A stretch of DNA of 64,000 bases, taken from the NCBI GenBank assembly GCA_963787835.1, contig CAWBEI010000005.1, positions 128,001 to 192,000 of the forward strand, read 5' to 3'. How positions within the stretch are numbered: the stretch's first letter is position 1; each line of letters opens with the position of its first letter. This stretch comes from Ignavibacteriota bacterium (GTDB lineage: Bacteria; Bacteroidota; Ignavibacteria; Palsa-1295). Positions 1 to 64,000 of this stretch are shown here, one piece after another. Position numbers and translations under genes: made by a program. Below the pieces are notes generated by a model. It saw only the letters and a list, made by a program, of their open reading frames with translations. It was not told the DNA's origin and did no database searches.

Positions 1-321
1 GTCGATCGCTGCATCGACGTTACCGGCATCGAGGCTCTTTTCGACGTTCGCGAGGAACTTACCGAGATCGCCCGATCCCTGCGCCTTCGCAAGCGAAAAG
101 AAACGCTCGATGATAAAGGTGAACACCATGATGGTTAGCATCAGCAGCAGCGGCACAATAATACCGCCGGTATAGATGATACCCATGACATCTTTCGGAT
201 GCTCTTTCGTGGCCGCATCCGCAAAATGCGAATCCGCACCGAAAATGAAGGAATAAATGAGCACAGCGGCGACAAACGCTGCCGCGATGACGATCGATAC
301 AAAAAGAGAATTTTTCTTCAT
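1..321 (-). CDS. MotA/TolQ/ExbB proton channel family protein (5' part, runs off window)
   Basis: Manual translation from ATG at 321: MKKNSLFVSIVIAAAF...IYTGGIIVPLLLMLTIMVFTFIIERFFSL; the GG..VP...IER pattern is typical of ExbB/TolQ; a TonB-domain gene lies directly upstream. Confidence 0.8.
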   Translation of the reverse strand, partial: MKKNSLFVSIVIAAAFVAAVLIYSFIFGADSHFADAATKEHPKDVMGIIYTGGIIVPLLLMLTIMVFTFIIERFFSLAKAQGSGDLGKFLANVEKSLDAGNVDAAID

Positions 322-541
322 GATTTCGTAGGTCGGTGCTTCCAGCCCGACATTTTGTGATTGTTTATGTAGGGACGTGCTGTGCACGTCCTCCCCCTCT
401 ATATATAAAACCTAATGCCAACACCAAAATCGCCCATTTTAGGACAAAAATGGCTGTACGACTAACAAGGAGCACTGTAAATTGCAGGAAGGCAAGACCG
501 GTTCCTGCAAAGTGCAGGATGTGAGGCTAACCTGAGCAGAT

Positions 542-1333
542 TTATTTTGCCGTTAACACAACCCGGAGGGTTCGCTGCTTAGAGTCTAAGGCAATGGACA
601 TCGTCATATTCGGGAAATCCGCATCCGCCGAAACGGAGGTCAGTTTTCCGCCATCGAATTTGTTGACATCCCAGACGGATGCGGTGGTATTGAAGTCATC
701 GTCGTTATCGAAATGGTAGAAGACGGTTATTTTCTGCAAGCCGTTATCGCCAATGATGCCATCTAACGATGCGGGATGTAAGCTCTCAGAAAAGCCGCTG
801 GAAGATACGGCATGCAGATAGATCCCATCCGTTTCTTCCTCCTCATCGACATTTCCTATGCTTTGAAACGTTTTCAGGATCTGGGCTTTGCTCATGCCAA
901 GCATGGCTTTGAAGTTTCCGAACTTGGAGTCTTCATGCAGTTTGGAGCCACCCCCCAGTTTAAAATTAATAGTGCGCGTGATCCATAGTTCAAGCGGTGT
1001 ACCGTAATACTTTCCCGGAGTGAACTTCGCATGCTGCATCGCATCGATAGCGGCATCCTTAAAAATATCATTGGTGCATTTCAGGACTTGCACTTTTTCC
1101 ACACTGCCATCCTTGCCGATAAGCGCTTGCACCGTAACTTTGCCTTCGAGTCCGCTGCGCCGTGCGGCTTCCGGATACACAATAAGCTTTTCAAGCGGCT
1201 GTAGTGGTTCGGGTTCATCCGTCACATCGACAAACATGCCCTGAGAGGAATCGGGAGCCGTTTGCGCGAGCGCGTGGCTGCTCAGGCTCAAAAGAACTGC
1301 AACGGTCAGAATGATAGTGTGGCGCATAATCAC
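542..1333 (-). CDS. TonB C-terminal domain protein with signal peptide
   Basis: YPEAARRSGLEGKVTVQALIGKDGSV...AAIDAMQHAKFTPG TonB_C motif; N-terminal signal peptide. Confidence 0.85.
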   Translation of the reverse strand: MIMRHTIILTVAVLLSLSSHALAQTAPDSSQGMFVDVTDEPEPLQPLEKLIVYPEAARRSGLEGKVTVQALIGKDGSVEKVQVLKCTNDIFKDAAIDAMQHAKFTPGKYYGTPLELWITRTINFKLGGGSKLHEDSKFGNFKAMLGMSKAQILKTFQSIGNVDEEEETDGIYLHAVSSSGFSESLHPASLDGIIGDNGLQKITVFYHFDNDDDFNTTASVWDVNKFDGGKLTSVSADADFPNMTMSIALDSKQRTLRVVLTAK

Positions 1334-1462
1334 CCAAGAAAAAGTTACAAAACTTGGAACACCTGAACGGAAGGAAAGTTTCAGAGTTGGGTCATCTGAC
1401 CATTCTTTTCGTTAGTCATAGCAATTTTATAATAAATCCAAGAATCATTCAAGTGAGGCTTT

Positions 1463-2746
1463 TCAGGCTCCCAGATCTTCCCCTCGCAATTTCCGTAGTT
1501 TCGGTGCTATCGTCGCGACGACGCTGACGGTCAGGAGGGTCATGATGCCGCCAAAGACGACGGAGGGAACCAGCCGCATGAGCTTTGCGGCTACACCCGA
1601 CTCAAAAGCGCCGATCTCGTTCGAAGTTCCGATGAACATGGAGTTAATGGCCGCCACGCGCCCGCGCATGGCGTCCGGCGTGAGGATCTGAATGACGGTG
1701 GAACGAATGATGACGCTTACGCTGTCGGTTGCGCCATAAAGCACGAGCAACGCAAGCGCAAGATAGATATTGGTGCACACCGCAAAGAGCAGAATGGTGA
1801 TGCCGAACATCGCAACCGTGAACAGGATCTGTTTCCCGACACTTCCGCGCAATCGGTAATGGGCGAAGATGACGGAGACCAGCACCGCGCCCACCGAGGG
1901 CGCGGCTTGCAGCAGGCCAAGCCCTTCCGCGCCGACATGGAAGACCTCGCTTGCATAGACGGGAAGCATTGCCGTTGCGCCGCCGAAGAGCACGGCGAAG
2001 AGATCGAGCGAGATCGATCCCAGGATCGGCTGGTTGCGGAACACGAATTTCCATCCGGCAACGATGCTTTGGAGGCTGGACTCCTCACGAACACGCGGCT
2101 CGAACGGCCGCGCCGGAATGAGAAATACCAGAAATGCAGAAGCCGCCGTGAGCACGACATCTACTCCATACGCTGCCGAGATGCTGAGGAACCCGGCGAT
2201 GAGGCCGCCGATCGTCGGGCCGAGGATGGCTCCGGTCTGCCAGGTGGAACTGTTCCACGCTGCGCCATTGGCGTAGAACTCTTTCGGGAGGATCTCGGAA
2301 TTATACGCGAACGATGCGGGGCTTAGGAATCCCGATGCCGCGCCGGCAATAAAGATCATCGCATAGATCGGCCAGATACCGGTGGTGGGATAGAGCGATC
2401 CCATCGTGAAGGAAAGGAGGAGAAGTCCGCCGGCGGAAAAAATAAGCGCAGTACGCGAAAGAATGACAAGCTTCCGGCGCTCCATACGGTCGGCGATCTG
2501 TCCGGCGAAGAGCAGGACGATAAGCGTGGGTATCGCTTCGACGAGCCCCGCGATGCCGATGGGCAGGGGATCGTGCGTCAGGGCATAGACCTGATACCGC
2601 ACGATGACGACTTCCATCTGGCTTGCAATGGTGATCGCAAGGCGCGTCAGCAGGAGAATTCGGAAGTCGCGAACGCGAAGCGCGGCATAGGGATCATGCC
2701 GCTTTTCAGGGTGGGAAGCTTTGTTCTGGGTATCCGGCGCGGCCAT
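1463..2746 (-). CDS. MFS transporter (H+ antiporter/EntS-like)
   Basis: About 12 hydrophobic segments, GQIADRMERR motif A, PDAMRGRV motif. Confidence 0.9.
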   Translation of the reverse strand: MAAPDTQNKASHPEKRHDPYAALRVRDFRILLLTRLAITIASQMEVVIVRYQVYALTHDPLPIGIAGLVEAIPTLIVLLFAGQIADRMERRKLVILSRTALIFSAGGLLLLSFTMGSLYPTTGIWPIYAMIFIAGAASGFLSPASFAYNSEILPKEFYANGAAWNSSTWQTGAILGPTIGGLIAGFLSISAAYGVDVVLTAASAFLVFLIPARPFEPRVREESSLQSIVAGWKFVFRNQPILGSISLDLFAVLFGGATAMLPVYASEVFHVGAEGLGLLQAAPSVGAVLVSVIFAHYRLRGSVGKQILFTVAMFGITILLFAVCTNIYLALALLVLYGATDSVSVIIRSTVIQILTPDAMRGRVAAINSMFIGTSNEIGAFESGVAAKLMRLVPSVVFGGIMTLLTVSVVATIAPKLRKLRGEDLGA

Positions 2747-4017
2747 TAATGATACGGGTCGGCAAGATAGTGCACGATCGCATCCTCGTGTTTGCGCCGG
2801 TAGTATTCCGAGGCGGTCAGACCTTTTTTATCTTTCAGCGCTGCATTTATTCCATGCGTCGTCAGAAGATGCGCAATAAAGTGGAAGTTTGCAGTATCGA
2901 GATAAAAGAGTGCCGTGCGGCCTTCCTTATCCTGCAGATTTGGGTCGCTGCCGTTGGTGATAAGGGAATCGACGGGGGCATCGTAGTTCCCCTGCACCGC
3001 CAGCATGAGCGGCGTTTGTCCTTTGGCGTTCTGGAGATTCGGTTTTGCGCCGAGCGAAATAAGATCCATGATAAGGTCGGCGCGGCCGGCATGGGATGCA
3101 AGATGCAGCGGCGTATCGCCGGCGCTATCGCCGATATTTGGATCGGCGCCTTTGCGCAACAGTTTGACCAGCGCGGAGGTACGGGCTTCCCATGTCGCAA
3201 AATGCAGCGCGGTTTGGTGATATTTGTTCAGCGCATTGACGTTCGCGCCTTTTGTCATCAATAAGTCAAGCGTGGCATCGTTCCCATGCCAGCTTGTTGC
3301 AAGATGGATGGGTTCATCGCCATTGGCGGCACGGGCATCGATCTTCGCGCCATGTTCGAGCAGAATGGTTACCACTTTTCCATGTCCGCCCTGCGCAGCA
3401 AAGTGGATCGGCATAAAGCCATCGGATTCCAGATCGGGCGCATGAATCGCACGGTTTACCGGCGCGCCATGATCGAGCAGAATTTGCACGATGGTATCGT
3501 AACCGGATTCGCAGGCGGCATCGAATGGAGTCATATCGTCGATGGTACGCGCCTTGTGCAGATCGGCATGAGCGGCGAGCAATGTTTTCACGACTTCGGT
3601 CTTTCCCTTGGAGCTTGCCTGATACAGCGGCGTTTCACCGGCGGCGTTCGGTTTATCGACCTTCGCGCCGTGAGCCAGAAGCATTTCGACGATACGCTCA
3701 TGGCCATTGGCAGCCGCAAGGCTGAGAGGGGACTCGCCATCGTCGTCGGTAATATCGATGGTTGCGCCGCGCTCGATCAGAATGCGAGCGGCTTTCGACT
3801 TGCCACTAAAGGCCGCTATTTCGAGAGGGGTCCAGCCATCCTCGTTCAGGTCGTTGATGAGCGATGGATTGGTATTGAGATCGGTGATGACCGCGCCGGT
3901 ATCGTCCCAGCGGACGGCTTGTTCCAATGGCGAATCCACGCCGGGGGTTTGGGCCATCGCACCGGCAGCAGCGAACGTCAGCAGCAAAGAGGTAAGAACT
4001 AATCGTGTTATTTTCAT
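2746..4017 (-). CDS. Secreted ankyrin-repeat protein
   Basis: About 10 GxTPLHxA-type repeats; signal peptide MKITRLVLTSLLLTFAAAGAMAQ from ATG 4017 (the longer ORF start is unlikely). Confidence 0.9.
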   Translation of the reverse strand: MKITRLVLTSLLLTFAAAGAMAQTPGVDSPLEQAVRWDDTGAVITDLNTNPSLINDLNEDGWTPLEIAAFSGKSKAARILIERGATIDITDDDGESPLSLAAANGHERIVEMLLAHGAKVDKPNAAGETPLYQASSKGKTEVVKTLLAAHADLHKARTIDDMTPFDAACESGYDTIVQILLDHGAPVNRAIHAPDLESDGFMPIHFAAQGGHGKVVTILLEHGAKIDARAANGDEPIHLATSWHGNDATLDLLMTKGANVNALNKYHQTALHFATWEARTSALVKLLRKGADPNIGDSAGDTPLHLASHAGRADLIMDLISLGAKPNLQNAKGQTPLMLAVQGNYDAPVDSLITNGSDPNLQDKEGRTALFYLDTANFHFIAHLLTTHGINAALKDKKGLTASEYYRRKHEDAIVHYLADPYH

Positions 4018-4104
4018 GGGCTTTAGAAACGGAGAGGTTTTACAGGTCATTCCCTTGAAAAGTGGGTGACCGATCAATTTCCGCGAAATGGTATTTTTAC
4101 TTCG

Positions 4105-4112
4105 TATCTTTG
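4105..4112 (+). promoter_or_regulatory. Bacteroidota-type -7 promoter element (TATCTTTG) upstream of the LuxR gene
   Basis: Matches TAnnTTTG consensus in the divergent intergenic region. Confidence 0.35.
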
Positions 4113-4327
4113 CAACTCTGTCGTTAATCAACTCCTCGGATCCGTAGGTGGTTGTTTAATTTGCTTCTTCCGCCCGCCTCCAGCGGTTTTGGTCTTACTC
4201 CTTAGGAAGAAAAGTATTGCGATTAATTTTTCGAGTGTGATGTGAACAAGAAACAGTGTCCCATTTGGTAAGTGCCGTGCAGAGTATTCTCTTGCATGGC
4301 TTATTCGCAATTAACTAAAAATAGGAA

Positions 4328-4690
4328 ATGAGACGTGAAAACCGAACATCGAATGCTGCCGAACGCGGAGGAAGCCGCGCGCCCGGCACTACCCCCCCCG
4401 TTAAAAAACGTCGTAACAGGCGGAAGGCGCATATTGCATGGGAGCAAGCCGATCGAGATAGCGGCGGAGTCTTAACCCACAACGCAGAAACGCTTGCAGA
4501 AAAATTCCGGAAGCTGACGCCGATGGAACTGCGCGTATGTGCAATGGTGAAAGTGTTGCTTCCAAGCTGGAAGATTGCGGAACTGCTCGGAATTGACGAG
4601 CGAACTGTGGAGAGCCACCGATTGCATGCACGCCGCAAAATGAAGATACGGTTAAGAAATCCGTTAACTTCAAGATTATTAAGGATTTAA
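4328..4690 (+). CDS. Stand-alone LuxR-type HTH transcriptional regulator
   Basis: LTPMELRVCAMV...SWKIAELLGIDERTVESHRLHARRKM LuxR C-terminal HTH; no receiver domain. Confidence 0.85.
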   Translation: MRRENRTSNAAERGGSRAPGTTPPVKKRRNRRKAHIAWEQADRDSGGVLTHNAETLAEKFRKLTPMELRVCAMVKVLLPSWKIAELLGIDERTVESHRLHARRKMKIRLRNPLTSRLLRI

Positions 4691-4743
4691 TCCCTGCCAA
4701 AAATTGCGTACTTTTTGCGTAATGGATTTTGGAAATTATGATG

Positions 4744-4751
4744 TAGTTTTG
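4744..4751 (+). promoter_or_regulatory. Putative -7 promoter element (TAGTTTTG) for the 4801-7119 genes
   Basis: TAnnTTTG match 50 nt before ATG 4801; AGGAG Shine-Dalgarno upstream of that ATG. Confidence 0.4.
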
Positions 4752-4800
4752 TACTTTATAAACGCACTCAACTTTTCATTTTTTCATAGGAGTTTAGAAC

Positions 4801-5376
4801 ATGAATCTTTCAGTAAACGGCTGGAATGCACTTACAGCAGCCCAGCCCATAGATCCGCTTTCGATCATTTCAAATTGCGTGTTTGCAGGTACCGTTGGCG
4901 CCTGGACGCGAAGTACCAGTTTCCTTCAATCCAGTTGGGGAACGAATACCATTGCCTTTACAGGGAATAACACCACGATGGTTTCGCTCGATACCACCGA
5001 TTCGACGACTGTGGTACAAGCTGCGCAGTGGGTCGTGCAAACCAAGATGGTGAATATCGGTGCAAGCATCAACCCCTCGGTGGAAAAGATCGCATTTGCC
5101 AAGGCTGGTCCATATTGGCAAAATCAGTACGAAATTGCACTTGGCGCTACAAACTGGACGAACGTGCAACTCTCCTTCCGCGATAACCTCGGTACAACCG
5201 GTCTGTTTGCGGGCGTCGCGGCAGGAGCGGTTCCAGCATTTTTCTTTGGCGGACCTTTTACGGGAAATGTGCAGCTCTATATGACATTTCCGAGGGCCGG
5301 AACGTATTCACTCGTGCTTGTGGTGGATAATGCCGGCGTCTATAGCACGTTCGAAATGGAAATAGTAGCTCTGTAA
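4801..5376 (+). CDS. Hypothetical beta-rich protein with PKD/Ig-like C-terminal strands
   Basis: Good RBS (AGGAG); FPRAGTYSLVLVV resembles the PKD F..xGTYxVxL motif; no signal peptide. Confidence 0.75.
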   Translation: MNLSVNGWNALTAAQPIDPLSIISNCVFAGTVGAWTRSTSFLQSSWGTNTIAFTGNNTTMVSLDTTDSTTVVQAAQWVVQTKMVNIGASINPSVEKIAFAKAGPYWQNQYEIALGATNWTNVQLSFRDNLGTTGLFAGVAAGAVPAFFFGGPFTGNVQLYMTFPRAGTYSLVLVVDNAGVYSTFEMEIVAL

Positions 5377-5394
5377 CTTTTTTCCGAGGCTATC

Positions 5395-7119
5395 ATGCCA
5401 ACTTACGCACCTCCGGGGCCTATGCCTCCGCCCATACCACCTCCGCCCCCCTTGCCGCCCGGCCAGAACGGGAATCCGACGATTCCTGCGATTGGGGGAT
5501 TCAATTCGCAGTCACAAACGCTGATAAGTCCACCAGCTATTACGCAATCAACGATCATTGCGACTGGAACCATTGTGGGTGGCCAAATTACTACGGCGAG
5601 CACAAATGACTCAAACCAGCCGGCTGCTACTATTCCTTCTTTGGGAACCCCGTCGCAGCAAACACCATCGGCACATCCCTGCCAAAGTGGCGGGGATTGC
5701 GGGTGTGGGGGGAAGTGTAAGGACAAGAGTTTAAAAGTTGAACCAGAGACTATTTCGAATGCGACGCGCGATTTTAAAAGCAATCCGCTTACTACAGAAG
5801 AAGTCAGAGTTATTGATGAGCTATGTGGTAATACCTTCACAGCCGGGCCAACACCCACAAAAGGTGAGATTATTACGGTTAAGCAGAGCCGAACGGAAAT
5901 GCTCGTTAGTGTGCGAAGAACTGATGACGCATCAATATCATACGAGCGAATAATTCCGCGAACATCGATAGGCTGGGATGTTGGTGGTAAGATTATTTCT
6001 TTCAATACCCCGCAACTTTCGTTTGGCTTAGCTACTTTCATAGCCTTGATGGGGCAAAGGATGATTGCCATGAGGTTAGGAATAGAGATGCGTTATGATG
6101 CCACTTTAAGGTCAATGTCATTCACACGCTCTGGGAGTCAACTTTTAGCACCACCATCAACTTCAAGTATTATCTTTCCTAATTGTGAAGGAGAGTGTGC
6201 CAAGGAGGAAACAGAATCTGGTAGCCCAACTCTCTGCATTCCCCACGATCTTGTATGCACCGTCCCGTCTTGGATAATTCCTGACGGGCAACATTTGAGC
6301 CTTTGGTGGCCACCCGTGGGTCATGTTGAGATAGATTTGTCACAATGTTGTTTACAACACGACATATCTTGGTGGTGCTCTCAAACGGCGTTTGAAGTAG
6401 CAAATGCAAATGCGAAAGTGTCATCATGTATAGCCGCCGCGTTATATGATGCTACAAATGAAGCGTGCGATAAGCTTTCATGTGGTGGGTTCTGGAGATT
6501 TTTTTGTCAATCTGCAGTAGATCTATGTAAGATAGCAGCAGCACTGACCACAGGTGTTCTTGACATTGTAGAGTGGCTTCTTGTAGACATAGGGCTCGGA
6601 GCTGCGGCGATAGCTGTGTATATGAAAGACCATTTGCAATACTTTGACTTATGTGGCTGCCATCAGAATAGTTGCCTCTGTGGCGGAACACAACCGACAA
6701 TTCAGTGCCCCGGATCAGGTCGAGCAGGGTCTGTATCGTATACACCTTGTGATGATATCTGCACACTCGCCCAAAAAAGTGGGGTGAATACGCCCACAGG
6801 CGGGAATGTAAATGAAGTTTGCAATCAATGTGGATGGGTATGTAACCCAGATGGAACTACCTACTTTGACTATGGTCCGAATAATTCGGATGGGTCGAAT
6901 TGCTGCCCTGACACCACCCAACAATGCACGCAGCAAACTGATGCTCCGCAGTGCACTGCGTCGTGCTTTGACTGCTCAGCGATATGTAATAGTTCGCTAC
7001 AAAGATGGCAGTATATAACAGACCCTGGAGGACAGTTACCTTGCTGCATAGGGACACCTCCAGTGCCCCAAGGGGGTGAATGGTGCTTCGGGCACCTTTT
7101 GCGCCGCTCGGCTCATTAA
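5395..7119 (+). CDS. Cys-rich protein with Pro-rich N-terminus and PLA2-like CCxxHD motif
   Basis: 574-aa ORF with GAGG RBS; about 37 Cys; CTVP...PD...DLSQCCLQHDISWWC. Confidence 0.75.
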   Translation: MPTYAPPGPMPPPIPPPPPLPPGQNGNPTIPAIGGFNSQSQTLISPPAITQSTIIATGTIVGGQITTASTNDSNQPAATIPSLGTPSQQTPSAHPCQSGGDCGCGGKCKDKSLKVEPETISNATRDFKSNPLTTEEVRVIDELCGNTFTAGPTPTKGEIITVKQSRTEMLVSVRRTDDASISYERIIPRTSIGWDVGGKIISFNTPQLSFGLATFIALMGQRMIAMRLGIEMRYDATLRSMSFTRSGSQLLAPPSTSSIIFPNCEGECAKEETESGSPTLCIPHDLVCTVPSWIIPDGQHLSLWWPPVGHVEIDLSQCCLQHDISWWCSQTAFEVANANAKVSSCIAAALYDATNEACDKLSCGGFWRFFCQSAVDLCKIAAALTTGVLDIVEWLLVDIGLGAAAIAVYMKDHLQYFDLCGCHQNSCLCGGTQPTIQCPGSGRAGSVSYTPCDDICTLAQKSGVNTPTGGNVNEVCNQCGWVCNPDGTTYFDYGPNNSDGSNCCPDTTQQCTQQTDAPQCTASCFDCSAICNSSLQRWQYITDPGGQLPCCIGTPPVPQGGEWCFGHLLRRSAH

Positions 7120-7168
7120 GTTTAATGGATATGATGTTTTCATCTATCCATAAGAGTGACCAACTTAA

Positions 7169-7855
7169 ATGAAACATTCTCAACTAATGTGGTTTTGGCT
7201 AATAATTATTTGCTCAATGCTATCCGTGGTATCGTTTCCTGGCATAGCCATATCTCAGACATTGAGTTCACATCATGTATCCGACACATCAGTTTCACGT
7301 ATTCCCTCACCATCGGACACAGTGGTTGTATCGAGGTTCCTCGGGTTTCCACTTTGGTTAATGGGCAGTTTATCAATCGACGCCGCCGAACCTAGCGGGA
7401 TTGGTGAAGACATGGATCCATGGGCATATGATTTCAAATTTGGCGCTACTTGGTATAATAGCGTCTTCATTTTTACAATGCATGGAACTCATGGATATTA
7501 TCAGGGCGATTCGTTTGAATCACATCGTTATGATTATGCGATTCTTTATGGCAATTCGGAGCGGACTTCGCTCTCATTCATATTCGCTTGTGTTGGCTTA
7601 AGTTTTGTAGATTACCGAACGCATGGGAATGTTATTCCAGGATCGGCTGAAACTCCTGATGGATACATCTACCAGGTGGTTAATGGCTCCGCTTTCGGTA
7701 TTGCAGTTATGGGCGATATCTATTTTACTCCGATTCCTTATTGGGGTTTAGTAGGAATAGGCGTATATGGCAACGTATCAAAGAACGAGAGCTATTTTTC
7801 TCTTGATTTCACTTTTCCTCTTGAGTTCAATATACCAGTCTGGTTTGTTAAATAA
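7169..7855 (+). CDS. Hypothetical exported protein, probable small outer-membrane beta-barrel
   Basis: Signal peptide, alternating aromatic/Gly beta-strand pattern. Confidence 0.65.
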   Translation: MKHSQLMWFWLIIICSMLSVVSFPGIAISQTLSSHHVSDTSVSRIPSPSDTVVVSRFLGFPLWLMGSLSIDAAEPSGIGEDMDPWAYDFKFGATWYNSVFIFTMHGTHGYYQGDSFESHRYDYAILYGNSERTSLSFIFACVGLSFVDYRTHGNVIPGSAETPDGYIYQVVNGSAFGIAVMGDIYFTPIPYWGLVGIGVYGNVSKNESYFSLDFTFPLEFNIPVWFVK

Positions 7856-7936
7856 TTCTAATTGGTTATTAATGTGTGCAACTTAAAGTGAATTATAATT
7901 ATTTTCAATTTTCAAGCATTAGGTTAGAGAATGTGT

Positions 7937-8180
7937 TATATTAGGTGGTGAGATGATGGGCACCCATATCAATTTTGAGTTAAGAACTCAGAGTTAAGAA
8001 TAGGTGCTCAGTGGCTCATTGAAAATGTAAGTGATAGGTTTCATTATGAACGAGTTCTTTAGGAAGCGGCATTATGAATACTTGTTGGAACAAATGTGCG
8101 AAATTGGCTCGGAATCGAGGCTGTCGCGAGGGCCATCGGGAACTCAGCAAGAAAAAGAAATGGCACCTGTTTCTGGGGGA
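7937..8180 (+). repeat. Dispersed promoter-containing non-coding element, copy 1
   Basis: TATATT-13nt-ATGGGCACC...GCTCATTGAAAAT...ATGAACGAGTTCTTT...CGGGAACTCAGCAAGAAAAAGAAATGGCACCTGTTTCT; homologous to 20668-20869(-) and 52738-53028(+). Confidence 0.8.
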
Positions 8181-8187
8181 TAAGCAT

Positions 8188-8230
8188 GGACCACGATTTT
8201 CAGGATTTTCGGGATTCGAGAAGGATGGGG
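8188..8230 (+). repeat. GGACCACGATT..GGATTTTC.GGATT..GAAGGATGGGG module
   Basis: Reverse-complement copies at 21557-21600 and 22332-22375. Confidence 0.75.
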
Positions 8231-8262
8231 ACGAAAGAACTGAGAAAAGTAGTTATAAGGTC

Positions 8263-8883
8263 ATGAATCGAAGAAAATTTATAGGGAGTGTTTTTGCTAC
8301 TGTAGCGGGAAGTGCTATCGTTGGCAGCATCGGAGAACTTGGCCGGTCATCGCTGGCGAAAGCCCGCTCGGTGGCATCCACGCTTACTGGAGCGCCGACG
8401 CTTACGGGAGCATCGGTGCTTACTGGAAAGGATGTCCGCGAGGTACCGATCGAATTGACGGATACTCCGGAGCTTGTTCCAGTTGGAGGCACGTACCATC
8501 TGGAATATGAGGATCTTCAGCGGGATATTCTGGTGGCGCATGTTACACCCGGCCAGTTCGTTGGCGTCGATCTTAAATGCACGCACCGGGGCTGCGATAT
8601 CGACTACCATCCGGATGACAAGAAATTCGTCTGCCCGTGCCACGGATCGGAATACGATCTTTATGGCCGAGTGCTGAAAGGGCCATCGCAACGCCCGCTG
8701 AATTGTTATCATGCCGAGCAGAAGGGCAGTGAGGTGATCGTGACCGTCTATGGCCAGGGTGATGCCGTTCCGGCGAACTCGATACCCCCGTCAGCAGATA
8801 CAACGAAGTTGCCTGTACCGGACACCAGCTTTGCGCCCAAAGTTGCTCGGGATTCGCTGAAGATGCCGAAGGATAGCAACTAA
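8263..8883 (+). CDS. Tat-exported Rieske [2Fe-2S] protein
   Basis: MNRRKFIG twin-arginine signal; CTHRGC and CPCHGS Rieske boxes. Confidence 0.92.
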   Translation: MNRRKFIGSVFATVAGSAIVGSIGELGRSSLAKARSVASTLTGAPTLTGASVLTGKDVREVPIELTDTPELVPVGGTYHLEYEDLQRDILVAHVTPGQFVGVDLKCTHRGCDIDYHPDDKKFVCPCHGSEYDLYGRVLKGPSQRPLNCYHAEQKGSEVIVTVYGQGDAVPANSIPPSADTTKLPVPDTSFAPKVARDSLKMPKDSN

Positions 8884-8908
8884 AATTCGGTTTCTACGCT
8901 TCCGGTAA

Positions 8909-10780
8909 TTGGTGAAAGTATCGAGCGATCAATTAGACCGAATCCGGGAAGCGACGAACATCGTCGATCTGGTATCCGAACACGTTCGGCTGAAAAAGCG
9001 AGGTAGAAATTTTATAGGGCTGTGCCCCTTTCACAACGAGAAAACGCCCTCGTTCAATGTGCTGGAAGATCGCGGTATCTTCAAGTGTTTTGGATGCGGC
9101 AAAGGCGGGGATGTTTTTTCCTTCGTGATGCAGATCGAAGGACTGACCTTTCCGGAAGCTGTTCAAAAGCTTGCTAGCCGGGCGCATATCGAGTTGGAGG
9201 GCGAGCGAGTCGAAGCCGATGAGATCACCCGAAGCGAGCGGGAATCGCTGTATCACGCACTTCGTGAAGCGGCGGCATATTACTATCGCGTGCTGCGCTC
9301 ACCGGAAGGTTCCAAAGCGATGGAGTATCTTCACAAACGCGGCTTGGATGACGAGATCATACGGAAATTCGGACTTGGCTACGCACCGGATCGAGCCGGA
9401 TTGCTGATCGACCACCTTGTCAATAAAGGCATCGATATTGATAAGCTGGAGCATGCAGGATTGGCTGGAAGGCGAGATTCGGGAGAGTCTTATGAGCGAT
9501 TTCGAGGGCGGGTAATGTTCCCTGTGTTCAATGCCACAGGACGCATCGTTGGGTTTGGCGGACGCATCATGCCGAACGCACCGAAGGAACTCGCGAAGTA
9601 TATTAATTCGCCGGATACGCAGGTGTATCATAAGTCGCAAATCCTGTATGGATTGTTCCAGGCAAAGGATGCAGTCCGTAAAGCAGGATATGCGATAGTA
9701 GTCGAAGGCTATGCCGATGTGCTTGCGGTGTTTCAGGCTGGCATCGAGAATGTGGTGGCGGCATCAGGAACTTCGCTTACGATGGAGCAGCTACAATTGC
9801 TCCGTCGCTATACAACGAACATCGTACTTCTCTTCGACGCGGATACCGCAGGCAAGAACGCCACCATGCGTGGCATCGAGCTTGCGATCGAAGCCGGGTT
9901 CGATGTACATACCGTGGTGCTCCCGACCGGTGAGGATCCGGATAGTTTTATTCGGCTCAATGGAAAGGAAGCATTCGAAGGGGCGCTCGAACACCGGCAA
10001 ACGTTCATCGAGACAAAAGCGCAGTTGTTTGAGGAGCAAGGCGCGTTTCGCGATCCAGGGCGTATGGCACAGGCGGTGCGCTCTATCGTGGAGACGATAG
10101 CGAAAGTTCCGGACTCCATCAAACGGGCGCTCTTTATTCAAAAGCTTGGCGAGCGGTTTCATTTGAGCGAGCAATTACTTTCGACGGAGCTTGCAAAATA
10201 TTCTGCAAATCATACGGAACCACCCGCACGTCATTCTTACGTTCCGGAGCCGGAGGTAGAGGAAGAAAGATCCGACGCGTTGCAGGATGATCTTCCGGTT
10301 CCCGCTCCCGAAGGCCTGCTGCTCGAAGCTATGCTTGCCGATCCTATCGCTGTCGATGCATTGATCGAATCCGAGGATTTCAAGCTGGATATCATCGCAC
10401 ATCCGATCGCTCGAGAGCTTCTAAGCTATCTTCTTCAACGGGTCGAAGAGGGAGATCCTCCGCAGATCGCGCAACTGCTTGATGAATATCGCGGCAGGCC
10501 GGAGTTTGAATCGCTGTTAACTACTCATGGCATGATGAATGATGTGTTCAGCGGCAATTGGGACGAACACTTCGATCAGGCGGGGATTTCTGTCGCGCGA
10601 GCGCGTCAGGCCATCGAGGAATTGCAACGCGGAAAAATAGTGCGGCGCCAAAGTGAGTTATCTTCTCAGGTTCGAAGGGATGGATTTTCGGACGATGATC
10701 TTCGCGAAATAATTGCATTACAAGGGCGACCGGAAATGCAGAAAAAACTTGCTCAGCAGATCGGGAGCGAGGAAGCGTGA
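8909..10780 (+). CDS. dnaG: DNA primase
   Basis: CPFHNEKTPSF...CFGC zinc finger, KYINSP, VVEGYADV TOPRIM, DADTAG. Confidence 0.98.
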   Translation: MVKVSSDQLDRIREATNIVDLVSEHVRLKKRGRNFIGLCPFHNEKTPSFNVLEDRGIFKCFGCGKGGDVFSFVMQIEGLTFPEAVQKLASRAHIELEGERVEADEITRSERESLYHALREAAAYYYRVLRSPEGSKAMEYLHKRGLDDEIIRKFGLGYAPDRAGLLIDHLVNKGIDIDKLEHAGLAGRRDSGESYERFRGRVMFPVFNATGRIVGFGGRIMPNAPKELAKYINSPDTQVYHKSQILYGLFQAKDAVRKAGYAIVVEGYADVLAVFQAGIENVVAASGTSLTMEQLQLLRRYTTNIVLLFDADTAGKNATMRGIELAIEAGFDVHTVVLPTGEDPDSFIRLNGKEAFEGALEHRQTFIETKAQLFEEQGAFRDPGRMAQAVRSIVETIAKVPDSIKRALFIQKLGERFHLSEQLLSTELAKYSANHTEPPARHSYVPEPEVEEERSDALQDDLPVPAPEGLLLEAMLADPIAVDALIESEDFKLDIIAHPIARELLSYLLQRVEEGDPPQIAQLLDEYRGRPEFESLLTTHGMMNDVFSGNWDEHFDQAGISVARARQAIEELQRGKIVRRQSELSSQVRRDGFSDDDLREIIALQGRPEMQKKLAQQIGSEEA

Positions 10781-11481
10781 AGACATCCGAATTCTTCGAC
10801 TCCGAAGCAGCCCAATGGAGCGAGCGCTACGCACTCGACGCACGATTCCAGCGCCGTTTTGATAAGGTTACCAGGTTGCTGGAAAAAATAGGTACTGTTT
10901 CTCCCGGCCGAGCATTGGATGTAGGATGTGGAACTGGAGTCTTTAGTCAATATCTTGCGAAAAAAGGATGGAGCGTCACAGCCATCGATGCATCACCGGA
11001 AATGATCGAGGAAGCGAAGAATTACGAATTGGGGAGCAGGATCGAATTTCAGAACGTATCTTTGGATGTGTTCAACGAAAAGCCCAATTCATACGATCTC
11101 ATCCTTTCTCTCAGTTCGCTCGAATATTTGGAGGATGACGAAGCTGCAATCGAGGAAATCCATGAGTTGCTCAAAACAGGCGGCCTACTCATTGTGAGTG
11201 TTCCCAACAAGGCGGGAATGTTACGCAAAATGGAGGGGGTGGTCTTCGGGATACGTACTGCCACCCGTGACAGAGTCTTTGGTGGAAGAGGAGAATACCT
11301 GAAATTTCAAAAGAGGCAATATACTCCGTTCGAACTCGATATATTGATGCGGCAATTCGGATTTAGGAAAAAGAGAGGAATGTTCTTAAGTGGAGGGATG
11401 ACAAAGCCTGAGTGGATGCTTCCCGTGGTCGAGCGCCGCTGGTGGGCCGCGATGTATTGCGCGGTGTACGAAAAGAAATGA
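10777..11481 (+). CDS. Class I SAM-dependent methyltransferase
   Basis: ALDVGCGTG motif I, IDASPEM, LLKTGG. Confidence 0.9.
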   Translation: MKTSEFFDSEAAQWSERYALDARFQRRFDKVTRLLEKIGTVSPGRALDVGCGTGVFSQYLAKKGWSVTAIDASPEMIEEAKNYELGSRIEFQNVSLDVFNEKPNSYDLILSLSSLEYLEDDEAAIEEIHELLKTGGLLIVSVPNKAGMLRKMEGVVFGIRTATRDRVFGGRGEYLKFQKRQYTPFELDILMRQFGFRKKRGMFLSGGMTKPEWMLPVVERRWWAAMYCAVYEKK

Positions 11482-11491
11482 ATCCCAGGTG

Positions 11492-11917
11492 TTACGAATG
11501 CGGGAAGATCTGATAGAGCATGAAGTAGATCACCACGCCCGTTACACTAACATACATCCAGATGGGATATGTCCATTTTGCGATGGCCCGATGCTTTTTA
11601 AATCGCTTCCGAAGGCCGCGTGACAATGTAATAGTGGCGAGTACGGGAACCGTGACGGCAAGAATAGTATGGGATGTCAGGAGCGTAAAATAAATCGGTC
11701 TCCAAATACCGGTTCCATCGAAATACACGATCCCGGCATTGAAGTGATAAATGAGATACGAGGCCAGGAACACGATCGAAACGCAAAACGCCGATATCAT
11801 CAGCGCCCTATGTTGAGGAATAGCTTTGTTCCGGATCCTATTTCGTGCGGCGAAAAGTAATACTGCACATGTTCCGTTGAGTGTTGCGTTTATTGCTGGC
11901 AGATCTGAAATGCTCAC
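11492..11917 (-). CDS. DUF420 family membrane protein
   Basis: LPAINATLN...H..LM...FLASYLIYH...KHRAIAKW..PIWMYVSVTGV. Confidence 0.9.
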   Translation of the reverse strand: MSISDLPAINATLNGTCAVLLFAARNRIRNKAIPQHRALMISAFCVSIVFLASYLIYHFNAGIVYFDGTGIWRPIYFTLLTSHTILAVTVPVLATITLSRGLRKRFKKHRAIAKWTYPIWMYVSVTGVVIYFMLYQIFPHS

Positions 11918-12534
11918 GGATTCCCCTCATTTTCAAGTGCATCGATATCCGCAAGTAATTGCTTCTGCCCGTCGGGATCCAATCCATTGTAGTATCCACG
12001 AATGTGACCTTGCTTATCCATCAGCGCAAATCTCGGACTATGCACGATAGGAATTCGCTGCTCGCCGCCAACAGAATCGAGCGGCAAATGGAATCCATCC
12101 TTTACCAGCGAATAGATCGAAGCTGTTGTTCCGGTGAGGAATGTCCATCGTTCGGTATTGGCATGGTGCGCAATGGCATATTCGCGAAGTGTATCGGGAG
12201 TATCGTGCTGAGGATCAACGCTGATGGATGCAAAGTAGATCTTACGTTTATCATTGAGCTCGTTCTGCAGTTCGATCATTTTGGAGGTCAGCATCGGACA
12301 AATGCTTGAGCAATGGGTGAAGATCAGGTCGGCGACCCAAATATGCCCTTTGAAATTTTGAAGCGATGCCGTCATCCCATTTTCATCGACCAGCGAAAAA
12401 TTGGGGAGCTGGCCAAAATCCTCCACATGGCGAGTATGTTCGCGTTCCCATTTGGCAATCGCAAAGCCTGCAATAAGTATCAGCGAGATAGAGAGTACAC
12501 CCCAAAGAAGGCGTTGAGTAGTCCGTGACGGCAT
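11914..12534 (-). CDS. SCO1/SenC copper chaperone
   Basis: FTHCSSICP CxxxC motif, SVDPQHDTP, conserved His. Confidence 0.93.
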   Translation of the reverse strand: MPSRTTQRLLWGVLSISLILIAGFAIAKWEREHTRHVEDFGQLPNFSLVDENGMTASLQNFKGHIWVADLIFTHCSSICPMLTSKMIELQNELNDKRKIYFASISVDPQHDTPDTLREYAIAHHANTERWTFLTGTTASIYSLVKDGFHLPLDSVGGEQRIPIVHSPRFALMDKQGHIRGYYNGLDPDGQKQLLADIDALENEGNP

Positions 12535-12557
12535 AAGTATGATCTTAACACTCCAGC

Positions 12558-12573
12558 ACCAAAGGCCGTGCCA
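12558..12573 (-). promoter_or_regulatory. Putative sigma54 -24/-12 promoter for SCO-DUF420
   Basis: TGGCACGGCCTTTGGT: perfect -24 box, -12 reads TTGG instead of TTGC at correct spacing. Confidence 0.45.
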
Positions 12574-12662
12574 ATTTTGATTTTGTGAAAAGTAGTTTGT
12601 GATCTTTTTATGTAAACTACTATTGCCTGAACGTGGTTTTCATCGCCCTGCAAAACAGGTTT

Positions 12663-12746
12663 GCCCTCGTGGCGTAATTGGTAGCCGCAAGGGACTTAAA
12701 ATCCCTTGGTCGTAAGGCCGTGCCGGTTCGAGTCCGGCCGAGGGCA
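12663..12746 (+). tRNA. tRNA-Leu(TAA)
   Basis: GCCCTCG/CGAGGGC acceptor stem, AGGGA-CTTAAAA-TCCCT anticodon arm, long variable arm, GGTTCGAGTCC T-loop; CCA not encoded. Confidence 0.96.
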
Positions 12747-12762
12747 CATAGGTGATCTGCTA

Positions 12763-14388
12763 TTAAATATCTTCAGGCACCATTTCGATGGCACCGCAGG
12801 GGCACTCGGCAACGCATACGCCGCAGCCTTTGCAGTAATCGTAGTTGAACTCAAATCTTTTGCCAGTCCCAAGTTTTATCACGGCGTTATCGGGACAAAC
12901 AGCAAAACAATTATCGCATTCGAAGCAATTTCCGCAGGACATGCATCTGCGTGCCTCGAAGAGTGCATTCGTTTCGTCTAAACCTCCAACCACTTCACCG
13001 AACGTTGTTCGCCGGCGAAGCATGTCAAGCACAGGTTGGATGGTCTTGTCGGCATCAGAATAGTACCAGGTGTTAAGTTTGTCAGAAGTGGCCAGCGCAT
13101 GTTTTGCAGCTGGTTCAAGGCTTATACCTCTAAGGTAAGCATCTATATTCCGTGCTGCTTTCTTGCCATGTCCTGCGGCAACGGTGATTGTTCGCTCGGA
13201 TGGAACCATGTCACCACCGGCAAAAATGCCGGGATGTCCAGTCATCATGTCTGTGTTGACTTTCACGACGCCATCTTTGTCATGCTCGATACCGGGCACG
13301 CGATCGAGCACGCTGGTATCGACATCCTGCCCGAGCGCGAGCACGACCATATCGCCTTCAATCACTTCAAATTCACCGGTCGGTTGGGGATACCCATTTG
13401 CATCGAGCTCCATCTTCTCGACCGTGATGCTTTCGCCACTCATGTGCTTGATCGTTTCGAGCCATCGAAATTGGATACCTTCTTCGACTGCTTCTTCAAC
13501 TTCGAAATCATGCGCAGGCATTTTTTCTCGTGTTCGGCGATAGACAATGATCGCTTCATTGCCCAATCGTCGGGCTGTGCGTGCCACATCGAGCGCGGTA
13601 TTGCCACCACCATAAACGATTACTCGACGGCCAAGCTGAGCGGGTTCGGCGCTTTCCATCGTACGCAATACACCGAGCGCGTCGAGAATTCGTCCCGCAT
13701 CTGGAGATGGAATGTCAACGCGTTTGGAAAGATGTGCCCCGATCGCTACGAAGCAGGCATCGAATCCTTCCCGCTCTATGAGCGCAGGAATGTCTTCGAC
13801 TTTTTCATTCAAACGCAAGGTCACCCCGAGATCGAGAATGCGTTGGATCTCAGAATTTACCACACCGCGCGGAAGGCGGTAGGCTGGAATACCAAACCGC
13901 ATCATGCCTCCGGGAACCGCACCTGCTTCGACGATTGTAACGGCGTGACCAAATCGAGCAAGATGATATGCTGCTGAAAGTCCGCTTGGACCCGCGCCAA
14001 CAATAAGCACTTTTTTACCGGTGGGTTCAGTAGAAATGTTCACTTTCCAACCCTCTGAAATTGCGCGATCCCCAAGGAATCGTTCTACTGCGTGGATGCT
14101 TACTGGTTCATCGAGTTGTGCGCGATTGCATGCGGTCTCGCAGGGATGGTAACAGGCCCGTCCCATAATTGCAGGGAAGGGGTTGTTCTTCATGATCTCT
14201 TCCCAGGCTGCGCGATAATTTCCTTCCTCCGCATGATACAGCCAGGCTTGAATATTCTCGCCGGCTGGACACCCGTTGTTGCAAGGCGGAAGACGATCAA
14301 TGTATTGAGGTCGCTCGGTGCGCCACGCGCCCGTGTGATTGGAGAGGCTCGAACCAGTCGGCAGAGATACTGCAAAATGATCCTTCAT
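12763..14388 (-). CDS. GltD/NfnB-like FAD-NAD(P) oxidoreductase fused with PorD-like 2x[4Fe-4S] ferredoxin
   Basis: TGAWRTERP N-terminus; CNNGCPAG, GRACYHPCETAC; GAGPSG and GGGNTA Rossmann motifs; CFECDNC and YDYCKGCGVCVAECP. Confidence 0.88.
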   Translation of the reverse strand: MKDHFAVSLPTGSSLSNHTGAWRTERPQYIDRLPPCNNGCPAGENIQAWLYHAEEGNYRAAWEEIMKNNPFPAIMGRACYHPCETACNRAQLDEPVSIHAVERFLGDRAISEGWKVNISTEPTGKKVLIVGAGPSGLSAAYHLARFGHAVTIVEAGAVPGGMMRFGIPAYRLPRGVVNSEIQRILDLGVTLRLNEKVEDIPALIEREGFDACFVAIGAHLSKRVDIPSPDAGRILDALGVLRTMESAEPAQLGRRVIVYGGGNTALDVARTARRLGNEAIIVYRRTREKMPAHDFEVEEAVEEGIQFRWLETIKHMSGESITVEKMELDANGYPQPTGEFEVIEGDMVVLALGQDVDTSVLDRVPGIEHDKDGVVKVNTDMMTGHPGIFAGGDMVPSERTITVAAGHGKKAARNIDAYLRGISLEPAAKHALATSDKLNTWYYSDADKTIQPVLDMLRRRTTFGEVVGGLDETNALFEARRCMSCGNCFECDNCFAVCPDNAVIKLGTGKRFEFNYDYCKGCGVCVAECPCGAIEMVPEDI

Positions 14389-15395
14389 AATGAGACCTCC
14401 TTTGGCAATAAGTTATACTTTTTGATATTCTTATTCGCGATAGCTTGTAATGCAGCGAGGCGAACTTCATCGCGCTGAGGTTTGAAGAGATGCGCAAACC
14501 GTCCTTGCGAGATCAGGTATTCTTCGACAGGAATTTGCCGGCGGATCGGATTGGAACGAACGATCTCGCCATGTTCAGCTTCGAAGATCGGGAACGAACC
14601 TGATTCTACTGCAAGACGGGCTACGCGGATCGTATCGCGGGATGCATGAGCCCAGCCGAGTGGGCATGGTACAAAGATGTGGATGTATCGCGCGCCACGG
14701 AGCGTCATTGCATGAGTCACTTTCGCTTCGAGATCGTGGAGATCTGCAACGCTTGCGGTAGCAACATAAGGAATGTTATGTGCAATAGCAATACTCGGCA
14801 CGTCTTTGCCGATCCCAAATGGATTTCCGGGTGCAGAGCCAAGCGCTGGCGTTGTGGCTGTTCGAGCTGCGGGTGGTGTTGCACTCGAACGCTGAACTCC
14901 GGTATTCATATATCCTTGATTATCGTAGCAGATATAAAGTACATCATCGTTTCGCTCGAACATTCCGCTGAGACAGCCGAAGCCAATGTCGGTAGTACCT
15001 CCATCGCCGCCTTGCGCGACGACGCGGATATCTTCTCTATGTTGACGTCGCAATGCTGCCGCCACGCCAGAGGCAACAGCGGCAGCATTACCGAAAAGCG
15101 AATGAAGCCAGGGAAGCTGCCAGGAACTTTCAGGATAGGGTGTCGAGAATACTTCTAAACACCCCGTTGCGTTTACGGCGATCACCTTGCCATTAGTGGC
15201 ACGAATGGCTGCATCGAGCGCATAACGTGCACCAAGTGCCTCTCCGCATCCCTGACAAGCACGATGACCGCACGTGATGGCATTCGATCGCTCCTGCGAG
15301 GCTTGAACTGTCCGCAGTTCAACGTTCAGCAAGCGATTGCCTGCGGTGAACGTACCAGTCTGGTAAAACTTTATTTTCTGGGCTGACTCGATCAT
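14385..15395 (-). CDS. porB: Pyruvate/2-oxoacid:ferredoxin oxidoreductase beta subunit
   Basis: GHRACQGCG, GGDGG...DNQGYMNTG TPP-binding motif, PCPLGW. Confidence 0.93.
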   Translation of the reverse strand: MIESAQKIKFYQTGTFTAGNRLLNVELRTVQASQERSNAITCGHRACQGCGEALGARYALDAAIRATNGKVIAVNATGCLEVFSTPYPESSWQLPWLHSLFGNAAAVASGVAAALRRQHREDIRVVAQGGDGGTTDIGFGCLSGMFERNDDVLYICYDNQGYMNTGVQRSSATPPAARTATTPALGSAPGNPFGIGKDVPSIAIAHNIPYVATASVADLHDLEAKVTHAMTLRGARYIHIFVPCPLGWAHASRDTIRVARLAVESGSFPIFEAEHGEIVRSNPIRRQIPVEEYLISQGRFAHLFKPQRDEVRLAALQAIANKNIKKYNLLPKEVSL

Positions 15396-16579
15396 GCTGC
15401 CTCCAATGATTCTGTTTTCTTGGCGATCATTTCCCAATTAAGATCGAGGAATGTTATCCCGTGCTCTTCGACTATTGGAATTTCTTCGAAAAATGTTCGT
15501 AGTGAAGCTTTGGTGATCGCTCGGCCGCCAAGACCCGCCACGACGCTGATCACAGGAATATTCAATCCTTCAAGAGCAAGCCGAATATCGGCAGCTAATG
15601 GCCCACCCATCCCTGCAGTAATACTTTTTTCAACGACGACCACTTGCTCTGCACCCTTCAATGCTTCTCGAACAGAGGCTATTGGAAATGGACGGTAGCA
15701 CGTAATAGCCAATGTGCCGATGGAGTGTCCTTTGTCCCTCAGCTCGTCGGTCACGTCGAGTATGGTTCCAATGACAGAACCCATTGCAACGACGACGGTA
15801 TGGGCATTTTGTACTCCATATTCATGAAGTAGTCCACCGGAGTCACGCGCGAACATAGCCTCAAACTCCACCGCAGCTTGGGGAATAATGTTAAGCGCTC
15901 CGATCTGTTTTTGATGCGCGAGATAACGAACCTCCGCGTAAGCTTCCGGCCCGACAAGTGCGCCAATAGTTACCGGATGCTTTGGATCGAGTGAATACTC
16001 CGGCTTGAACTCCCCAACGAATGCTGCAACCTGCACCTCATCAGGAATATCGAGGCGCTCATAGGCATGGGTTAATATAAATCCATCGACGCAGACCATG
16101 ACGGGTATGCCCAGCTGCTCTGCAATGCGAAACGCCTGAATGTGGAGATCAACTGCTTCCTGATTCGATTCGGCGAAGAGCATGATCCAGCCGGCATCAC
16201 GGAGGGCCATCGCGTCAGAATGATCGTTCCAGATATTGATCGGCGCGCCAATGGCACGCGTGCCGAGTGTCATCACGATGGGAAGTCCCATGCCGCTTGC
16301 ATTATAGACTGCTTCCGTCATAAAGAGCAAACCCTGGCTCGATGTGGCAGTATAAGTCCGAACGCCAGTTGCAGAAGAGCCGATCGCCACGCTCATTGCT
16401 GCAAATTCGCTTTCGACATTGATGAATTCGCAATCTGGAAGTTCACCGGTGCGGACCATTTCGCCCAGGCCTTCGACAATGTGAGTTTGAGGTGTAATTG
16501 GATATGCGCAGACTACTTTAGGCCTGCATAGCGCCACAGCTTCGGCAACGGCTCGCGACCCTTCGATCTGCTTCAGCAT
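15392..16579 (-). CDS. porA: Pyruvate/2-oxoacid:ferredoxin oxidoreductase alpha subunit
   Basis: AYPITPQT, VESEFAA, TATSSQGL. Confidence 0.94.
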   Translation of the reverse strand: MLKQIEGSRAVAEAVALCRPKVVCAYPITPQTHIVEGLGEMVRTGELPDCEFINVESEFAAMSVAIGSSATGVRTYTATSSQGLLFMTEAVYNASGMGLPIVMTLGTRAIGAPINIWNDHSDAMALRDAGWIMLFAESNQEAVDLHIQAFRIAEQLGIPVMVCVDGFILTHAYERLDIPDEVQVAAFVGEFKPEYSLDPKHPVTIGALVGPEAYAEVRYLAHQKQIGALNIIPQAAVEFEAMFARDSGGLLHEYGVQNAHTVVVAMGSVIGTILDVTDELRDKGHSIGTLAITCYRPFPIASVREALKGAEQVVVVEKSITAGMGGPLAADIRLALEGLNIPVISVVAGLGGRAITKASLRTFFEEIPIVEEHGITFLDLNWEMIAKKTESLEAA

Positions 16580-17202
16580 ATTTCCTCCGCGAGCTGCTTT
16601 TCTTCTTTGATTTCATCGTCAAGCATCCCGATCTCATCGACACTTTTTTGACGGGCCGCTTCGCTGGCAGCCGTTGCGGCTAAGATGTTTTTCTCCGCGA
16701 TGTCGTCCTGAAATTTCTCGCGGATTGCTTGTGAAACAGAATGGATGCTGACTTCACCGGTTAGTGCAGCAAACGCACCGAGCAAAGCGGCATTCGGAAT
16801 GGGGCGTCCAATGAATTTCATCGCAAGTTCCGTTGCGGGCACGCAGATAACGTGTCCCTCGGGAAGTTTATGTTTTAAACTTTGAAGTCCAAGTTCACTC
16901 GGAGTCTTGCGGGAATTAATAAGCACAAAGCCATCGCCTCGAAGGCCATTGAAAATACCTTGCGTGTGGAGCAGGGTTGGGTCCTGGATGATGAGGGCGT
17001 TAGGAAGGGCGATCGGCTCGCGGGAACGGATCGGTTTTTCGTCAAAACGGCAAAATGCCGTTACGGGCGCACCGGTGCGCTCCGAGCCAAAACTTGGAAA
17101 TGCCTGTGCGTGACTGCCCTCGCGAAAAGCGGCGATCGATAACAATTCTGCTGCGGTGACAACGCCCTGTCCGCCGCGACCATGGATGCGGATCTCAAAC
17201 AT
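16573..17202 (-). CDS. porC: Pyruvate/2-oxoacid:ferredoxin oxidoreductase gamma subunit
   Basis: EIRIHGRGGQGVVT, FGSERTGAP. Confidence 0.94.
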   Translation of the reverse strand: MFEIRIHGRGGQGVVTAAELLSIAAFREGSHAQAFPSFGSERTGAPVTAFCRFDEKPIRSREPIALPNALIIQDPTLLHTQGIFNGLRGDGFVLINSRKTPSELGLQSLKHKLPEGHVICVPATELAMKFIGRPIPNAALLGAFAALTGEVSIHSVSQAIREKFQDDIAEKNILAATAASEAARQKSVDEIGMLDDEIKEEKQLAEEIC

Positions 17203-17398
17203 GATCTGTTAATTCACCACAATCCTGCCAAAAGAAGAATGTAGCTATTATTGCCGAAATTTTGAGAATGCTAACGCTTATCGATCCCTTTTCCGTAAAG
17301 AATATTGACGGTCAGGCGGCTAATCTTCCTACATATGAAAGCATAATTTAACGGTTACAGATCACAGCTGTTCTATCAACCATTAACATTGAACGTTA

Positions 17399-18892
17399 TT
17401 AATGAGCATATTCTTTGGCAATCTGTAATTCGAATGACTGAAATCGCTCATCCAGAGTGTGGAGTAAACGACGTTTCACTGATTCAGGTAGAAACGAATA
17501 ATTTATGCTGTTATAGACAAACCCTTTTATCTCATTATAACTTACTTCTTTATAGCGGCTTGCGAGCAAGAAATATTGCTCCACAAGATTTGTACGCAGA
17601 ACTCCGGCATCATCCGTGCAGATGACAATGGGAACATGGTGCGCTTCATAGAGTGGAAAGGGATGTCGGCCATCCTTTACACCTAAGATAAATTCGTTAC
17701 TTGTGAGATTGATCTCAATAGCAATTTCATGCTTGTGCATATAGTCGAGCAGTTTATCGCTTCCTTGCTCATATGCAATATCAACTCCATGACCGATCCG
17801 TTTCGGACTTGCAATATAGACAGCCGAATCGATATGCCAAGTGAGATCTTCCGGCTTGACTTCGCCGAGTGTCAGTTCGCCGGCATGAAGATCAATGGGA
17901 ACGTTCGGGAACTTGGAATGCAAAAAGGCGAACATTCGCATGTGCAGCCAGTAATCGCGCATGGCGATGGGATTATCTTCCGGTGCTACGATATTGACGC
18001 CGAGAATAAGGCTGTCGTCGCAGGTTGCAAATGAAAGGAGCAGTTGTGCAAACACGTCTGATGGTGAAGAAGTCCGAGTTGCGTAATTCTGATACCGAAT
18101 TGTGATAAGGCTATCTTCTCCGTTAAGAAGCGTTGCCTCTTTCGTTGGTTCAAGTACCCTATCGCGGTGCATTTTTGTAAATGCCATAAATTGGGCATCA
18201 TGTGTCAGAGCATTGTACATCTGGGCGAAATCATGCTCGAGGGTGAGGCTATCGTGTTTGGTCTGCGCGAGAACCAGAAGAGAGTCATAAGATTGCTGAA
18301 GCGTACTGAAGCCTCGCTCGCTGCGGTCAAAATATGGACGAAGGAACATGGTCTCAATATACTGCACATTTTCCTTGATCGCGCGTTCCTTTAAAGCTTG
18401 CAGGAATAACGCCTCCGAGCCGCCAATGACAGAACCGAACCTTCCAAACGATCGGAAAAAATGATCCTCAGCAGATTCCACTCCAGGTACAAAATCCTTT
18501 ACCGACCAAAAGTTAATCAATCGAGAACGAATATTGGGATCCATTCGTGGATCGGAAAGCCGGTAGATGGAAGTATCACTCGTATAGGATGCCGGAGGCC
18601 GCTCGCGATAAATGATCAGGCTGTCCTCGCTGACATACAAATTCTGTTTGCTTGCAACATCGAACATTTCTTCCGCATAGATGCTACCACTAAAGTGGTG
18701 ATGCAGATCGCCCCCTTTGGGCATTGCTGAAAAAAATTGCGTTAGAAGTGCATTGTCGTTTCGAATGCTTTCAAAATATCGAGCTGTGCGATCCGTTGCT
18801 GCATCGTTCTGCTGTGACTTTAAGACGATGGGAACAGAACACAAGAAAAGGAATTGTAGGATGAATGTTTTGAAAGCTCGAGAGTAATTCAT
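17399..18892 (-). CDS. Secreted adenosine deaminase-family protein
   Basis: MPKGGDLHHH, LHAGE, RIGHG, EINLTSN, TDDAG; N-terminal signal peptide. Confidence 0.9.
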   Translation of the reverse strand: MNYSRAFKTFILQFLFLCSVPIVLKSQQNDAATDRTARYFESIRNDNALLTQFFSAMPKGGDLHHHFSGSIYAEEMFDVASKQNLYVSEDSLIIYRERPPASYTSDTSIYRLSDPRMDPNIRSRLINFWSVKDFVPGVESAEDHFFRSFGRFGSVIGGSEALFLQALKERAIKENVQYIETMFLRPYFDRSERGFSTLQQSYDSLLVLAQTKHDSLTLEHDFAQMYNALTHDAQFMAFTKMHRDRVLEPTKEATLLNGEDSLITIRYQNYATRTSSPSDVFAQLLLSFATCDDSLILGVNIVAPEDNPIAMRDYWLHMRMFAFLHSKFPNVPIDLHAGELTLGEVKPEDLTWHIDSAVYIASPKRIGHGVDIAYEQGSDKLLDYMHKHEIAIEINLTSNEFILGVKDGRHPFPLYEAHHVPIVICTDDAGVLRTNLVEQYFLLASRYKEVSYNEIKGFVYNSINYSFLPESVKRRLLHTLDERFQSFELQIAKEYAH

Positions 18893-18922
18893 AACTGAAC
18901 TTACCTAACCGGACATTGTAGA

Positions 18923-20605
18923 TCAAGGGTTGCCCACGCGCTCGTGGTTGACGTGCTGAACTGCGATTGCGAAATCATTAGCCGCATGTGGAAGTGTTGC
19001 GAGATTCCACGCCAGAAGCACGACTAATGCGGCGTGAAGAACCGCGATCATCGAGGCAGAAAGTTTTGGATCGTGAACATCATCATGGAAGATAAATTCC
19101 GTCTTGTTGCGCTCTTCTTCGGTCACGAAAGTTGGCTGCTCGCGCTTGAACAAGGGGATATTCGCATGCCGCATACCAGCCCAAAGTAAAATGGCAATGA
19201 AGAAAATAAGCAGCACACAGTTTATTGCGGGAGTGATCGGAGAAGTATTACTGGGACTCAATAGCAAAATGTAGGCCGTTCCGAGCACGATCAATGTAGT
19301 CGCCGTTCCGAATATCATTTGCTTCAGGCTGATCGTTCGGAAAAGTTCACTGCGTACTATCGTGCGGATTGAAAGAACTCCTGCAAGCGTGTATATGGGT
19401 GATATAAAATGGGCCAATCGCGCATAATCACCAAATGCATCCGGAACTCCCAGAATCAGTGCGCGAAGATAGGGAAGTACAAGCAGGACCCAAACAGAAA
19501 GCGAAAATACAGAATCTGCGGCATCGCGTTCGTGGAACTTGTTTCGTTTGCGCGACCACAATGCAAGAGCGATCGTAAGCACCCAGACTGGATTAGTAGA
19601 TAGATACACATCGCGAATCATTGCCCAGATCCCGATCAGGCTAACAAACAACTGAGTGACTAAACCACCAAAATTCCCATGCCATGCCAGGCGAATGATC
19701 GAGTCCTTCCCAAGCGCCTCCCGAAATGTTGCGGGAACAAGGGCTCCGTTCACAGCGAAATTCGTGATCGCGACGGGAAGAATGATGAGAATGAAGCCGA
19801 ATTTCATCATGCCCACATGCCGGAATCGTTTGGGGTCATTCGAAAAGAATAACCACATTGCGACGATCAGATATAGAAAAAATATCTCCGGTCGCGTGAG
19901 CGCGCCGAGTGCCAGGATCGTGCCCGTCACGAAAAAATGCAGCGTCATCGATACCTTGCCGGGATGCGAGAAATGCCACCAGAATGCACCCATCACAAGC
20001 GCCGTCGAAAGCGTGGATTCCAGTCCCGATAGTTCCGACCATGCCAGCCCGCTCGCCGTGACCATCAATACCCCGCCTAAGAGCGCAGAGCCATAATCCA
20101 ATTCCAGCACGCGCAACAAGCGGAAGCAGTAATATCCCGTGAGGAACAGGAATATCGTTCCAAGTAATTTTCCCGCGATGATCGGATCGTGAAAGATACT
20201 CAGCGTGAGCGAGAGTATCACGATCCAGAATGGGGAAGTCGGCACGGTCGATGGCTGACCGGCAGTGTACTCGAAGGCAAGTCCGTGGAAGAAATTGCGG
20301 GCATACGCCTCGCGCACCCAGGACTCGGCTAACGGGAACCCGAGCTTGTGCGCGATCGCCAGCTCGTGCGCCAGAAAAAAGATGGCGATGGCCGACGAAA
20401 GCAGCACGAACAGAGTCGAGGGGTTGATGCGCTGCCACCACGGCGCATCCGGCCACGGCGCGGCGCCCAGGATCGAGATCGGCTCGCCAGACATGCCGAG
20501 CGACGGCATCGCCGCCGCTTCGGTAGCGAATGGCGGCTGCAAGGCGGCTGCAAACGGCCCTTCTATGGTGGCAGCGCCGGAATGTTCGAGCGTGGGTTCG
20601 CGCAT
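18923..20605 (-). CDS. Multi-pass membrane protein, GT-C-like glycosyltransferase fold
   Basis: YARNF..G..TSPFW, SGLES, LTRPE motifs and many TM helices; start taken at ATG 20605. Confidence 0.65.
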   Translation of the reverse strand: MREPTLEHSGAATIEGPFAAALQPPFATEAAAMPSLGMSGEPISILGAAPWPDAPWWQRINPSTLFVLLSSAIAIFFLAHELAIAHKLGFPLAESWVREAYARNFFHGLAFEYTAGQPSTVPTSPFWIVILSLTLSIFHDPIIAGKLLGTIFLFLTGYYCFRLLRVLELDYGSALLGGVLMVTASGLAWSELSGLESTLSTALVMGAFWWHFSHPGKVSMTLHFFVTGTILALGALTRPEIFFLYLIVAMWLFFSNDPKRFRHVGMMKFGFILIILPVAITNFAVNGALVPATFREALGKDSIIRLAWHGNFGGLVTQLFVSLIGIWAMIRDVYLSTNPVWVLTIALALWSRKRNKFHERDAADSVFSLSVWVLLVLPYLRALILGVPDAFGDYARLAHFISPIYTLAGVLSIRTIVRSELFRTISLKQMIFGTATTLIVLGTAYILLLSPSNTSPITPAINCVLLIFFIAILLWAGMRHANIPLFKREQPTFVTEEERNKTEFIFHDDVHDPKLSASMIAVLHAALVVLLAWNLATLPHAANDFAIAVQHVNHERVGNP

Positions 20606-20667
20606 GGCGTTACCCCTAACGGTTGCGGGCGGGATGTTGTTCGGAAAGAACAAAACCATTGCCTTAA

Positions 20668-20869
20668 AGAAATAGGTGCCACTTCTTTTTCTTGTGAGTT
20701 CCCGATGATTCCTCGTTTCCAAACTGTTTTCGCCATTTGTTGCAACAAATTCTTTTCTCAAAGAACATGTTCATAACGAAAACCACCCCGACTGCCAGAT
20801 TGTCAATGAACATGACACAAAACACTATTCCCACAGACACTTGGTGCCCATAGTTTCACTACCAATATA
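20668..20869 (-). repeat. Dispersed promoter-containing non-coding element, copy 2
   Basis: Minus strand: TATATT-12nt-ATGGGCACC...GTTCATTGACAAT...ATGAACATGTTCTTTG...TTGTTGCAACAA...CGGGAACTCACAAGAAAAAGAAGTGGCACCTATTTCT. Confidence 0.8.
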
Positions 20870-20929
20870 CAACGCTTTTTCGGTGGTGCTGTGAAATTCG
20901 AAATTTCTTTTGACCTGTATGTGGATGCC

Positions 20930-21304
20930 TTAAAGACCCAGTGAGATTGAGAGAGCATCTCGGATGAGAGCCAATTCGCTGGAGCGAATGCTACCAAGCT
21001 TTTTAACGAACCGGTCTAAGTCGAACGCATGACACTGTGCGGTATCGACTTCACTGGCTTTGGAAAGACCACTCTTTGCATCGGCATTGATGCCAACGTA
21101 CCAATACAGCCGTAGATGCCGATGCTTATCGTCGGTAACGGGAACGACGATCCTGAGAGGCAAATAAGTAAAACCCGGCTCGGAGACTACAACAGCCGGT
21201 CGGCGTTTGTCCATTTCAGCAAGCATCGCCTACGATGCGCCACGATTCGGTTCGAAATCGACGAGCCATATTTCACCCGGCCTGGGATCGAGTGAAATGT
21301 TCAA
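20930..21304 (-). pseudogene. MazF/PemK toxin interrupted by in-frame TAG within an 18-bp hairpin insertion
   Basis: From TTG 21304: LNISLDPRPGEIWLVDFEPNRG-AS*AML-AEMDKRRPAVVVS; TAG at 21230-21232. Confidence 0.8.
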
Positions 21305-21486
21305 TCGTGGACGTGGTGACTCGCTTGAATGATCGATTCCGGATGCTCGGAGTAAAGTTTGCCGCCAAGCTTGAATTGCGCCGCCAACACTTTTTCACGC
21401 TCGCTTTTTGAAAGCTTGCGAATCTCCGAAGCGGTCAATGTACGCGGCGGAGCCTGAGGTTTTTCGGTCTTATAAAGCCTTGTCAT
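21301..21486 (-). CDS. Putative antitoxin (61 aa)
   Basis: Small ORF whose TGA overlaps the TTG start of the MazF-like gene; TACTTTTG element 6 nt before ATG. Confidence 0.65.
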   Translation of the reverse strand: MTRLYKTEKPQAPPRTLTASEIRKLSKSEREKVLAAQFKLGGKLYSEHPESIIQASHHVHD

Positions 21487-21537
21487 ATCTAACAAAAGTA
21501 ACCAAACCCGGAAATAGTTCGGCTCACACTGTCCCCA

Positions 21538-21675
21538 CCTCTTACTTCTTACTTTTCCCCATCCTTCCATAATCCTGAAAATCCTGTGAATCGTGGACCC
21601 ATTTCATACTTCATAATTCATACTTCGTGATTTCCCCCGCCCCCGTCCGCCACAAAATTCGAAATTTTCTTCAGT
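21538..21675. repeat. Composite direct repeat left of TA pair 2
   Basis: (CTTACTT)n + CCCCATCC..AATCCTGAAAATCC..AATCGTGG + (TTCATAC/A)n + CCGCCAC.AAATTCGAAATTT; second copy at 22293-22458. Confidence 0.8.
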
Positions 21676-21704
21676 CATTCGTGGGGAACATCATAGGAGA
21701 TACT

Positions 21705-21944
21705 ATGTTAGTAAAAGCGATGAACAAGGTACAAGCCAAGCATACGCCTGCCTCGCGAATTAGTAGAAGAGCATCTTCAAAGGGGGAGCGCAAGCACGAA
21801 GAAATTTCTGACCGCGAGCTCACCCAGCTCGCGAGTGCTTCACGCGCGCATGACTGGCTCCGTGATCCCGAGCAAGATATTTATAGCCTGAAAGACGGCA
21901 AACCTGCCCAATGGCCGTCGAAACGTACAAACGGGGCAGCGTAG
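21705..21944 (+). CDS. Putative antitoxin
   Basis: AGGAGA RBS; acidic DWLRDPEQDIY C-terminal motif typical of MazF partners; overlaps toxin start. Confidence 0.7.
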   Translation: MLVKAMNKVQAKHTPASRISRRASSKGERKHEEISDRELTQLASASRAHDWLRDPEQDIYSLKDGKPAQWPSKRTNGAA

Positions 21945-22279
21945 TACTCGTTCGGTTCCCTTATACCGACCTCACCGGCTCCAAAGTCCGGCCTGCCGTG
22001 ATCGTTACGCCGGAGAAATATCTGGCCAGCTCCGAGGATGTGCTTTGCGCCTTCATTTCTTCCGTGTTGCCCGATCCGTTGCTGCAAACCGACATTGTGA
22101 TAAGCTCCATTCACACGGATTTTAGAAGGGCGGGTTTGAAGCGAAGTTCCGTGCTGCGTACACACAAGCTTGTGTTGCTAAATAAGGAACTCGTCTATTC
22201 CAAATTGGGAGATCTCTCTGCAATGCTCACCAAGCAAATGAACGCCGGACTGATCGAAGCGTTAGGTTTGAATGAATAA
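21911..22279 (+). CDS. PemK/MazF family toxin
   Basis: RGSVVLVRFPYTDLTGSKVRPAVIV...AGLKRSS.R..KL. Confidence 0.9.
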   Translation: MAVETYKRGSVVLVRFPYTDLTGSKVRPAVIVTPEKYLASSEDVLCAFISSVLPDPLLQTDIVISSIHTDFRRAGLKRSSVLRTHKLVLLNKELVYSKLGDLSAMLTKQMNAGLIEALGLNE

Positions 22280-22292
22280 TTTTCCCCCGCAA

Positions 22293-22458
22293 CTCTTACT
22301 TCTTAACTCTTACTTCTTACTTATTACTTTTCCCCATCCTTCCCTAATCCCGAAAATCCCGCGAATCGTGGCCCCGTTTCATCTTTCATCTTTCATATTT
22401 CATATTTCATCTTTTCCCCATTCCCCCGCCCGCCACGAAATTCGAAATTTTTCTCAGC
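22293..22458. repeat. Composite direct repeat right of TA pair 2
   Basis: Same block order as 21538-21675 with expanded heptamer tracts. Confidence 0.8.
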
Positions 22459-22503
22459 CCCAGCTGGGGCACATAGCTCTAGCCGGGCGGCGTAAGCCAC
22501 CAG
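22457..22503. repeat. REP-like element (GCCCCAGCTGGGGC...TAGCC...GCGTAAGCC)
   Basis: 14-bp palindrome followed by a TAGCC/GTAAGCC segment, resembling REPs associated with IS200/IS605-type (RAYT) transposases. Confidence 0.5.
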
Positions 22504-22551
22504 TTAGCGGGATTTTTTAGTGCAATGAGTCCGAGAGATAAAAGAAAAAAC

Positions 22552-23658
22552 TTATTTTACAATGAATATGATGTCAGTCAGCGCGTCAAATTTTTGAGGT
22601 TTGCCTTTATATGAAAAAGAAATCTTTAGATCTTGGATTTTTTTTCGCTTAAATTTATCTAAATAAGAGAATATGGATGGCTTGAGCAAATCCAAATTTC
22701 TTTTAAGCTTCCAGGAATTCGTAAAATCATTCGTATCCACGAGAACAAGAAATAATCTGTTCTCAGAGCTGAAACGCATTTCACCTTGATTTTCATAAAG
22801 CCAGAGCGCAAGTTTTTTTGGATTTTCTTGTGCGTCAAGTAAAATATCTGTCGTTTCTTGTTTCAAAGATCGTAAGACGGATAAAGTAAACCTATCCGAG
22901 CGATCCTTCATTTTTTCAGTTATCTCATTATGAATAGCGGCCGCTTTTGCATTTCTATCAAAAGTGATATTTGCTTCCTTTGCTTTTTGTTTTAAAAAAG
23001 TAAGCTCAACTGGCAATCCTCTTTCTTTTCTCTTTGCCTTGATATACTCTGCCGGGAGATAGGTCACCTTCAAGTCAAATGGAACATCATCAAGAAAAAA
23101 ATCCACGTTCTTTATTTGCCCGACTGTCGGCAAAACTGCTTCATGCGATTTGAAAATATGCTCTATCAGGATACTCGACCAGTGATTGTACCAACTATTG
23201 AGAACATATCCTTGAACAGCAGCCGCTATTTCTCCATCAAATTTTGAGATTAGAGTGTCATAAGATTTGCAAGCTTTGACGTACCTGCTCACAAGATACT
23301 TATCTAAAGAGTTTTGATAATCCCCTCCCCAATCGAAATGCTGCACTTTGTATAGTTCAGATACGAGTTCATCGCGATTAAGTGATTTTACTTGCTGCTT
23401 GTTGATTCCACGAATAAAACCGTCGAGTAGTAGATGTGATTTTTCAGGGTTTTTGGATAATATATTGAATAGCTCAACAAACTGTCGAGAAAGTGAGGAT
23501 TCATTCAATATTATGTTGGATGACTTCGTAAACTCCTGAATCAATTCCTTCCGTACAATTGATTTCGTTTTAAGCCAAAGCAGGCCCATCCTGTCTGAAC
23601 TAAATTCTTCCAGTTTCTCACTTTCGTGGAGTTTCTTCCAGTAATTAAAATCCTTCAT
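22552..23658 (-). CDS. Putative type II restriction endonuclease
   Basis: E....VDFFLDDVPFDLKVT PD-(D/E)xK-like motif; overlaps MTase gene; AT-rich. Confidence 0.65.
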   Translation of the reverse strand: MKDFNYWKKLHESEKLEEFSSDRMGLLWLKTKSIVRKELIQEFTKSSNIILNESSLSRQFVELFNILSKNPEKSHLLLDGFIRGINKQQVKSLNRDELVSELYKVQHFDWGGDYQNSLDKYLVSRYVKACKSYDTLISKFDGEIAAAVQGYVLNSWYNHWSSILIEHIFKSHEAVLPTVGQIKNVDFFLDDVPFDLKVTYLPAEYIKAKRKERGLPVELTFLKQKAKEANITFDRNAKAAAIHNEITEKMKDRSDRFTLSVLRSLKQETTDILLDAQENPKKLALWLYENQGEMRFSSENRLFLVLVDTNDFTNSWKLKRNLDLLKPSIFSYLDKFKRKKIQDLKISFSYKGKPQKFDALTDIIFIVK

Positions 23659-24760
23659 TTACTAGTTCGGTTTGATAACGTCCGCTAAACGAAAAAATCT
23701 TTTGCGGTTTGCAGACAAATAAGATTTCGCGGCTGCCAGCAACGCTTCCTTTGCCGCCTCTGCCATTATGGTAGGTTTTTGTTTCAACACTTACATCCCT
23801 ATGCATAGAGATCATCTTCCCAAAAACCTCTACACTCGGGTAGCTACGGTCATTATAACTAAAAAGCCAGATTGGGATTTCTTGTGCAAGTTCAAATAAT
23901 TTTTGGAGGGACGATATAACGTCTCTTTTTTTATCGAAGCCGCTGAACCGCTGTGGGTCGTAACGTTTAATTCCATTTATGAACTGCTTATCGCCCCAAT
24001 ACTCAGTAAAGGTTTCGAGAAGATGATAGAAACTCTGGTAGTCTGCATGGCTATCGCAATATGGTGGATCGAAATATGCTAAATCGATTTTCCCTAAATT
24101 TGGAAGGAGCTCCAAGATGTTCCTGTGGTAACTCTTATTCTCCAGGTCGTTATCGAAAACCGCATCATTATATTTCGATAGTAGATCTTGGAAAATATCT
24201 TTGATCGGCCTTGCAAGGCTTCTGTTCCTTTTTATTCGTTCGGGATCACTCGCATAACTCAGGGCCTGTGTATGGGCGAAATGTCCCATCGTGATTTTTC
24301 TCGACATACTCCGGTTTATAACGGTGAATGCAAGAGCTTGTTTATAAGGGCTTTCGAGCAAGGGAATGTTAGCCCTGATATTATCTAAAAAGTAAGCATC
24401 CTCTTTTTCAAAGAAAACATTAGTGTAAACGCTCTCAATAAGCTGAAATTCTTTTTTATTTTTAGCGGGCTGAAAGAGAATGTCAATGTCGTTTTTTGTC
24501 AGTTGTTCCGAATTATTTTCTATTAATCCAAGTCCTATCTGATGATTGAAATTTAAAAAATCATTCGTGATCGTTTTTAGCCCAAGCTGCTTGAAAAGAA
24601 ACGCGACAGACTGAGATCCGGCAAATGCATCGAGTGCAGTCTCAATACCACTAGGAATAAATCTTTTAATCCAACCGAGATGTGAATACTTAGCGCCCAA
24701 GTATTGTGGTTCAGGAAACAGGTAGTTAAGATTTGAGTATTCTTTGAATAGAGTTATCAT
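23645..24760 (-). CDS. Dam/D12-class N6-adenine DNA methyltransferase
   Basis: PQYLGAK, DAFAGSQSV motif I, YFDPPY motif IV. Confidence 0.92.
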   Translation of the reverse strand: MITLFKEYSNLNYLFPEPQYLGAKYSHLGWIKRFIPSGIETALDAFAGSQSVAFLFKQLGLKTITNDFLNFNHQIGLGLIENNSEQLTKNDIDILFQPAKNKKEFQLIESVYTNVFFEKEDAYFLDNIRANIPLLESPYKQALAFTVINRSMSRKITMGHFAHTQALSYASDPERIKRNRSLARPIKDIFQDLLSKYNDAVFDNDLENKSYHRNILELLPNLGKIDLAYFDPPYCDSHADYQSFYHLLETFTEYWGDKQFINGIKRYDPQRFSGFDKKRDVISSLQKLFELAQEIPIWLFSYNDRSYPSVEVFGKMISMHRDVSVETKTYHNGRGGKGSVAGSREILFVCKPQKIFSFSGRYQTELVNEGF

Positions 24761-25027
24761 TCAGCCTTCGTTTGCTTTTTTCAATTCACTAACCCAAGTG
24801 CTAACACTTGGAGTCCCAAATTTATCGCTACTCATGCTTTAGCACATTTACGACTAAGACCGTGAGCACCTTTTGTGGGTTTCATGAAATTGTAAGTACC
24901 TGGTTGTTTACGTCCCCAGCTATTATCCGGGACTAACTAACCGCAAACCCGTATTCCCGCCCCCGCTCAGGTCGTGCGCAGGCTTTTCGCGGGAATGACA
25001 AGCGGTGCGTTGGTGTATTAACTCACC

Positions 25028-26368
25028 GTGCCAGAAAAAAAATATGTTCTTGTCGTTACGTACTACTTTCCACCGGCGGGCGGGCCGGGGGTGCAGCGCG
25101 TCCTGAAATTCCTGAAATATCTCGGCGAGTTCGGCTGGACTCCCATCGTGCTTGTGCCGGAAAACCCGGAATATCCCGCGCGGGATGAATCGCTCGTCAA
25201 CGAGCTTCCCGCCGGTCTCATCGTTCGCCGCGCCCCGATCTTCGAGCCGTACGATCTGTACCGGAAATTCACCGGCAAGCAAGCTGGCGTTCCGATCGAT
25301 GTCAACGTGAACAAGGAAGCCGGTGCCAAACGCTCGATGAGCGAGAAGCTGGCGGAGTTTATTCGCGCCACCATTTTCATTCCCGATGCGCGTATCGGCT
25401 GGCTGCTCTCGGCAGTGAAGGAGGGTCGGCAAATTTTGAAGGAATATCCTGTCCGTGCGATCTATTCTTCGTCGCCGCCCTATACTCCATCGCTCGTTGC
25501 GCGGAAGCTGCATCGTATTTCTAAGTTACCCTGGGTCGCCGGTTTCCGCGATCCGTGGACTGGTTTTCTCAGTACGCCGGAACGCTGGGCAATCCCACGT
25601 GCTATAGATCGCTCATTAGAACATTCGGTGTTTAAGGAAGCGGACCTCGTCGAGGTTGCGTGGAAGGGAATTATGCAGGATGTTCGCGGGAAATATCCAG
25701 AGCTTCCAGCAGAGAAATTCATCCATATCCCCAACGGCTTTGATGGCGCGGATTTCTCGGAAACGGATATTTACAAACGTGCAGTGCGTCCGAAGAATGA
25801 GAAATGCACCATTACCTATTCCGGTTCGCTGTATGGGCCTCGAAATCCACGTAGTTTTTTGCAGGCGGTGGGAATGCTTATCTCGCGGAAGGAAATCGAT
25901 CCCGAAAAGATGAAGCTTCGCTTTGTTGGCAGGTTTGGTGCGCCGATCCATGAAATGCTGGATGCACCTGCGGTGCGCTCGATGGTGGAATCGATCGAAT
26001 ACGTTCCACATGCCAAAGCAGTGGAATTATTACTCGATAGCGATGCGCTGCTCCTTATAGTGGATGATGTGGCTTCGGTGGCAGAGATCGTTCCTGGAAA
26101 AGTGTATGAGTATCTCGGCGCGGCGCGGCCTATTATGGCTATTGCGCCTCCGGAAGGCGCTATCGGCGATCTGCTGCGCGAGACGAACGCTGGCGAAGTA
26201 GTGCGGCAATCGGATATTGAGGGACAAGCGCGCATTATCAAGCGCATTTACGATGATTGGGCGAGCGGCGTGTCAAGCTTTGTGATGAAGTTGGATACCA
26301 TCTCCCAATACGAACGCCGCGAAGCTACGCGCAAACTGGCGGGACTTTTTGACCGTCTTACCCAATGA
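25028..26368 (+). CDS. Glycosyltransferase family 4
   Basis: YYFPP.GG.GVQR, SSPPY, FRDPW, PNGFD, PGKVYEY. Confidence 0.92.
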   Translation: MPEKKYVLVVTYYFPPAGGPGVQRVLKFLKYLGEFGWTPIVLVPENPEYPARDESLVNELPAGLIVRRAPIFEPYDLYRKFTGKQAGVPIDVNVNKEAGAKRSMSEKLAEFIRATIFIPDARIGWLLSAVKEGRQILKEYPVRAIYSSSPPYTPSLVARKLHRISKLPWVAGFRDPWTGFLSTPERWAIPRAIDRSLEHSVFKEADLVEVAWKGIMQDVRGKYPELPAEKFIHIPNGFDGADFSETDIYKRAVRPKNEKCTITYSGSLYGPRNPRSFLQAVGMLISRKEIDPEKMKLRFVGRFGAPIHEMLDAPAVRSMVESIEYVPHAKAVELLLDSDALLLIVDDVASVAEIVPGKVYEYLGAARPIMAIAPPEGAIGDLLRETNAGEVVRQSDIEGQARIIKRIYDDWASGVSSFVMKLDTISQYERREATRKLAGLFDRLTQ

Positions 26369-27249
26369 CGTGGCGTGAATCCCTCGCTCGTGCCGAGCAA
26401 AAGCTTATCAACGCTGGCGTTGAGGATGCTCGAACCAATGCGGAGTATCTCGCGGCACATACACTTTCTCTGAGGAGCAGATCGGAATTGCGTTCTATGC
26501 TCGGTCAGGTAATATCTTCTGTACAGGATGCAAACTTCGATACTCTTGTTTCCCGGCGAGCAAGTCGCGAGCCTCTGCAATATATTCTTGGTGAATGGGA
26601 ATTCTTTGGATTGCCTTTCAAAGTTGGTCCGGAAGCCCTTATTCCGCGACCCGAAACCGAAATTCTTGTTGAACAGGCTTTAAGCGAAGCGGCTAAAATG
26701 TCTGCGAACATTTCTATTCTCGATATTGGAACTGGAACTGGTTGCATCGCGCTTGCGATTGCAAAACACCTACCAAGGGTATCTCTTGTTGGAATAGATG
26801 CAAGCTCAGGTGCGGTTGAGCTTTCGAAAGAAAATGCGCTTATATTAGGTGTTTCGAATGCGAGCTTTCAGATCACGGATATTTTTTCGGATGAATGGAT
26901 GAATTCCATCACAACACAATTTGATCTGATCGTATCGAACCCACCATATATCAGCAAAACAGAGTTCGAAATGCTGGAGCCCGAACTTCGGAATTACGAA
27001 CCCCGGTTTGCACTGACGGACGAATCGAACGGCCTCACCTTCTATGAGCGGATTGCGCAGGTTTCGCCGAGTTTGCTGAAACCCTCCGGCAGATTGCTGA
27101 TGGAGGTTGGATATGATGCGGCTTCAAAAGTAGAGGCGATCCTTCATTCTGCAGGTTTTGAGGTACTTCGTAGCGTTGATGATCTTGCTGGAATTCCACG
27201 AGTTATTGTTGCTGAATTTCATCAGTCAAAAACCTCAAAAATGGGCTAA
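26365..27249 (+). CDS. prmC: Release factor glutamine N5-methyltransferase
   Basis: EPLQYILG, LIPRPETE, DIGTGTG, SNPPY. Confidence 0.96.
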   Translation: MTWRESLARAEQKLINAGVEDARTNAEYLAAHTLSLRSRSELRSMLGQVISSVQDANFDTLVSRRASREPLQYILGEWEFFGLPFKVGPEALIPRPETEILVEQALSEAAKMSANISILDIGTGTGCIALAIAKHLPRVSLVGIDASSGAVELSKENALILGVSNASFQITDIFSDEWMNSITTQFDLIVSNPPYISKTEFEMLEPELRNYEPRFALTDESNGLTFYERIAQVSPSLLKPSGRLLMEVGYDAASKVEAILHSAGFEVLRSVDDLAGIPRVIVAEFHQSKTSKMG

Positions 27250-27269
27250 AAGTGTCCTATTTTGGGAAT

Positions 27270-27285
27270 TGGCATAATATTAGCT
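27270..27285 (+). promoter_or_regulatory. sigma54 -24/-12 box upstream of rpoN
   Basis: TGGCATAATATTAGCT with exact GG-N10-GC spacing. Confidence 0.6.
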
Positions 27286-27342
27286 ATTGTTAATATATCC
27301 GTCTGGAATTGTATTTGATTTTGTTGCCTTTAATAGAGTTAG

Positions 27343-28971
27343 ATGCTACAGCTTCGTCAAAGTCAATCGCTTCAACAGCGGCTTACACCGCAGCAGGTTC
27401 AATACCTGAAGCTGCTGCAATTACCTATCCTTGCGCTGGAGCAAAGGATCAAATCGGAGTTAGAAGAGAATCCGATGCTCGAAGAGACTTCGGAGGACGA
27501 AGAGCGAGAGGATCAGGCGTCAGAGGATTCTTCTGAAGAAGCGGTGGAGTTGGATGGCGCTCCGGAACTCGAACGAATATCCGCAGAGGGGGAGGATTCC
27601 ATCGGAGTCACTGCACCGGATCTTGCAGCCGAACGTTTACTCCAGCAAACGCGCGAGAACGAAGAGCGCCTGCGCGAAGCACAAACCGAACCCTCGAACG
27701 AGTATTCGATCGAGGATTATATGAACGACGATACAGAAGGGTTCAAGGCCCCAACCTCGAACGTATCCGATGAAGACCGGGACGAGATGCCACGCGCGGC
27801 ATCGGAATCATTCCTGGAATCGCTGTATAATCAGGTCACGATGTTGAATTTGCCGGATCGGTACCGGGCGCTCGCGGAAGAGATCGTTGGCTCGATCGAT
27901 GCCGATGGCTATCTGCGTGTGCCCCTGGATCAGATCACCCGCGATACGGGGATCTCCTTCGGCGATGAATACACCACTGCGGAAGCGGAGGCCGTACTCC
28001 GTAAAATTCAGAAATTAGATCCCGTTGGCGTGGCTGCTCGAAATTTGCAGGAATGTCTTGCGGTGCAGCTCGAGGTCATGCCCAATCACAACCCCACCCG
28101 GGAAATCGCACGGCAGATCATTAGGGAACGGTTCGATGATTTCGTCAACAAGCGGTTCACCGCGCTTGCTCGGCATCTGAGCATGGAACCGCATGACATG
28201 AAGCCGGCGATCGATCTCATTCAGCACCTCAATCCCAAGCCCGGCGCTGCTGCCGGTGATACCGGGGAAAGCACGAATTACATTACGGCTGATTTTTACA
28301 TCGAAAAAACTTCTGACGGTAAGGAATTCAACATTACGCTGAATGAACGCGGCGTACCCTCCCTGCGGGTGAACTCCGCCTATAAGGATCTGATTCGGAA
28401 GCAAGCACCGGAACGCGGCAGAGCCAGCGCTAATGGAGGACAGCTCACTCCGGAAGCAAAGGATTTTATCAAGAAGAAGTTCGAGTCCGCGAAGTTCTTC
28501 ATCATGGCGATCTATCAGCGCCGCGAGACAATGATCCGCGTCATGCATGCCATCGTGGAACGCCAGCGATCATTTTTCGAGCACGGCGAGAAATATCTGA
28601 AACCGCTGATCTATAAAACTATTGCTGAGGATATTGGAATGGATATTTCTACCATTTGCCGCGTGGTGAACGGGAAATATTGCCAATGCGATTTCGGGGT
28701 ATTCGAGCTGAAGTATTTTTTTAGCGAGGCCATTCCGACGCATCTTGGTGAGGGCGGCGAGAACAGTGAGGGCGAAGCGGTTGCCAACAAAGTGGTAAAG
28801 TCACGTATCAAGGAGATCATCGATTCTGAATCCGGCGGCGTGCCTCTCTCGGATGAAAAGATCGTGACCATCCTCAATAGCGAAGGCTTCGATGTTGCCC
28901 GCCGAACGGTCGCTAAATACCGCGAACAGTTAAACATTCCTGTCGCGAGATTGAGGAAGAAGTTGATGTAA
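27343..28971 (+). CDS. rpoN: RNA polymerase sigma-54 factor
   Basis: Gln/Leu-rich region I, ELKYFF, ARRTVAKYR RpoN box. Confidence 0.98.
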   Translation: MLQLRQSQSLQQRLTPQQVQYLKLLQLPILALEQRIKSELEENPMLEETSEDEEREDQASEDSSEEAVELDGAPELERISAEGEDSIGVTAPDLAAERLLQQTRENEERLREAQTEPSNEYSIEDYMNDDTEGFKAPTSNVSDEDRDEMPRAASESFLESLYNQVTMLNLPDRYRALAEEIVGSIDADGYLRVPLDQITRDTGISFGDEYTTAEAEAVLRKIQKLDPVGVAARNLQECLAVQLEVMPNHNPTREIARQIIRERFDDFVNKRFTALARHLSMEPHDMKPAIDLIQHLNPKPGAAAGDTGESTNYITADFYIEKTSDGKEFNITLNERGVPSLRVNSAYKDLIRKQAPERGRASANGGQLTPEAKDFIKKKFESAKFFIMAIYQRRETMIRVMHAIVERQRSFFEHGEKYLKPLIYKTIAEDIGMDISTICRVVNGKYCQCDFGVFELKYFFSEAIPTHLGEGGENSEGEAVANKVVKSRIKEIIDSESGGVPLSDEKIVTILNSEGFDVARRTVAKYREQLNIPVARLRKKLM

Positions 28972-29066
28972 TTGTCGATGTCTGGCTTGGCTTGTGTGTA
29001 AGTTCAGATCGTTTTTGCTTGCATTCGCGCAACCCACTGACCCTTTCTGTGTTATCAATATACTGT

Positions 29067-30761
29067 ATGAGGGAATGGTATATCGTTTACATTGTCTGCG
29101 TGTGCTGTGTCGCGGAAACTGTGTTTGCGCAAGGTCAAAAACCTGACGTTCACCGCCTCTACCAAGACACTATCTATCATGCCGATTCCAGTCACATTAT
29201 AAATACTGTCCGAGCGGGCGGCTCTCTTGCATTTCAGTATAATAGTTCACTCGATGCTCCACTCCAGATCGGGCCGGTCAGCTATGGACTTGTTCCAGGA
29301 TATTATTATCAATTTGGCGAAAACGGCGATCTCGCAGATTTCAATCTCTATCCGGAAGTAAGTATCGGACTGGATGGGTTACTCGCAGAGCATTTTCGTT
29401 ACAGAATTCAATTGGCTTTTGATGAATATGGGTTCGGGTGGTCGGATGGGATACCGCTCAATAACGGTTCTGCTTTGCTGCGCTATTATAGCAATAGTAC
29501 TGAGGTATTAGCCCTCAAACTTTCCGCAGGGTATCAAATGGATCGGGTTTATTTCCTATTGGGCCTTGGATATGGTAATTATCTCTATGCCGCACATGGC
29601 ATTGGCCCATCTGCAGGACCAAGCACCCCTACAAATGAAGTCTCCTCTCCGATTTTCTCCTGGGGAATCACAGCAGGGGAAGATATTCCACTCACTGATC
29701 GCTGGCTTTATCTCTCACCAGAACTATTATTTTCTAAAAATAACCCGACCAATCATCCCTCTGATAACTTCATTCCAAAGACAATTTCTTTGGGTTTCCG
29801 ACTTAACTTAGAATGGGTGCTCTTCGAGCAATATCGTCAAACAACAGAGTTAGAGCATTTTATATATGCGGAGGGGAGTGTCAAGGATTGTAAAACGTCC
29901 CAGCCATTGGATGCACGAATCACAGCTTTTGAAGGCGAATCGAATGGAATAGTGGAAACACGTTCCACAGATACGAATGGCCATTATGTGTTCCGGCTAA
30001 AACAAGGACGGAATTATCGTTTTATAGTAGAAAGGGAAGGATATGATCCGGATTCGGTTTACTTACCTGGTAATTTAGATCAAGCTCATCAACTTCCCTC
30101 GATCTTCCTACGCAACAAAATTTCTGGATGTGGGAAAGAATCCTCCGTTCATGTTGAAGTAAATGTATCCATTTGTGGCTCAAGGCAATCCGTTCGATCG
30201 CGTGTTCGATTCATTGACCCGATCTCGAACACAACGGTGAGTCAGGCGCAGACTGACTCTGCAGGGAATTATCGCACGACTATTCCTCTCCATGGAACGT
30301 ATATTATTCAGTTTGAAGCACCGGGGTATTTCCCGAATGAAGATACTGTAGAGCTTACCAATTCAGGTCTTACTGATTCGGGAATCGTACTGAAACAACT
30401 GCTCGTATGTGATTCTCTAAACGTACAGAGTTATTTTGATTTCGACCGCTATGACCTCGCACCAGAGGCATTGTCACACATTGATCGAATTGCAAAATAT
30501 TTACAGAGCGATCGGAGTATAAAGGTTACGATCGAAGGGCATACCGACAACATCGGTACTCGAAACCATAACATGATGCTCTCTCAGAACAGGGCGAATA
30601 CACTGAAAAAATATCTATTAACACATGGTGTTGAAGAAGACCAAATCGCTTCTGTAACGGGGTTTGGCTCCGACCATCCCATCGCGGATAATCGGACGGA
30701 ATCAGGCCGTCAACAAAATAGGCGAGTGAATATCAAAGAGATTGATAGAAAGGATCAGTAA
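29067..30761 (+). CDS. OmpA-family protein with N-terminal barrel and carboxypeptidase-regulatory-like domains
   Basis: FDFD..L, IEGHTDNIG...N..LSQNRA, GFG..P, NRRV. Confidence 0.88.
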   Translation: MREWYIVYIVCVCCVAETVFAQGQKPDVHRLYQDTIYHADSSHIINTVRAGGSLAFQYNSSLDAPLQIGPVSYGLVPGYYYQFGENGDLADFNLYPEVSIGLDGLLAEHFRYRIQLAFDEYGFGWSDGIPLNNGSALLRYYSNSTEVLALKLSAGYQMDRVYFLLGLGYGNYLYAAHGIGPSAGPSTPTNEVSSPIFSWGITAGEDIPLTDRWLYLSPELLFSKNNPTNHPSDNFIPKTISLGFRLNLEWVLFEQYRQTTELEHFIYAEGSVKDCKTSQPLDARITAFEGESNGIVETRSTDTNGHYVFRLKQGRNYRFIVEREGYDPDSVYLPGNLDQAHQLPSIFLRNKISGCGKESSVHVEVNVSICGSRQSVRSRVRFIDPISNTTVSQAQTDSAGNYRTTIPLHGTYIIQFEAPGYFPNEDTVELTNSGLTDSGIVLKQLLVCDSLNVQSYFDFDRYDLAPEALSHIDRIAKYLQSDRSIKVTIEGHTDNIGTRNHNMMLSQNRANTLKKYLLTHGVEEDQIASVTGFGSDHPIADNRTESGRQQNRRVNIKEIDRKDQ

Positions 30762-30769
30762 AGTTACCC

Positions 30770-31138
30770 TCACCTCGATGTTAAATATTGGCGGGAATGC
30801 TTTGCCGACCACCACACAACAAGGTCGATCAGGCCTAGCAGGAAGAAAAGATCAACAAAGGAGAATAGGGCAAGGTGATGCCGATGCATGCTCTCGTTGA
30901 TGAGAAAGGTTGTGTAACCCATGAGCAGCATCGCGCCGCCGAGGCCGACCCATTTCCAGGATAATACAATGCCTGCAAGCATGACGAGCATAACAAGCAT
31001 CATTGCTTGCTCGCCGAATTTTAGTGTGAGTGGATTCGGGAACCCCTCGCCGATCGCAATGGCGAGCACCATGAGAAGAACAATGAGTCCCGCAATGCGG
31101 GCGATCCAGCGAAGCGTGGTAATGAGAATCGGAGGCAT
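30770..31138 (-). CDS. Small 4-TM membrane protein
   Basis: RWIARI...GEG.P...LSWKW..LGG hydrophobic pattern; GGA RBS-like upstream. Confidence 0.7.
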   Translation of the reverse strand: MPPILITTLRWIARIAGLIVLLMVLAIAIGEGFPNPLTLKFGEQAMMLVMLVMLAGIVLSWKWVGLGGAMLLMGYTTFLINESMHRHHLALFSFVDLFFLLGLIDLVVWWSAKHSRQYLTSR

Positions 31139-31325
31139 GGAGGAGTCCTTTCCGAATAATAAATGGGAGAACAATGAATAAACAGGATACTCGGGAGGAA
31201 AATTCAGCCCCACGAAAACAGTAAATACACCACGCTTCACTAAAGCTTGAGGTGTGCTGGTGGGTGCCGCTTGCAGCGCGCGGGCATTCGTGAACTATCG
31301 CTTCGCATCGGTGTTTAAATTAATC

Positions 31326-31532
31326 ATGGATTTTTTAGTAAAAATTGCGGATAGCCAAGCGCCCCATTTTCTGGAACTGATGAAGAATTTCAGACGGGTG
31401 AAGGTCGAACGTATTTCGCCGGAGAAGAAAAAGCTGATCCGAGAGATTCGTCAGGCCGTCGAAGAAGTGAACGCTGCAGAGCGTGGCGAAATTCAGTTAC
31501 GGCCCGCCAGAGAATTACTGCGTGAACTTTAA
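31326..31532 (+). CDS. Putative antitoxin
   Basis: C-terminal EIRQAVEEV...G...ARELLREL typical of Bacteroidota RelE/HigB partners; overlaps toxin. Confidence 0.75.
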   Translation: MDFLVKIADSQAPHFLELMKNFRRVKVERISPEKKKLIREIRQAVEEVNAAERGEIQLRPARELLREL

Positions 31533-31848
31533 AGTCACGACAACCCCAACCTTTGACCGACAGGCGAAGGCGTTAGTTCGAAAATACCGGTCCCTTGGCG
31601 ACGATCTCGCCGCTCTCATCTCACTATTAGAAAGCAATCCCGAGACAGGGGTATCGCTTGGGCATCATTGTTATAAAATTCGACTTGCGATCAAGTCCAA
31701 AGGGAAGGGCAAATCCGGTGGAGGACGAGTGGTGACTCAGGTCCGTATTATCAAACAATCGGTTCGATTGATAACCATTTTTGATAAGGCCGAAAAAGTT
31801 ACCGTGAGCGATGCCGAGCTTCAGGAATTGCTTGCAAACTTGGACTAA
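31522..31848 (+). CDS. RelE/HigB-family toxin
   Basis: PTFDRQAKAL.RKY.S...NP..G.SLG..CYKIRLAIKSKGKGKSGG.RV. Confidence 0.88.
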   Translation: MNFKVTTTPTFDRQAKALVRKYRSLGDDLAALISLLESNPETGVSLGHHCYKIRLAIKSKGKGKSGGGRVVTQVRIIKQSVRLITIFDKAEKVTVSDAELQELLANLD

Positions 31849-31881
31849 CCGTGCGGTGAAGAGAGAAAAAAGAGTTAAACT

Positions 31882-32121
31882 TTATTCCTCGCTGTGTTTT
31901 GCGGCGGTCGTGAGATCTTTTTCGATCTCCGTAATGTCTCCGGGTTCCAGTTTGGTGGTACCGAGCATGTGATCTTGCCAGGCGCCATAAACGATAGGCA
32001 TGACAGGCTGATCGACCTTTCCATCGTGAATGTGATGGAATCTGCGAATGGCCCAGCGAATAACGAAAAACCACACAACGGCAAAAACCGCCATCGCGAT
32101 AAGTGTTTGTGTTGAAAACAT
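31882..32121 (-). CDS. Small single-TM hypothetical protein
   Basis: 79-aa ORF with N-terminal TM helix filling the intergenic space. Confidence 0.5.
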   Translation of the reverse strand: MFSTQTLIAMAVFAVVWFFVIRWAIRRFHHIHDGKVDQPVMPIVYGAWQDHMLGTTKLEPGDITEIEKDLTTAAKHSEE

Positions 32122-32199
32122 ACCCCTATAATTACCCGGAATGTATCATAAGTGCCCTGCTTTTCAGGGAGCTAATAATAGGTCCCAGAAAGGTATAGA

Positions 32200-32694
32200 T
32201 TACCTGTAATTCGTAAACTGGATGGGGAAGTCGAGGCTTTGGGATTTGAGTGTTTGGATGGCGGTTTGGAGATCGTCCTTGCTCTTGCCAGTGATGCGGA
32301 CGGCATCGCCCTGGATCTGGGCCTGCACCTTCATTTTTAGGTCCTTTACCAGCTTTGTAATAACCTTCGCCTGTTCGGATTCTAATCCGGTTTTTATTTT
32401 GACGTCCTGCCTGAAGCTGGAATTGGCCGCCGGTTCGATTTTCTGATAATCGAGTGACTTCATGGACACGCCTCGCTTGATCATTTTCTGGTTCAGGGTC
32501 TCGGTCAGAGCACGGAGTTTCATGTCATCGGCGGTATGGAGCGTGATGGTTTTTTCCTTCAGATTCCAGTCGATCGTGGTATTGGAGCCTTTGAAATCGT
32601 ACCGCTGGTCGATCTCTTTACGGGTCTGATTAATGGCATTATCGACCTCCTGGAGATCGACCTCAGAAACAACATCGAAAGAAAATTGTGGCAT
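32200..32694 (-). CDS. yajQ: YajQ family nucleotide/c-di-GMP-binding protein
   Basis: SFDVVSEVDLQEVDNA, RYDFKG, KVQAQIQGD.VR..GK..DDLQ, QFTNYR. Confidence 0.95.
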   Translation of the reverse strand: MPQFSFDVVSEVDLQEVDNAINQTRKEIDQRYDFKGSNTTIDWNLKEKTITLHTADDMKLRALTETLNQKMIKRGVSMKSLDYQKIEPAANSSFRQDVKIKTGLESEQAKVITKLVKDLKMKVQAQIQGDAVRITGKSKDDLQTAIQTLKSQSLDFPIQFTNYR

Positions 32695-32755
32695 AAAAGA
32701 ACCTGAACCTGGATTACGCGGATTTTAGGATGATTACGCGGATGGATTTTTTAGT

Positions 32756-32881
32756 GTCATTGCGAGGAGAATCGAACGACCAAAGGGAGTTCGATTCGAC
32801 GAAGCAATCTCGGAGTTTGGAGAATGAGATTGCTTCGAAGAGCATTCCGCGCTTCGCTCCGAATGCCTATCTCGCAATGAC
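32756..32881. repeat. Large palindromic REP/RPE-like element
   Basis: GTCATTGCGAG...GAAGCAATCTC...GAGATTGCTTC...CTCGCAATGAC nested inverted repeats. Confidence 0.85.
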
Positions 32882-33113
32882 GTGACTTGAACATTAATAA
32901 TGTATCATGTTACTCCCGGGAACTGCCGATAAGAAGGGCCAGAAATCGATTTGCATGCGAAAATGTGTTACTTTTCGCGGGTTTCGGTGTCTTACTATAA
33001 AGGGGCGGTTTCTTGGATTGTTTAAGGAGGGGGAAGTCCTGGAAATCTGTTGAAACATATTTATCGGAAATTGCGAATACTATAGAGAACAAACTCCAGA
33101 AAGGAGAGATACC

Positions 33114-33642
33114 ATGAAACAGGACAAAGAAAACGATTACGGCGATACCTCGGGCAGCGGATCCCGGTTCGCTTAAAGAGCGGGCTCAGGAATTTCTCCA
33201 GCGTGCCTACCGGCTTCAGATGTCCGGACATTTAACTGAAGCGATCGATAGCTATAAGAAGTCGATCGAAGTACTTCCAACCGCAGAAGCACATACGTTT
33301 CTCGGCTGGGCCTACAGCTTCTTAGGCGATTATGATTCAGCGATCGAAGAGTGCCGGAATGCAATAGAACTGGATCCCGAATTTGGGAATCCCTATAATG
33401 ACATCGGAGCATATATGATCCAACAAGGCGAGCTGGATGAGGCGATCCCGTATCTTGAACTCGCCATGAAAGCAAAACGCTACGCGACACCGCATTTTCC
33501 TCACTACAATTACGGCCGCATTTTGGAACGCAGGGGATTATGGTTCGAGGCGCTCAATGAGTACAAAACCTCACTTGATCTTGAGCCAAATTATTCATTA
33601 GCCAAAGATGCCTTTTTCAGGCTACAGGCACTATTGAATTGA
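33114..33642 (+). CDS. TPR protein with apparent 5' frameshift
   Basis: TPR repeats (AEAHTFLGWAY, DPEFGNPYNDIG); SD-linked ATG 33114 is out of frame with the body, first in-frame ATG is 33220. Confidence 0.75.
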
Positions 33643-33671
33643 TGTAAGAATAAGAGAATGATGTGAAAATG

Positions 33672-33700
33672 AAAGAGCCTCGCGAATTTCGCGAGGCTCT
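33672..33700. terminator. Hairpin terminator between convergent TPR and bS22 genes
   Basis: AGAGCCTCGCGAA-T-TTCGCGAGGCTCT perfect inverted repeat. Confidence 0.7.
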
Positions 33701-33758
33701 GACATTTTTAAGAATATCGTGGAACTTCCGCTCCAAAAATGGAGCAGATCCGGATAGA

Positions 33759-33854
33759 CTAACGAACGCGCTTCTTATGACGATTCTTACGCAGACGTTT
33801 CTTCCGTTTGTGGGTGGCCATTTTATGGCGCTTACGCTTCTTTCCGCTTGGCAT
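33759..33854 (-). CDS. 31-aa basic ribosomal protein bS22-like (AURKAIP1/COX24/mS38 domain)
   Basis: Manual translation MPSGKKRKRHKMATHKRKKRLRKNRHKKRVR*; below the ORF-track cutoff. Confidence 0.9.
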   Translation of the reverse strand: MPSGKKRKRHKMATHKRKKRLRKNRHKKRVR

Positions 33855-33863
33855 GTAAAGAAA

Positions 33864-33891
33864 TTATGAAGTATGAATTATGAAGTATGAA
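33864..33891. repeat. Heptamer tandem repeat (TATGAAG/TATGAAT)
   Basis: Four units; reverse complement matches 21602-21625. Confidence 0.7.
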
Positions 33892-33940
33892 AATTGCGAG
33901 GCTCAAAACAGCATCCTGGCAAGAGAGTTTCACGAAATTA

Positions 33941-33978
33941 CTCCCCTCTCCCAGCAGGGAGAGGGTTTGGGGGTGAGG
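33941..33978. repeat. CTCCCCTCTCCC...GGGAGAGGG...GGGGGTGAGG palindromic repeat
   Basis: Hairpin plus GGGGGTGAGG tail; resembles a widespread REP-like class. Confidence 0.7.
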
Positions 33979-33983
33979 CAGTA

Positions 33984-34838
33984 CTAATTTTGCCGCATTT
34001 TGATACCAGTGTTGTCTATCGCCTGGAGCAGTGTATCAATGCGGCGGGCGATCTCTGGCCTGGTCTTTTCAGCAACAGCCTTCGCCCGTTCGAAATACCC
34101 TTTGGCACGAGCCAGTGCAACAGCATGATTGGAATCGGATACGGTTTGAGCCGTCATGATCCCCGCATTGATAAGGGCATTAAGATGGTCAGGGTGAAAC
34201 AGAAGGGCCGAATCTATCTCAGCAATGGCTGCATTGAGATCGCCATTATCCTGAGCTATGGCATAGGAATAATCAACACGGGCATCGGCATCGTCGGGTT
34301 TGGCGGCAAGGTAGGTCACGAACTCCTTTTTGCTATTGGTCCAATCTCCGGCATCGTAAAACGCATCAGCCAGCGAGAGATGGTTATCCATATTTGCCGG
34401 GTTTTGCACGATCAGCATCTGAAGAGAATCGATGATGTGTTGAAAGAATAATTTCTTTTGAAGAATGGTCGTGCTATCGACATCTGGGCCTCCGGCAGCA
34501 TATTTGTCGGGTTTCGAAGCAATCCGAAAGACGCCGTACGCGATCACAATTATGGCGAGGACCAATATGGCAATAGTCTGAAGTGGAACAGACTTTTTTT
34601 CCGGCGGCTCGTTCCTTAACCGATTGAGAAGGATATCTTCAGTGGATTTCCTGCGACTGGAGGTATCAGATAGTAGGTTGACACCTTCGGCAATCGAGCT
34701 CTCGGGAGTTTTTTCAGGTTCAAACTTGAATTCAGTCCCGCAAACGGGGCATTGAAAAATGGTACCTGGTGCTGCGGATTTGGCCAAACTTGCTGCACAA
34801 CTGGGGCAGTATATCGGAGTTGTTGGGGTTTCGTTCAA
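33984..34838 (-). CDS. Zn-ribbon + TM + TPR protein
   Basis: CPSC...CPVC, one TM helix, TPR-like helices; start at TTG 34838 uncertain. Confidence 0.7.
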   Translation of the reverse strand: MNETPTTPIYCPSCAASLAKSAAPGTIFQCPVCGTEFKFEPEKTPESSIAEGVNLLSDTSSRRKSTEDILLNRLRNEPPEKKSVPLQTIAILVLAIIVIAYGVFRIASKPDKYAAGGPDVDSTTILQKKLFFQHIIDSLQMLIVQNPANMDNHLSLADAFYDAGDWTNSKKEFVTYLAAKPDDADARVDYSYAIAQDNGDLNAAIAEIDSALLFHPDHLNALINAGIMTAQTVSDSNHAVALARAKGYFERAKAVAEKTRPEIARRIDTLLQAIDNTGIKMRQN

Positions 34839-34875
34839 CAGAGAAAATCTAAAAATGGTATGAGAAGAGGGAGTG

Positions 34876-35175
34876 TTATTCGCTCGCGTGCTTCTTCTGG
34901 CGCTCGTCGATGATCTGCCGCAGTTCACGAGATGCCTTGAACGTTGGAACAAAGTGTTCCCCTAATGGCACGGCTTCGCCCGTTCTCGGATTGCGTGCCA
35001 TGCGCGGCAGGCGCTTTTTAGTACGGAATGTACCAAAGCCGCGGATCTCGATATGATCTCCGTTGGCGAGCGCATCTGTCATCGTCTTGAAAAAGCCATC
35101 GACAAGGATCTCTGTTTCAAGTTTCGTGATTCCTGTGGCAGTTGCAATGCGGGTTACGATGTCGGCTTTAGTCAT
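34876..35175 (-). CDS. HU/IHF family DNA-binding protein
   Basis: MTKADIV, IEIRGFGTF, ARNPRTGE, PTFK. Confidence 0.95.
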   Translation of the reverse strand: MTKADIVTRIATATGITKLETEILVDGFFKTMTDALANGDHIEIRGFGTFRTKKRLPRMARNPRTGEAVPLGEHFVPTFKASRELRQIIDERQKKHASE

Positions 35176-36362
35176 AAACGACGTGAAAGATTATGGGGTG
35201 CTTGGGTGGCCTGTTGAACATCTTCGAGGAGCGAGAGCGTTCGCGTAATAGCGGCCTCCCAGGTGAATGCTTTCACACGCTCGGCGCCGCGTTGAACCAG
35301 TTCACGGGCAAGTTCAGGATTTGAAAGCAGTTTAAGAATAACTTCTGTCATGTTCGCCACATCGAGTGGGTCAAAATAGAGAGCAGCATTATCCGCAATT
35401 TCTGGAAAAGAATGCACGTTCGATACGGCAACCGGAATGCCGCTTGCCCATGATTCGAAGATCGGGTTTCCAAAGCTCTCATAGCTCGATGGGAATACGA
35501 ACATTCGGGCATTCGCGTATAAGTACCGTAACTCCGTTTGGAGTAATGATCCGGTGAAGACGACCAGATTCTCGGTTCCCAATGTTTTAGGAAGAGAATA
35601 GATCTCTTCAAGATATTTCTTATCTGTTCCGGTGCCTTTGCCGGCTATTACAAGCTTTAATTCTGGAAAACCTTGTTTAACAATTTCGGCATGCGCTCGG
35701 ATGAGTTGATCTTGGCGTTTATACCGCCAAAGGGCGGAAACATAGAGAAGATATTGTCCGGGAGTGAGATCGTATCTTTTTAGGATATCTTCTCCTTCGG
35801 CGGCCTTCCTATTACTATTACCCTCGAAAAGGGCAAGATCGACCCCATGGGGAATCACGGTGATCTTTTCTGATGCTATGCCAGTAAAACGTACAATATC
35901 GCGCTTTATGTCCTCGCTGGGTGCGATAATGGCTTTGGCTTTTTTCGCGGATGGCGGCAAGAGCAGAGAACGAACAATTCGACGAATACCCGAAACACCA
36001 TAATTCCCATACGCGTGAGCCATGGAGCGAATATTTACAACGGCGGGCACTTTTGAAAATAGCGATACAAAATTGCCGGGATAGTACATGACATCTATCG
36101 GCTGTTGGGAAATGTATTTTGGTAACATCCATTGTTCTCCAAGGACTTTTTGTAAAGGAGTTCGTTTAGAGTTTGGAATGGTTACAATACGCACAAGGTC
36201 GCTTTTTTCGATGTTGAGTCCATCTGCTTCCTCTTCGCTAATAAATAAGACAAAAGAATGAGCGGGTCGAAATTGTTCGATTCCCCGAAGAAAGTGGACG
36301 ATATAGTTTTTCCCTCCCGTATCCTCGGAAAGTCTGCCGATCGCTGCAATACCGATCTTCAT
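35172..36362 (-). CDS. Glycosyltransferase family 4
   Basis: VIPHGVD, FVFPSSYESFGNPIFESWASGIPV. Confidence 0.92.
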   Translation of the reverse strand: MKIGIAAIGRLSEDTGGKNYIVHFLRGIEQFRPAHSFVLFISEEEADGLNIEKSDLVRIVTIPNSKRTPLQKVLGEQWMLPKYISQQPIDVMYYPGNFVSLFSKVPAVVNIRSMAHAYGNYGVSGIRRIVRSLLLPPSAKKAKAIIAPSEDIKRDIVRFTGIASEKITVIPHGVDLALFEGNSNRKAAEGEDILKRYDLTPGQYLLYVSALWRYKRQDQLIRAHAEIVKQGFPELKLVIAGKGTGTDKKYLEEIYSLPKTLGTENLVVFTGSLLQTELRYLYANARMFVFPSSYESFGNPIFESWASGIPVAVSNVHSFPEIADNAALYFDPLDVANMTEVILKLLSNPELARELVQRGAERVKAFTWEAAITRTLSLLEDVQQATQAPHNLSRRL

Positions 36363-38218
36363 TTGGATGCAGAAGAATTGCCCGATGAGAGAGTTTCCAT
36401 CGAGCGATACCAATATTCGAGAGCGATGATGCTCCAGGGTTTCAAATAATGGGATCTTCCTTGAATGAAAGTGTCATAAATTTTAGTAATAGCATTCTCC
36501 CGAAGCACGCCGTGCTCGACAATCCTGAGTTTGCCAGAATTAAGTTCATCAAGATAAGGCCGAAGCATACCATTCATTAACCAATCACTCATAGGCAGTT
36601 CAAAGCCTGTTTTCTGTTTTTGCAATAACGCGTTGGGTAGAACATCGCTAACGGCATCGGAGAGCAACTGTTTGGTATTACCCTTGATTTTTATCGATCG
36701 CGGGAGTTGCCACGTAAATTCAAGAAGTTCTTTGTCTAATAGCGGGGCGCGTGCCTCAAGGCTCTGAGACATGCTCATGCTATCTAAATCACGTAATAGC
36801 ATGTCCGGGAGATAATGCTCGATGTCAGAACGGAGCAAGGTGTAAAGCAAATCACCATCTATCTTCTCTGGGTCATTCTGTGCTAACTCCGAACCGGTTA
36901 TGGTCATGATCTCAGCATTACTGAACAGGTTTCTTGAATGTTCAGGCATAAACGCAGATCTCAAAGCAGAGCGAAGGCGACTGTGACTGCCCGCAAGCAG
37001 AGATTCCGAAAATGACATCCTCAATCGTTTGGGCAGTGCCCAAAATACTTGAAAGACCCGAATATTTTGTGCAAGCCAGCGAAATTTCTTATATCCCAGG
37101 AATGCCTCGTCACCGCCAACACCACTTAACACTACTTTCAAATGTGGGCTTGCTCTTCGTGTCGCGACCGAAACGAGGAAGCTGTTCAATCCGTCACCAG
37201 TAGGGGAGTCCATCGCATGGAAAAAATCTGGCAATAAGTCGGCGATCTCTGAATCTGAGACGTTCCATTCATGGTGCAGGGTTCCGTATTTGTCAGCTCC
37301 GATCCTTGCCCAATGGGTTTCATCTTCGACATGACTTTTTACAGAAAAGCCAATCGAGAATGTTTCGATCGGTGTACTAACGTTCCGCATCGCAAGCCCG
37401 ACAATAGCGTTGGAATCAAGACCGCCTGATAGAAAAGCTCCAACCGGTACATCACTCACCAAACGATCGCGAACGGAGCGTTCGAGAATCCTGCGTGTTT
37501 CTTTGTAGGCATCTTCGTAGCCAATGTTGATGGGATGGTGCTCGGGTAAGCGGTACCATTTCTGAACAACGGGCTGGTCCTTGAAGGGAAGATGAAGTAT
37601 GCTTCCCGGTGGCAAGATGTCAATTCCTCTCAGGATCGATTGCGGGTGAGGCACACAATAAAATCGAAGGTAACTCGCGAGTGCTTCGGAGGACAGCTTG
37701 AGATCTACAAAATCGCACCTGAAAATTGCTCGAATTTCCGAGGCGAACATGATCCTCCCTTTGACTATTGCATAATACAGAGGTTTTTTGCCAATTGCAT
37801 CTCGAGCAAGTATAAGATCTCTCTTTTCATCGTTCCACCACGCAAAAGAAAAGAAGCCTCTCAGTTTGGGAAGGATCTCTATCCCTATCGTTTCCAGAAG
37901 CGTGAGTAGAACCGCTGTATCCGAAGGCGGTACATTCAGCTTATATTCGGAAATAAGTTCTTTGAAATTATAGATCTCGCCATTGAAGACCAACGCGCTG
38001 CCGTGTGGCCCGATCATGGGCTGATGTGCCTCCGGTGTTGGATCAATGATGGAAAGCCGGCGATGAGCGAGGGCGGCCATTTGGGAGCCGGAATGATAGA
38101 AACCCGCGTCGTCCGGCCCACGATGGTGCATCGATTCATTTGCCCATCGGAGCGAGCGAAGATCACTTTCCGAAAGGGGAGAACCGTCTAATGAAATGAG
38201 GCCTGCAATTCCGCACAC
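36359..38218 (-). CDS. asnB: Asparagine synthase (glutamine-hydrolyzing) family amidotransferase
   Basis: MCGIAG, HRGPD, RLSIID, FNGEIYN, LSGGLDS, SGVGGDE. Confidence 0.95.
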   Translation of the reverse strand: MCGIAGLISLDGSPLSESDLRSLRWANESMHHRGPDDAGFYHSGSQMAALAHRRLSIIDPTPEAHQPMIGPHGSALVFNGEIYNFKELISEYKLNVPPSDTAVLLTLLETIGIEILPKLRGFFSFAWWNDEKRDLILARDAIGKKPLYYAIVKGRIMFASEIRAIFRCDFVDLKLSSEALASYLRFYCVPHPQSILRGIDILPPGSILHLPFKDQPVVQKWYRLPEHHPINIGYEDAYKETRRILERSVRDRLVSDVPVGAFLSGGLDSNAIVGLAMRNVSTPIETFSIGFSVKSHVEDETHWARIGADKYGTLHHEWNVSDSEIADLLPDFFHAMDSPTGDGLNSFLVSVATRRASPHLKVVLSGVGGDEAFLGYKKFRWLAQNIRVFQVFWALPKRLRMSFSESLLAGSHSRLRSALRSAFMPEHSRNLFSNAEIMTITGSELAQNDPEKIDGDLLYTLLRSDIEHYLPDMLLRDLDSMSMSQSLEARAPLLDKELLEFTWQLPRSIKIKGNTKQLLSDAVSDVLPNALLQKQKTGFELPMSDWLMNGMLRPYLDELNSGKLRIVEHGVLRENAITKIYDTFIQGRSHYLKPWSIIALEYWYRSMETLSSGNSSASK

Positions 38219-38223
38219 GTGAA

Positions 38224-39795
38224 TTATTCGAGGGCGAGGGTCTCGTTTATTTCTGAAATCACATCATCCCAAACTCCGGGATGTTTTTGAGTAAAGATAG
38301 ACATGCTTGGATACCAGGCAGTTTGCTCGCTGCCGATCATCCATCGCCAGTCCGGAGTATGAAATACCATCAGCCACACACGTTTCCCAAGTGCTCCCGC
38401 AACATGAGCGATGGCAGTGTCCACCGTGATGACGATGTCCAGGTTGGAAATGATGGCAGCCGTAACAGCGAAATCACGAAGAGAATCACAAAGATCGATG
38501 GTGTTCGGGAGCACTATCTTATTACCTTGTTGGAGACTAAAAAATTGAAATCGTTTTTTATTTGCCTCAACGATGGGGGATATCGTTTCCCATGACATCG
38601 AGCGGGTGTGGTCGGTTGGGTGCGCAGGATTTCCAGACCATACAATCCCGATCCTCTTTTTTTTACGATTTTCTGGAAGAGTAATGGATTTCAATTTTCT
38701 CCGCCAATCATCTAATTCGTTTCCACGCGGCCGAATGTAGGGCTTGAACGCTCGAAGGGTTTCGTACCGAACCTTTAACAGGCCGGGAAGGCTCATGAGT
38801 GGAACATGCAGATCGAAATCGGAATGTTTAGAACCACTATGGACCACACGAACATTAGGCAAACTGATGGATGCCACTAATAGCCGGTAGAGGTCAGGCT
38901 GAACTTCAACGATCAGTTCACAATCTTGTTTAGCAAGATCGTAAATAAGCCGAATAAATTGCAAGGTATCGCCGAGCCCTTGATCCGGCCAAACCAAAAG
39001 GGTCTCACCATGTAACGGTTCACCTTTCCAAAGCATTTGATTCGGATATTTTCTAATGGGTGGACAACCTGCGGTTTTCCAACGCCACTCGTACTCCTGA
39101 AAACCTTGCTCCAACTTTCCCTGTAATAGTAAGAGGGTAGCAAGCGAATAATGAATTCCAGGATTATCTGGATCGAGTTCTAGTCCGTGGCGATAGGCGG
39201 CCTCGGACTCCTCAAATCGGTGCGCAAAATAAAGCGAGGATGCTTTGTTTAGAAGAGCATCGATATACTCCGGTGCTAATTCGATAGCTCGATCATACGC
39301 AGCACATGCCTCATCATAACGATAGAGCGCGTCGAGGGCTAACCCAAGATTATTCAGTGTTGGAGCCGAGTAGGGATCAAGTTCCACTGCTCGGCGTATG
39401 GACTGCTCGGCTTCTGGAAATTTCTTCTGAAGCAGGAACATCCTGCCTAAATTGTAATAGGCTTCCCAATTATCAGAGCGAATAGCTATTGCGCGCTCGA
39501 ATGATTGATGCGCCTGATCGTATTGATGAAGTTCGGCGAGCGCCAGCGCTCGATTGTTCCAGAGTTCCACAAGGCCGCCGTTGATAGCAAGGGCTTTATC
39601 GGTCCAGGCGAGCGCCTGGCCAGGATCGCCTTGCTGAAGTGCGAGCACCGAAAGCCTATGGTACGGTGCGATTTCTTGTGGCCACGAGGCAATAATACTG
39701 GAATAGTAATGCAGCGCTCGATCCATAGCGCCTTTGCGCTCGTTCGAAAGGCCCAGATTGAAAAGTTGTTGTGCTGTCAGCATCCAAAAGTTCAA
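38224..39795 (-). CDS. TPR-repeat glycosyltransferase family 9-like protein
   Basis: N-terminal TPRs; YEWRW, DQGLGDTLQF.R, VWSGNP.H..D..RS, VDTAIAHVAGALG, DWRW. Confidence 0.88.
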   Translation of the reverse strand: MNFWMLTAQQLFNLGLSNERKGAMDRALHYYSSIIASWPQEIAPYHRLSVLALQQGDPGQALAWTDKALAINGGLVELWNNRALALAELHQYDQAHQSFERAIAIRSDNWEAYYNLGRMFLLQKKFPEAEQSIRRAVELDPYSAPTLNNLGLALDALYRYDEACAAYDRAIELAPEYIDALLNKASSLYFAHRFEESEAAYRHGLELDPDNPGIHYSLATLLLLQGKLEQGFQEYEWRWKTAGCPPIRKYPNQMLWKGEPLHGETLLVWPDQGLGDTLQFIRLIYDLAKQDCELIVEVQPDLYRLLVASISLPNVRVVHSGSKHSDFDLHVPLMSLPGLLKVRYETLRAFKPYIRPRGNELDDWRRKLKSITLPENRKKKRIGIVWSGNPAHPTDHTRSMSWETISPIVEANKKRFQFFSLQQGNKIVLPNTIDLCDSLRDFAVTAAIISNLDIVITVDTAIAHVAGALGKRVWLMVFHTPDWRWMIGSEQTAWYPSMSIFTQKHPGVWDDVISEINETLALE

Positions 39796-39832
39796 GCAAA
39801 CTTATATTCTTCTATTTGACAATGAGAACGCT

Positions 39833-39868
39833 GAAAAAATTTCATAGTATTTGGAAAAAATTTCATAG
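39833..39868. promoter_or_regulatory. Two identical 15-bp boxes (GAAAAAATTTCATAG), 21-bp period
   Basis: 39833-39847 and 39854-39868 in the divergent GT9/hsp20 intergenic region. Confidence 0.6.
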
Positions 39869-40023
39869 CTGGCATAAAAATCTGTCAAAATTGGCAAGGT
39901 TTTTTCTCTAAATGCGTAGCATAATGATTGGCACAGAATTGCATAAGTTGAGAACAGAATTGACCCTCACAATTCTAATATAGTTAACAAGAAGGGAAAT
40001 AATCATTTTTGAAAGGAAACAAT

Positions 40024-40560
40024 ATGTCACTAATAAAATGGGAAAATCCACTCAACGGACTCGATTTCGCTCATCGCAACATGCGTAAGCTGTTCGAAGA
40101 ATTCGACCGCAACTTCTTTAACTTTCCTCAACTGACCACGCAAAGTGCATTCCTGCCTACCGTGGACATCAATGAGGACAAAGATAATTTCTACATTATC
40201 GCTGAACTTCCGGGCCTTGTCGCGAGCGATGTGAAGCTTTCGATCAGCGAAGGAGTTGTCACCATTCGCGGCGAGAAAAAGCGTGAAAGTGAACATCAGG
40301 ACCGCAGTTTCTATCGCATGGAACGGTCCTATGGAGAATTCGTGCGACAGTTCTCGCTTCCTGAAGGAGTGAAAGATGAGGACATCCAGGCTAACTTTGA
40401 CAATGGCGTCTTGGAGATCAAGGTTCCGAAACTGGAGCCATCAAAACTGAAGGAGCGCGAGATCCCGATCAAGATGGGGAATGAGCTCTTTATAGGCAAC
40501 GGTCACACCAAGATCACGAATGGCTACGAAAAGCGCGCCATGGCCGCGAGCCTGAACTAA
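40024..40560 (+). CDS. Hsp20/alpha-crystallin small heat shock protein
   Basis: P.VDI.E, AELPG, ERSYGEF.RQF.LP, A.FDNGVLEI.VPK. Confidence 0.95.
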   Translation: MSLIKWENPLNGLDFAHRNMRKLFEEFDRNFFNFPQLTTQSAFLPTVDINEDKDNFYIIAELPGLVASDVKLSISEGVVTIRGEKKRESEHQDRSFYRMERSYGEFVRQFSLPEGVKDEDIQANFDNGVLEIKVPKLEPSKLKEREIPIKMGNELFIGNGHTKITNGYEKRAMAASLN

Positions 40561-40575
40561 TACGATTAACATTAG

Positions 40576-40604
40576 AAAGCCGGGGAGGTTACTTCCCGGC
40601 TTTT
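40576..40604. terminator. Bidirectional rho-independent terminator
   Basis: AAAGCCGGGG-AGGTTACT-TCCCGGCTTTT between convergent hsp20 and hemA. Confidence 0.8.
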
Positions 40605-40616
40605 GAGTTTTTAAAT

Positions 40617-41909
40617 CTACCTCTTATCCAACCCGAATACTTTTCGTATCATTTCTACCCGGGCGAGCGAATCCGTTGCGTCATCGCCAGAATCTTTGAG
40701 TGAAACTATGGGTTCGTGAAGCAACCGGTTTATCATCCGCCGTGACATTTCGTCGATGGTAGCAAAGGCGCGATCATCGAGTTTCCCGCGATTGCGATCG
40801 AGTTCATCTGTCCTCACAGCCTCGAATTTTTCACGAAGTGCTTTGATCGTTGGTCCGGCTTCAAGGAGTGAAATGGTTCCAATAAAGCGATCGAGCTCTT
40901 CTTCGATAATGGTTTCCGCTTTTGGGATCTCTAATCGCCTTCGCTCGGCATTCCGATCAACGATCGTTTTAAGGTCGTCGATGTCTTTCAAAAACACATT
41001 GGAAAGAGAGGCAATTGCCGGGTCGATGTCCCGTGGTACGGCAATATCGATCATGACCACCGGCGAGGATGATTGCCGCCGGTGCATTGCTGCGACCATC
41101 ATTGGCTCGGTCAGAACATAATCGGGTGCTGAGGTCGCACAGATGATAATGTCCGATTTGGGTAGCACTTCTTCAAGTTCGCCAAGGGAAACTACATCGA
41201 ACGTTCCATGAGAAGATTCCGGTTGAATCTTTGCAAGCATTGCGAGCGCCCGTTCATGATTGCGATTTGCAATCGTGATGCGGCCGGCATTCCGTTCAAT
41301 GAAGTGCTTCGCCGCAAGCTCGCCAGTTTCTCCGGCACCGATGATCAGAATGTGACGCGATCTCAGGTCATCGTAAATTTTGCGAGCGAATTCAACGGCT
41401 GCGAAGGAAATCGTAGCAGCACCCTCGTTAAGGGTTGTTTCTGTGATGACCCGTTTGGCGACATGGTTCGCTGCCTGAGAAAGCTTACTGAAAAAACTGC
41501 TGTTTGAACGCATCTCCTCACTGAGGCGAAACGCATCCTTGACCTGCGCAAAGATCTGTTGATCCCCGATAATTTGCGAATCGATGCCGGCGATCACTGC
41601 GAACAAATGCCGGATCGCATCGCGGTCATGCATCGTCTCGAAGAGATGGGATACCTGTTGACGTTCATGGTTCGGTAGTTTTTTCGCGTCGAATATCGAA
41701 TGAAGAAGAGTGTCAGGTTCAACTCCCGCTTCCTCAGGCCGCCGAATATAAAACTCTGTTCGATTGCATGTCGAAAGGATCAATGAATCGGCGTCAGAAA
41801 AATTTTGAAGCAGGAGGCGGGCTTCCTCTTCGGAAAGCTGCAATCGTTCACGCACTTCTACCGGAGCGCGTCGATGCGATAAGCTGACAACAATGAAATG
41901 TTCCGGCAC
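40617..41909 (-). CDS. hemA: Glutamyl-tRNA reductase
   Basis: STCNRTE, GIDSQIIGDQQI, IGAGE, DIAVPRDI. Confidence 0.96.
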   Translation of the reverse strand: MPEHFIVVSLSHRRAPVEVRERLQLSEEEARLLLQNFSDADSLILSTCNRTEFYIRRPEEAGVEPDTLLHSIFDAKKLPNHERQQVSHLFETMHDRDAIRHLFAVIAGIDSQIIGDQQIFAQVKDAFRLSEEMRSNSSFFSKLSQAANHVAKRVITETTLNEGAATISFAAVEFARKIYDDLRSRHILIIGAGETGELAAKHFIERNAGRITIANRNHERALAMLAKIQPESSHGTFDVVSLGELEEVLPKSDIIICATSAPDYVLTEPMMVAAMHRRQSSSPVVMIDIAVPRDIDPAIASLSNVFLKDIDDLKTIVDRNAERRRLEIPKAETIIEEELDRFIGTISLLEAGPTIKALREKFEAVRTDELDRNRGKLDDRAFATIDEMSRRMINRLLHEPIVSLKDSGDDATDSLARVEMIRKVFGLDKR

Positions 41910-41914
41910 TTAGG

Positions 41915-42769
41915 CTACAAGAAACTATGAAACGTAGTACCGACCCAATTTACGATCGTCATGGATATAATGGTGAGGGCAAAGCCAGACATCCAAAAGA
42001 GCACAAGCCGACGGCCCTCGACATGCATGACTCTGCGGACAAGAAGAGTCGCACCGAAAACAAACCAGACCAGTAGCGTTGTCAGAACTTTCGGATCCAC
42101 AAAGAACTGCGAGGCGCTCACGTTGAGAGGAATTTTTGAGTAAAGAAGGACCCCAAGCGCGATCGAGAGTGTCAGAAAAATAAATCCGAATGTGGTTGCT
42201 CGAAGGCCATAGCGTTCCAATCGCTCCAGGCTTGGGACATGCTCGAAGATCGCGCCGTATTGGTTCTGGCGAATAGCGCGAAACAGGAGTAGATACAATC
42301 CGCCATAGATCGCCGCGAGCATCAATGCGGCATAACCAAAAACGGAAGTAGTCACATGCAAATTGAAGATGGGATCTCGCAGGATCGCTGCTGTTTCTGG
42401 TGCCTGCGAACTGCCGATAGCGAGCGAAGAAACCAATTGCAGCAGGAAGCACACCGTCGTCACGAAAAAGCCAGTGCCGGAGGTTTCCTGCGAAGTTCGC
42501 AACTCTGCAAATACATAGACAGCGAGCAAGGTGAATGCAATGAGGGAGAACAACTCGAATACCGTAGCGACGAGATCGTGATGATACTCCGCCGTATAGA
42601 CGCTAATATAAACAGCATGGAGCCCGAGCACCACATAGGCGGCTGGCACAGCAAGCTTCAGACGCTGAACCTGGTTGAGTGACCGAAAAAATGTACGAGC
42701 AAAATAGAACGTCAGCCCGCCATAAACTACGGGCAGGAGCACCCGAAGTAGTGTTACGAGATAATCCAT
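41915..42769 (-). CDS. Cytochrome c assembly CcsA/HemX-like membrane protein
   Basis: Conserved His, PSLERLE, DPKV; 8 TM; adjacent to hemA. Confidence 0.82.
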   Translation of the reverse strand: MDYLVTLLRVLLPVVYGGLTFYFARTFFRSLNQVQRLKLAVPAAYVVLGLHAVYISVYTAEYHHDLVATVFELFSLIAFTLLAVYVFAELRTSQETSGTGFFVTTVCFLLQLVSSLAIGSSQAPETAAILRDPIFNLHVTTSVFGYAALMLAAIYGGLYLLLFRAIRQNQYGAIFEHVPSLERLERYGLRATTFGFIFLTLSIALGVLLYSKIPLNVSASQFFVDPKVLTTLLVWFVFGATLLVRRVMHVEGRRLVLFWMSGFALTIISMTIVNWVGTTFHSFL

Positions 42770-42838
42770 TCTATGATTTTAACAGGGTGCAAGATCGAAA
42801 CATTCGGTTTGGAAGACCTTTGAATAAAAACATCACAT

Positions 42839-43630
42839 TCAAGAGTCCTGAACTTTTTTTTCAAGCCTTTCCTCCTTTAATTCGAGGGTCCCCTGGGCAG
42901 CGATCGCACCAAACGTAGTTGGGCTGCCTTTCAAGATCCATTCGAATGCAACACCGATGAGTGCGCCAAGCAGAGGTCCAACAATGTAGATCCATCCGGT
43001 GCTCAGATCCCCGCAAAGAATATCAGGAGCAAGCGATCGGATCGGATTCATGGACGCACCGGTGACCGGCGCGGACCACAATCCCGCCAATGCAATATAT
43101 CCTCCAACGGCAATGGCTCCGTTGGTGCCGATGTTTCGCGCGCCGGAGGCAGTCCCCAGGATCACGCTTACAAGGCCAGCCGTGAGCATGGTTTCGACCA
43201 GCAGGGCATTTGTCGGAGTAATACCTTGGCCCGGAACTGTGGCACCGTGGGAAACAACATCTCCAAATATGATCTTCAGGAAATAGACAGCACCCAGCGC
43301 ACCTGCGGCCTGTGCCCCTAAGTACCCCGGCACCCGCCGCCACGGGAAATTTCTCCTCACAGCGAAGGCGAATGTGACCGCTGGGTTCAGGTGGGCGCCG
43401 CTTACGGTTCCCATGAAATAAATGATCGCCATCACCATCAATCCTGGTGCTACGACCGCCATGGCAATCGAGACACCACCATGGCTCCAATAGGCAACCG
43501 TTCCACCTCCTACCGCAGCGGTTACTAAAAGAAATGTGCCCCACAGTTCGGAAAATAATCTCCTGCCCTCAAGGGCATTATTTAGAAAATCTTCCAGGGT
43601 CGAAGTGGATTCAGGTTTTAGGTATTTCAT
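42839..43630 (-). CDS. Aquaporin/MIP family channel
   Basis: SGAHLNPAVT and GASMNPIRS (second NPA is NPI). Confidence 0.93.
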   Translation of the reverse strand: MKYLKPESTSTLEDFLNNALEGRRLFSELWGTFLLVTAAVGGGTVAYWSHGGVSIAMAVVAPGLMVMAIIYFMGTVSGAHLNPAVTFAFAVRRNFPWRRVPGYLGAQAAGALGAVYFLKIIFGDVVSHGATVPGQGITPTNALLVETMLTAGLVSVILGTASGARNIGTNGAIAVGGYIALAGLWSAPVTGASMNPIRSLAPDILCGDLSTGWIYIVGPLLGALIGVAFEWILKGSPTTFGAIAAQGTLELKEERLEKKVQDS

Positions 43631-43810
43631 TTTTTCAGTTTGGAAAGTGCTGACGTTCGAAAAGAGTTCTCGATCTACGGCCCTGCAAAATGGTTAGAAT
43701 GCCATAAATAAAGTGGATGGTCCTTAATTTACGTATTTTTGTCATGAATTCGCAATAGTGTGAATCCCTTCACGGCCTCTTAAACAAATAGATCTATAGG
43801 AAATTAACTT

Positions 43811-44311
43811 ATGAAAACATCTTTCTATACTTTTTCGAAACGAGTTACATTCACAATTGCTGTACTCTTTATTTCAGCTCTATCCATCCAGGCTGGTCAT
43901 GTTCAGGGTAAGGCATCGATCCGGCCTACTGCCGGAACTACTCCGGTTGTTGGTGCTACGGTCACGCTAACGCCGGTTCCGGGTACAGGTTCCGCGACTT
44001 CACCGACGACCGCGACAACCACCTCCAACGGCAGCTTCAGTCTGGCTGGTTTGAAGACAGGACATTACACTTTAACGATCACTCCGGCAGTGGTTTATAC
44101 CAAGTCTGGCCAGGCTGCCAATCAACTTCCTTTCCAGGTATGGGCAAATTTTAATATGTTGAAGGGATTGACCGTAAATAACATTCTTGCGAACACTGCC
44201 CCTACTGGGCCGATTGCATTTATGAGCAATGGGTCATTAAATGTCATTGCGTTCGCGTTTGGCAACCCCCACAACGCCACTACAACGATCACCGGTACGC
44301 TGACGAGATAA
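43811..44311 (+). CDS. Secreted carboxypeptidase-regulatory-like (transthyretin-fold) domain protein
   Basis: Signal peptide; PVVGATVTL...TTTSNGSFSLAGL..G.YTLTI. Confidence 0.7.
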   Translation: MKTSFYTFSKRVTFTIAVLFISALSIQAGHVQGKASIRPTAGTTPVVGATVTLTPVPGTGSATSPTTATTTSNGSFSLAGLKTGHYTLTITPAVVYTKSGQAANQLPFQVWANFNMLKGLTVNNILANTAPTGPIAFMSNGSLNVIAFAFGNPHNATTTITGTLTR

Positions 44312-44333
44312 CCTCGATACTATAGGGCGGTTC

Positions 44334-46331
44334 TTATTCCTCTTCCCCGGCTCGTAATCTCTCAAGCACTGAGAAATCTTCCAGCGTAGTGGTGTCGCCG
44401 GCAACAGAGCCTGTCGAGGCGAGTTCGCGTAGCAGTCGGCGCATGATCTTGCCAGAGCGGGTTTTGGGCAGGGCATCGGTAAAGCGGATCTCGTCCGGTT
44501 TCGCGATGGAGCCGATCATTTCGCCGACATGGTTGCGGAGTTTTTCCTTGAGCACTTCATCCGCATTCCATCCTTTCTTCAGCGTAACGAACGCGACGAG
44601 CGCAGATCCTTTGATCTCATCCGGTCTCCCAACGACGGCTGCTTCTGCAACCGTTTCATGTCCGACGAGCGCACTTTCTACTTCCATCGTTCCCAATCGG
44701 TGACCGCTGACGTTTATCACGTCATCGACACGTCCCATGATCCAGAAATATCCGTTCTTATCGCGGCGCGCGCCATCGCCGGTGAAATACAGTCCGGGAT
44801 AATCCGAAAAATACTGTTTCTCAAAGCGCTCTGGGTCTTTATAGATACCGCGCAGCATGGAAGGCCATGGCTTCTTGATGATAAGGTAACCGCCTTCGTC
44901 GGGCTTGCATGTGGAACCATCTTTTCGAACTACCTCTGGCTCGATCCCGAAGAATGGAAGCGTTGCAGAACCAGGCCGCGTTGGAGTCGCTCCGGGAATC
45001 GGGGAGATCATGATGGCTCCCGTTTCCGTTTGCCACCAGGTATCGACAATGGGGCACTGAGTTTTGCCGATCACACGATGATACCACATCCAGGCTTCCG
45101 GATTGATCGGCTCGCCAACAGAACCAAGCAATCGCAATGAAGACATATCGTGCTTGTTCGGATGCTCATCTCCCGCGCGAATAAATGCACGAATGGCTGT
45201 TGGTGCCGTGTAGAAAATAGTTACGCCATGCCGTTCGATGATGTCCCAGAAGCGATCGGGAGCAGGGTAAGTTGGAGCGCCTTCATACATCACGACCGTC
45301 GCGCCATTGGAGAGCGGACCATAGAGAACGTAACTGTGTCCCGTTACCCAGCCTACGTCAGCCGAGCACCAATACACATCTTCGTCACGAATGTCGAAAA
45401 TGTATTTCATCGTCAGATGTGTACCGAGTAAATATCCTGCGGTAGTGTGAACGATTCCCTTGGGCTTGCCGGTCGTGCCGGAGGTGTAGAGGATGTAAAG
45501 AGGGTGTTCTGAGTCAAGCGGAACGGCGGGGCAATCGGCGCTTGCTTCCGCCATCGTATCGTGCCACCACACATCACGGCCGGCAAACATTTCGACATCA
45601 TTCCCCGTCCTGCGTAGCACAAGAACTTTTTCTACCGTTGGACATCCACCGGTAATGGCGTCATCGACTTTCTTCTTCAGTTCCACGATCGCTCCACGGC
45701 GGAATGTGCCGTCGGCAGTGATGATGACTTTAGCCTCGAAATCATTTACACGGTCGCGAATGGCTTCGGAGGAAAAGCCACCGAAGATAACGGAGTGCGT
45801 AGCACCGATTCGCGCACAGGCCAGCACAGCAGTGGCAAGTTCTGGCGTCATGCCCATATAGATAGCAACGCGATCTCCGGTCCTTACACCAAGAGATTTT
45901 AGTACATTTGCTGCTTTCGATACTTCTCGATGAAGTTGAGCGTATGTCAATGTTCGCTGCTCGAAATTTTCTCCCTCCCAGATAATTGCGGCTTTATTCT
46001 TCCGCGAAGTGGATAGATGACGGTCGAGGCAATTATAGCTAGCATTGATCTTTCCGCCGATGAACCACTTAGCAAACGTGGCTTTCCACTCAAGCACTTT
46101 TCGCCATTTCTTGAACCAATGAAGTTCCTCCGCCTGCTTTGCGAAGAATTTCTCCGGATCTTTAATGCTGGCGCGATACAGCTTCTCATATTGCGCCATC
46201 GAAGGAATTCGAGCGCGTTCTGAAAACTGCTTGCTCGGCTTGAAGAGACGCTTCTCGCCGAGATTCGATTCGATCGAAGTGGAATGGTGACCGGATTTTG
46301 ACGATTTCTTTTGTGTCGTTGATTTTGCCAT
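44334..46331 (-). CDS. acs: Acetyl-CoA synthetase
   Basis: [33 protein letters not shown]. Confidence 0.97.
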
Positions 46332-46384
46332 AGCACAAAATTACGAAATGCCGAGCACAGCACCAATAAGAGCGGCTCTTTATA

Positions 46385-46882
46385 TTATTGGGGCAGTATA
46401 AGTCGCATTTCGTTCGTGGGTGAAAAGCCCAGCGATTCATAAAGCGGTTTTCCGAACTGGCTTGCATGAAGGGCGATAATATCCACACCATTCGAATGGC
46501 ACCAGTCAATAGCTGTTTGCGTCAGAAGGCGCGCCAGACCTAATTTCCTATGTTTTGGGTCGGTGAAAACATTTAGTAGGTATCCGCGAAGGGACGATTT
46601 TGAACGAAGCGTGGGTATCCAGTTTTGAAGCCAAAGTCCGATTCCGGATACCACTTGTCCTTCTGGAGAGACCGCTATCCAACCGAGATATTCGCCCGAT
46701 CTCATAAGTGGAATCACCCATTGTTCGAACGCGGCGAGAGTTGTTTCAAGCAATGTCATATCTCCTGCACCGATCTCGATTAACATTCCACGCCGATGCT
46801 CAACCATTGCTTTGATGTCATCCAGAGTGGCGTGTCGAATCGAATAATTCAAAGAACGATCTTTTAGCGTTGAATCTGTCAT
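46385..46882 (-). CDS. GNAT N-acetyltransferase
   Basis: NVFTDPKHRKLGLAR, LHAS..G.PLYESLGF. Confidence 0.9.
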   Translation of the reverse strand: MTDSTLKDRSLNYSIRHATLDDIKAMVEHRRGMLIEIGAGDMTLLETTLAAFEQWVIPLMRSGEYLGWIAVSPEGQVVSGIGLWLQNWIPTLRSKSSLRGYLLNVFTDPKHRKLGLARLLTQTAIDWCHSNGVDIIALHASQFGKPLYESLGFSPTNEMRLILPQ

Positions 46883-46903
46883 ATACAAAATTACGAAGGA
46901 GGA

Positions 46904-47395
46904 TCACTTCCTGCTATTAACCATCGAAAGAACGAATGCTCCAACGATGAGGAGCATGTTAGCGCTTACGAGAGCGGTGTATCTGTGGTGAAGGGAATCA
47001 AATTCGTTCTTCGCTTGGATATATTGCGTCGTTTGCTGGGGATGATCGAAATCGCCGATGGTGGAACGCAGGACATTCATTCGATTGGTAGTATGAGTGG
47101 AATAAGTCCAAAGAATGATCGTTGCAATTAAGATCGCGGCTGTTTCGACGATTCGCAGGGTTCGAGTTCCATCGTTCCAATTCAAAAGGAGTAGGACAAT
47201 GGAAGAAAGAAGAGCCACAATAGCACACACCCACTCGATATTATTCATCCTCCCAAGGATAACACCGTTTATGGATCCCGCAAGTGTTCTTGAAGATAAT
47301 TGCTGGAAGATAGGGCCAGCGACCGCATAGCCCAACATAATGAGTGCCCCGAGCCAAACGCCGAGCGAAAGAGTTTTGAGAATTGAAAGGATCAT
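46904..47395 (-). CDS. DUF4149-like membrane protein
   Basis: WLG.......A..IF..L.SR..AG, F..LH motif, 4 TM. Confidence 0.75.
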   Translation of the reverse strand: MILSILKTLSLGVWLGALIMLGYAVAGPIFQQLSSRTLAGSINGVILGRMNNIEWVCAIVALLSSIVLLLLNWNDGTRTLRIVETAAILIATIILWTYSTHTTNRMNVLRSTIGDFDHPQQTTQYIQAKNEFDSLHHRYTALVSANMLLIVGAFVLSMVNSRK

Positions 47396-47524
47396 GCTAT
47401 TAAAACGATAAATGAAGGTATAGGGGTTCAGCGGTCAACAAGATTACTTCTGATGTTGTGATCGCAGGAATCCCAAATAGATGCTCTCGTGTTCGAGGGG
47501 TGCTTTTTACTTGGAATGCACATT

Positions 47525-48457
47525 ATGTCCGACTCTGTCTTAACCCTCGAAAACGTTACTAAAAATTATGGCCGGAAGGTTGCGGTCGATGCCGTTTCGC
47601 TTGCGGTGTCAGGCGGCAGCATTTTCGGTCTGCTTGGCCCGAATGGTGCTGGCAAGACCTCGACCATCCGTATGATAACTGGCATCACGCTGCCGGATCG
47701 CGGTTCCATTCGGTTATTCGGCGAATCCCAGCGCGAAGATCATCAGAATCAAATTGGCTATATGCCGGAAGAGCGCGGACTGTACCGAAAGCTCACCGTT
47801 CGCAATCAACTCGAATATCTCGGCGCGCTGAAAGGATTAGATTCTCATGCTCTGAAAACGGCTATCGACTATTGGCTCGATCGTTTTGAGATCAGGTCGT
47901 GGGAGAAGAAGAAAACTTCTGATCTGTCGAAGGGCATGCAGCAAAAGGTGCAGTTCATTCTCACGCTTTTGCACGATCCCGCACTGCTTGTGCTCGACGA
48001 ACCACTTTCGGGACTCGATCCGGTGAATGCTGAGCTTATCAATGAAGTGATCCTTGAACTTCGCGGGCGCGGCAAGACGATCATTCTTTCCACGCACCGT
48101 ATGGAGCAAGTTGAGCAGCTTTGTGATGAGATCGCGATGATGAACGATGGCAAGATCGTTCTCGCCGGGAAAGTCCGCGAGCTGAAGGCTCGTTCGGGAC
48201 GCAAGCTTGTCTCGATGCGGTTTACCGGCGATGCTACATTCCTGCGAACGTATGGCGATGAGCGAGTGAGGATATTAGAGAATACTCCAAATGAGATACT
48301 CATGGAGATAGGTACTTCCGAAAAACCAGGTGATTTGCTAAAACAAGTTGCGGAATATCTCGATATTCAAAAATGGGAGATCGTCGAGCCGCCGATAAAA
48401 GAACTGTTCCTGGAAGCCATCGCCGCCAAACCTGAAACTGCCACTATGCTTGCCTAA
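47525..48457 (+). CDS. ABC transporter ATP-binding protein (NatA/YhaQ-like)
   Basis: GPNGAGKT, LSKGMQQK, LDEPLSGLDP. Confidence 0.95.
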   Translation: MSDSVLTLENVTKNYGRKVAVDAVSLAVSGGSIFGLLGPNGAGKTSTIRMITGITLPDRGSIRLFGESQREDHQNQIGYMPEERGLYRKLTVRNQLEYLGALKGLDSHALKTAIDYWLDRFEIRSWEKKKTSDLSKGMQQKVQFILTLLHDPALLVLDEPLSGLDPVNAELINEVILELRGRGKTIILSTHRMEQVEQLCDEIAMMNDGKIVLAGKVRELKARSGRKLVSMRFTGDATFLRTYGDERVRILENTPNEILMEIGTSEKPGDLLKQVAEYLDIQKWEIVEPPIKELFLEAIAAKPETATMLA

Positions 48458-48463
48458 CCGGAT

Positions 48464-49744
48464 ATGAATAAAACAATAATAGTTCTAAAGCACGAATTTC
48501 TGATCAAGGTAAAGTCCCGTGCCTTTATTGTCATGACGCTCATTGGCCCATTGCTGATGGGAGCCATTATCATTCTACCTGCGTATTTTTCTGCCACGAA
48601 TAGTGGCGATGTGCGCCATTTAGTAGTGATCGATAGCACGGGGAGATTGGCGCAATCGATGATCGCACAGTCTCACGACACCGCGAGCGATTTTCTTTCC
48701 AAGCAATTTTCTACGAACGTAACGCTTGAAAGCGTAATGCCTGGTCCGAATGTGAAGGACTCGCTCGGGAAACTCGTCGAAGCGAAACTACTAACGGGAT
48801 ACATGACCATCCCTGCGAATGCTATACAGGATAGTGCCAGCACTGCGCAGATCAAGCTTCACAATCCGAGCGATATATCTTCGGTTTCATTCCTGAAGGA
48901 TTCTTATCTTAAAGCTATTCGTGATGCGAAGCTTGGCGCGCGCGGGATCGATCCCAACATGGTTACGAATGTCGAGTCGGGCGTTCATGTCGAGACAGTT
49001 AAGCTCGAAGCTGGCTCCGAGAAGAAAGACAGCGGCGACACGGGAATGATCATGGCGTTCGTCACGACGTTCATTCTTTACTTTTCCCTTATCATGTATG
49101 GCACGCTTATTATGAACAGCGTGATCGAGGAGAAATCGAGCAGGGTAGTGGAGTTGGTGGCTTCGAGCGTTCGGCCATTCCAGTTGCTGGTCGGCAAAGT
49201 ATTGGGCGTTGCGAGCGCGGCGCTGATTCAGGTTGGCGTTTGGGCGATCTTGCTGGTTGCACTCACGACTGTCGGCTTAACCGCAGCCAGCGCAATGCTT
49301 GGATCGGATATACTTCCCTCTATCTCGCCATTTCTATTTCTGTACTTTGTGCTGTTTTTCGTGCTCGGTTTTCTTATTTATGCAACGCTATACGCGGCTA
49401 TTGGCTCGACAGCGGAATCGGCGAGCGATGTTCAGCAAATATCTATGCCGGTCGTGATGCTGTTGGTGATCCCGTTCATCTTATTGCAAGGGGTCATTCA
49501 AAATCCATCGAGCACCAAGAGCGTGGTGCTCTCACTCATTCCTTTCTTTTCACCGATCCTCATGCTGGGGCGCATCTTTACCGAAACGCCACCGTGGTGG
49601 CAGATTGCGCTTGCGGTCGCGCTGATGATCGGAACGTTCTTCGGCTGCCTGTGGATCGCGGCACGCATTTACCGCGTGGGAATTCTTATGTATGGCAAGA
49701 AATTCAAACTCAGCGAGATCGCGAAATGGGTGCGGTATTCGTAG
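48464..49744 (+). CDS. ABC-2 transporter permease (NatB/YhaP-like)
   Basis: VIEEKSSRVVE, GKVLG, IYRVGILMYGK. Confidence 0.93.
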   Translation: MNKTIIVLKHEFLIKVKSRAFIVMTLIGPLLMGAIIILPAYFSATNSGDVRHLVVIDSTGRLAQSMIAQSHDTASDFLSKQFSTNVTLESVMPGPNVKDSLGKLVEAKLLTGYMTIPANAIQDSASTAQIKLHNPSDISSVSFLKDSYLKAIRDAKLGARGIDPNMVTNVESGVHVETVKLEAGSEKKDSGDTGMIMAFVTTFILYFSLIMYGTLIMNSVIEEKSSRVVELVASSVRPFQLLVGKVLGVASAALIQVGVWAILLVALTTVGLTAASAMLGSDILPSISPFLFLYFVLFFVLGFLIYATLYAAIGSTAESASDVQQISMPVVMLLVIPFILLQGVIQNPSSTKSVVLSLIPFFSPILMLGRIFTETPPWWQIALAVALMIGTFFGCLWIAARIYRVGILMYGKKFKLSEIAKWVRYS

Positions 49745-49808
49745 ATGTTGGCGGAGTTCTCTTGTCGAAAAGTACGAAACGAAAGCGGCCATGCGATGTT
49801 ATAAAAGT

Positions 49809-50030
49809 ATGCCAGTAAAAACTATATCGAAAAAGAGTATCCCCGTGAAACGTACAGTGCGGCGTAGCGTCGTGAAAAAGAGAGCGTCAACCGACCCCTT
49901 GAAAGCGCTTCTTAATGATATTGCGCAGAGCGGTTTTTCGATCCCTGCCGACCAACGTGCGCGAATTCCGCACGATTTTGCTAAAAACATGGATCACTAT
50001 CTATACGGCGCTGCCAAAGGACGCGCGTGA
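49809..50030 (+). CDS. Putative VapB-type antitoxin
   Basis: P.DFAKNMDHYLYG C-terminal motif; GTGA overlap with PIN toxin. Confidence 0.75.
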   Translation: MPVKTISKKSIPVKRTVRRSVVKKRASTDPLKALLNDIAQSGFSIPADQRARIPHDFAKNMDHYLYGAAKGRA

Positions 50031-50443
50031 TCGAATTTTTTGCGGACACCTCCTATTGGATCGCGCTGCAGTTGCCCGAAGACGGTTTGCATCGTTCGGC
50101 AGTCAAACTTTTTGAAGCAATGCCTGATGGAAGCCGGCTCATCACTTCTGAATTGGTAATGGTAGAGTTCCTAAACCACATGAGCCGCGCGGGGCACGGT
50201 GTTCGGAAGCAAGCGGCCGAGACATGGACAAAAATAGAAAAAAGTTCACGTATCGATCTTGTGCCATCGACAGAGGATTTGCTCGGGCAAGCGCGGTTTA
50301 TGTTTGAGAATTTGGTTGATAAATCATGGTCGCTCACCGATTGTGCATCTATCATTATTATGCGCCGCAAGAAAATAAATGAAGTATTATCCTCTGACCA
50401 CCATTTTGAACAGGCAGGACTTCGAGCCCTTATGCGTTCCTAA
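50027..50443 (+). CDS. VapC/PIN-domain toxin
   Basis: FADTSYWIAL, E, WSLTDCAS, SDHHFEQAG. Confidence 0.92.
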   Translation: MIEFFADTSYWIALQLPEDGLHRSAVKLFEAMPDGSRLITSELVMVEFLNHMSRAGHGVRKQAAETWTKIEKSSRIDLVPSTEDLLGQARFMFENLVDKSWSLTDCASIIIMRRKKINEVLSSDHHFEQAGLRALMRS

Positions 50444-50449
50444 CGAGGA

Positions 50450-52591
50450 TCATTGTAATACGATCGGGACTCGCTCCACACTTCCATTCATTCGCACAAT
50501 AGCCCAATACGCTCCCGGAGGCATGTTAGCGGCGTTCCAGGTGAAGGTATGCTCGCCGGCAGATAGCTCACCCTCGAACAGCCGCGCAACCTCCGAGCCC
50601 AGAAGATTTACAATGCTAAATTCCGCAGCGCCGCTTTCGGGTGAGGTGAAGGTAATGGTGGTAGATTGGGTGAAGGGGTTGGGGTAGCTTTGTATTTCGT
50701 TTGAAACTGTTTGTTGTTCTGTCGAAACACTTGCCGTGACCATGTTGGAAATTGCTCTTTTCCAAACACCTGTACCGTATTGAGCAGAGTTGCCACTCTG
50801 AGTTCCAACAAAAAGCGTTGCCGACGATGGATCTGTGCCGATTGCAGCGAAGGCATTCGCAAACGAGTTAGATGGCCATCCAGAAAGCTCCGAAGTCCAT
50901 TTGGAACCGGTGTCCGTCGATAACAAAACGCTGCCGTTAGCACCAGCGAATAGATTGGAGCCAAAGGCGAACAATGAAACAACCCATATATCATTGGAGA
51001 AACCATTATTCACCGTACTCCATTCTGATCCATCGTCGGTTGACAGAGAGACGCTACTGTCATCAGAACCAGCAAAAATATTATTTCCGATAACAGCAAG
51101 CGCATCGACAAAAGGACTTGCTTTCCCTGGATTAAACAAACTGGTAGCAGACCAGTTTGAGCCATTGTTCGTCGAAAGATAAACGCCCCCAGCACATCCA
51201 GCAAAAATGTTCGAGCCGCAAACGGCGAGGGCATTTACTTCAAAGCTCTGCAAACCAGAACCAGCATTCTTCCAACTTGTACCGCTATCAGATGAGAGAA
51301 AAACTCTGCCGCTCCCCGCAGCAAAAAGATTCGTTCCGTTCGATACAAGAGAGACAATCCCCGTGCCTTGTAAGCCAGTATTAGCACCGATCCAGCTCTT
51401 GCCGCTGTCAATGGAGCGAAAAAGTCCCCCGTTAGTTCCGACAAACACGGATTTTCCCATCACCGCTAATGCGTTGACATACTCACCCGATCCGGAGTTA
51501 TCAGAGATTGTTAAGCCGGAATCTGCCTCTACCCACGTTGTCCCACTATCTATTGAACGAAACATCCCGCCTCGTTGAGTACCTGCGAAAATAATTGTGC
51601 CGATCTGGGCAAGTGCGGTAATAGTAGGAGTAGGCAAACCCTTGCTCGCTGCTGTCCAGCTTTCACCATTATCTGTCGAGCGATAAACACCGTTCCCGCC
51701 AGTTCCTGCAAAGAGACTTGAACCGGTTCCGAAAAGAGAAGAAACAGAATTAGAAGTTGTAAGCCCGTTAATCGGATGGGTCCAAGTTACGCCATTGTCT
51801 GATGAAATAAGAACACCGTTCTGATTTGTTCCGGCAAAGAGTTTTCCTCCGATCATCGCAAGACTCCATATCATGGAGTCGGTCATACCGTTATAGCTAA
51901 CATTCCAACTTTCACCTCTGTCATTCGAAATGTAAACCCCGCGATCTGTTCCTGCATAGATATTATTTTCGCTCACTAGCACGGTATTGACATCGGCAAT
52001 TCTCGGTCCGTTGCTCGTAGGGTTCCAACTAGTACCGCTATCGGTGGTTAGAAAAACGCCATCGTAAGTGCCTGCAAAAACGTCCGTCCCACTCACCGCG
52101 AGAGAGGTGACGTAATTTTCCATCAAGCCGGAATCCACTTCCATCCAATTTTTGCCACTGTCTTTCGAGCGAAAAATGCCGGCACCTCCACCGTACGCCG
52201 ATACATAAAGGTCAGTGCCGCTTGCGGTAAGTGCAGTTATCTCCATGTTCTGAGGTAAACCACTACTCGCAGCCTCCCAGGTCTTACCACTATCGATAGA
52301 TAGAAAGACTCCATTGTAGAAAGTCCCGGCAAATAGATTGTTGCCAATTACAGTGAAAGCAATGATAGGGTACTCGATGCCATTATTTGACGAAGCCCAT
52401 ATTGTGCCATTGTCAGTCGAACAATACACACCATTATCAGTACCCGCAAAGAGAATTGAGCCGATTTTGGCAAAAGCTCCAACATCTCCACCATATGGCC
52501 CATTCGTCTGAACCCATTGAGCATTTGCGCTCCTGGAGTTGAAAAACGCAAAACTTAGAACTACTAAGATTACGGCAAACTTATTTTTCAT
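50450..52591 (-). CDS. Secreted BNR/Asp-box beta-propeller protein with T9SS C-terminal sorting domain
   Basis: Signal peptide to AQW; many GV..S.D.G.SW repeats; YPNPF...NLLG CTD. Confidence 0.9.
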   Translation of the reverse strand: MKNKFAVILVVLSFAFFNSRSANAQWVQTNGPYGGDVGAFAKIGSILFAGTDNGVYCSTDNGTIWASSNNGIEYPIIAFTVIGNNLFAGTFYNGVFLSIDSGKTWEAASSGLPQNMEITALTASGTDLYVSAYGGGAGIFRSKDSGKNWMEVDSGLMENYVTSLAVSGTDVFAGTYDGVFLTTDSGTSWNPTSNGPRIADVNTVLVSENNIYAGTDRGVYISNDRGESWNVSYNGMTDSMIWSLAMIGGKLFAGTNQNGVLISSDNGVTWTHPINGLTTSNSVSSLFGTGSSLFAGTGGNGVYRSTDNGESWTAASKGLPTPTITALAQIGTIIFAGTQRGGMFRSIDSGTTWVEADSGLTISDNSGSGEYVNALAVMGKSVFVGTNGGLFRSIDSGKSWIGANTGLQGTGIVSLVSNGTNLFAAGSGRVFLSSDSGTSWKNAGSGLQSFEVNALAVCGSNIFAGCAGGVYLSTNNGSNWSATSLFNPGKASPFVDALAVIGNNIFAGSDDSSVSLSTDDGSEWSTVNNGFSNDIWVVSLFAFGSNLFAGANGSVLLSTDTGSKWTSELSGWPSNSFANAFAAIGTDPSSATLFVGTQSGNSAQYGTGVWKRAISNMVTASVSTEQQTVSNEIQSYPNPFTQSTTITFTSPESGAAEFSIVNLLGSEVARLFEGELSAGEHTFTWNAANMPPGAYWAIVRMNGSVERVPIVLQ

Positions 52592-52737
52592 AGGCGTATA
52601 AATGAAAATATGGCAAAAAGACTTTTCCCAAACAAGGGGTGATGAGAAAGGTGCCCGTGGGGTTCCTAATCTGCGGTAGGGTTTTATTGACGTTCTCGAT
52701 GAAACAGCGTCTTTTTCCAAAAATCTTTCAAAAACAC

Positions 52738-52766
52738 TTGACATCGTCCATTTTAGTACGTATATT
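52738..52766 (+). promoter_or_regulatory. Near-consensus sigma70 promoter TTGACA-17-TATATT
   Basis: TTGACA 52738-52743, TATATT 52761-52766; heads repeat copy 3 and points toward rpsO. Confidence 0.7.
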
Positions 52767-53028
52767 AGCATTTGCTTTGATGGGCACCTGTTTCAATTAA
52801 GAATTACGAATTAAGAATGGGGGAAATAAGTAAGAAGTAAGAGTTAAGAAGTAAGAAATGCGGAGCGTGGAGAGTTCATTGACAATTGATGCGGCGGCTT
52901 TCGGAGTGAACGAGTTCTTTGGGAAAGCAAAATGTGAATAACTTTTGCGACAAACGGCGAAAACAGCATGGATTCAAGGGTGGGCGGGAACTCAGCAAGA
53001 AAAAGAAAAAGCACCTATTTCTGGGGGA
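52761..53028 (+). repeat. Dispersed promoter-containing non-coding element, copy 3
   Basis: TATATT-13nt-ATGGGCACC, heptamer tracts, GTTCATTGACAAT, GTGAACGAGTTCTTTG, CGGGAACTCAGCAAGAAAAAGAAAAAGCACCTATTTCTGGGGGA. Confidence 0.8.
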
Positions 53029-53127
53029 AAGGATGAAGGCTGAGGGATGAATGAGGAAATGGAGGTAGGGCAGATGCGGAATTATACCCCCTCTGACCTC
53101 GTTTGGCGGACTTCAAATTGAAAAACG

Positions 53128-53182
53128 GTCCCATACGGGGACGGGGCTGCCGGATGCTACTATAGCGCGCGGTACCGGCAGC
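53128..53182 (+). promoter_or_regulatory. Structured rpsO leader, candidate S15-binding autoregulatory RNA
   Basis: GTCCC/GGGAC hairpin then GCTGCCGG/CCGGCAGC stem ending about 25 nt before the ATG. Confidence 0.45.
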
Positions 53183-53206
53183 ATCATTATTAGCGCTATT
53201 ACATAC

Positions 53207-53476
53207 ATGCCAGTCACCAAAGAAAAGAAGCAGCAATTTGCTGCGAAATTCGGCAAAGCGCCGAACGATACGGGGAGCGCGGAAGTCCAGATCGCTATCC
53301 TCACGGAACACATTAATTCGCTCACACCGCATTTCGAGAAGAATCCCAAAGATCATCATGGCCGCCGCGGGCTGCTGAAGATGGTTGGCCAGCGCCGCAG
53401 TCTTCTCGATTATTTGGCGAAGAAGGACCTCAATAAATATCGCACGCTCATTCAAGAGCTCGATATCCGTAAATAA
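53207..53476 (+). CDS. rpsO: 30S ribosomal protein S15
   Basis: [34 protein letters not shown]. Confidence 0.98.
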
Positions 53477-53486
53477 TTTTCTGAAC

Positions 53487-53523
53487 AGGCCGGCTCATGG
53501 CGATCATGGTTCCGGCCTTTTTT
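53487..53523 (+). terminator. Terminator/processing hairpin between rpsO and pnp
   Basis: AGGCCGG...CCGGCCT followed by T-run. Confidence 0.7.
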
Positions 53524-53591
53524 ATATCTGTGGGCGGCGATCCGCCCAACTATCCATTTGGGCATTGTGAAAAGCCCACACTAATCATACT

Positions 53592-55865
53592 ATGAACTAC
53601 GAAATCGAATACGGTCGCGGCAAAAAAATAAGCTTCGACATAGGCCGCTTTGCAAAACAATCCAACGGGTCGGTGATGGTCCGTTTGGGAGATACGATGG
53701 CGCTCGTCGCAGCCGTCGCCGCAGAAATAGAGAAAGAGGGAATCGACTTCATGCCCCTGCAAGTCGAGTTCCGGGAACGCGCGGCGGCAGCCGGAAAAAT
53801 TCCCGGCGGATATTTCAAACGCGAAGGACGCCCGACGGAGAAGGAAATTCTCTCGGCACGCCTGATCGACCGCCCCATTCGTCCCATGTTCCCGAAAGAG
53901 TGGCGCGTAGAGACGCAGGTTATTTCTACCATTTTCTGCTCCGATCAGGAGCACGATGCCGATACTATTTCTGCAACAGGAGCATCGCTTGCGTTATTGC
54001 TTTCGGATATTCCCTTCGAGGAAGCTGTCGCCGAAGTTCGCGTTGCTCGCGTGAATGGCGAGATCATTATCGACCCCACTTTTTCGGAACTTGAGAAGGC
54101 GGATTATGAATTTGTCGTCGCCGGTACGAAGGATTCGATCCTGATGGTCGAAGGCGAATGCCATGAGATCAGCGAAACGGATTTTCTCGATGCGCTGCAA
54201 CATGCGGCAAGCGCGATCAGGGAATTATGTGCTGGACAAGATAAGATCCTTGCTGAATGCGGCATTGCAAAGAAGAAGCGCATTCAGGATGAGCATATCA
54301 TGGATGCCACGCTCGTCGGACAAGTGGAGGAAGTTGCATCCGCCAAATTCAGGGAACTCGCAAGAACCGTACTTGCAAAAGAGGATCGTCACGACCAGAC
54401 GAAGGAAGCTTATGAAGCCGCTCACAAATCGATCACCGAAAAAGTTGGCGGAGAAGAGGCGTTTGCTCTTATTAAGGGTGATGTAGATCACATTCTTCAT
54501 GACATCGAACAGCGTGAAATGCGTGAGATGATCCTGGAGAACAACGTTCGCTTGGATGGACGTGATTGCACAACGATCCGTCCGATTGCATGTGAAGTAG
54601 CAGTGCTTCCCCGCGTTCATGGCTCTGCGTTATTCACGCGAGGTGAAACGCAATCACTGACAAGCTGCACGCTCGGCACCAAGCGCGATGAGCAGTCCAT
54701 AGAAGGTTTGCAGCCGGAGTCAACCAAGCGGTTCATGCTGCACTACAATTTTCCATCTTATTCTGTCGGTGAAGTTGGCCGTTATTCGGGAACTGGCCGC
54801 CGCGAGATCGGACACGGTAATCTGGCAGAACGCGCGTTGAAGTTATTGCTTCCAACCGTTGAGGAATTTCCATATACGCTTCGCGTGGTGAGCGATATTC
54901 TGGAATCGAATGGATCGTCCTCGATGGCGACGGTTTGCGCGGGTTCGCTCGCGATGTTTGATGCGGGCGTTCCTCTGAAAAAGCCGGTGAGTGGTATTGC
55001 GATGGGTCTTATCAAGGAGGGCGACCGCGTTGCGATCCTTTCCGACATTCTTGGCAATGAGGATCATCTCGGCGACATGGATTTTAAAGTCTGTGGGACT
55101 CGCGATGGTATCACCGCTTGCCAGATGGATATGAAGATCAAGGGTATTGACTTCACACTGCTGGAAAAGGCTCTCCTGCAAGCTCGCGATGGCCGTTTGC
55201 ATATTCTTGGCAAGATGGATGAGGCGCTTGCTGCTCCGAAATCTGAGCTTTCCACGTATGCGCCACGCCTCACGACCGTTAAAGTTCCGGTCGATGCGAT
55301 CGGGCTTGTCATCGGACCTGGCGGCAAAACGATCCGTCAGATCCAAGCAGATGCAGGAGTCGAGATCAATATCGAAGAGGATGGAACCGTTACCATCGCT
55401 GCGCTTTCAGGTGAAGCAAGCGACCGTGCCAAGCAATTTATCCTCGGGCTTGTTGCTGAACCGGAGGAAGGCGCGACCTACACTGGCCGCGTTACGCAGG
55501 TTCGTGAAGGTTTGGGAGCCATCGTCGAGTTCCTTCCGAAGAAGGAGGGCTTGCTTCACATTTCCGAGATCGATTATCAGCGCGTCGAGAATGTGTCAGA
55601 TGTCATTCAGGTTGGCGATGTATTCGATGTGAAGCTTATTGCTGTCAAACCGGATGGAAAGTTCTCGCTCTCTCGCAAAGCATTGCTCCCGATGCCCGAA
55701 GGCTACGAAGAGCGTCCACGCCGCGAATACGGCGGTGACCGCGATGGAGATCGTGGTGGCGACCGTCGCGGAGGCGGAGATCGCCGTGGTGGTGGTGGCG
55801 ACCGCAGAGGCGGCGGAGATCGCCGCGGAGGAGGTGGCTACGGTGGCGGGGATCGACGCAGATAA
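53592..55865 (+). CDS. pnp: Polyribonucleotide nucleotidyltransferase
   Basis: GKIPGGYFKREG, FTRGETQ, RREIGHG, SNGSSSMA, DHLGDMDFKV, KH and S1 domains. Confidence 0.98.
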   Translation: MNYEIEYGRGKKISFDIGRFAKQSNGSVMVRLGDTMALVAAVAAEIEKEGIDFMPLQVEFRERAAAAGKIPGGYFKREGRPTEKEILSARLIDRPIRPMFPKEWRVETQVISTIFCSDQEHDADTISATGASLALLLSDIPFEEAVAEVRVARVNGEIIIDPTFSELEKADYEFVVAGTKDSILMVEGECHEISETDFLDALQHAASAIRELCAGQDKILAECGIAKKKRIQDEHIMDATLVGQVEEVASAKFRELARTVLAKEDRHDQTKEAYEAAHKSITEKVGGEEAFALIKGDVDHILHDIEQREMREMILENNVRLDGRDCTTIRPIACEVAVLPRVHGSALFTRGETQSLTSCTLGTKRDEQSIEGLQPESTKRFMLHYNFPSYSVGEVGRYSGTGRREIGHGNLAERALKLLLPTVEEFPYTLRVVSDILESNGSSSMATVCAGSLAMFDAGVPLKKPVSGIAMGLIKEGDRVAILSDILGNEDHLGDMDFKVCGTRDGITACQMDMKIKGIDFTLLEKALLQARDGRLHILGKMDEALAAPKSELSTYAPRLTTVKVPVDAIGLVIGPGGKTIRQIQADAGVEINIEEDGTVTIAALSGEASDRAKQFILGLVAEPEEGATYTGRVTQVREGLGAIVEFLPKKEGLLHISEIDYQRVENVSDVIQVGDVFDVKLIAVKPDGKFSLSRKALLPMPEGYEERPRREYGGDRDGDRGGDRRGGGDRRGGGGDRRGGGDRRGGGGYGGGDRRR

Positions 55866-55875
55866 ATAGTAAATG

Positions 55876-55909
55876 AAGCCTCTATTCTTTGGAATAGGGG
55901 CTTTTTTTT
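55876..55909 (+). terminator. Rho-independent terminator after pnp
   Basis: AAGCCTCTATTC-TTTG-GAATAGGGGCTT plus T-tract. Confidence 0.85.
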
Positions 55910-55960
55910 GACCTATGATAGAGAAACCATTGGGTTGGGAATCAGCTTTCAATTGCTGGA

Positions 55961-57664
55961 ATGAGAAAGATTATCACGATAGCGTTCTTACTTCTTACGA
56001 GCACCATTGCTGATGCTCAGTGGGAGATGCAACCGGCAGGGAATTGGTGGATAGACGGACCTAATGGAGCTCTTTTGATTCTTGCGCCAATCGGTTCTAA
56101 CGTTGTAAATGGAACGTTCATAATCACTAGCTCAGATTGTTATGGCGGTCCTTTAGACACAACAACTTGGCATGTAGAATTTCTACAAGACTCTATATCC
56201 GGAAATGGCTTTATCCCAGAGGTTGTAAAAACGCATGAGTTGAATCTCACGCAAAGCGATTGTAGCTTTACATATAATTTTAAATATCAGCCAAAGAATT
56301 ATGATGACACGTCAGTTATTACCATTAGTACTTATCCCGCGCAAATGACACCGCCAGGAATCGGGTTTGCAGTAATGGGCATTAGTTACGTTGCTGCTTC
56401 TCAGGAATATTCTCTTAGTCGTTCTGATTTCGACACCCTTCCTCCGGGAGATACGGAGATAGCAATTCTTCGACTTTTCAATCAAACCCCTGATACTGAG
56501 TTAGTCACCGCTTCATTCTCAAAAGGAGTCGATTTTAATTTTTTAGATTTGGTTAACTTTCCTGTAATAATCCCTCCTGGCGATACTCTTCCACCAATTC
56601 AGGTGGTTTATCGCGCAAATGCGCTTAGGCCGTATTCAACCGATTCACTTCATATTTCCATACAAAGAATACGGGAGGGATCTGATTACAAATCTGCAAT
56701 TTTGTTTGGAAATTTATTGACAGGCGGATGTAATGCGAAATATTACGAATTGAGTAAGACGCAATTTGGCTACATTGCTGCAATAGACTCTTCCACTGCG
56801 ACGTTGAGGCTTTTCAATGCAACGGCAGATACCGAGAGCGTATTGCTTGCCTTCACGCCACAAGGCGATTTCGAAGCTTGGGAAGGAATTGGTTCGCCCA
56901 TCATAATACCCCCTTATGACTCTAGTACGGCTATACCAATCACGATGCATGTGTCTATAAATCGGAAGGCGATTCAAGATACGTTGGTCATCAATGCCAA
57001 ATGGATTGGAAATGGAGCAGAGGACTTGAACCTCAAATTTAGCAATGTATTATCCGGAGGTTGTTCTGATCTCAGATTTAGGCTCGATAGCGAATCAAAA
57101 AGCATTTATGCAACCCTTGGGGAGGAGGCACGGGGTTATATTATGGTTTACAACCTCTCAAAAGATACCATTACCCTTCAAGCGGAGTTAAACCCATCGG
57201 GGTGTTGGTGTACCTATCTCTATTTTTTCAGTTATCAGCGTCAGTTTCAAATACCACCACTCGATAGTTCTCAAGATACTGTCTATCTGATGCCATTTGC
57301 CCCACCAGGAGTCTGGTTAGCTCAAATGGCTTACATCGATAACTACGGCAACGGCCAGTCTGATATTGATAGTGAGGATTTTGTTGGGACTGTAGCTGTG
57401 GATGGAGTAACCTTATCCGTTAGAGATTCACTTTCGATTTATCCAAATCCATCCGGCAATGAGTTTCGGATTCAAGGAATGACAAACGGATCATTCTTTG
57501 TCATTTACAATGTGCTAGGAAACCCGGTCTTTCAATCCAAGAGAGCTCAAGACGTTTGGAATGGAGAAGATAATTCCGGGGAACTTTGCAGATCAGGGCA
57601 ATATTTTGCTGTAATTATTACAGATGGGAATCGTACCGTTATACCGATTCTATTTACGAGATAG
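55961..57664 (+). CDS. Secreted protein with tandem Ig-like (ASH/Hydin-like) repeats and T9SS sorting domain
   Basis: Signal peptide; repeated Y.LS...F......LRLFN.T.DTE...IIPP.D; IYPNP...IYNVLG..WNG...SG.YF CTD. Confidence 0.8.
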   Translation: MRKIITIAFLLLTSTIADAQWEMQPAGNWWIDGPNGALLILAPIGSNVVNGTFIITSSDCYGGPLDTTTWHVEFLQDSISGNGFIPEVVKTHELNLTQSDCSFTYNFKYQPKNYDDTSVITISTYPAQMTPPGIGFAVMGISYVAASQEYSLSRSDFDTLPPGDTEIAILRLFNQTPDTELVTASFSKGVDFNFLDLVNFPVIIPPGDTLPPIQVVYRANALRPYSTDSLHISIQRIREGSDYKSAILFGNLLTGGCNAKYYELSKTQFGYIAAIDSSTATLRLFNATADTESVLLAFTPQGDFEAWEGIGSPIIIPPYDSSTAIPITMHVSINRKAIQDTLVINAKWIGNGAEDLNLKFSNVLSGGCSDLRFRLDSESKSIYATLGEEARGYIMVYNLSKDTITLQAELNPSGCWCTYLYFFSYQRQFQIPPLDSSQDTVYLMPFAPPGVWLAQMAYIDNYGNGQSDIDSEDFVGTVAVDGVTLSVRDSLSIYPNPSGNEFRIQGMTNGSFFVIYNVLGNPVFQSKRAQDVWNGEDNSGELCRSGQYFAVIITDGNRTVIPILFTR

Positions 57665-57671
57665 TACCTAT

Positions 57672-58157
57672 TCAACGAATTCCAACCCACACTTCCACCA
57701 TCGCATTCTGCGGATCAGCGGCACGTTCGTCATAAACCTCGAAATCGGCAAGGAATGCTCGCTCGCCGCCCATATCGGAAGCGGGTGTTGACCAGATTTT
57801 CTGCCATACTTTCGGCACCACTTTCCACACCGGGCCATTTTCAGAAGTGAAGACTGCATAACGCGTATCGGGAATTTCTTTTGCAATCATTCCTTCTGGG
57901 ATCGAAGCAACGGACGTAACTTTTGTACCGATAAGGAATGTGTATTCGCCATTCGCATCGGATTCGTAATCGGTGCACATTGCGAGGATGTTGGCGTCGG
58001 CACGATTGGGAATTTGCTCGATGATACTACCCGCCATTACACGTTCCCACTGATCGGCAATAACGCCTTCGCCAGACAACTCCTTCGCGTTCGTAGTGCG
58101 TGTGGGAATGCCGATGAATAAAAATCCCGGTTGATCTACCAATTTGTGGTTATTCAT
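57672..58157 (-). CDS. GyrI-like small-molecule-binding protein
   Basis: GI..RTTN, TDYESD..GEY, YAVF, W.KIW, R...ADFEVYD. Confidence 0.88.
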   Translation of the reverse strand: MNNHKLVDQPGFLFIGIPTRTTNAKELSGEGVIADQWERVMAGSIIEQIPNRADANILAMCTDYESDANGEYTFLIGTKVTSVASIPEGMIAKEIPDTRYAVFTSENGPVWKVVPKVWQKIWSTPASDMGGERAFLADFEVYDERAADPQNAMVEVWVGIR

Positions 58158-58163
58158 ATAATG

Positions 58164-58910
58164 TTATCCGTTTGATTCAGTCATTATTTCCGCATATACC
58201 GCCGCCGCGCCGATCACATGTGTATAGAGATGCGGATTCAACTCAACAACGGCAGTGGCCTCTGGGGTGAACCCGCAGATGGGTTGAAAATCTGAAATGG
58301 ATATTCGACGTGAGGTTGTAAGAGGCCCAAGATCAATATTTTCGAAATGGTCGAGATCACTGCCGCTTAATAAAATCTCTAAAGCATGGAAATCCGGAAA
58401 AATATGGTTCCGTTCATCGGCAGTCTTTGCCAGAAATTCCTTCAAAGAACGCGCACTTGCGTAGGCCTGAAGTTCCACTCCGGATCTTTTAACGAAGAGC
58501 AGTCCGCCGAGATCAGCCTGAAGGATAGCGGAGTTAACGCTTCCTGCCAGCCGTAAAATCTCATTAAAAGCAGCCAGTGGATTGATCCCGGAAATGCTGT
58601 TATTTATACATTGCATAAGCACAAGGCCACCTATTGATCCTGAAATCAATCTTTTATCCATTCTTTCACGAAGTGGTAGCGGAAAATGGATCGCAACTTC
58701 CTCAGAAAGCTCATCCGGTGTCAGGGTGTCGGGGGAGAGGTAGAAGATATCATGGCTGGGATCGAAAGACTGAACGATAATATCCGGCGTGTTTTCGACA
58801 GGGCCTATTGCCGTAACCTGTCCATGTTCAACTTCAAACAATAGCGAACCCGGCCGCACAGCATTTTGTGCATCCACGTCTATATTAGTACCGACGATAA
58901 ATCTCATCAA
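58164..58910 (-). CDS. Hypothetical protein
   Basis: 248-aa ORF co-oriented and tightly packed with neighbours. Confidence 0.6.
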   Translation of the reverse strand: MMRFIVGTNIDVDAQNAVRPGSLLFEVEHGQVTAIGPVENTPDIIVQSFDPSHDIFYLSPDTLTPDELSEEVAIHFPLPLRERMDKRLISGSIGGLVLMQCINNSISGINPLAAFNEILRLAGSVNSAILQADLGGLLFVKRSGVELQAYASARSLKEFLAKTADERNHIFPDFHALEILLSGSDLDHFENIDLGPLTTSRRISISDFQPICGFTPEATAVVELNPHLYTHVIGAAAVYAEIMTESNG

Positions 58911-58928
58911 ATGAAATAAAAAAGGAGC

Positions 58929-59651
58929 TTAAAATCTCCAAACAAAATTTGCGACCGGAGCGAGCAGCGGGAGCGTAAAGAACATAAACCCAAAATCGGA
59001 AGAGAAATTTTGGCTTTCCAGCCGGAGTGCGCCAAGAACGGCAAACGCAGTCGGCTGGGTGAGATCATGGCTCCAGGCTTCAGCTACGAACCGTACATTC
59101 TTATTGTTTGACAGAGGGGTATCGAATCCAATCCCTGCGCCCAGCCCGCCGGTATAGTTGAATGTAAAGGCTCCGTACGGCACTACATTCACAGTGACAA
59201 GCGTAGTATTCGATCCCTGAAGTGTGTTACCATAAATTTTGTAAAAAAGCAGCCCGGTAAATCTTGTTTGGTTAGGCAGTTCATACGTCAGCGAGCCGAA
59301 GAGGTGGAGCAGGGTATTATCCGTCGTGAGCCAAAGGGAATTAAGCCCGGTCGCAATCGAAAGACCCTGATCGTCATAAAGCGTAAGCTTGGCCTGTAAA
59401 TACCCGAACTGAGAGTGGACAGATACGGTGGGCATAACGGTAAACCCACCACTGACGGATAGCACATCGCCGAAGCCATAGCCTCCGGTTAAAAAAGCAA
59501 GTTCCCAAAAGCCGAAATAACCGCCTTCGATCGGCTTACCCGTCGGCATAATAAAATGACGGTAGCCATCGACGACGGAATCGTCTTGTGCCACAGAGCG
59601 AGCAGGAGCGATGAGCGAGAGAAGAGGAATAATTAAAAAAAGTCGTCTCAT
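58929..59651 (-). CDS. Exported hypothetical protein, probable beta-barrel
   Basis: Signal peptide MRRLFLIIP; F.MPTG motif; C-terminal aromatic VWRF. Confidence 0.7.
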   Translation of the reverse strand: MRRLFLIIPLLSLIAPARSVAQDDSVVDGYRHFIMPTGKPIEGGYFGFWELAFLTGGYGFGDVLSVSGGFTVMPTVSVHSQFGYLQAKLTLYDDQGLSIATGLNSLWLTTDNTLLHLFGSLTYELPNQTRFTGLLFYKIYGNTLQGSNTTLVTVNVVPYGAFTFNYTGGLGAGIGFDTPLSNNKNVRFVAEAWSHDLTQPTAFAVLGALRLESQNFSSDFGFMFFTLPLLAPVANFVWRF

Positions 59652-59725
59652 ATCATACAAAATTACAACGATTGACGAACTCTGTTAAGAATTGTGGTCG
59701 GAAGTGTTAGAAGATTGGAAATTCA

Positions 59726-61975
59726 TCACAGCATTCCCAGACGCTTCCTGATGAACCATTCTGTGCCAAAACAAACGATAGCCAGTGCGAGCAATGGCCA
59801 ACTGTTCCAGAGTTCAAAATCACTTGTATTCGTGACTTCGCGCGCCTGGAATCTCGGGTTAGAATAAATGTCTTTCATGAGACTGGCAGCCGTTTCTGGA
59901 GTATAAAACTTTCCGCCCGTACGTTCCGCCATGGCACGAAGGATGTCACTTCGCATTCTCGGTTCTGCTAATTCGATATTAAAATCACCCACGTTAAATC
60001 TTCCATCGTCATTTCCAAGTTCACTACCGTTTAAAGAAGCAGTTCCCTTAAACGTATAATCACCTTTTGGAAGTCCGTCTGGGATCGCAGCGGTATATCG
60101 TCCGTTGCCGGTAGACTCCAATGTCAGTTCAACGGGTTTTGGCATTGCAGAACCAACAATATGCACGGAGACGTCTGCATGTTCCACCGGTTCCATGCTT
60201 TCATCATACACTTCTCCCAAGAACTCGATGCGCTCACCGGCCTGATAAAATTTTTGATTTGGTTCTATCTTTACTCGCTTGTTATTTTCTTGTGTCGTTA
60301 ACCAGCGGACTGAATTGGCCAGAAAGAGATCGAGTGCGCTTAGCATGGGCTTTGTGGTATCTGTGTTACCATGATAGGTCTCTTCCCGACCAAATGTTGT
60401 GAGTTTCCATTGCCAGATACCGTAGCCGGTGAGAACAACCTGCCGAGCTGCGCCGATCGTGCGGGTGACGAGCAGAGGCTCGTTCATCTTCACCCCCTGC
60501 ACATTGGAAGTAGCAAGTATTCGGCTCTCAGGCAGGGTTTCGAAATGGGTTTCGGTTTTAAAGAGCGGAGCGAGGCCGTCCCAGGAAATGGCGCCGCGCT
60601 GATCGGGAGGGATTCGAAGCAAAGGATCCTCAATTGAGGAAGGCGAAACATTCAAGGATGCTTTTAACTCGGCTTGCGATGCGGATCGTGTATTGGCGTG
60701 TATCGGGATCGCATCTCCAAGTTCAGCGAGTTTGACCAGATCGAGTTGGCGCGATGGGATAAATAATAATGAGCGTCCTTCGCGCATGAGAAGTTCCCGG
60801 ACAAGCGAGAGAGATTCATCAGAGGTCGATGCTATCGGGAACCCGACCATCACAACGAGATCGACCTGTCCTAATTTATCTCGCGTAGGTGCGCCTTCAT
60901 AAAATGACGAGCCTTGTTTCTGAATATAGGTCGAAAGTTGCAGGGTTGGATTCGCTGAAAAGAACTGCTGTAAAAAACTCACGTCGCTCGAGGGTGCGCC
61001 TGCGAACAGCACAACATGAAATTTGTTTCGAAGCACCTTCACATAGGTGATTCGGAGATTATTCTTATCGGTTGCTTCACCGGGCAATTCTGTGACGCGG
61101 GCAGTCAGTTTTTTTGTACCCTCCGACTTTGGAGTGTACTGAAAGCTGACAGCTTCATCGCCTGTTGGTTGTGAAAGCTCAAGGTTTTTTTCATCCAGCT
61201 TTTGATCTTCTTCAAAGAGCTGAACTGTAATATGCTCTCCGGGATTTATGCCGCTATAATGGATCGTCACATCGACAGGCTGTTCCGCGCCGACCGTCGC
61301 AACCTCATTGGTGAATAGCTCCGCAACAGCGACATCGCGGGGTTCGGTAGAATCACCCAATCCAACTGCATAGACAGGGATCCCAAGCTCTTGTGAGGGA
61401 TAGATCGGGTTATCTCCCGAAGTAAAAGCACCATCGGTATAGAGCACGATCGCTTCTGTATTTGATGTCTTCCTCAGATCACTTATGGAACGAAACGCGC
61501 TGGCAAGATCGGTTGAACTCGCTTGAGCGTGAATACTATCTATCGGAGTTCGATTCGGAAACGGAATGGTCTGATCGCCGACAGTAAAGAGCTTGGCCTT
61601 ATTTTGATTATTCAGAAGGTCAGCGGGGATTACTTGATGGATGCTTCGGAGCATGACGGTGCTTCTGGTCTCCAGACCTGAGTTCAAAGCGAAGCCTTTT
61701 TCAGGGAGCGTCATGGACTGCGAGTTATCCATGACAAGCGCAATCGAGGGTGTGATCTGTTCCGATGTTACCGTGCTAAGTATCGGTTGAAAGATCGCAA
61801 AAAGAAGCGCGGCTATCCCAACGCTCCGTAAACTGATGAGAATATTCCTTCGACCACGAGTTGTTCTGGGAACAGTGTTCCGGTAAGACCAAACTGCGAG
61901 CAGTACGCTCATCAGCATTATGCCGGCCAACACCCAAAAGGAGCCGGCGGCCAGTTCGAGAGAAATTCTTAGCAA
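59726..61975 (-). CDS. Membrane-anchored vWA/Ig-like/GATase-like domain protein
   Basis: N-terminal TMs, DNSQSM MIDAS-like motif, TDG, C-terminal EWFIRKR.G. Confidence 0.78.
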   Translation of the reverse strand: MLRISLELAAGSFWVLAGIMLMSVLLAVWSYRNTVPRTTRGRRNILISLRSVGIAALLFAIFQPILSTVTSEQITPSIALVMDNSQSMTLPEKGFALNSGLETRSTVMLRSIHQVIPADLLNNQNKAKLFTVGDQTIPFPNRTPIDSIHAQASSTDLASAFRSISDLRKTSNTEAIVLYTDGAFTSGDNPIYPSQELGIPVYAVGLGDSTEPRDVAVAELFTNEVATVGAEQPVDVTIHYSGINPGEHITVQLFEEDQKLDEKNLELSQPTGDEAVSFQYTPKSEGTKKLTARVTELPGEATDKNNLRITYVKVLRNKFHVVLFAGAPSSDVSFLQQFFSANPTLQLSTYIQKQGSSFYEGAPTRDKLGQVDLVVMVGFPIASTSDESLSLVRELLMREGRSLLFIPSRQLDLVKLAELGDAIPIHANTRSASQAELKASLNVSPSSIEDPLLRIPPDQRGAISWDGLAPLFKTETHFETLPESRILATSNVQGVKMNEPLLVTRTIGAARQVVLTGYGIWQWKLTTFGREETYHGNTDTTKPMLSALDLFLANSVRWLTTQENNKRVKIEPNQKFYQAGERIEFLGEVYDESMEPVEHADVSVHIVGSAMPKPVELTLESTGNGRYTAAIPDGLPKGDYTFKGTASLNGSELGNDDGRFNVGDFNIELAEPRMRSDILRAMAERTGGKFYTPETAASLMKDIYSNPRFQAREVTNTSDFELWNSWPLLALAIVCFGTEWFIRKRLGML

Positions 61976-62048
61976 GTAGTGGATATGAAATAACGGAAAG
62001 TGGATAAGACGAAGATAATAGAACGAGCTATCTATTTACGCTTATCCG

Positions 62049-62639
62049 CTATTTTAAAAGCCATTCGAGCTTTTTCGAACGGAGCATTTCCGGCGAAAGT
62101 TGCGGCACGTCATACATTCCTTGCTCATTTCTTTGCCGAAATGCTTCGAAAAGACTAACGGCCGCTGCAACAGAGACGTTAAGGCTCTCTGCCATTCCCA
62201 TCATTGGGATATAAATTTGCTCATCCGCCAGTGCAGCCGCCTCATTAGAGATCCCTCGATGCTCATTACCGAGAACAAATGCGGTTGGGAAGCAAAAGTC
62301 ATGTTCATACAGTGATGCGGCATTTGGTGAGATTCTTGTGGCAAGAATACGAAACCCATCGGCATGCAATTGTGAGAAGCACGAAGCTACAGAATCGTGA
62401 CGCATGAATTCCAGCCATTTATGAGCGCCGCTGGAGGCGGGGTTATCTATATCTGGGAATTGTTCTATGGTATAAAGCAAATGAACCCTAAGCACCCCAG
62501 CAGCATCACATGATCGCAGTATGGCACTCACATTGTGTGGATCGTGAATATTTTCCAGCACGACCGTCAGAGTTGGCTGGCGACGAGCAAGTGCATGTTC
62601 GATCTTTTCGGTTCGTTCCGGTGATTTGATCTCATCCAT
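62049..62639 (-). CDS. trmH: tRNA (guanosine-2'-O)-methyltransferase, TrmH family
   Basis: ENIHDPHNVSAILRSCDA, GNEHRG, IPMMG..ESLNVSVA. Confidence 0.9.
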   Translation of the reverse strand: MDEIKSPERTEKIEHALARRQPTLTVVLENIHDPHNVSAILRSCDAAGVLRVHLLYTIEQFPDIDNPASSGAHKWLEFMRHDSVASCFSQLHADGFRILATRISPNAASLYEHDFCFPTAFVLGNEHRGISNEAAALADEQIYIPMMGMAESLNVSVAAAVSLFEAFRQRNEQGMYDVPQLSPEMLRSKKLEWLLK

Positions 62640-62642
62640 GAC

Positions 62643-63458
62643 TTAGACCCTGTCGAGAAATTCTGTAAGCGCAGCGGCCCATTCTTGTGGTTTTTCGACT
62701 GCAGATAGGTGCGCAGCCCCTTCGATCTCAACGAAGGATGAATTCGGGATAGCACTGGCCATTTTTCGTAACGATGTTGTTCGCGTTACTCGGTCCTGAT
62801 CGCTGGCAATGACGAGTGTTGGAACAGTGATGCATGGAAGAGTGTCGCGTGAATCGATCCGATCCGCCATTGCCTTAAGCGCAGCGGCAATAGCCGCAGG
62901 ATCTGATTCAAGAATCCAGTTGCGAATCTCTTCGGCTATTTCCGCGTCCGTTGTTTGTGTAACGAAATTAGGATAGACCCTTTCAATGGCAGCGACTGGC
63001 CCGCGTGCAAGAGCGTCATCGGCAAATTCAGCCCGGTTCAACAGCTCCTTTAAAGAATCAGCTTCGGCACGGGTATTAGAAAGAACCATGCCACGAATAA
63101 TATCTGAATTCATGTGATAGAACTCCAAGGCCGCATATCCACCCATGCTCAATCCAGCGAGAACGATCGGCTTGCGTGTGTGATGCTCAATAATTCCACG
63201 AAGCTCAATACCGAGTGAGGAGAAATCCCACTGTGGTCGCGAAGCAGATCTCCCGAAGCCGGGAAAGTCAATGAGGATGAAGGCGGTATCCGCTCGCAGC
63301 GATTGAAAATGTTCCGTCATGCCAAGCCACATCTCACTCGAAAATGGGAACGCATGAAGTAACACCACCACATGTTTCGTTGCAGCGGTAGTAGGCAAGA
63401 ATCGCGAATTCAGTGCCAAGGAAGGATTTTGGAAATTAGGAATGGAGAATCCACTCAT
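62643..63458 (-). CDS. Alpha/beta hydrolase (PcaD-like)
   Basis: LHAFP, GFG.S, GLSMGG nucleophile elbow, D...H. Confidence 0.9.
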   Translation of the reverse strand: MSGFSIPNFQNPSLALNSRFLPTTAATKHVVVLLHAFPFSSEMWLGMTEHFQSLRADTAFILIDFPGFGRSASRPQWDFSSLGIELRGIIEHHTRKPIVLAGLSMGGYAALEFYHMNSDIIRGMVLSNTRAEADSLKELLNRAEFADDALARGPVAAIERVYPNFVTQTTDAEIAEEIRNWILESDPAAIAAALKAMADRIDSRDTLPCITVPTLVIASDQDRVTRTTSLRKMASAIPNSSFVEIEGAAHLSAVEKPQEWAAALTEFLDRV

Positions 63459-63495
63459 AATGTCGAAAATCTTTCGAAATCAGCTAAAACTAAAG

Positions 63496-63999
63496 TTAGC
63501 TGCTGAATTGCGTACTGACGATCGTTAATTGGCTTGGATATTTTAGGCTGCCAATGGGCGTGGACATCGTCGGCTGTGCCTTAAGCTGGACCTGGGAAAC
63601 ACCACCATTCCCAGACATTGCGAGTGCAAGTTTGACGATCTGGTCATAGCCCTGATTCACAAAAAACTGTTTAAGATCGATCGTAACAGAAAGAGGGATC
63701 ATCGTAGTCATCCCGCCTGCCGGTACTCCAACGGGGGCGCCGATGTCGCCGGAAATCGTCTGCTGACCGTTCAGGAAAAGTGTCCAGGGGAAGGCCGTTA
63801 CCTGAAGTGAACTCAGTGCCGAAGAACCCGTCGAAGGATTTGGATTCTTTGCGGCCACATCCAACGTAAACGTAAGCGGGAAATGGCCACTTGCAAAGGC
63901 GGCAGTGAGATTGATGCCATCCATAATGCTAAAATCGGAGACATTGTGTTTGTTTGTGATGTCAATGCCGCAAAGCTGAACATGCTGCACGTCATTGAG
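63496..63999 (-). CDS. LEA type 2 / WHy domain protein (3' part; start outside window)
   Basis: L.V...NPN...W.L.LNG...G...VP..G pattern; frame open to window edge. Confidence 0.7.
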   Translation of the reverse strand, partial: LNDVQHVQLCGIDITNKHNVSDFSIMDGINLTAAFASGHFPLTFTLDVAAKNPNPSTGSSALSSLQVTAFPWTLFLNGQQTISGDIGAPVGVPAGGMTTMIPLSVTIDLKQFFVNQGYDQIVKLALAMSGNGGVSQVQLKAQPTMSTPIGSLKYPSQLTIVSTQFSS

Positions 64000-64000
64000 C

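Follow-up and report, generated by a model that had tools for sequence, protein, structure and literature searches.

The locus described here is a single copy of a three-gene cassette, not previously described, from Kapabacteria-like bacteria. Its carrier, with a predicted Ig-like fold, is followed by a swappable payload lacking a signal peptide and then by an envelope protein. Our preferred reading, held with slightly more belief than doubt, is that the carrier binds a leader on the payload and delivers the payload outside the cell without Sec, probably when cells of a phase-switched subpopulation lyse or release vesicles. The unnamed carrier family and its recurring cassette occur in about one fifth of the sampled genomes of an understudied class. 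We found no literature on polymorphic toxins or toxin secretion systems in Kapabacteria, and none that brings together most of the following: polymorphic toxins, Bacteroidota, missing signal peptides, phase variation and chaperones. In the polymorphic toxin literature on Ignavibacteria, the main text of the Lipocone paper, as far as available (PMC12419801), does not contain the cassette; its supplements and those of PMC3482391 may list members.

Cassette layout, insertion site and a likely homopolymer switch

Four co-oriented genes lie on the plus strand of the window, the 64,000-nucleotide stretch of DNA that was analysed. A stand-alone LuxR/GerE HTH gene (luxR, 4328-4690; Pfam GerE, E 1.2e-7) precedes the conserved carrier gene p191 (4801-5376, 191 aa), which has an AGGAG 8 nt upstream of its ATG. 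The payload gene p574 (5395-7119, 574 aa, 37 Cys, Pro-rich start) follows after 18 nt, and after a further 49 nt comes the third-slot gene p228 (7169-7855), whose beta-rich, signal-peptide-bearing and likely outer-membrane product has a hydrophobic N-terminus. One copy of a dispersed non-coding element (7896-8235, no strand assigned) starts ~40 nt past p228 and bounds the insertion. The initial annotation had described the four genes at these positions, the strong Shine-Dalgarno sequence of p191, the 18-nt spacing, the signal peptide on the last gene and the end of the locus at the dispersed element, all of which we recovered. Scans for sigma-70 promoters and terminators gave no signal above chance.

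The proposal of a conserved carrier-like gene followed by a variable payload is borne out by the synteny check that had been suggested: the carrier-payload-envelope order recurs in many genomes, across families and with short gaps (median 25 nt). Of 92 carriers examined, 83 have a downstream ORF. By a crude hydropathy proxy, 76/83 genes in the payload slot lack a hydrophobic N-terminal segment, and by the same proxy 61/73 in the third slot possess one. Within the cassettes we saw neither a lysis gene nor an export gene.

Calling the locus an orphan does not hold, since the same genome contains three paralogues of p191 (78, 33 and 31% identity) and a single paralogue of p228 (41%). The AT-richness is genuine relative to the flanking MFS and ankyrin genes (47.1% GC versus 59.4% and 55.7%) but modest against the window itself (48.8%). 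By gene, GC content is 51.8% in luxR, 50.5% in p191, 48.7% in p574 and 41.6% in p228, so that low GC is confined to p228 plus the third codon positions of p574 (0.42) and p228 (0.37). The data support insertion into a variable slot, with the cassette present in 0/7 orthologous Rieske loci. The dispersed element occupies 57 loci in the genome, and a copy lies at most 1.4 kb from three of the four cassettes. Low-depth soil contigs match parts of the locus, one of them spanning the p191/p574 junction without differences, and a metagenome scan returned one partial locus.

That four unrelated orphans merely gathered in an insertion hotspot is hardly credible for the locus as a whole. Different genes occupy the ankyrin-Rieske slot in genome G014, and homologues of luxR and p228 are found elsewhere without a carrier, as such a hotspot would predict; against it stand the gene order that recurs across families with short gaps and the 21 of 27 PLA2-like matches that lie behind a carrier. 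The reading is largely refuted for p191 and p574 and possible for p228 and luxR.

LuxR had been taken for the fixed head of the module, a role rejected on its occurrence beside a carrier in only 5/83 loci; luxR is also found next to carriers at locus L116 and, as a frameshifted copy, at locus L045. Its product likely activates the cassette as an optional part. Codon 22 of luxR contains a C8 homopolymer (4392-4399, plus strand), likely a slipped-strand ON/OFF switch, which is in frame (ON) here; gain or loss of one base truncates LuxR ahead of the HTH. The luxR orthologue at L045 carries C13 and is out of frame. This C8 is one of just 21 G/C runs of at least 8 in 3.57 Mb, and such runs lie upstream of 24/80 carriers versus 0/259 control windows, which are mostly coding. 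Tracts sit between GAAC and GTT-like boxes in 8/90 and vary in length between genomes (C8, C13, C14), and the C8 length is unchanged in the one low-depth contig that spans it. Homopolymers lie in a regulator frame or a promoter spacer, the placement expected of simple-sequence-repeat phase variation. The C8 inside luxR suggests, at the level of sequence, phase variation of the cassette, and such tracts in regulator genes and promoter spacers suggest bet-hedging in soil bacteria.

The payload, its leader and the likely PLA2-like core

The p574 polypeptide begins with a disordered, Pro/Gly-rich leader and stalk (5395-5760, plus strand, aa 1 to ~122), in which pLDDT is mostly below 50 and a CGCG cluster lies near aa 102. 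A likely PLA2-like core (6208-6714, plus strand, ~aa 272-440) and C-terminal Cys-rich repeats (6715-7119, plus strand, from sequence and the A2 consensus) follow. The core has the motif D285-x-x-C288, C318-C319-x-x-H322-D323, W327, C328, N339, C345, of which H322, D323, C318, C319, C328 and C345 are invariant in 53/53 sequences. As in PLA2 and Tox-PLA2, the CxxHD motif falls on a helix in the model (316-327), with a second predicted helix (332-360) next. D285-L-V-C288-T resembles, with one extra residue, the upstream DxC[ST] given for Tox-PLA2 in the available text of PMC3482391 (D in 50/53, C in 52/53). The Tyr after HD and the second Asp of PLA2 are missing: a Trp stands one position later in 49/53, and of 45 sequences scored at the second acidic position 29 have Asn, as does p574, and 16 have Asp. 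In secreted PLA2, Asn at the second catalytic position is tolerated in plant enzymes, according to the parts consulted of PMC6635587 and PMC3482391.

Searches of p574 gave no usable Pfam, NCBIfam, PHROG or PADLOC match, PLA2 is not among the Pfam, PDB-profile or fold matches listed, and the fold search, run with the whole protein, gave nothing above noise. All four Atlas clusters listed for the core belong to PF09056/PF06951, at scores of 0.75-0.77 that fall below the 0.9 trust line, and PF09056 yielded no reference set in 301 genomes of the phylum. The p574 core is likely a divergent PLA2-like domain, the two grounds for this assignment being the motif and the language-model lead. The 27 PLA2-like matches come from 301 genomes, and four are signal-peptide and T9SS-tail fusions; in one Sec/T9SS-fused relative (P0074), PKD and T9SS domains take the place of the Cys-rich repeats. 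Because other proteins have this domain in fusion with Sec and T9SS signals, the carrier and the leader together are likely a substitute for the Sec/T9SS route.

For payload classing, 11 rows were dropped and 72 cassettes kept, which fall into 33 classes. These include PLA2-like (16), PQQ-type propeller (9), HExxH, SLT lytic transglycosylase, galactose-oxidase-like and amphipathic-helix payloads. Most classes lack a Pfam match; the 33 together, the divergent PLA2-like family among them, form a pool of candidate antimicrobial domains. Several classes, such as the PQQ propeller and the galactose-oxidase-like payloads, are no obvious toxins, which counts against the preferred explanation. PLA2-like payloads are dispersed over the carrier tree, and the window carrier belongs to a clade with 100/100 support alongside propeller and other payloads; variable domains are exchanged under conserved trafficking parts, as is characteristic of polymorphic toxins. 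Cys-richness, proposed as a defining trait, fails as one, with payload Cys counts spanning 0 to >35. Clusters of the form CxC[GNS] occur in 20/72 payloads, versus 2.5 expected from shuffles.

By sequence comparison, the N-terminal leaders tend to track the clade of the carrier. The first ~60 aa of p574 are common to payloads of the same carrier clade: compared with the leaders of L029 and L030, two loci with unrelated payload bodies, its leader scores z 6.5 and 6.6, and the alignment of P0054 to p574 is limited to residues 1-130. Payload pairs of different classes exceed a leader z of 4 in 7/24 cases at carrier identity >70% and in <2% at <50%, some of these pairs being truncated homologues (L124/L134, L054/L062). 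The overall correlation between leader and carrier is weak (Spearman 0.08), with non-independent kin in the comparison and with physical linkage by itself enough to keep a leader beside its carrier, and no universal leader motif was found among the leaders compared. One motif, formulated after the sequences had been viewed, is present in 10/12 cassettes of family f4, across six payload classes, and is absent from the payload bodies (0 occurrences in 33,152 aa); it is also found in L210 and P0075, both outside its defining set. At L045, the DNA is 75% identical to window positions 4095-4806 and the payload is PLA2-like, but the carrier is only 34% identical to p191 and the leader also differs, from which carrier and leader appear to have been swapped together. 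The leader/carrier pairing lends itself to a simple assay.

The carrier, the third gene and the proposed route out

p191 is a member of an unnamed protein family with four copies in the genome and matches in 56/301 genomes of the class. It has no signal peptide. The AlphaFold model (pLDDT 93.1, pTM 0.87) shows an N-terminal subdomain (~1-45) and an Ig-like beta-sandwich with a helical insertion. In structural searches it matched Ig domains best (Z 5.8, rmsd 2.9, 97 aligned); the predicted Ig-like sandwich has no close known fold. No Pfam or PHROG match was obtained for p191, NCBIfam and PADLOC rows were weak (E ~0.01), the PDB profile search was blank, and Atlas matches score 0.84, the level of unrelated proteins. 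Rows for UNC119/RhoGDI and SoxY were weak (TM up to 0.36) and were given no credence. Among the fold matches listed there are generic Ig sandwiches only, and no capsid, Hcp or tail-tube. The 7,995 candidates searched for longer carrier fusion proteins contained none, which is weak evidence.

A rival reading makes p191 a pilin-like subunit that would polymerise into fibres or particles, capped by the payload via its disordered stalk and tethered to the outer membrane by the third gene, in the manner of Bacillus endospore appendages. Part of it coincides with our preferred explanation, with display or adhesion as the purpose in place of toxin delivery. Phase variation is typical of surface structures. 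Tandem and insert-bearing carrier copies (L036, L039, L042, L115, L129), an N-terminal M..CxC arm on 36/96 carriers and the CxC[GNS] clusters of the payloads favour it, as does the parallel with the three-gene L-ENA cluster seen in the available text of PMC11362473. We nonetheless consider it unlikely: the window carrier lacks the Cys arm, a single carrier gene for each payload gene suits 1:1 pairing, the third-gene folds are too diverse for a common anchor, and the carrier is predicted to be Ig-like where ENA subunits are jelly-rolls.

p228 has no family match in Pfam, NCBIfam, PHROG or PADLOC, and is a candidate immunity, anchor or receptor protein. Its three other homologues in 35 genomes all lie away from a carrier, and it is not specific to PLA2-like payloads, which are paired with many unrelated third genes. 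Across cassettes, the third gene co-varies with the payload for some classes (46 same/same pairs versus 118 with the same payload and a different third gene). The varied third genes behind PLA2-like payloads and the carrier-less p228 homologues argue against strict immunity. Third-gene folds include ankyrin, LRR, propeller and barrel, and third genes are retained behind broken or payload-less carriers (L076, L148, L178, L180, L185).

In an improbable alternative, the cassette serves nutrition or life in biofilms: the payloads would be extracellular enzymes or lectins under phase variation, p191 would be a chaperone for their folding, and the third gene would encode a receptor or an enzyme partner regulated together with them. 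The third genes behind all nine PQQ-propeller payloads are propeller-type and fall in a single cluster, those scanned carrying a T9SS tail; several third genes after PLA2-like payloads resemble outer-membrane proteins, and PLA2-like domains are found in ordinary T9SS cargo. Fast payload exchange, the SLT, HExxH and amphipathic-helix payloads and the retention of third genes after payload loss suit conflict better, as do the ankyrin and LRR partners, both listed among immunity folds of polymorphic toxin systems in the text seen of PMC3482391.

The search for secretion machines covered markers of T3SS, T4SS, T6SS and eCIS: FlhA, secretin, VirB4, VipB, TssD, sheath, tube and VgrG gave no match in the genome, which is 97.9% complete, and the TssD and tube controls gave no match in any of 14 named genomes. 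The eCIS tube family is missing from 14/20 carrier-positive genomes. SprA is present in the genome. T6SS or eCIS cargo was rejected as an identity for the payload, the genome having no match to the injection machine markers searched. With a payload lacking a signal and no match for the machine markers searched, the cassette bears none of the known export-route signatures searched, and the route out likely matches no known secretion machine. Extracellular-type enzymes without signal peptides, in a genome where the tested injection machines are absent, make the exit route a testable question.

The missing signal peptides of carrier and payload, and the lack of a Sec-independent machine among the markers searched, would also suit an intracellular stress or anti-phage suicide module in which p191 keeps the payload inactive until a trigger. 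We regard this as very unlikely, since PADLOC gave no convincing match, the 37-Cys payload and its T9SS-secreted relatives indicate an oxidising, extracellular site, and the third genes encode envelope proteins.

We infer for the cassette products the functions of binding, export, toxicity and immunity. According to the preferred delivery model, the C8 tract would turn luxR on or off in some cells and LuxR would switch on the operon. p191 would bind the p574 leader and hold or scaffold p574, and after release of the complex the Cys-rich domain would oxidise outside the cell, where the likely PLA2-like domain may attack membranes of competitors or grazers. p228 might protect or anchor at the outer membrane, the weakest step. 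A bolder form, which we hold only tentatively, makes p191 the sole dedicated part of a new Sec-independent delivery class, as a self-assembling Ig-fold carrier that would read a clade-specific leader as an address, package diverse disulfide-rich effectors and be released by a homopolymer-switched subpopulation. If true, p191 would be a one-gene, reprogrammable protein export vehicle.

Relation to known systems

The MafA-MafB-MafI locus of Neisseria consists of a conserved partner gene, a variable toxin gene and an immunity gene, and MafA and MafB bear signal peptides. The cassette likewise places a conserved partner gene ahead of a variable payload and then a third gene, but its carrier and payload both lack signal peptides. 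Effectors of T6SS and eCIS have no signal peptide, carry a leader for loading at the N-terminus and rely on a small dedicated adaptor or loading chaperone. The signal-less payload, its N-terminal leader and the small partner resemble these, whereas tube, sheath, VipB, TssD and VgrG are without a match in the genome.

In L-ENA, three clustered genes supply a subunit, an anchor and a collagen-like tip, which are linked through N-terminal connectors that bear Cys, as far as described in the text available (PMC11362473). The cassette shares with it three genes, a beta-sandwich subunit, Cys-bearing N-terminal arms and, as in the tip protein, a Gly/Pro stalk with a C-terminal domain; it differs in its predicted Ig-like fold, its diderm, non-spore-forming host and its enzymatic, highly variable payloads. 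p191 has no Pfam match to the ENA DUF3992 jelly-roll, and no ENA chain is among its fold matches listed.

Compared with secreted PLA2 and Tox-PLA2 as presented in the accessible portions of PMC6635587 and PMC3482391, the p574 core has Trp for Tyr, lacks the YGKYCG loop and adds hydrophobic helices and Cys repeats; it shares the CCxxHD helix followed by an antiparallel helix, and has a similar upstream D..C[ST] and a Cys six residues past the second catalytic position.

The cassette differs from the polymorphic toxin systems of Zhang et al. (2012, PMC3482391, in the parts seen) in that a small gene of its own encodes the conserved part and the payload leader is short and disordered, with no recognised RHS, PAAR, WXG or TPS domain. 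Of the export signatures seen in the table of that paper, none fits the cassette, and some of the cassette payloads are not obvious toxins. Both have C-terminal activities that vary behind a shared N-terminal part for trafficking, a partner gene downstream, a Tox-PLA2-like motif, ankyrin/LRR partners and orphan partner genes.

Cassette architecture and genomic setting

The four plus-strand ORFs of the window, luxR (4328-4690), p191 (4801-5376), p574 (5395-7119) and p228 (7169-7855), agree in position, spacing and signal-peptide pattern with the initial annotation, and luxR alone matches a known family. The last three are one copy of a real, recurring cassette, apparently undescribed in the literature searched, that comprises a carrier (the p191 family), a payload (here p574) and an envelope protein (here p228). 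Downstream ORFs were chained in 90 stretches around carrier matches, the window and two further loci. Nine of the 92 carriers examined have no ORF within the gap limit. By a hydropathy proxy rather than SignalP, a hydrophobic N-terminal segment is missing from the products of 76 of 83 genes next after a carrier and present in those of 61 of 73 third genes. With 11 broken, payload-less or mis-chained rows excluded from classing, 72 cassettes remain (median gap 25 nt), spanning 33 payload classes. PQQ-type propellers, SLT, galactose-oxidase-like and HExxH proteins are among the recognised payloads; the third-gene products include ankyrin, LRR, T9SS-tailed propeller and barrel-like proteins. The window occupies C5:128001-192000 of its genome, G000, whose four cassette copies carry one PLA2-like payload, one propeller and two Gly/Pro-rich helical proteins, the latter two partnered by signal-peptide ankyrin proteins.

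Besides its three paralogues in G000, p191 is matched in 20 of the 41 relatives and, class-wide, in 56 of 301 genomes (up to 10 matches per genome); of 401 genomes in a phylum sample 6 matched, five of them within the class and one marginal. Its AlphaFold model (65-row alignment) has a pLDDT of 93.1, and residues 44-191 align to Ig domains in fold searches, with Z ≤5.8 and none standing out. Some copies contain a ~130-aa insertion near residue 45-49 that lacks a Pfam match, and some loci have tandem carriers; a search for longer carrier fusions found none, which is weak evidence. The ~355-aa variants at L036:3374-4441 and L042:8318-9388, each close to a normal copy, have beta-rich sequence inserted after the N-terminal subdomain, ahead of the Ig core. 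At L180:664-1854, a deletion has left a hybrid that begins as a carrier (its N-terminal half) and ends as the C-terminus of a galactose-oxidase-like payload, with the third gene still in place. At locus L147 (G089:C1:1611000-1628000), three cassettes of carrier, payload and partner stand in tandem; their carriers are near-identical, one of them frameshifted, and their payload bodies differ. Two near-identically translating stretches resembling rRNA fragments flank the cassette of L029 (G014:C4:83000-93000), possibly reflecting insertion in an rRNA locus or mis-assembly there.

The cassette is absent from all seven orthologous Rieske loci, and the slot content differs: in G014 it holds other genes, and in G010 ~1.4 kb separates the MFS and Rieske genes. 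From this, the locus is an insertion into a slot of variable content. The AT-richness originally ascribed to the whole locus holds for p228 and for third codon positions of p574 and p228, and not elsewhere. A dispersed non-coding element, composite with heptamer runs, lies at 7896-8235, with copies near 20668-20745, 21537-21691, 22287-22474 and 52761-53028. It occupies 57 loci in G000, lies within 1.4 kb of three of the four carrier cassettes, more than its density would suggest, and may mark or mediate insertion sites. The window also holds a gene with ~120-nt repeats (51061-52479), likely a BNR-type propeller.

The putative PLA2-like payload and its leader

Among cluster representatives, p574 has 54 other relatives. 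C318, C319, H322, D323, C328 and C345 are invariant in a 53-row alignment, and D285 and C288 almost so. These residues resemble the secreted PLA2 motif DACCxxHDxC (PMC6635587) and the Tox-PLA2 signature of DxC[ST], CxxHxxxYxN and C (PMC3482391). In the model, ~120 disordered residues come first; the motif lies on a helix, and a long helix comes next. All four Atlas (language-model cluster search) hits for residues 272-440 fall in PLA2-family clusters, with scores of only 0.75-0.77; Pfam, PDB-profile and fold searches returned no PLA2 match. The core probably adopts a PLA2-like fold, and phospholipase activity is a less secure prediction.

In 301 genomes, this core has 27 matches: 21 follow a carrier, four combine a signal peptide with a T9SS tail, one runs off the end of a contig and one is divergent from a carrier. 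Given these contexts, the domain comes either with Sec and T9SS signals or with carrier and leader (the N-terminal part of the payload), and this either-or occurrence is the best indirect indication of a possible role for the carrier in export. The proteins at L207, L211, L212 and L217, with P0074, represent an undescribed T9SS cargo family with the PLA2-like core behind a signal peptide.

Payload leaders tend to track the carrier, and payload classes are interleaved across the carrier tree. The window carrier groups at 100/100 with those of L070, L029 and L030, whose payload bodies are unrelated to p574 and whose leaders align with its own. Among different-class pairs, leader z exceeds 4 in <2% at carrier identity <50% and in 7 of 24 at >70%; the overall leader/carrier correlation is only 0.08, and some such pairs are truncated homologues. 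In the carrier family f4, a single leader motif, written after the fact and recurring in two sequences outside its defining set, is found in 10 of 12 cassettes, covering six payload classes, and is absent from 33,152 aa of payload bodies. Locus L045 resembles the window in its luxR region (75% DNA identity) and PLA2-like payload; its carrier is only 34% identical, and its leader also differs. Linkage alone could account for co-inheritance of leader and carrier. The carrier may bind the payload leader.

Homopolymer tracts and regulators

Of 80 carriers, 24 have a run of at least 8 G or C in the 600 nt upstream; none of 259 control windows contains one. The 3.57 Mb of G000 include 21 runs of this kind, of which three lie ahead of three of the four carriers and two others fall inside cassette genes. 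The C8 run in the window, at luxR codon 22, is in frame, and a one-base change would truncate the product; the C13 run in the L045 luxR is out of frame. Reads at very low depth gave no evidence of tract-length variation. At eight of 90 loci, a G run separates GAAC and GTT-like boxes, which may represent an ECF promoter; the spacer is 15-16 at seven of these loci and 11 at the C4 paralogue. Further G tracts, up to G15, at G000:C3:202715, C4:193845, C2:1099541 and C3:135549 may mark additional phase-variable loci.

LuxR does not hold up as the general head of the locus, adjoining the carrier in only 5 of 83 loci; others have an upstream AraC gene or a small gene with sigma-70 region 4, and four of the sigma-like genes carry a C run towards the 3' end. 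A luxR paralogue (G000:C6:172644-173030, locus L072; 62% identical, without the C tract) stands at the head of other small genes, which lack signal peptides and encode 127-156 aa, making this luxR type a portable regulatory head.

Possible immunity and export, and relation to toxin systems

Third genes co-vary with the payload in some classes and are retained after payload loss. Orphan immunity genes likewise persist after loss of their toxin. Membrane or periplasmic immunity to lipid-targeting toxins is described in PMC12419801. Many unrelated partner genes accompany PLA2-like payloads, and none of the three other p228 homologues lies beside a carrier; an immunity role for p228 is a tentative reading, with the balance somewhat against it.

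G000 is 97.9% complete and encodes SprA. It has no match to FlhA, secretin, VirB4, VipB, TssD, sheath, tube or VgrG, and a single weak C39 peptidase match within a 292-aa frame; the eCIS tube family is absent in 14 of 20 carrier-positive genomes. By exclusion of the systems that these markers represent, the payload might be freed by lysis or vesicle release. The cassette resembles polymorphic toxin systems in its working but differs in fitting no known export route tested, and it is accordingly treated as a variant of them.

Follow-up and report, generated by a model that had tools for sequence, protein, structure and literature searches.

About 80 copies of a short non-coding cassette (200–300 bases) are carried in the genome of an uncultured soil bacterium of the Ignavibacteriota, and these are best explained as SOS-controlled promoter–boxA units situated at the core-facing edges of accessory islands and spread and reshuffled by recombination. 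A probability of roughly 0.6 is assigned to this account as a whole. As read here, each cassette comprises a promoter of the sigma-70 type, a likely operator for LexA, a boxA of the rRNA type, shuffled spacer modules, and a second half-operator. The initial annotation of the window (a 64,000-nucleotide stretch of contig CAWBEI010000005.1) had described three copies; its suggestions of a boxA and of a dispersed promoter unit stand, those of a structured RNA and of a leader for the next gene are not supported, and it overlooked that the GCACC box is very likely a LexA operator, that the copies are polar toward core genes, and that a gene-carrying form exists.

Anatomy and distribution of the cassette

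Searches of the 3.57-Mb genome with nhmmer recovered 54 full-length copies at E<1e-20, and a model of those 54 copies gave 83 matches at E<0.01, which collapse to 79 loci, and none in the reversed genome used as a control. The unit is dispersed and promoter-bearing, as had been proposed, and it comes and goes between relatives. A -10 box followed by RGCAC at a spacing of 13-17 nt occurs 88 times, as compared to 6-11 times at five other spacings. Distances to the element end are spread over all three frames (30/16/5; n=51) and stops are frequent, which agrees with the earlier statement that no ORF is conserved in frame and rules out a decayed coding remnant. The copies are mosaics in which promoter, variable, and middle modules are uncorrelated (rho under 0.1), and by inspection their ends are direct GCACC boxes.

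In the window, the named blocks are present in the order first described at all three loci, and each of six patterns matches only those loci. Copy 1 (7905..8186, plus strand, promoter region to end motif) has the -10 hexamer TATATT at 7937..7942, with a poor match at the -35 position, followed on the same strand by a predicted LexA operator, GTGA-N8-GCAC, at 7948..7963 (a footprint also seen at lexA and recA), a boxA-like GCTCATTGAAA at 8014..8024, and a terminal GGCACC box, corresponding to the right half of the operator only, at 8162..8167. In front of it are core genes for a Rieske protein and dnaG (8263..10780, plus strand). Copy 2 (20656..20905, minus strand) carries TATATT (20869-20864) and a predicted GTGA-N8-GCAC operator (20859-20844) within 20844..20869, a boxA-like GTTCATTGACA at 20801..20811, and a terminal GGCACC box at 20675..20680, all on the minus strand. 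A pattern search of the window found the near-palindrome, TTGTTGCAACAA, to be perfect in this copy alone, as reported, and the gene that follows, labeled 'GT-C-like' in the initial annotation, has no Pfam or NCBIfam match to confirm that label. The accessory island behind copy 2 (20930..24760) contains two PemK/MazF-type toxin genes with neighboring small ORFs, along with a D12-class adenine methyltransferase gene and an adjacent unannotated ORF. Copy 3 (52725..53034, plus strand) has the previously noted TTGACA-17-TATATT promoter at 52738..52766 (11/12 match), a predicted TTGC-N8-GCAC operator at 52772..52787, a boxA-like GTTCATTGACA at 52874..52884, and a terminal AGCACC box at 53010..53015, all on the plus strand, as well as TTATTCACA at 52933..52941 on the minus strand, which we take to be DnaA-box-like from its consensus. 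Behind copy 3 is an accessory BNR-repeat gene with a T9SS tail (50450..52640, minus strand), and in front of it is rpsO (53207..53476, plus strand), which has a conserved upstream region of its own.

All three window copies precede a gene on the same strand, as originally observed; this does not extend to the genome, where the arrangement holds for 35/53 copies and the other 18/53 face a convergent gene, at odds with the proposed antitermination leader for the next gene. An antitermination leader raising expression of the housekeeping gene ahead of it would suit the occurrence of promoter and boxA upstream of core genes that include rplJ, rplM, rpsL, thrS, dxr, and rpsO, as well as the identity of the boxA. 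However, 17 of the 44 boxA-bearing copies lie opposite a convergent gene, the rpsO upstream region is conserved in 15/15 genus genomes of which 11 have no cassette there, and cassette sites vary between close relatives, such that this explanation is very unlikely.

A multicopy structured non-coding RNA is similarly improbable. The cassette does have its own promoter, pairing between its complementary blocks is possible in 82.7% of cells, and about half of the copies, 27/54 having a GGTGC-like stretch, could form a 5' hairpin with the operator. Against this, RNAalifold returned 0 pairs, covariation was at the level of shuffles (55/500 reach it), and folding z scores were -0.90 (sense) and -0.77 (antisense). 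The pairings suggested earlier (GTTCAT/ATGAAC and GAGTTC/GAACTC) show no compensatory change; 17/51 GAGTTC variants are unmatched and GAACTC is invariant. Moreover, none of the 54 copies has a terminator-like end, and an Rfam scan of the window matched a tRNA only. RNA-library contigs with the element sequence are uninformative on transcription because they reach beyond the -10 box on its upstream side, and the sequencing runs, sampled in small shares and as contigs, have no bearing on habitat. The 3' pattern had no match in viral or metagenome contigs; blank searches by short patterns say little about range, since one further pattern missed known copies.

A predicted SOS box and an rRNA-type boxA

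The GCACC box belongs to a 16-bp dyad, GTGC-N8-GCAC, of which it forms the right half; to judge from its genomic placement, this dyad is very probably the LexA operator (SOS box) of the lineage. Among 54 copies, the left half reads G (38), T (53), G (46), and A or C (45), opposite a GCAC found in 54/54; the left half is weak in many copies and missing from the terminal box. The box directly follows a -10-like hexamer at lexA in 19/19 genomes of the Kapabacteria-like family and was found at that position in 0/10 lexA loci from other families. It is also upstream of recA in 22/23 genomes of the family (3/23 in a reversed control), sometimes as a perfect GGTGCC-N6-GGCACC, and several lexA promoters have GCAC repeats with a period of 16. 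The present genome, which encodes a single LexA, additionally has the box before ssb, two dinB genes, recQ, and a uvrD-like gene, and relatives with few cassettes have it before ssb, recA, and recQ. Among the classical SOS genes of this genome, one uvrA, recN, and radA lack a convincing box, and some strict promoter-plus-box matches in low-copy relatives are located before unrelated genes. Such strict matches number 39-65 in five family genomes, 20-30 in three, and 1-13 in the other eleven, and twelve genomes from other families have 0-4 each; these counts are not independent because the genomes compared are kin.

In Escherichia coli, the LexA operator is CTGT-N8-ACAG. Two reports give GGA-N5-TCC and CTAA-N5-TTAG for Bacteroidetes (PMC8565304) and TTACACATATTTTWTACATA for Balneolaeota (PMC7739468). 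The box described here resembles LexA operators in being a 16-bp dyad with an 8-nt spacer located at lexA, recA, dinB, ssb, recQ, and uvrD-like genes, yet it differs from those known in its sequence and in a much stronger right half; further, most of its sites in this genome are in gene-less repeats rather than before repair genes.

The cassette boxA, present in 44/53 copies, also precedes 16S rRNA on the sense strand in 19/19 relatives and never in antisense, in keeping with the resemblance claimed at the outset; a variant is discernible by eye before 23S rRNA, and NusB is encoded in the genome. Known boxA sites include rrn motifs in E. coli (UGCUCUUUAACA) and Bacillus subtilis (AUGAUCUUUGAAA) and boxA before suhB and CRISPR arrays (PMC13753749). 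The cassette motif is of the same class, is on the sense strand 3' of a promoter, and is identical to that of the lineage's 16S leader; it is probably functional. Unlike rrn boxA, it is scattered over dozens of loci, each behind a promoter predicted to be under LexA control, and at a third of these loci the gene ahead is convergent.

Island edges, gene-carrying copies, and mode of spread

The cassettes are strongly polar. In 51/53 copies, GC content is lower upstream (behind the promoter), with low-GC accessory DNA behind and core genes in front. For cassette sites of relatives, the downstream flank has a homolog in this genome in 50/52 cases and the upstream flank is syntenic in 5/52 versus 32/55 control junctions; cassettes coincide with synteny breaks. 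At 11/52 of these sites, the upstream flank adjoins a different copy in this genome, and in one genome (G006) there is an inversion between two copies. No copy was detected in this genome at 22/50 cassette sites of two relatives; these empty sites, at about 80% identity, are too diverged for a precise junction to be visible.

Such presence and absence between relatives bears out one part of the earlier proposal of a non-autonomous mobile unit; for the other part, a search covering Y1, IS110, TnpB, Y2, tyrosine recombinase, and reverse transcriptase genes yielded no transposase, integrase, or reverse transcriptase that could be tied to the cassette as its cognate enzyme. The genome has three tyrosine recombinases (by inspection, two Xer-like and one phage-like), none of them linked to a cassette. 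Membership in REPIN/RAYT systems is not supported, with no cassette flanking a RAYT gene at the nine Y1 loci, as is membership in integron attI/attC systems, given no integron integrase, an orientation ratio of 30/24, and no shared distal motif; the only words recurring at distal island ends are those of Y1-MITE hairpins (about 10/54 upstream regions). It is unlikely that the cassette is the non-autonomous end of a transposon (a MITE or a one-ended, ISCR-like unit) whose enzyme has been lost or gone unrecognized. High copy number, the empty sites, a sharply defined 3' motif, and variable DNA on one side only would fit such an origin. However, inspection revealed no terminal inverted repeats, Y2 transposases are absent from 14/15 genus genomes, this genome included, and searches found no TnpB and no reverse transcriptase. 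In addition, the one IS110 gene is in a high-GC, foreign-looking stretch and is unlinked to cassettes, the nine Y1/RAYT loci have different flanks and palindromes, and the copies are mosaics with no burst of near-identical sequences.

As the route of spread, recombination is somewhat favored over a dedicated transposase. Recombination accounts for the shuffling of modules, not for the arrival of a copy at a new site. Within a few copies there is a gene with a LexA box of its own, encoding a RecA/DnaB-fold protein that has no Walker A motif, and in two cases gene-bearing and gene-less forms occur at one site. Cargo gene X has no convincing Pfam match (one member scanned) and no PHROG or PDB sequence match. 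The cassette may represent an SOS transcription unit stripped of its gene, because the lexA leader has cassette modules in common with it and some copies still hold the RecA-fold gene.

Integrons, whose LexA-controlled gene is directed away from the array, offer a different template. Cassettes could be damage-switched sites of gene capture or replication priming, with R-loops from antiterminated untranslated RNA, assisted by DnaA boxes and the RecA/DnaB-fold protein, leading to the integration of foreign DNA behind the promoter, an unlikely reading to which several features nonetheless lend themselves: the strict polarity, DnaA-box-like 9-mers in 13/54 copies (one of them inverted), where the genome rate would predict about 0.7, the LexA-boxed RecA/DnaB-fold gene in the cargo slot, and the integron-like layout. 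It is countered by the lack of a linked recombinase or a shared cassette-end motif, by upstream genes without a common orientation (30 same, 24 opposite), and by a RecA/DnaB-fold protein that lacks Walker A and whose gene copy number does not follow cassette number. The fullest form of this scenario, also unlikely, is host-run, integrase-free acquisition in which damage frees about 80 promoters from LexA, untranslated RNA protected by boxA opens the DNA with the aid of R-loops, DnaA boxes, and a LexA-controlled RecA/DnaB-fold helper, and foreign defense and surface genes are captured or exchanged behind each promoter; if true, the SOS response would directly drive island turnover and genome rearrangement.

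Predicted function, known parallels, and implications

Under the favored account of an SOS promoter–boxA cassette, LexA would hold the promoters off. Upon DNA damage, RNA polymerase would start at the cassette and NusB-S10 would load at boxA, yielding a Rho-resistant untranslated RNA that runs from the island into neighboring core DNA, in sense in two thirds of copies and antisense in one third. Antisense transcripts reaching core genes could do harm, if they arise at all. The copies may also provide anchoring homology through which islands are exchanged and rearrangements occur.

Parts of this arrangement have parallels. In lambda pL-oL-nutL, a RecA-inducible promoter is followed by boxA, and the cassette is similar in placing boxA after the promoter, albeit without boxB beside it. 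Like integron PintI/attI, it is a LexA-controlled unit directed away from accessory genes, but it has no integron integrase, attC-like repeats, or uniform gene orientation. Promoter-carrying MITEs of the Correia type and REPIN/RAYT repeats are likewise short, multicopy, intergenic, and variably present between relatives. Unlike these, the cassette has a modular mosaic body, no terminal inverted repeats, no cognate transposase among the families searched, and no target duplication seen (the empty sites being too diverged). The 13E12 repeats of Mycobacterium tuberculosis are multicopy and LexA-bound and are described as insertion elements with phage attachment sites (PMC3381160); they are protein-coding and few, whereas the cassettes, some 80 in number and mostly gene-less, contain boxA, show polarity at islands, and lack a known integrase.

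A search of the open literature found no report that deals with LexA in Kapabacteria or describes a multicopy repeat combining LexA and boxA sites. For an uncultured lineage related to the Bacteroidota, the present analysis predicts an SOS box, a boxA, and an SOS regulon, none of which was found in the literature searched, and it indicates that a regulon promoter has been amplified several-fold into gene-less repeats at nearly every island edge and rearrangement break tested. Following DNA damage, dozens of transcripts directed out of islands would likely be produced. If the promoters work, these transcripts would be termination-resistant and fired into core genes, one third of them in antisense, and the surplus of operators could serve to titrate LexA. 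A link between SOS induction and the landing sites of accessory genes thereby becomes testable at defined sites.

Copy number and anatomy of the cassette

The three copies in the window, at 7905..8186 (+), 20656..20905 (-) and 52725..53034 (+), lie where the initial annotation placed them, with every block in the order it claimed. A model of these three recovered 54 full copies at E<1e-20 across the 3.57-Mb host genome, and a model of the 54 gave 83 matches, merging to 79 loci, and 0 in the reversed genome. Measured from the -10 box through the final GCACC, full copies are 174-294 nt long. Promoter and 5' box come first, then a variable segment made of heptamer runs or a GACCACGATTT module; block B (GTTCATTGAMA) and block C (ATGAACGAGTTC) follow, then TGGCGAAA and GGGAACTC, with ATGGCACCTATTTC-N5-GAMA at the end. 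Variant modules are present at about 25 loci. Variation in the promoter, variable and middle modules is uncorrelated (rho under 0.1), the middle and tail modules being the only linked pair (rho 0.47). A DnaA-box-like 9-mer occurs in 13 of 54 copies versus about 0.7 expected. Additionally, an XerC-like recombinase (host contig C2:372706-371627) carries an in-frame low-complexity insert resembling a heptamer-repeat derivative.

A reading-frame test indicates that the cassette is non-coding, and an Rfam search returned no match to it. The suggestion of a structured RNA is not supported: RNAalifold on 51 copies yielded zero pairs. Cells of the helices originally proposed pair at 82.7%, yet their covariation is at shuffle level, and GAGTTC is altered in 17 of 51 copies while GAACTC is unchanged. 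Folding z-scores are the same for sense and antisense, and a search for a terminator-like end found none.

A predicted LexA operator and a boxA-like motif

The GCACC box is very likely the SOS box. The 5' box, GTGM-N8-GCAC (G in 38, T in 53, G in 46, A/C in 45 and GCAC in all 54 copies), has the same 16-bp arrangement as its E. coli counterpart; at the terminal box, the right half stands alone. The host's single S24 peptidase is a LexA. Among genomes of the family, a Kapabacteria-like group of Bacteroidota, 19 of 19 have a box after a -10-like hexamer at lexA, often with GCAC recurring every 16 nt. The lexA leader also carries cassette modules. At ten lexA loci from other families, no box occupied the equivalent position; an off-position AGCACC was present at one and a near match at another. 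A box lies <=330 nt from recA in 22 of 23 family genomes versus 3 of 23 reversed controls, with a perfect GGTGCC-N6-GGCACC in several. Promoter and box without the cassette body stand upstream of ssb, two dinB, recQ, uvrD-like, AlkD-like and Bro-N genes and DNA methylases, most of these names being our interpretation of translations. Counting against the SOS-box reading, no convincing box was found at recN, radA or one uvrA, and some strict promoter-plus-box matches in low-copy relatives precede unrelated genes. The host has 65 such strict matches; four close relatives have 50, 46, 41 and 39, three other family genomes 20-30, the remaining eleven 1-13, and the twelve genomes taken from outside the family 0-4. 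LexA motifs reported for Bacteroidetes (PMC8565304) and Balneolaeota (PMC7739468) are unlike that of the cassette. A more distant relative (G003, loci L221-L230) has its own cassette family, with the same promoter-box and boxA-like modules and other spacers, which suggests independent or concerted expansion.

The proposed likeness of block B to boxA was borne out by the lineage's own 16S leaders: wherever the 16S start was assembled (19 of 19 family genomes), the sense strand carries GTTCATTGAMA 164-436 nt ahead of the gene (antisense, 0); in one of these genomes the motif reads GTTCTTTGAAA instead. A variant was seen by eye before the 23S gene, nusB is encoded in the host, and 44 of 53 copies contain block B. 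The block's sequence is similar to the B. subtilis consensus AUGAUCUUUGAAA, to which NusB has been shown to bind (PMC13753749). Block B is thus the predicted boxA of this lineage. In the host, the 16S (C4:406883) and 23S (C6, about 169200) genes are not linked to each other, and both have a long leader and a boxA-like motif. In 4 of 19 genomes, a variant cassette is found about 1 kb ahead of 16S. Beyond the strict cassette list, twelve intergenic boxA-like matches (including host C2:12752, 83512, 1470235 and 866970), ten of them sense to the preceding gene, with sites after typA, in the atp region and before an rsmH-like gene, are possible native antitermination sites.

Island edges, turnover and a gene-carrying form

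The context of the cassette is polar. Core genes (rplJ, rplM, rpsL, thrS, dxr, trmD, hom and others) lie in front, downstream of the promoter, and toxin-antitoxin genes, SIR2, methylases, Cas9, T9SS/BNR proteins or ORFans behind, as surveyed in 80 of 108 flanking ORFs, those overlapping a copy being mostly omitted. GC content is 46.9% behind versus 50.8% in front, the rear being lower in 51 of 53. The claim that copies are sense to the gene in front holds for 35 of 53; the other 18 face a convergent gene, a layout incompatible with a general role as a leader. An island at window positions 20930-24760 holds two PemK/MazF-type modules and a D12-class methyltransferase that, with an adjoining unannotated ORF, possibly forms a restriction-modification pair.

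Strict sites were sampled from two relatives, G002 (first 30 of 46) and G006 (first 30 of 50), and the 26 + 26 with body modules were kept. A host homologue of the front flank existed for 50 of 52 sites. Of the rear flanks, 5 were syntenic and 27 missing; 9 lay elsewhere and 11 next to a different copy. Among ordinary control junctions, 32 of 55 were syntenic. Comparison of orthologous sites, as the initial annotation advised, found 28 of 50 shared and 22 of 50 without a detected host copy, one of the latter being gene-carrying. At the copy 1 site, a cassette is present in G014 and G009 and absent from G002, G010 and G001; the copy 2 site is filled in G014, not in G009, G002 or G001; the copy 3 site, at rpsO, holds a cassette in 4 of 15 genus genomes, with different modules in each. 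G006 has a cassette plus island where three relatives have an empty site, and an inversion between two copies. Upstream of rpsO (window 53085-53210; loci L021-L035), a promoter-like GGAATTA...CGTT motif and a ATAGCGCG/GCGCTAT stem are conserved in the 15 genus genomes; the DNA immediately before differs in each, making this a hypervariable hotspot, cassette or not.

Cassettes at host C2:1412325-1411540, C2:1382383-1381574 and the typA locus (C2:5522-4752) carry a roughly 260-aa ORF, gene X, between the boxes and the body modules. Of 15 genus genomes, 14 have homologues (1-8 matches apiece); a box falls inside the upstream 230 nt at 21 of 30 loci (L241-L270), and at 4 more it falls among the initial codons of an over-extended ORF. 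The protein model (pLDDT 89.6) matches DnaB, T7 gp4, RadA and Rad51 paralogues (Z 13.8-14.1, rmsd 3.4-4.5, 177-198 aligned); there are 302 matching representatives, and the alignment contains no Walker A. The family is lineage-restricted and multicopy, with a predicted LexA box and a modeled RecA/DnaB fold without Walker A, and looks like an inactive RecA relative of the ImuA/SulA type. At two sites, one genome has gene X and another an empty cassette. In G002 and G006, one gene X copy lies directly upstream of a CRISPR array. At the start of C2, typA and gene X are near-duplicated in inverted orientation (2477-5522 and 9784-12745) with frameshifts on one side, probably an assembly artefact.

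Mobility and proposed role

Searches of the Y1, IS110, TnpB, Y2, tyrosine recombinase and RT families turned up no transposase, integrase or RT cognate to the cassette. Nine Y1/RAYT loci (L011-L019) each have their own palindromic REP family; about 10 of 54 cassettes have a related hairpin behind them, and none has one in front. A high-GC stretch with an IS110 gene (C2, about 1.87-1.885 Mb; L110), unlike the remaining genome, is probably foreign or mis-binned. No published description of the cassette was found in the literature searched, which excluded most subscription papers; the closest known elements are promoter-carrying repeats and LexA-bound 13E12 repeats (PMC3381160).

That the cassettes form a damage-switched gene-capture system seems improbable. 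The cassette is a real, unusual feature assembled from known parts; its binding by LexA, its transcription, antitermination and any advantage it brings are predictions. It is most likely an SOS promoter-boxA unit descended from an SOS transcription unit, whose copies would spread and reshuffle via recombination while remaining at island edges; after damage, Rho-resistant RNA from the cassettes would run out of the islands.
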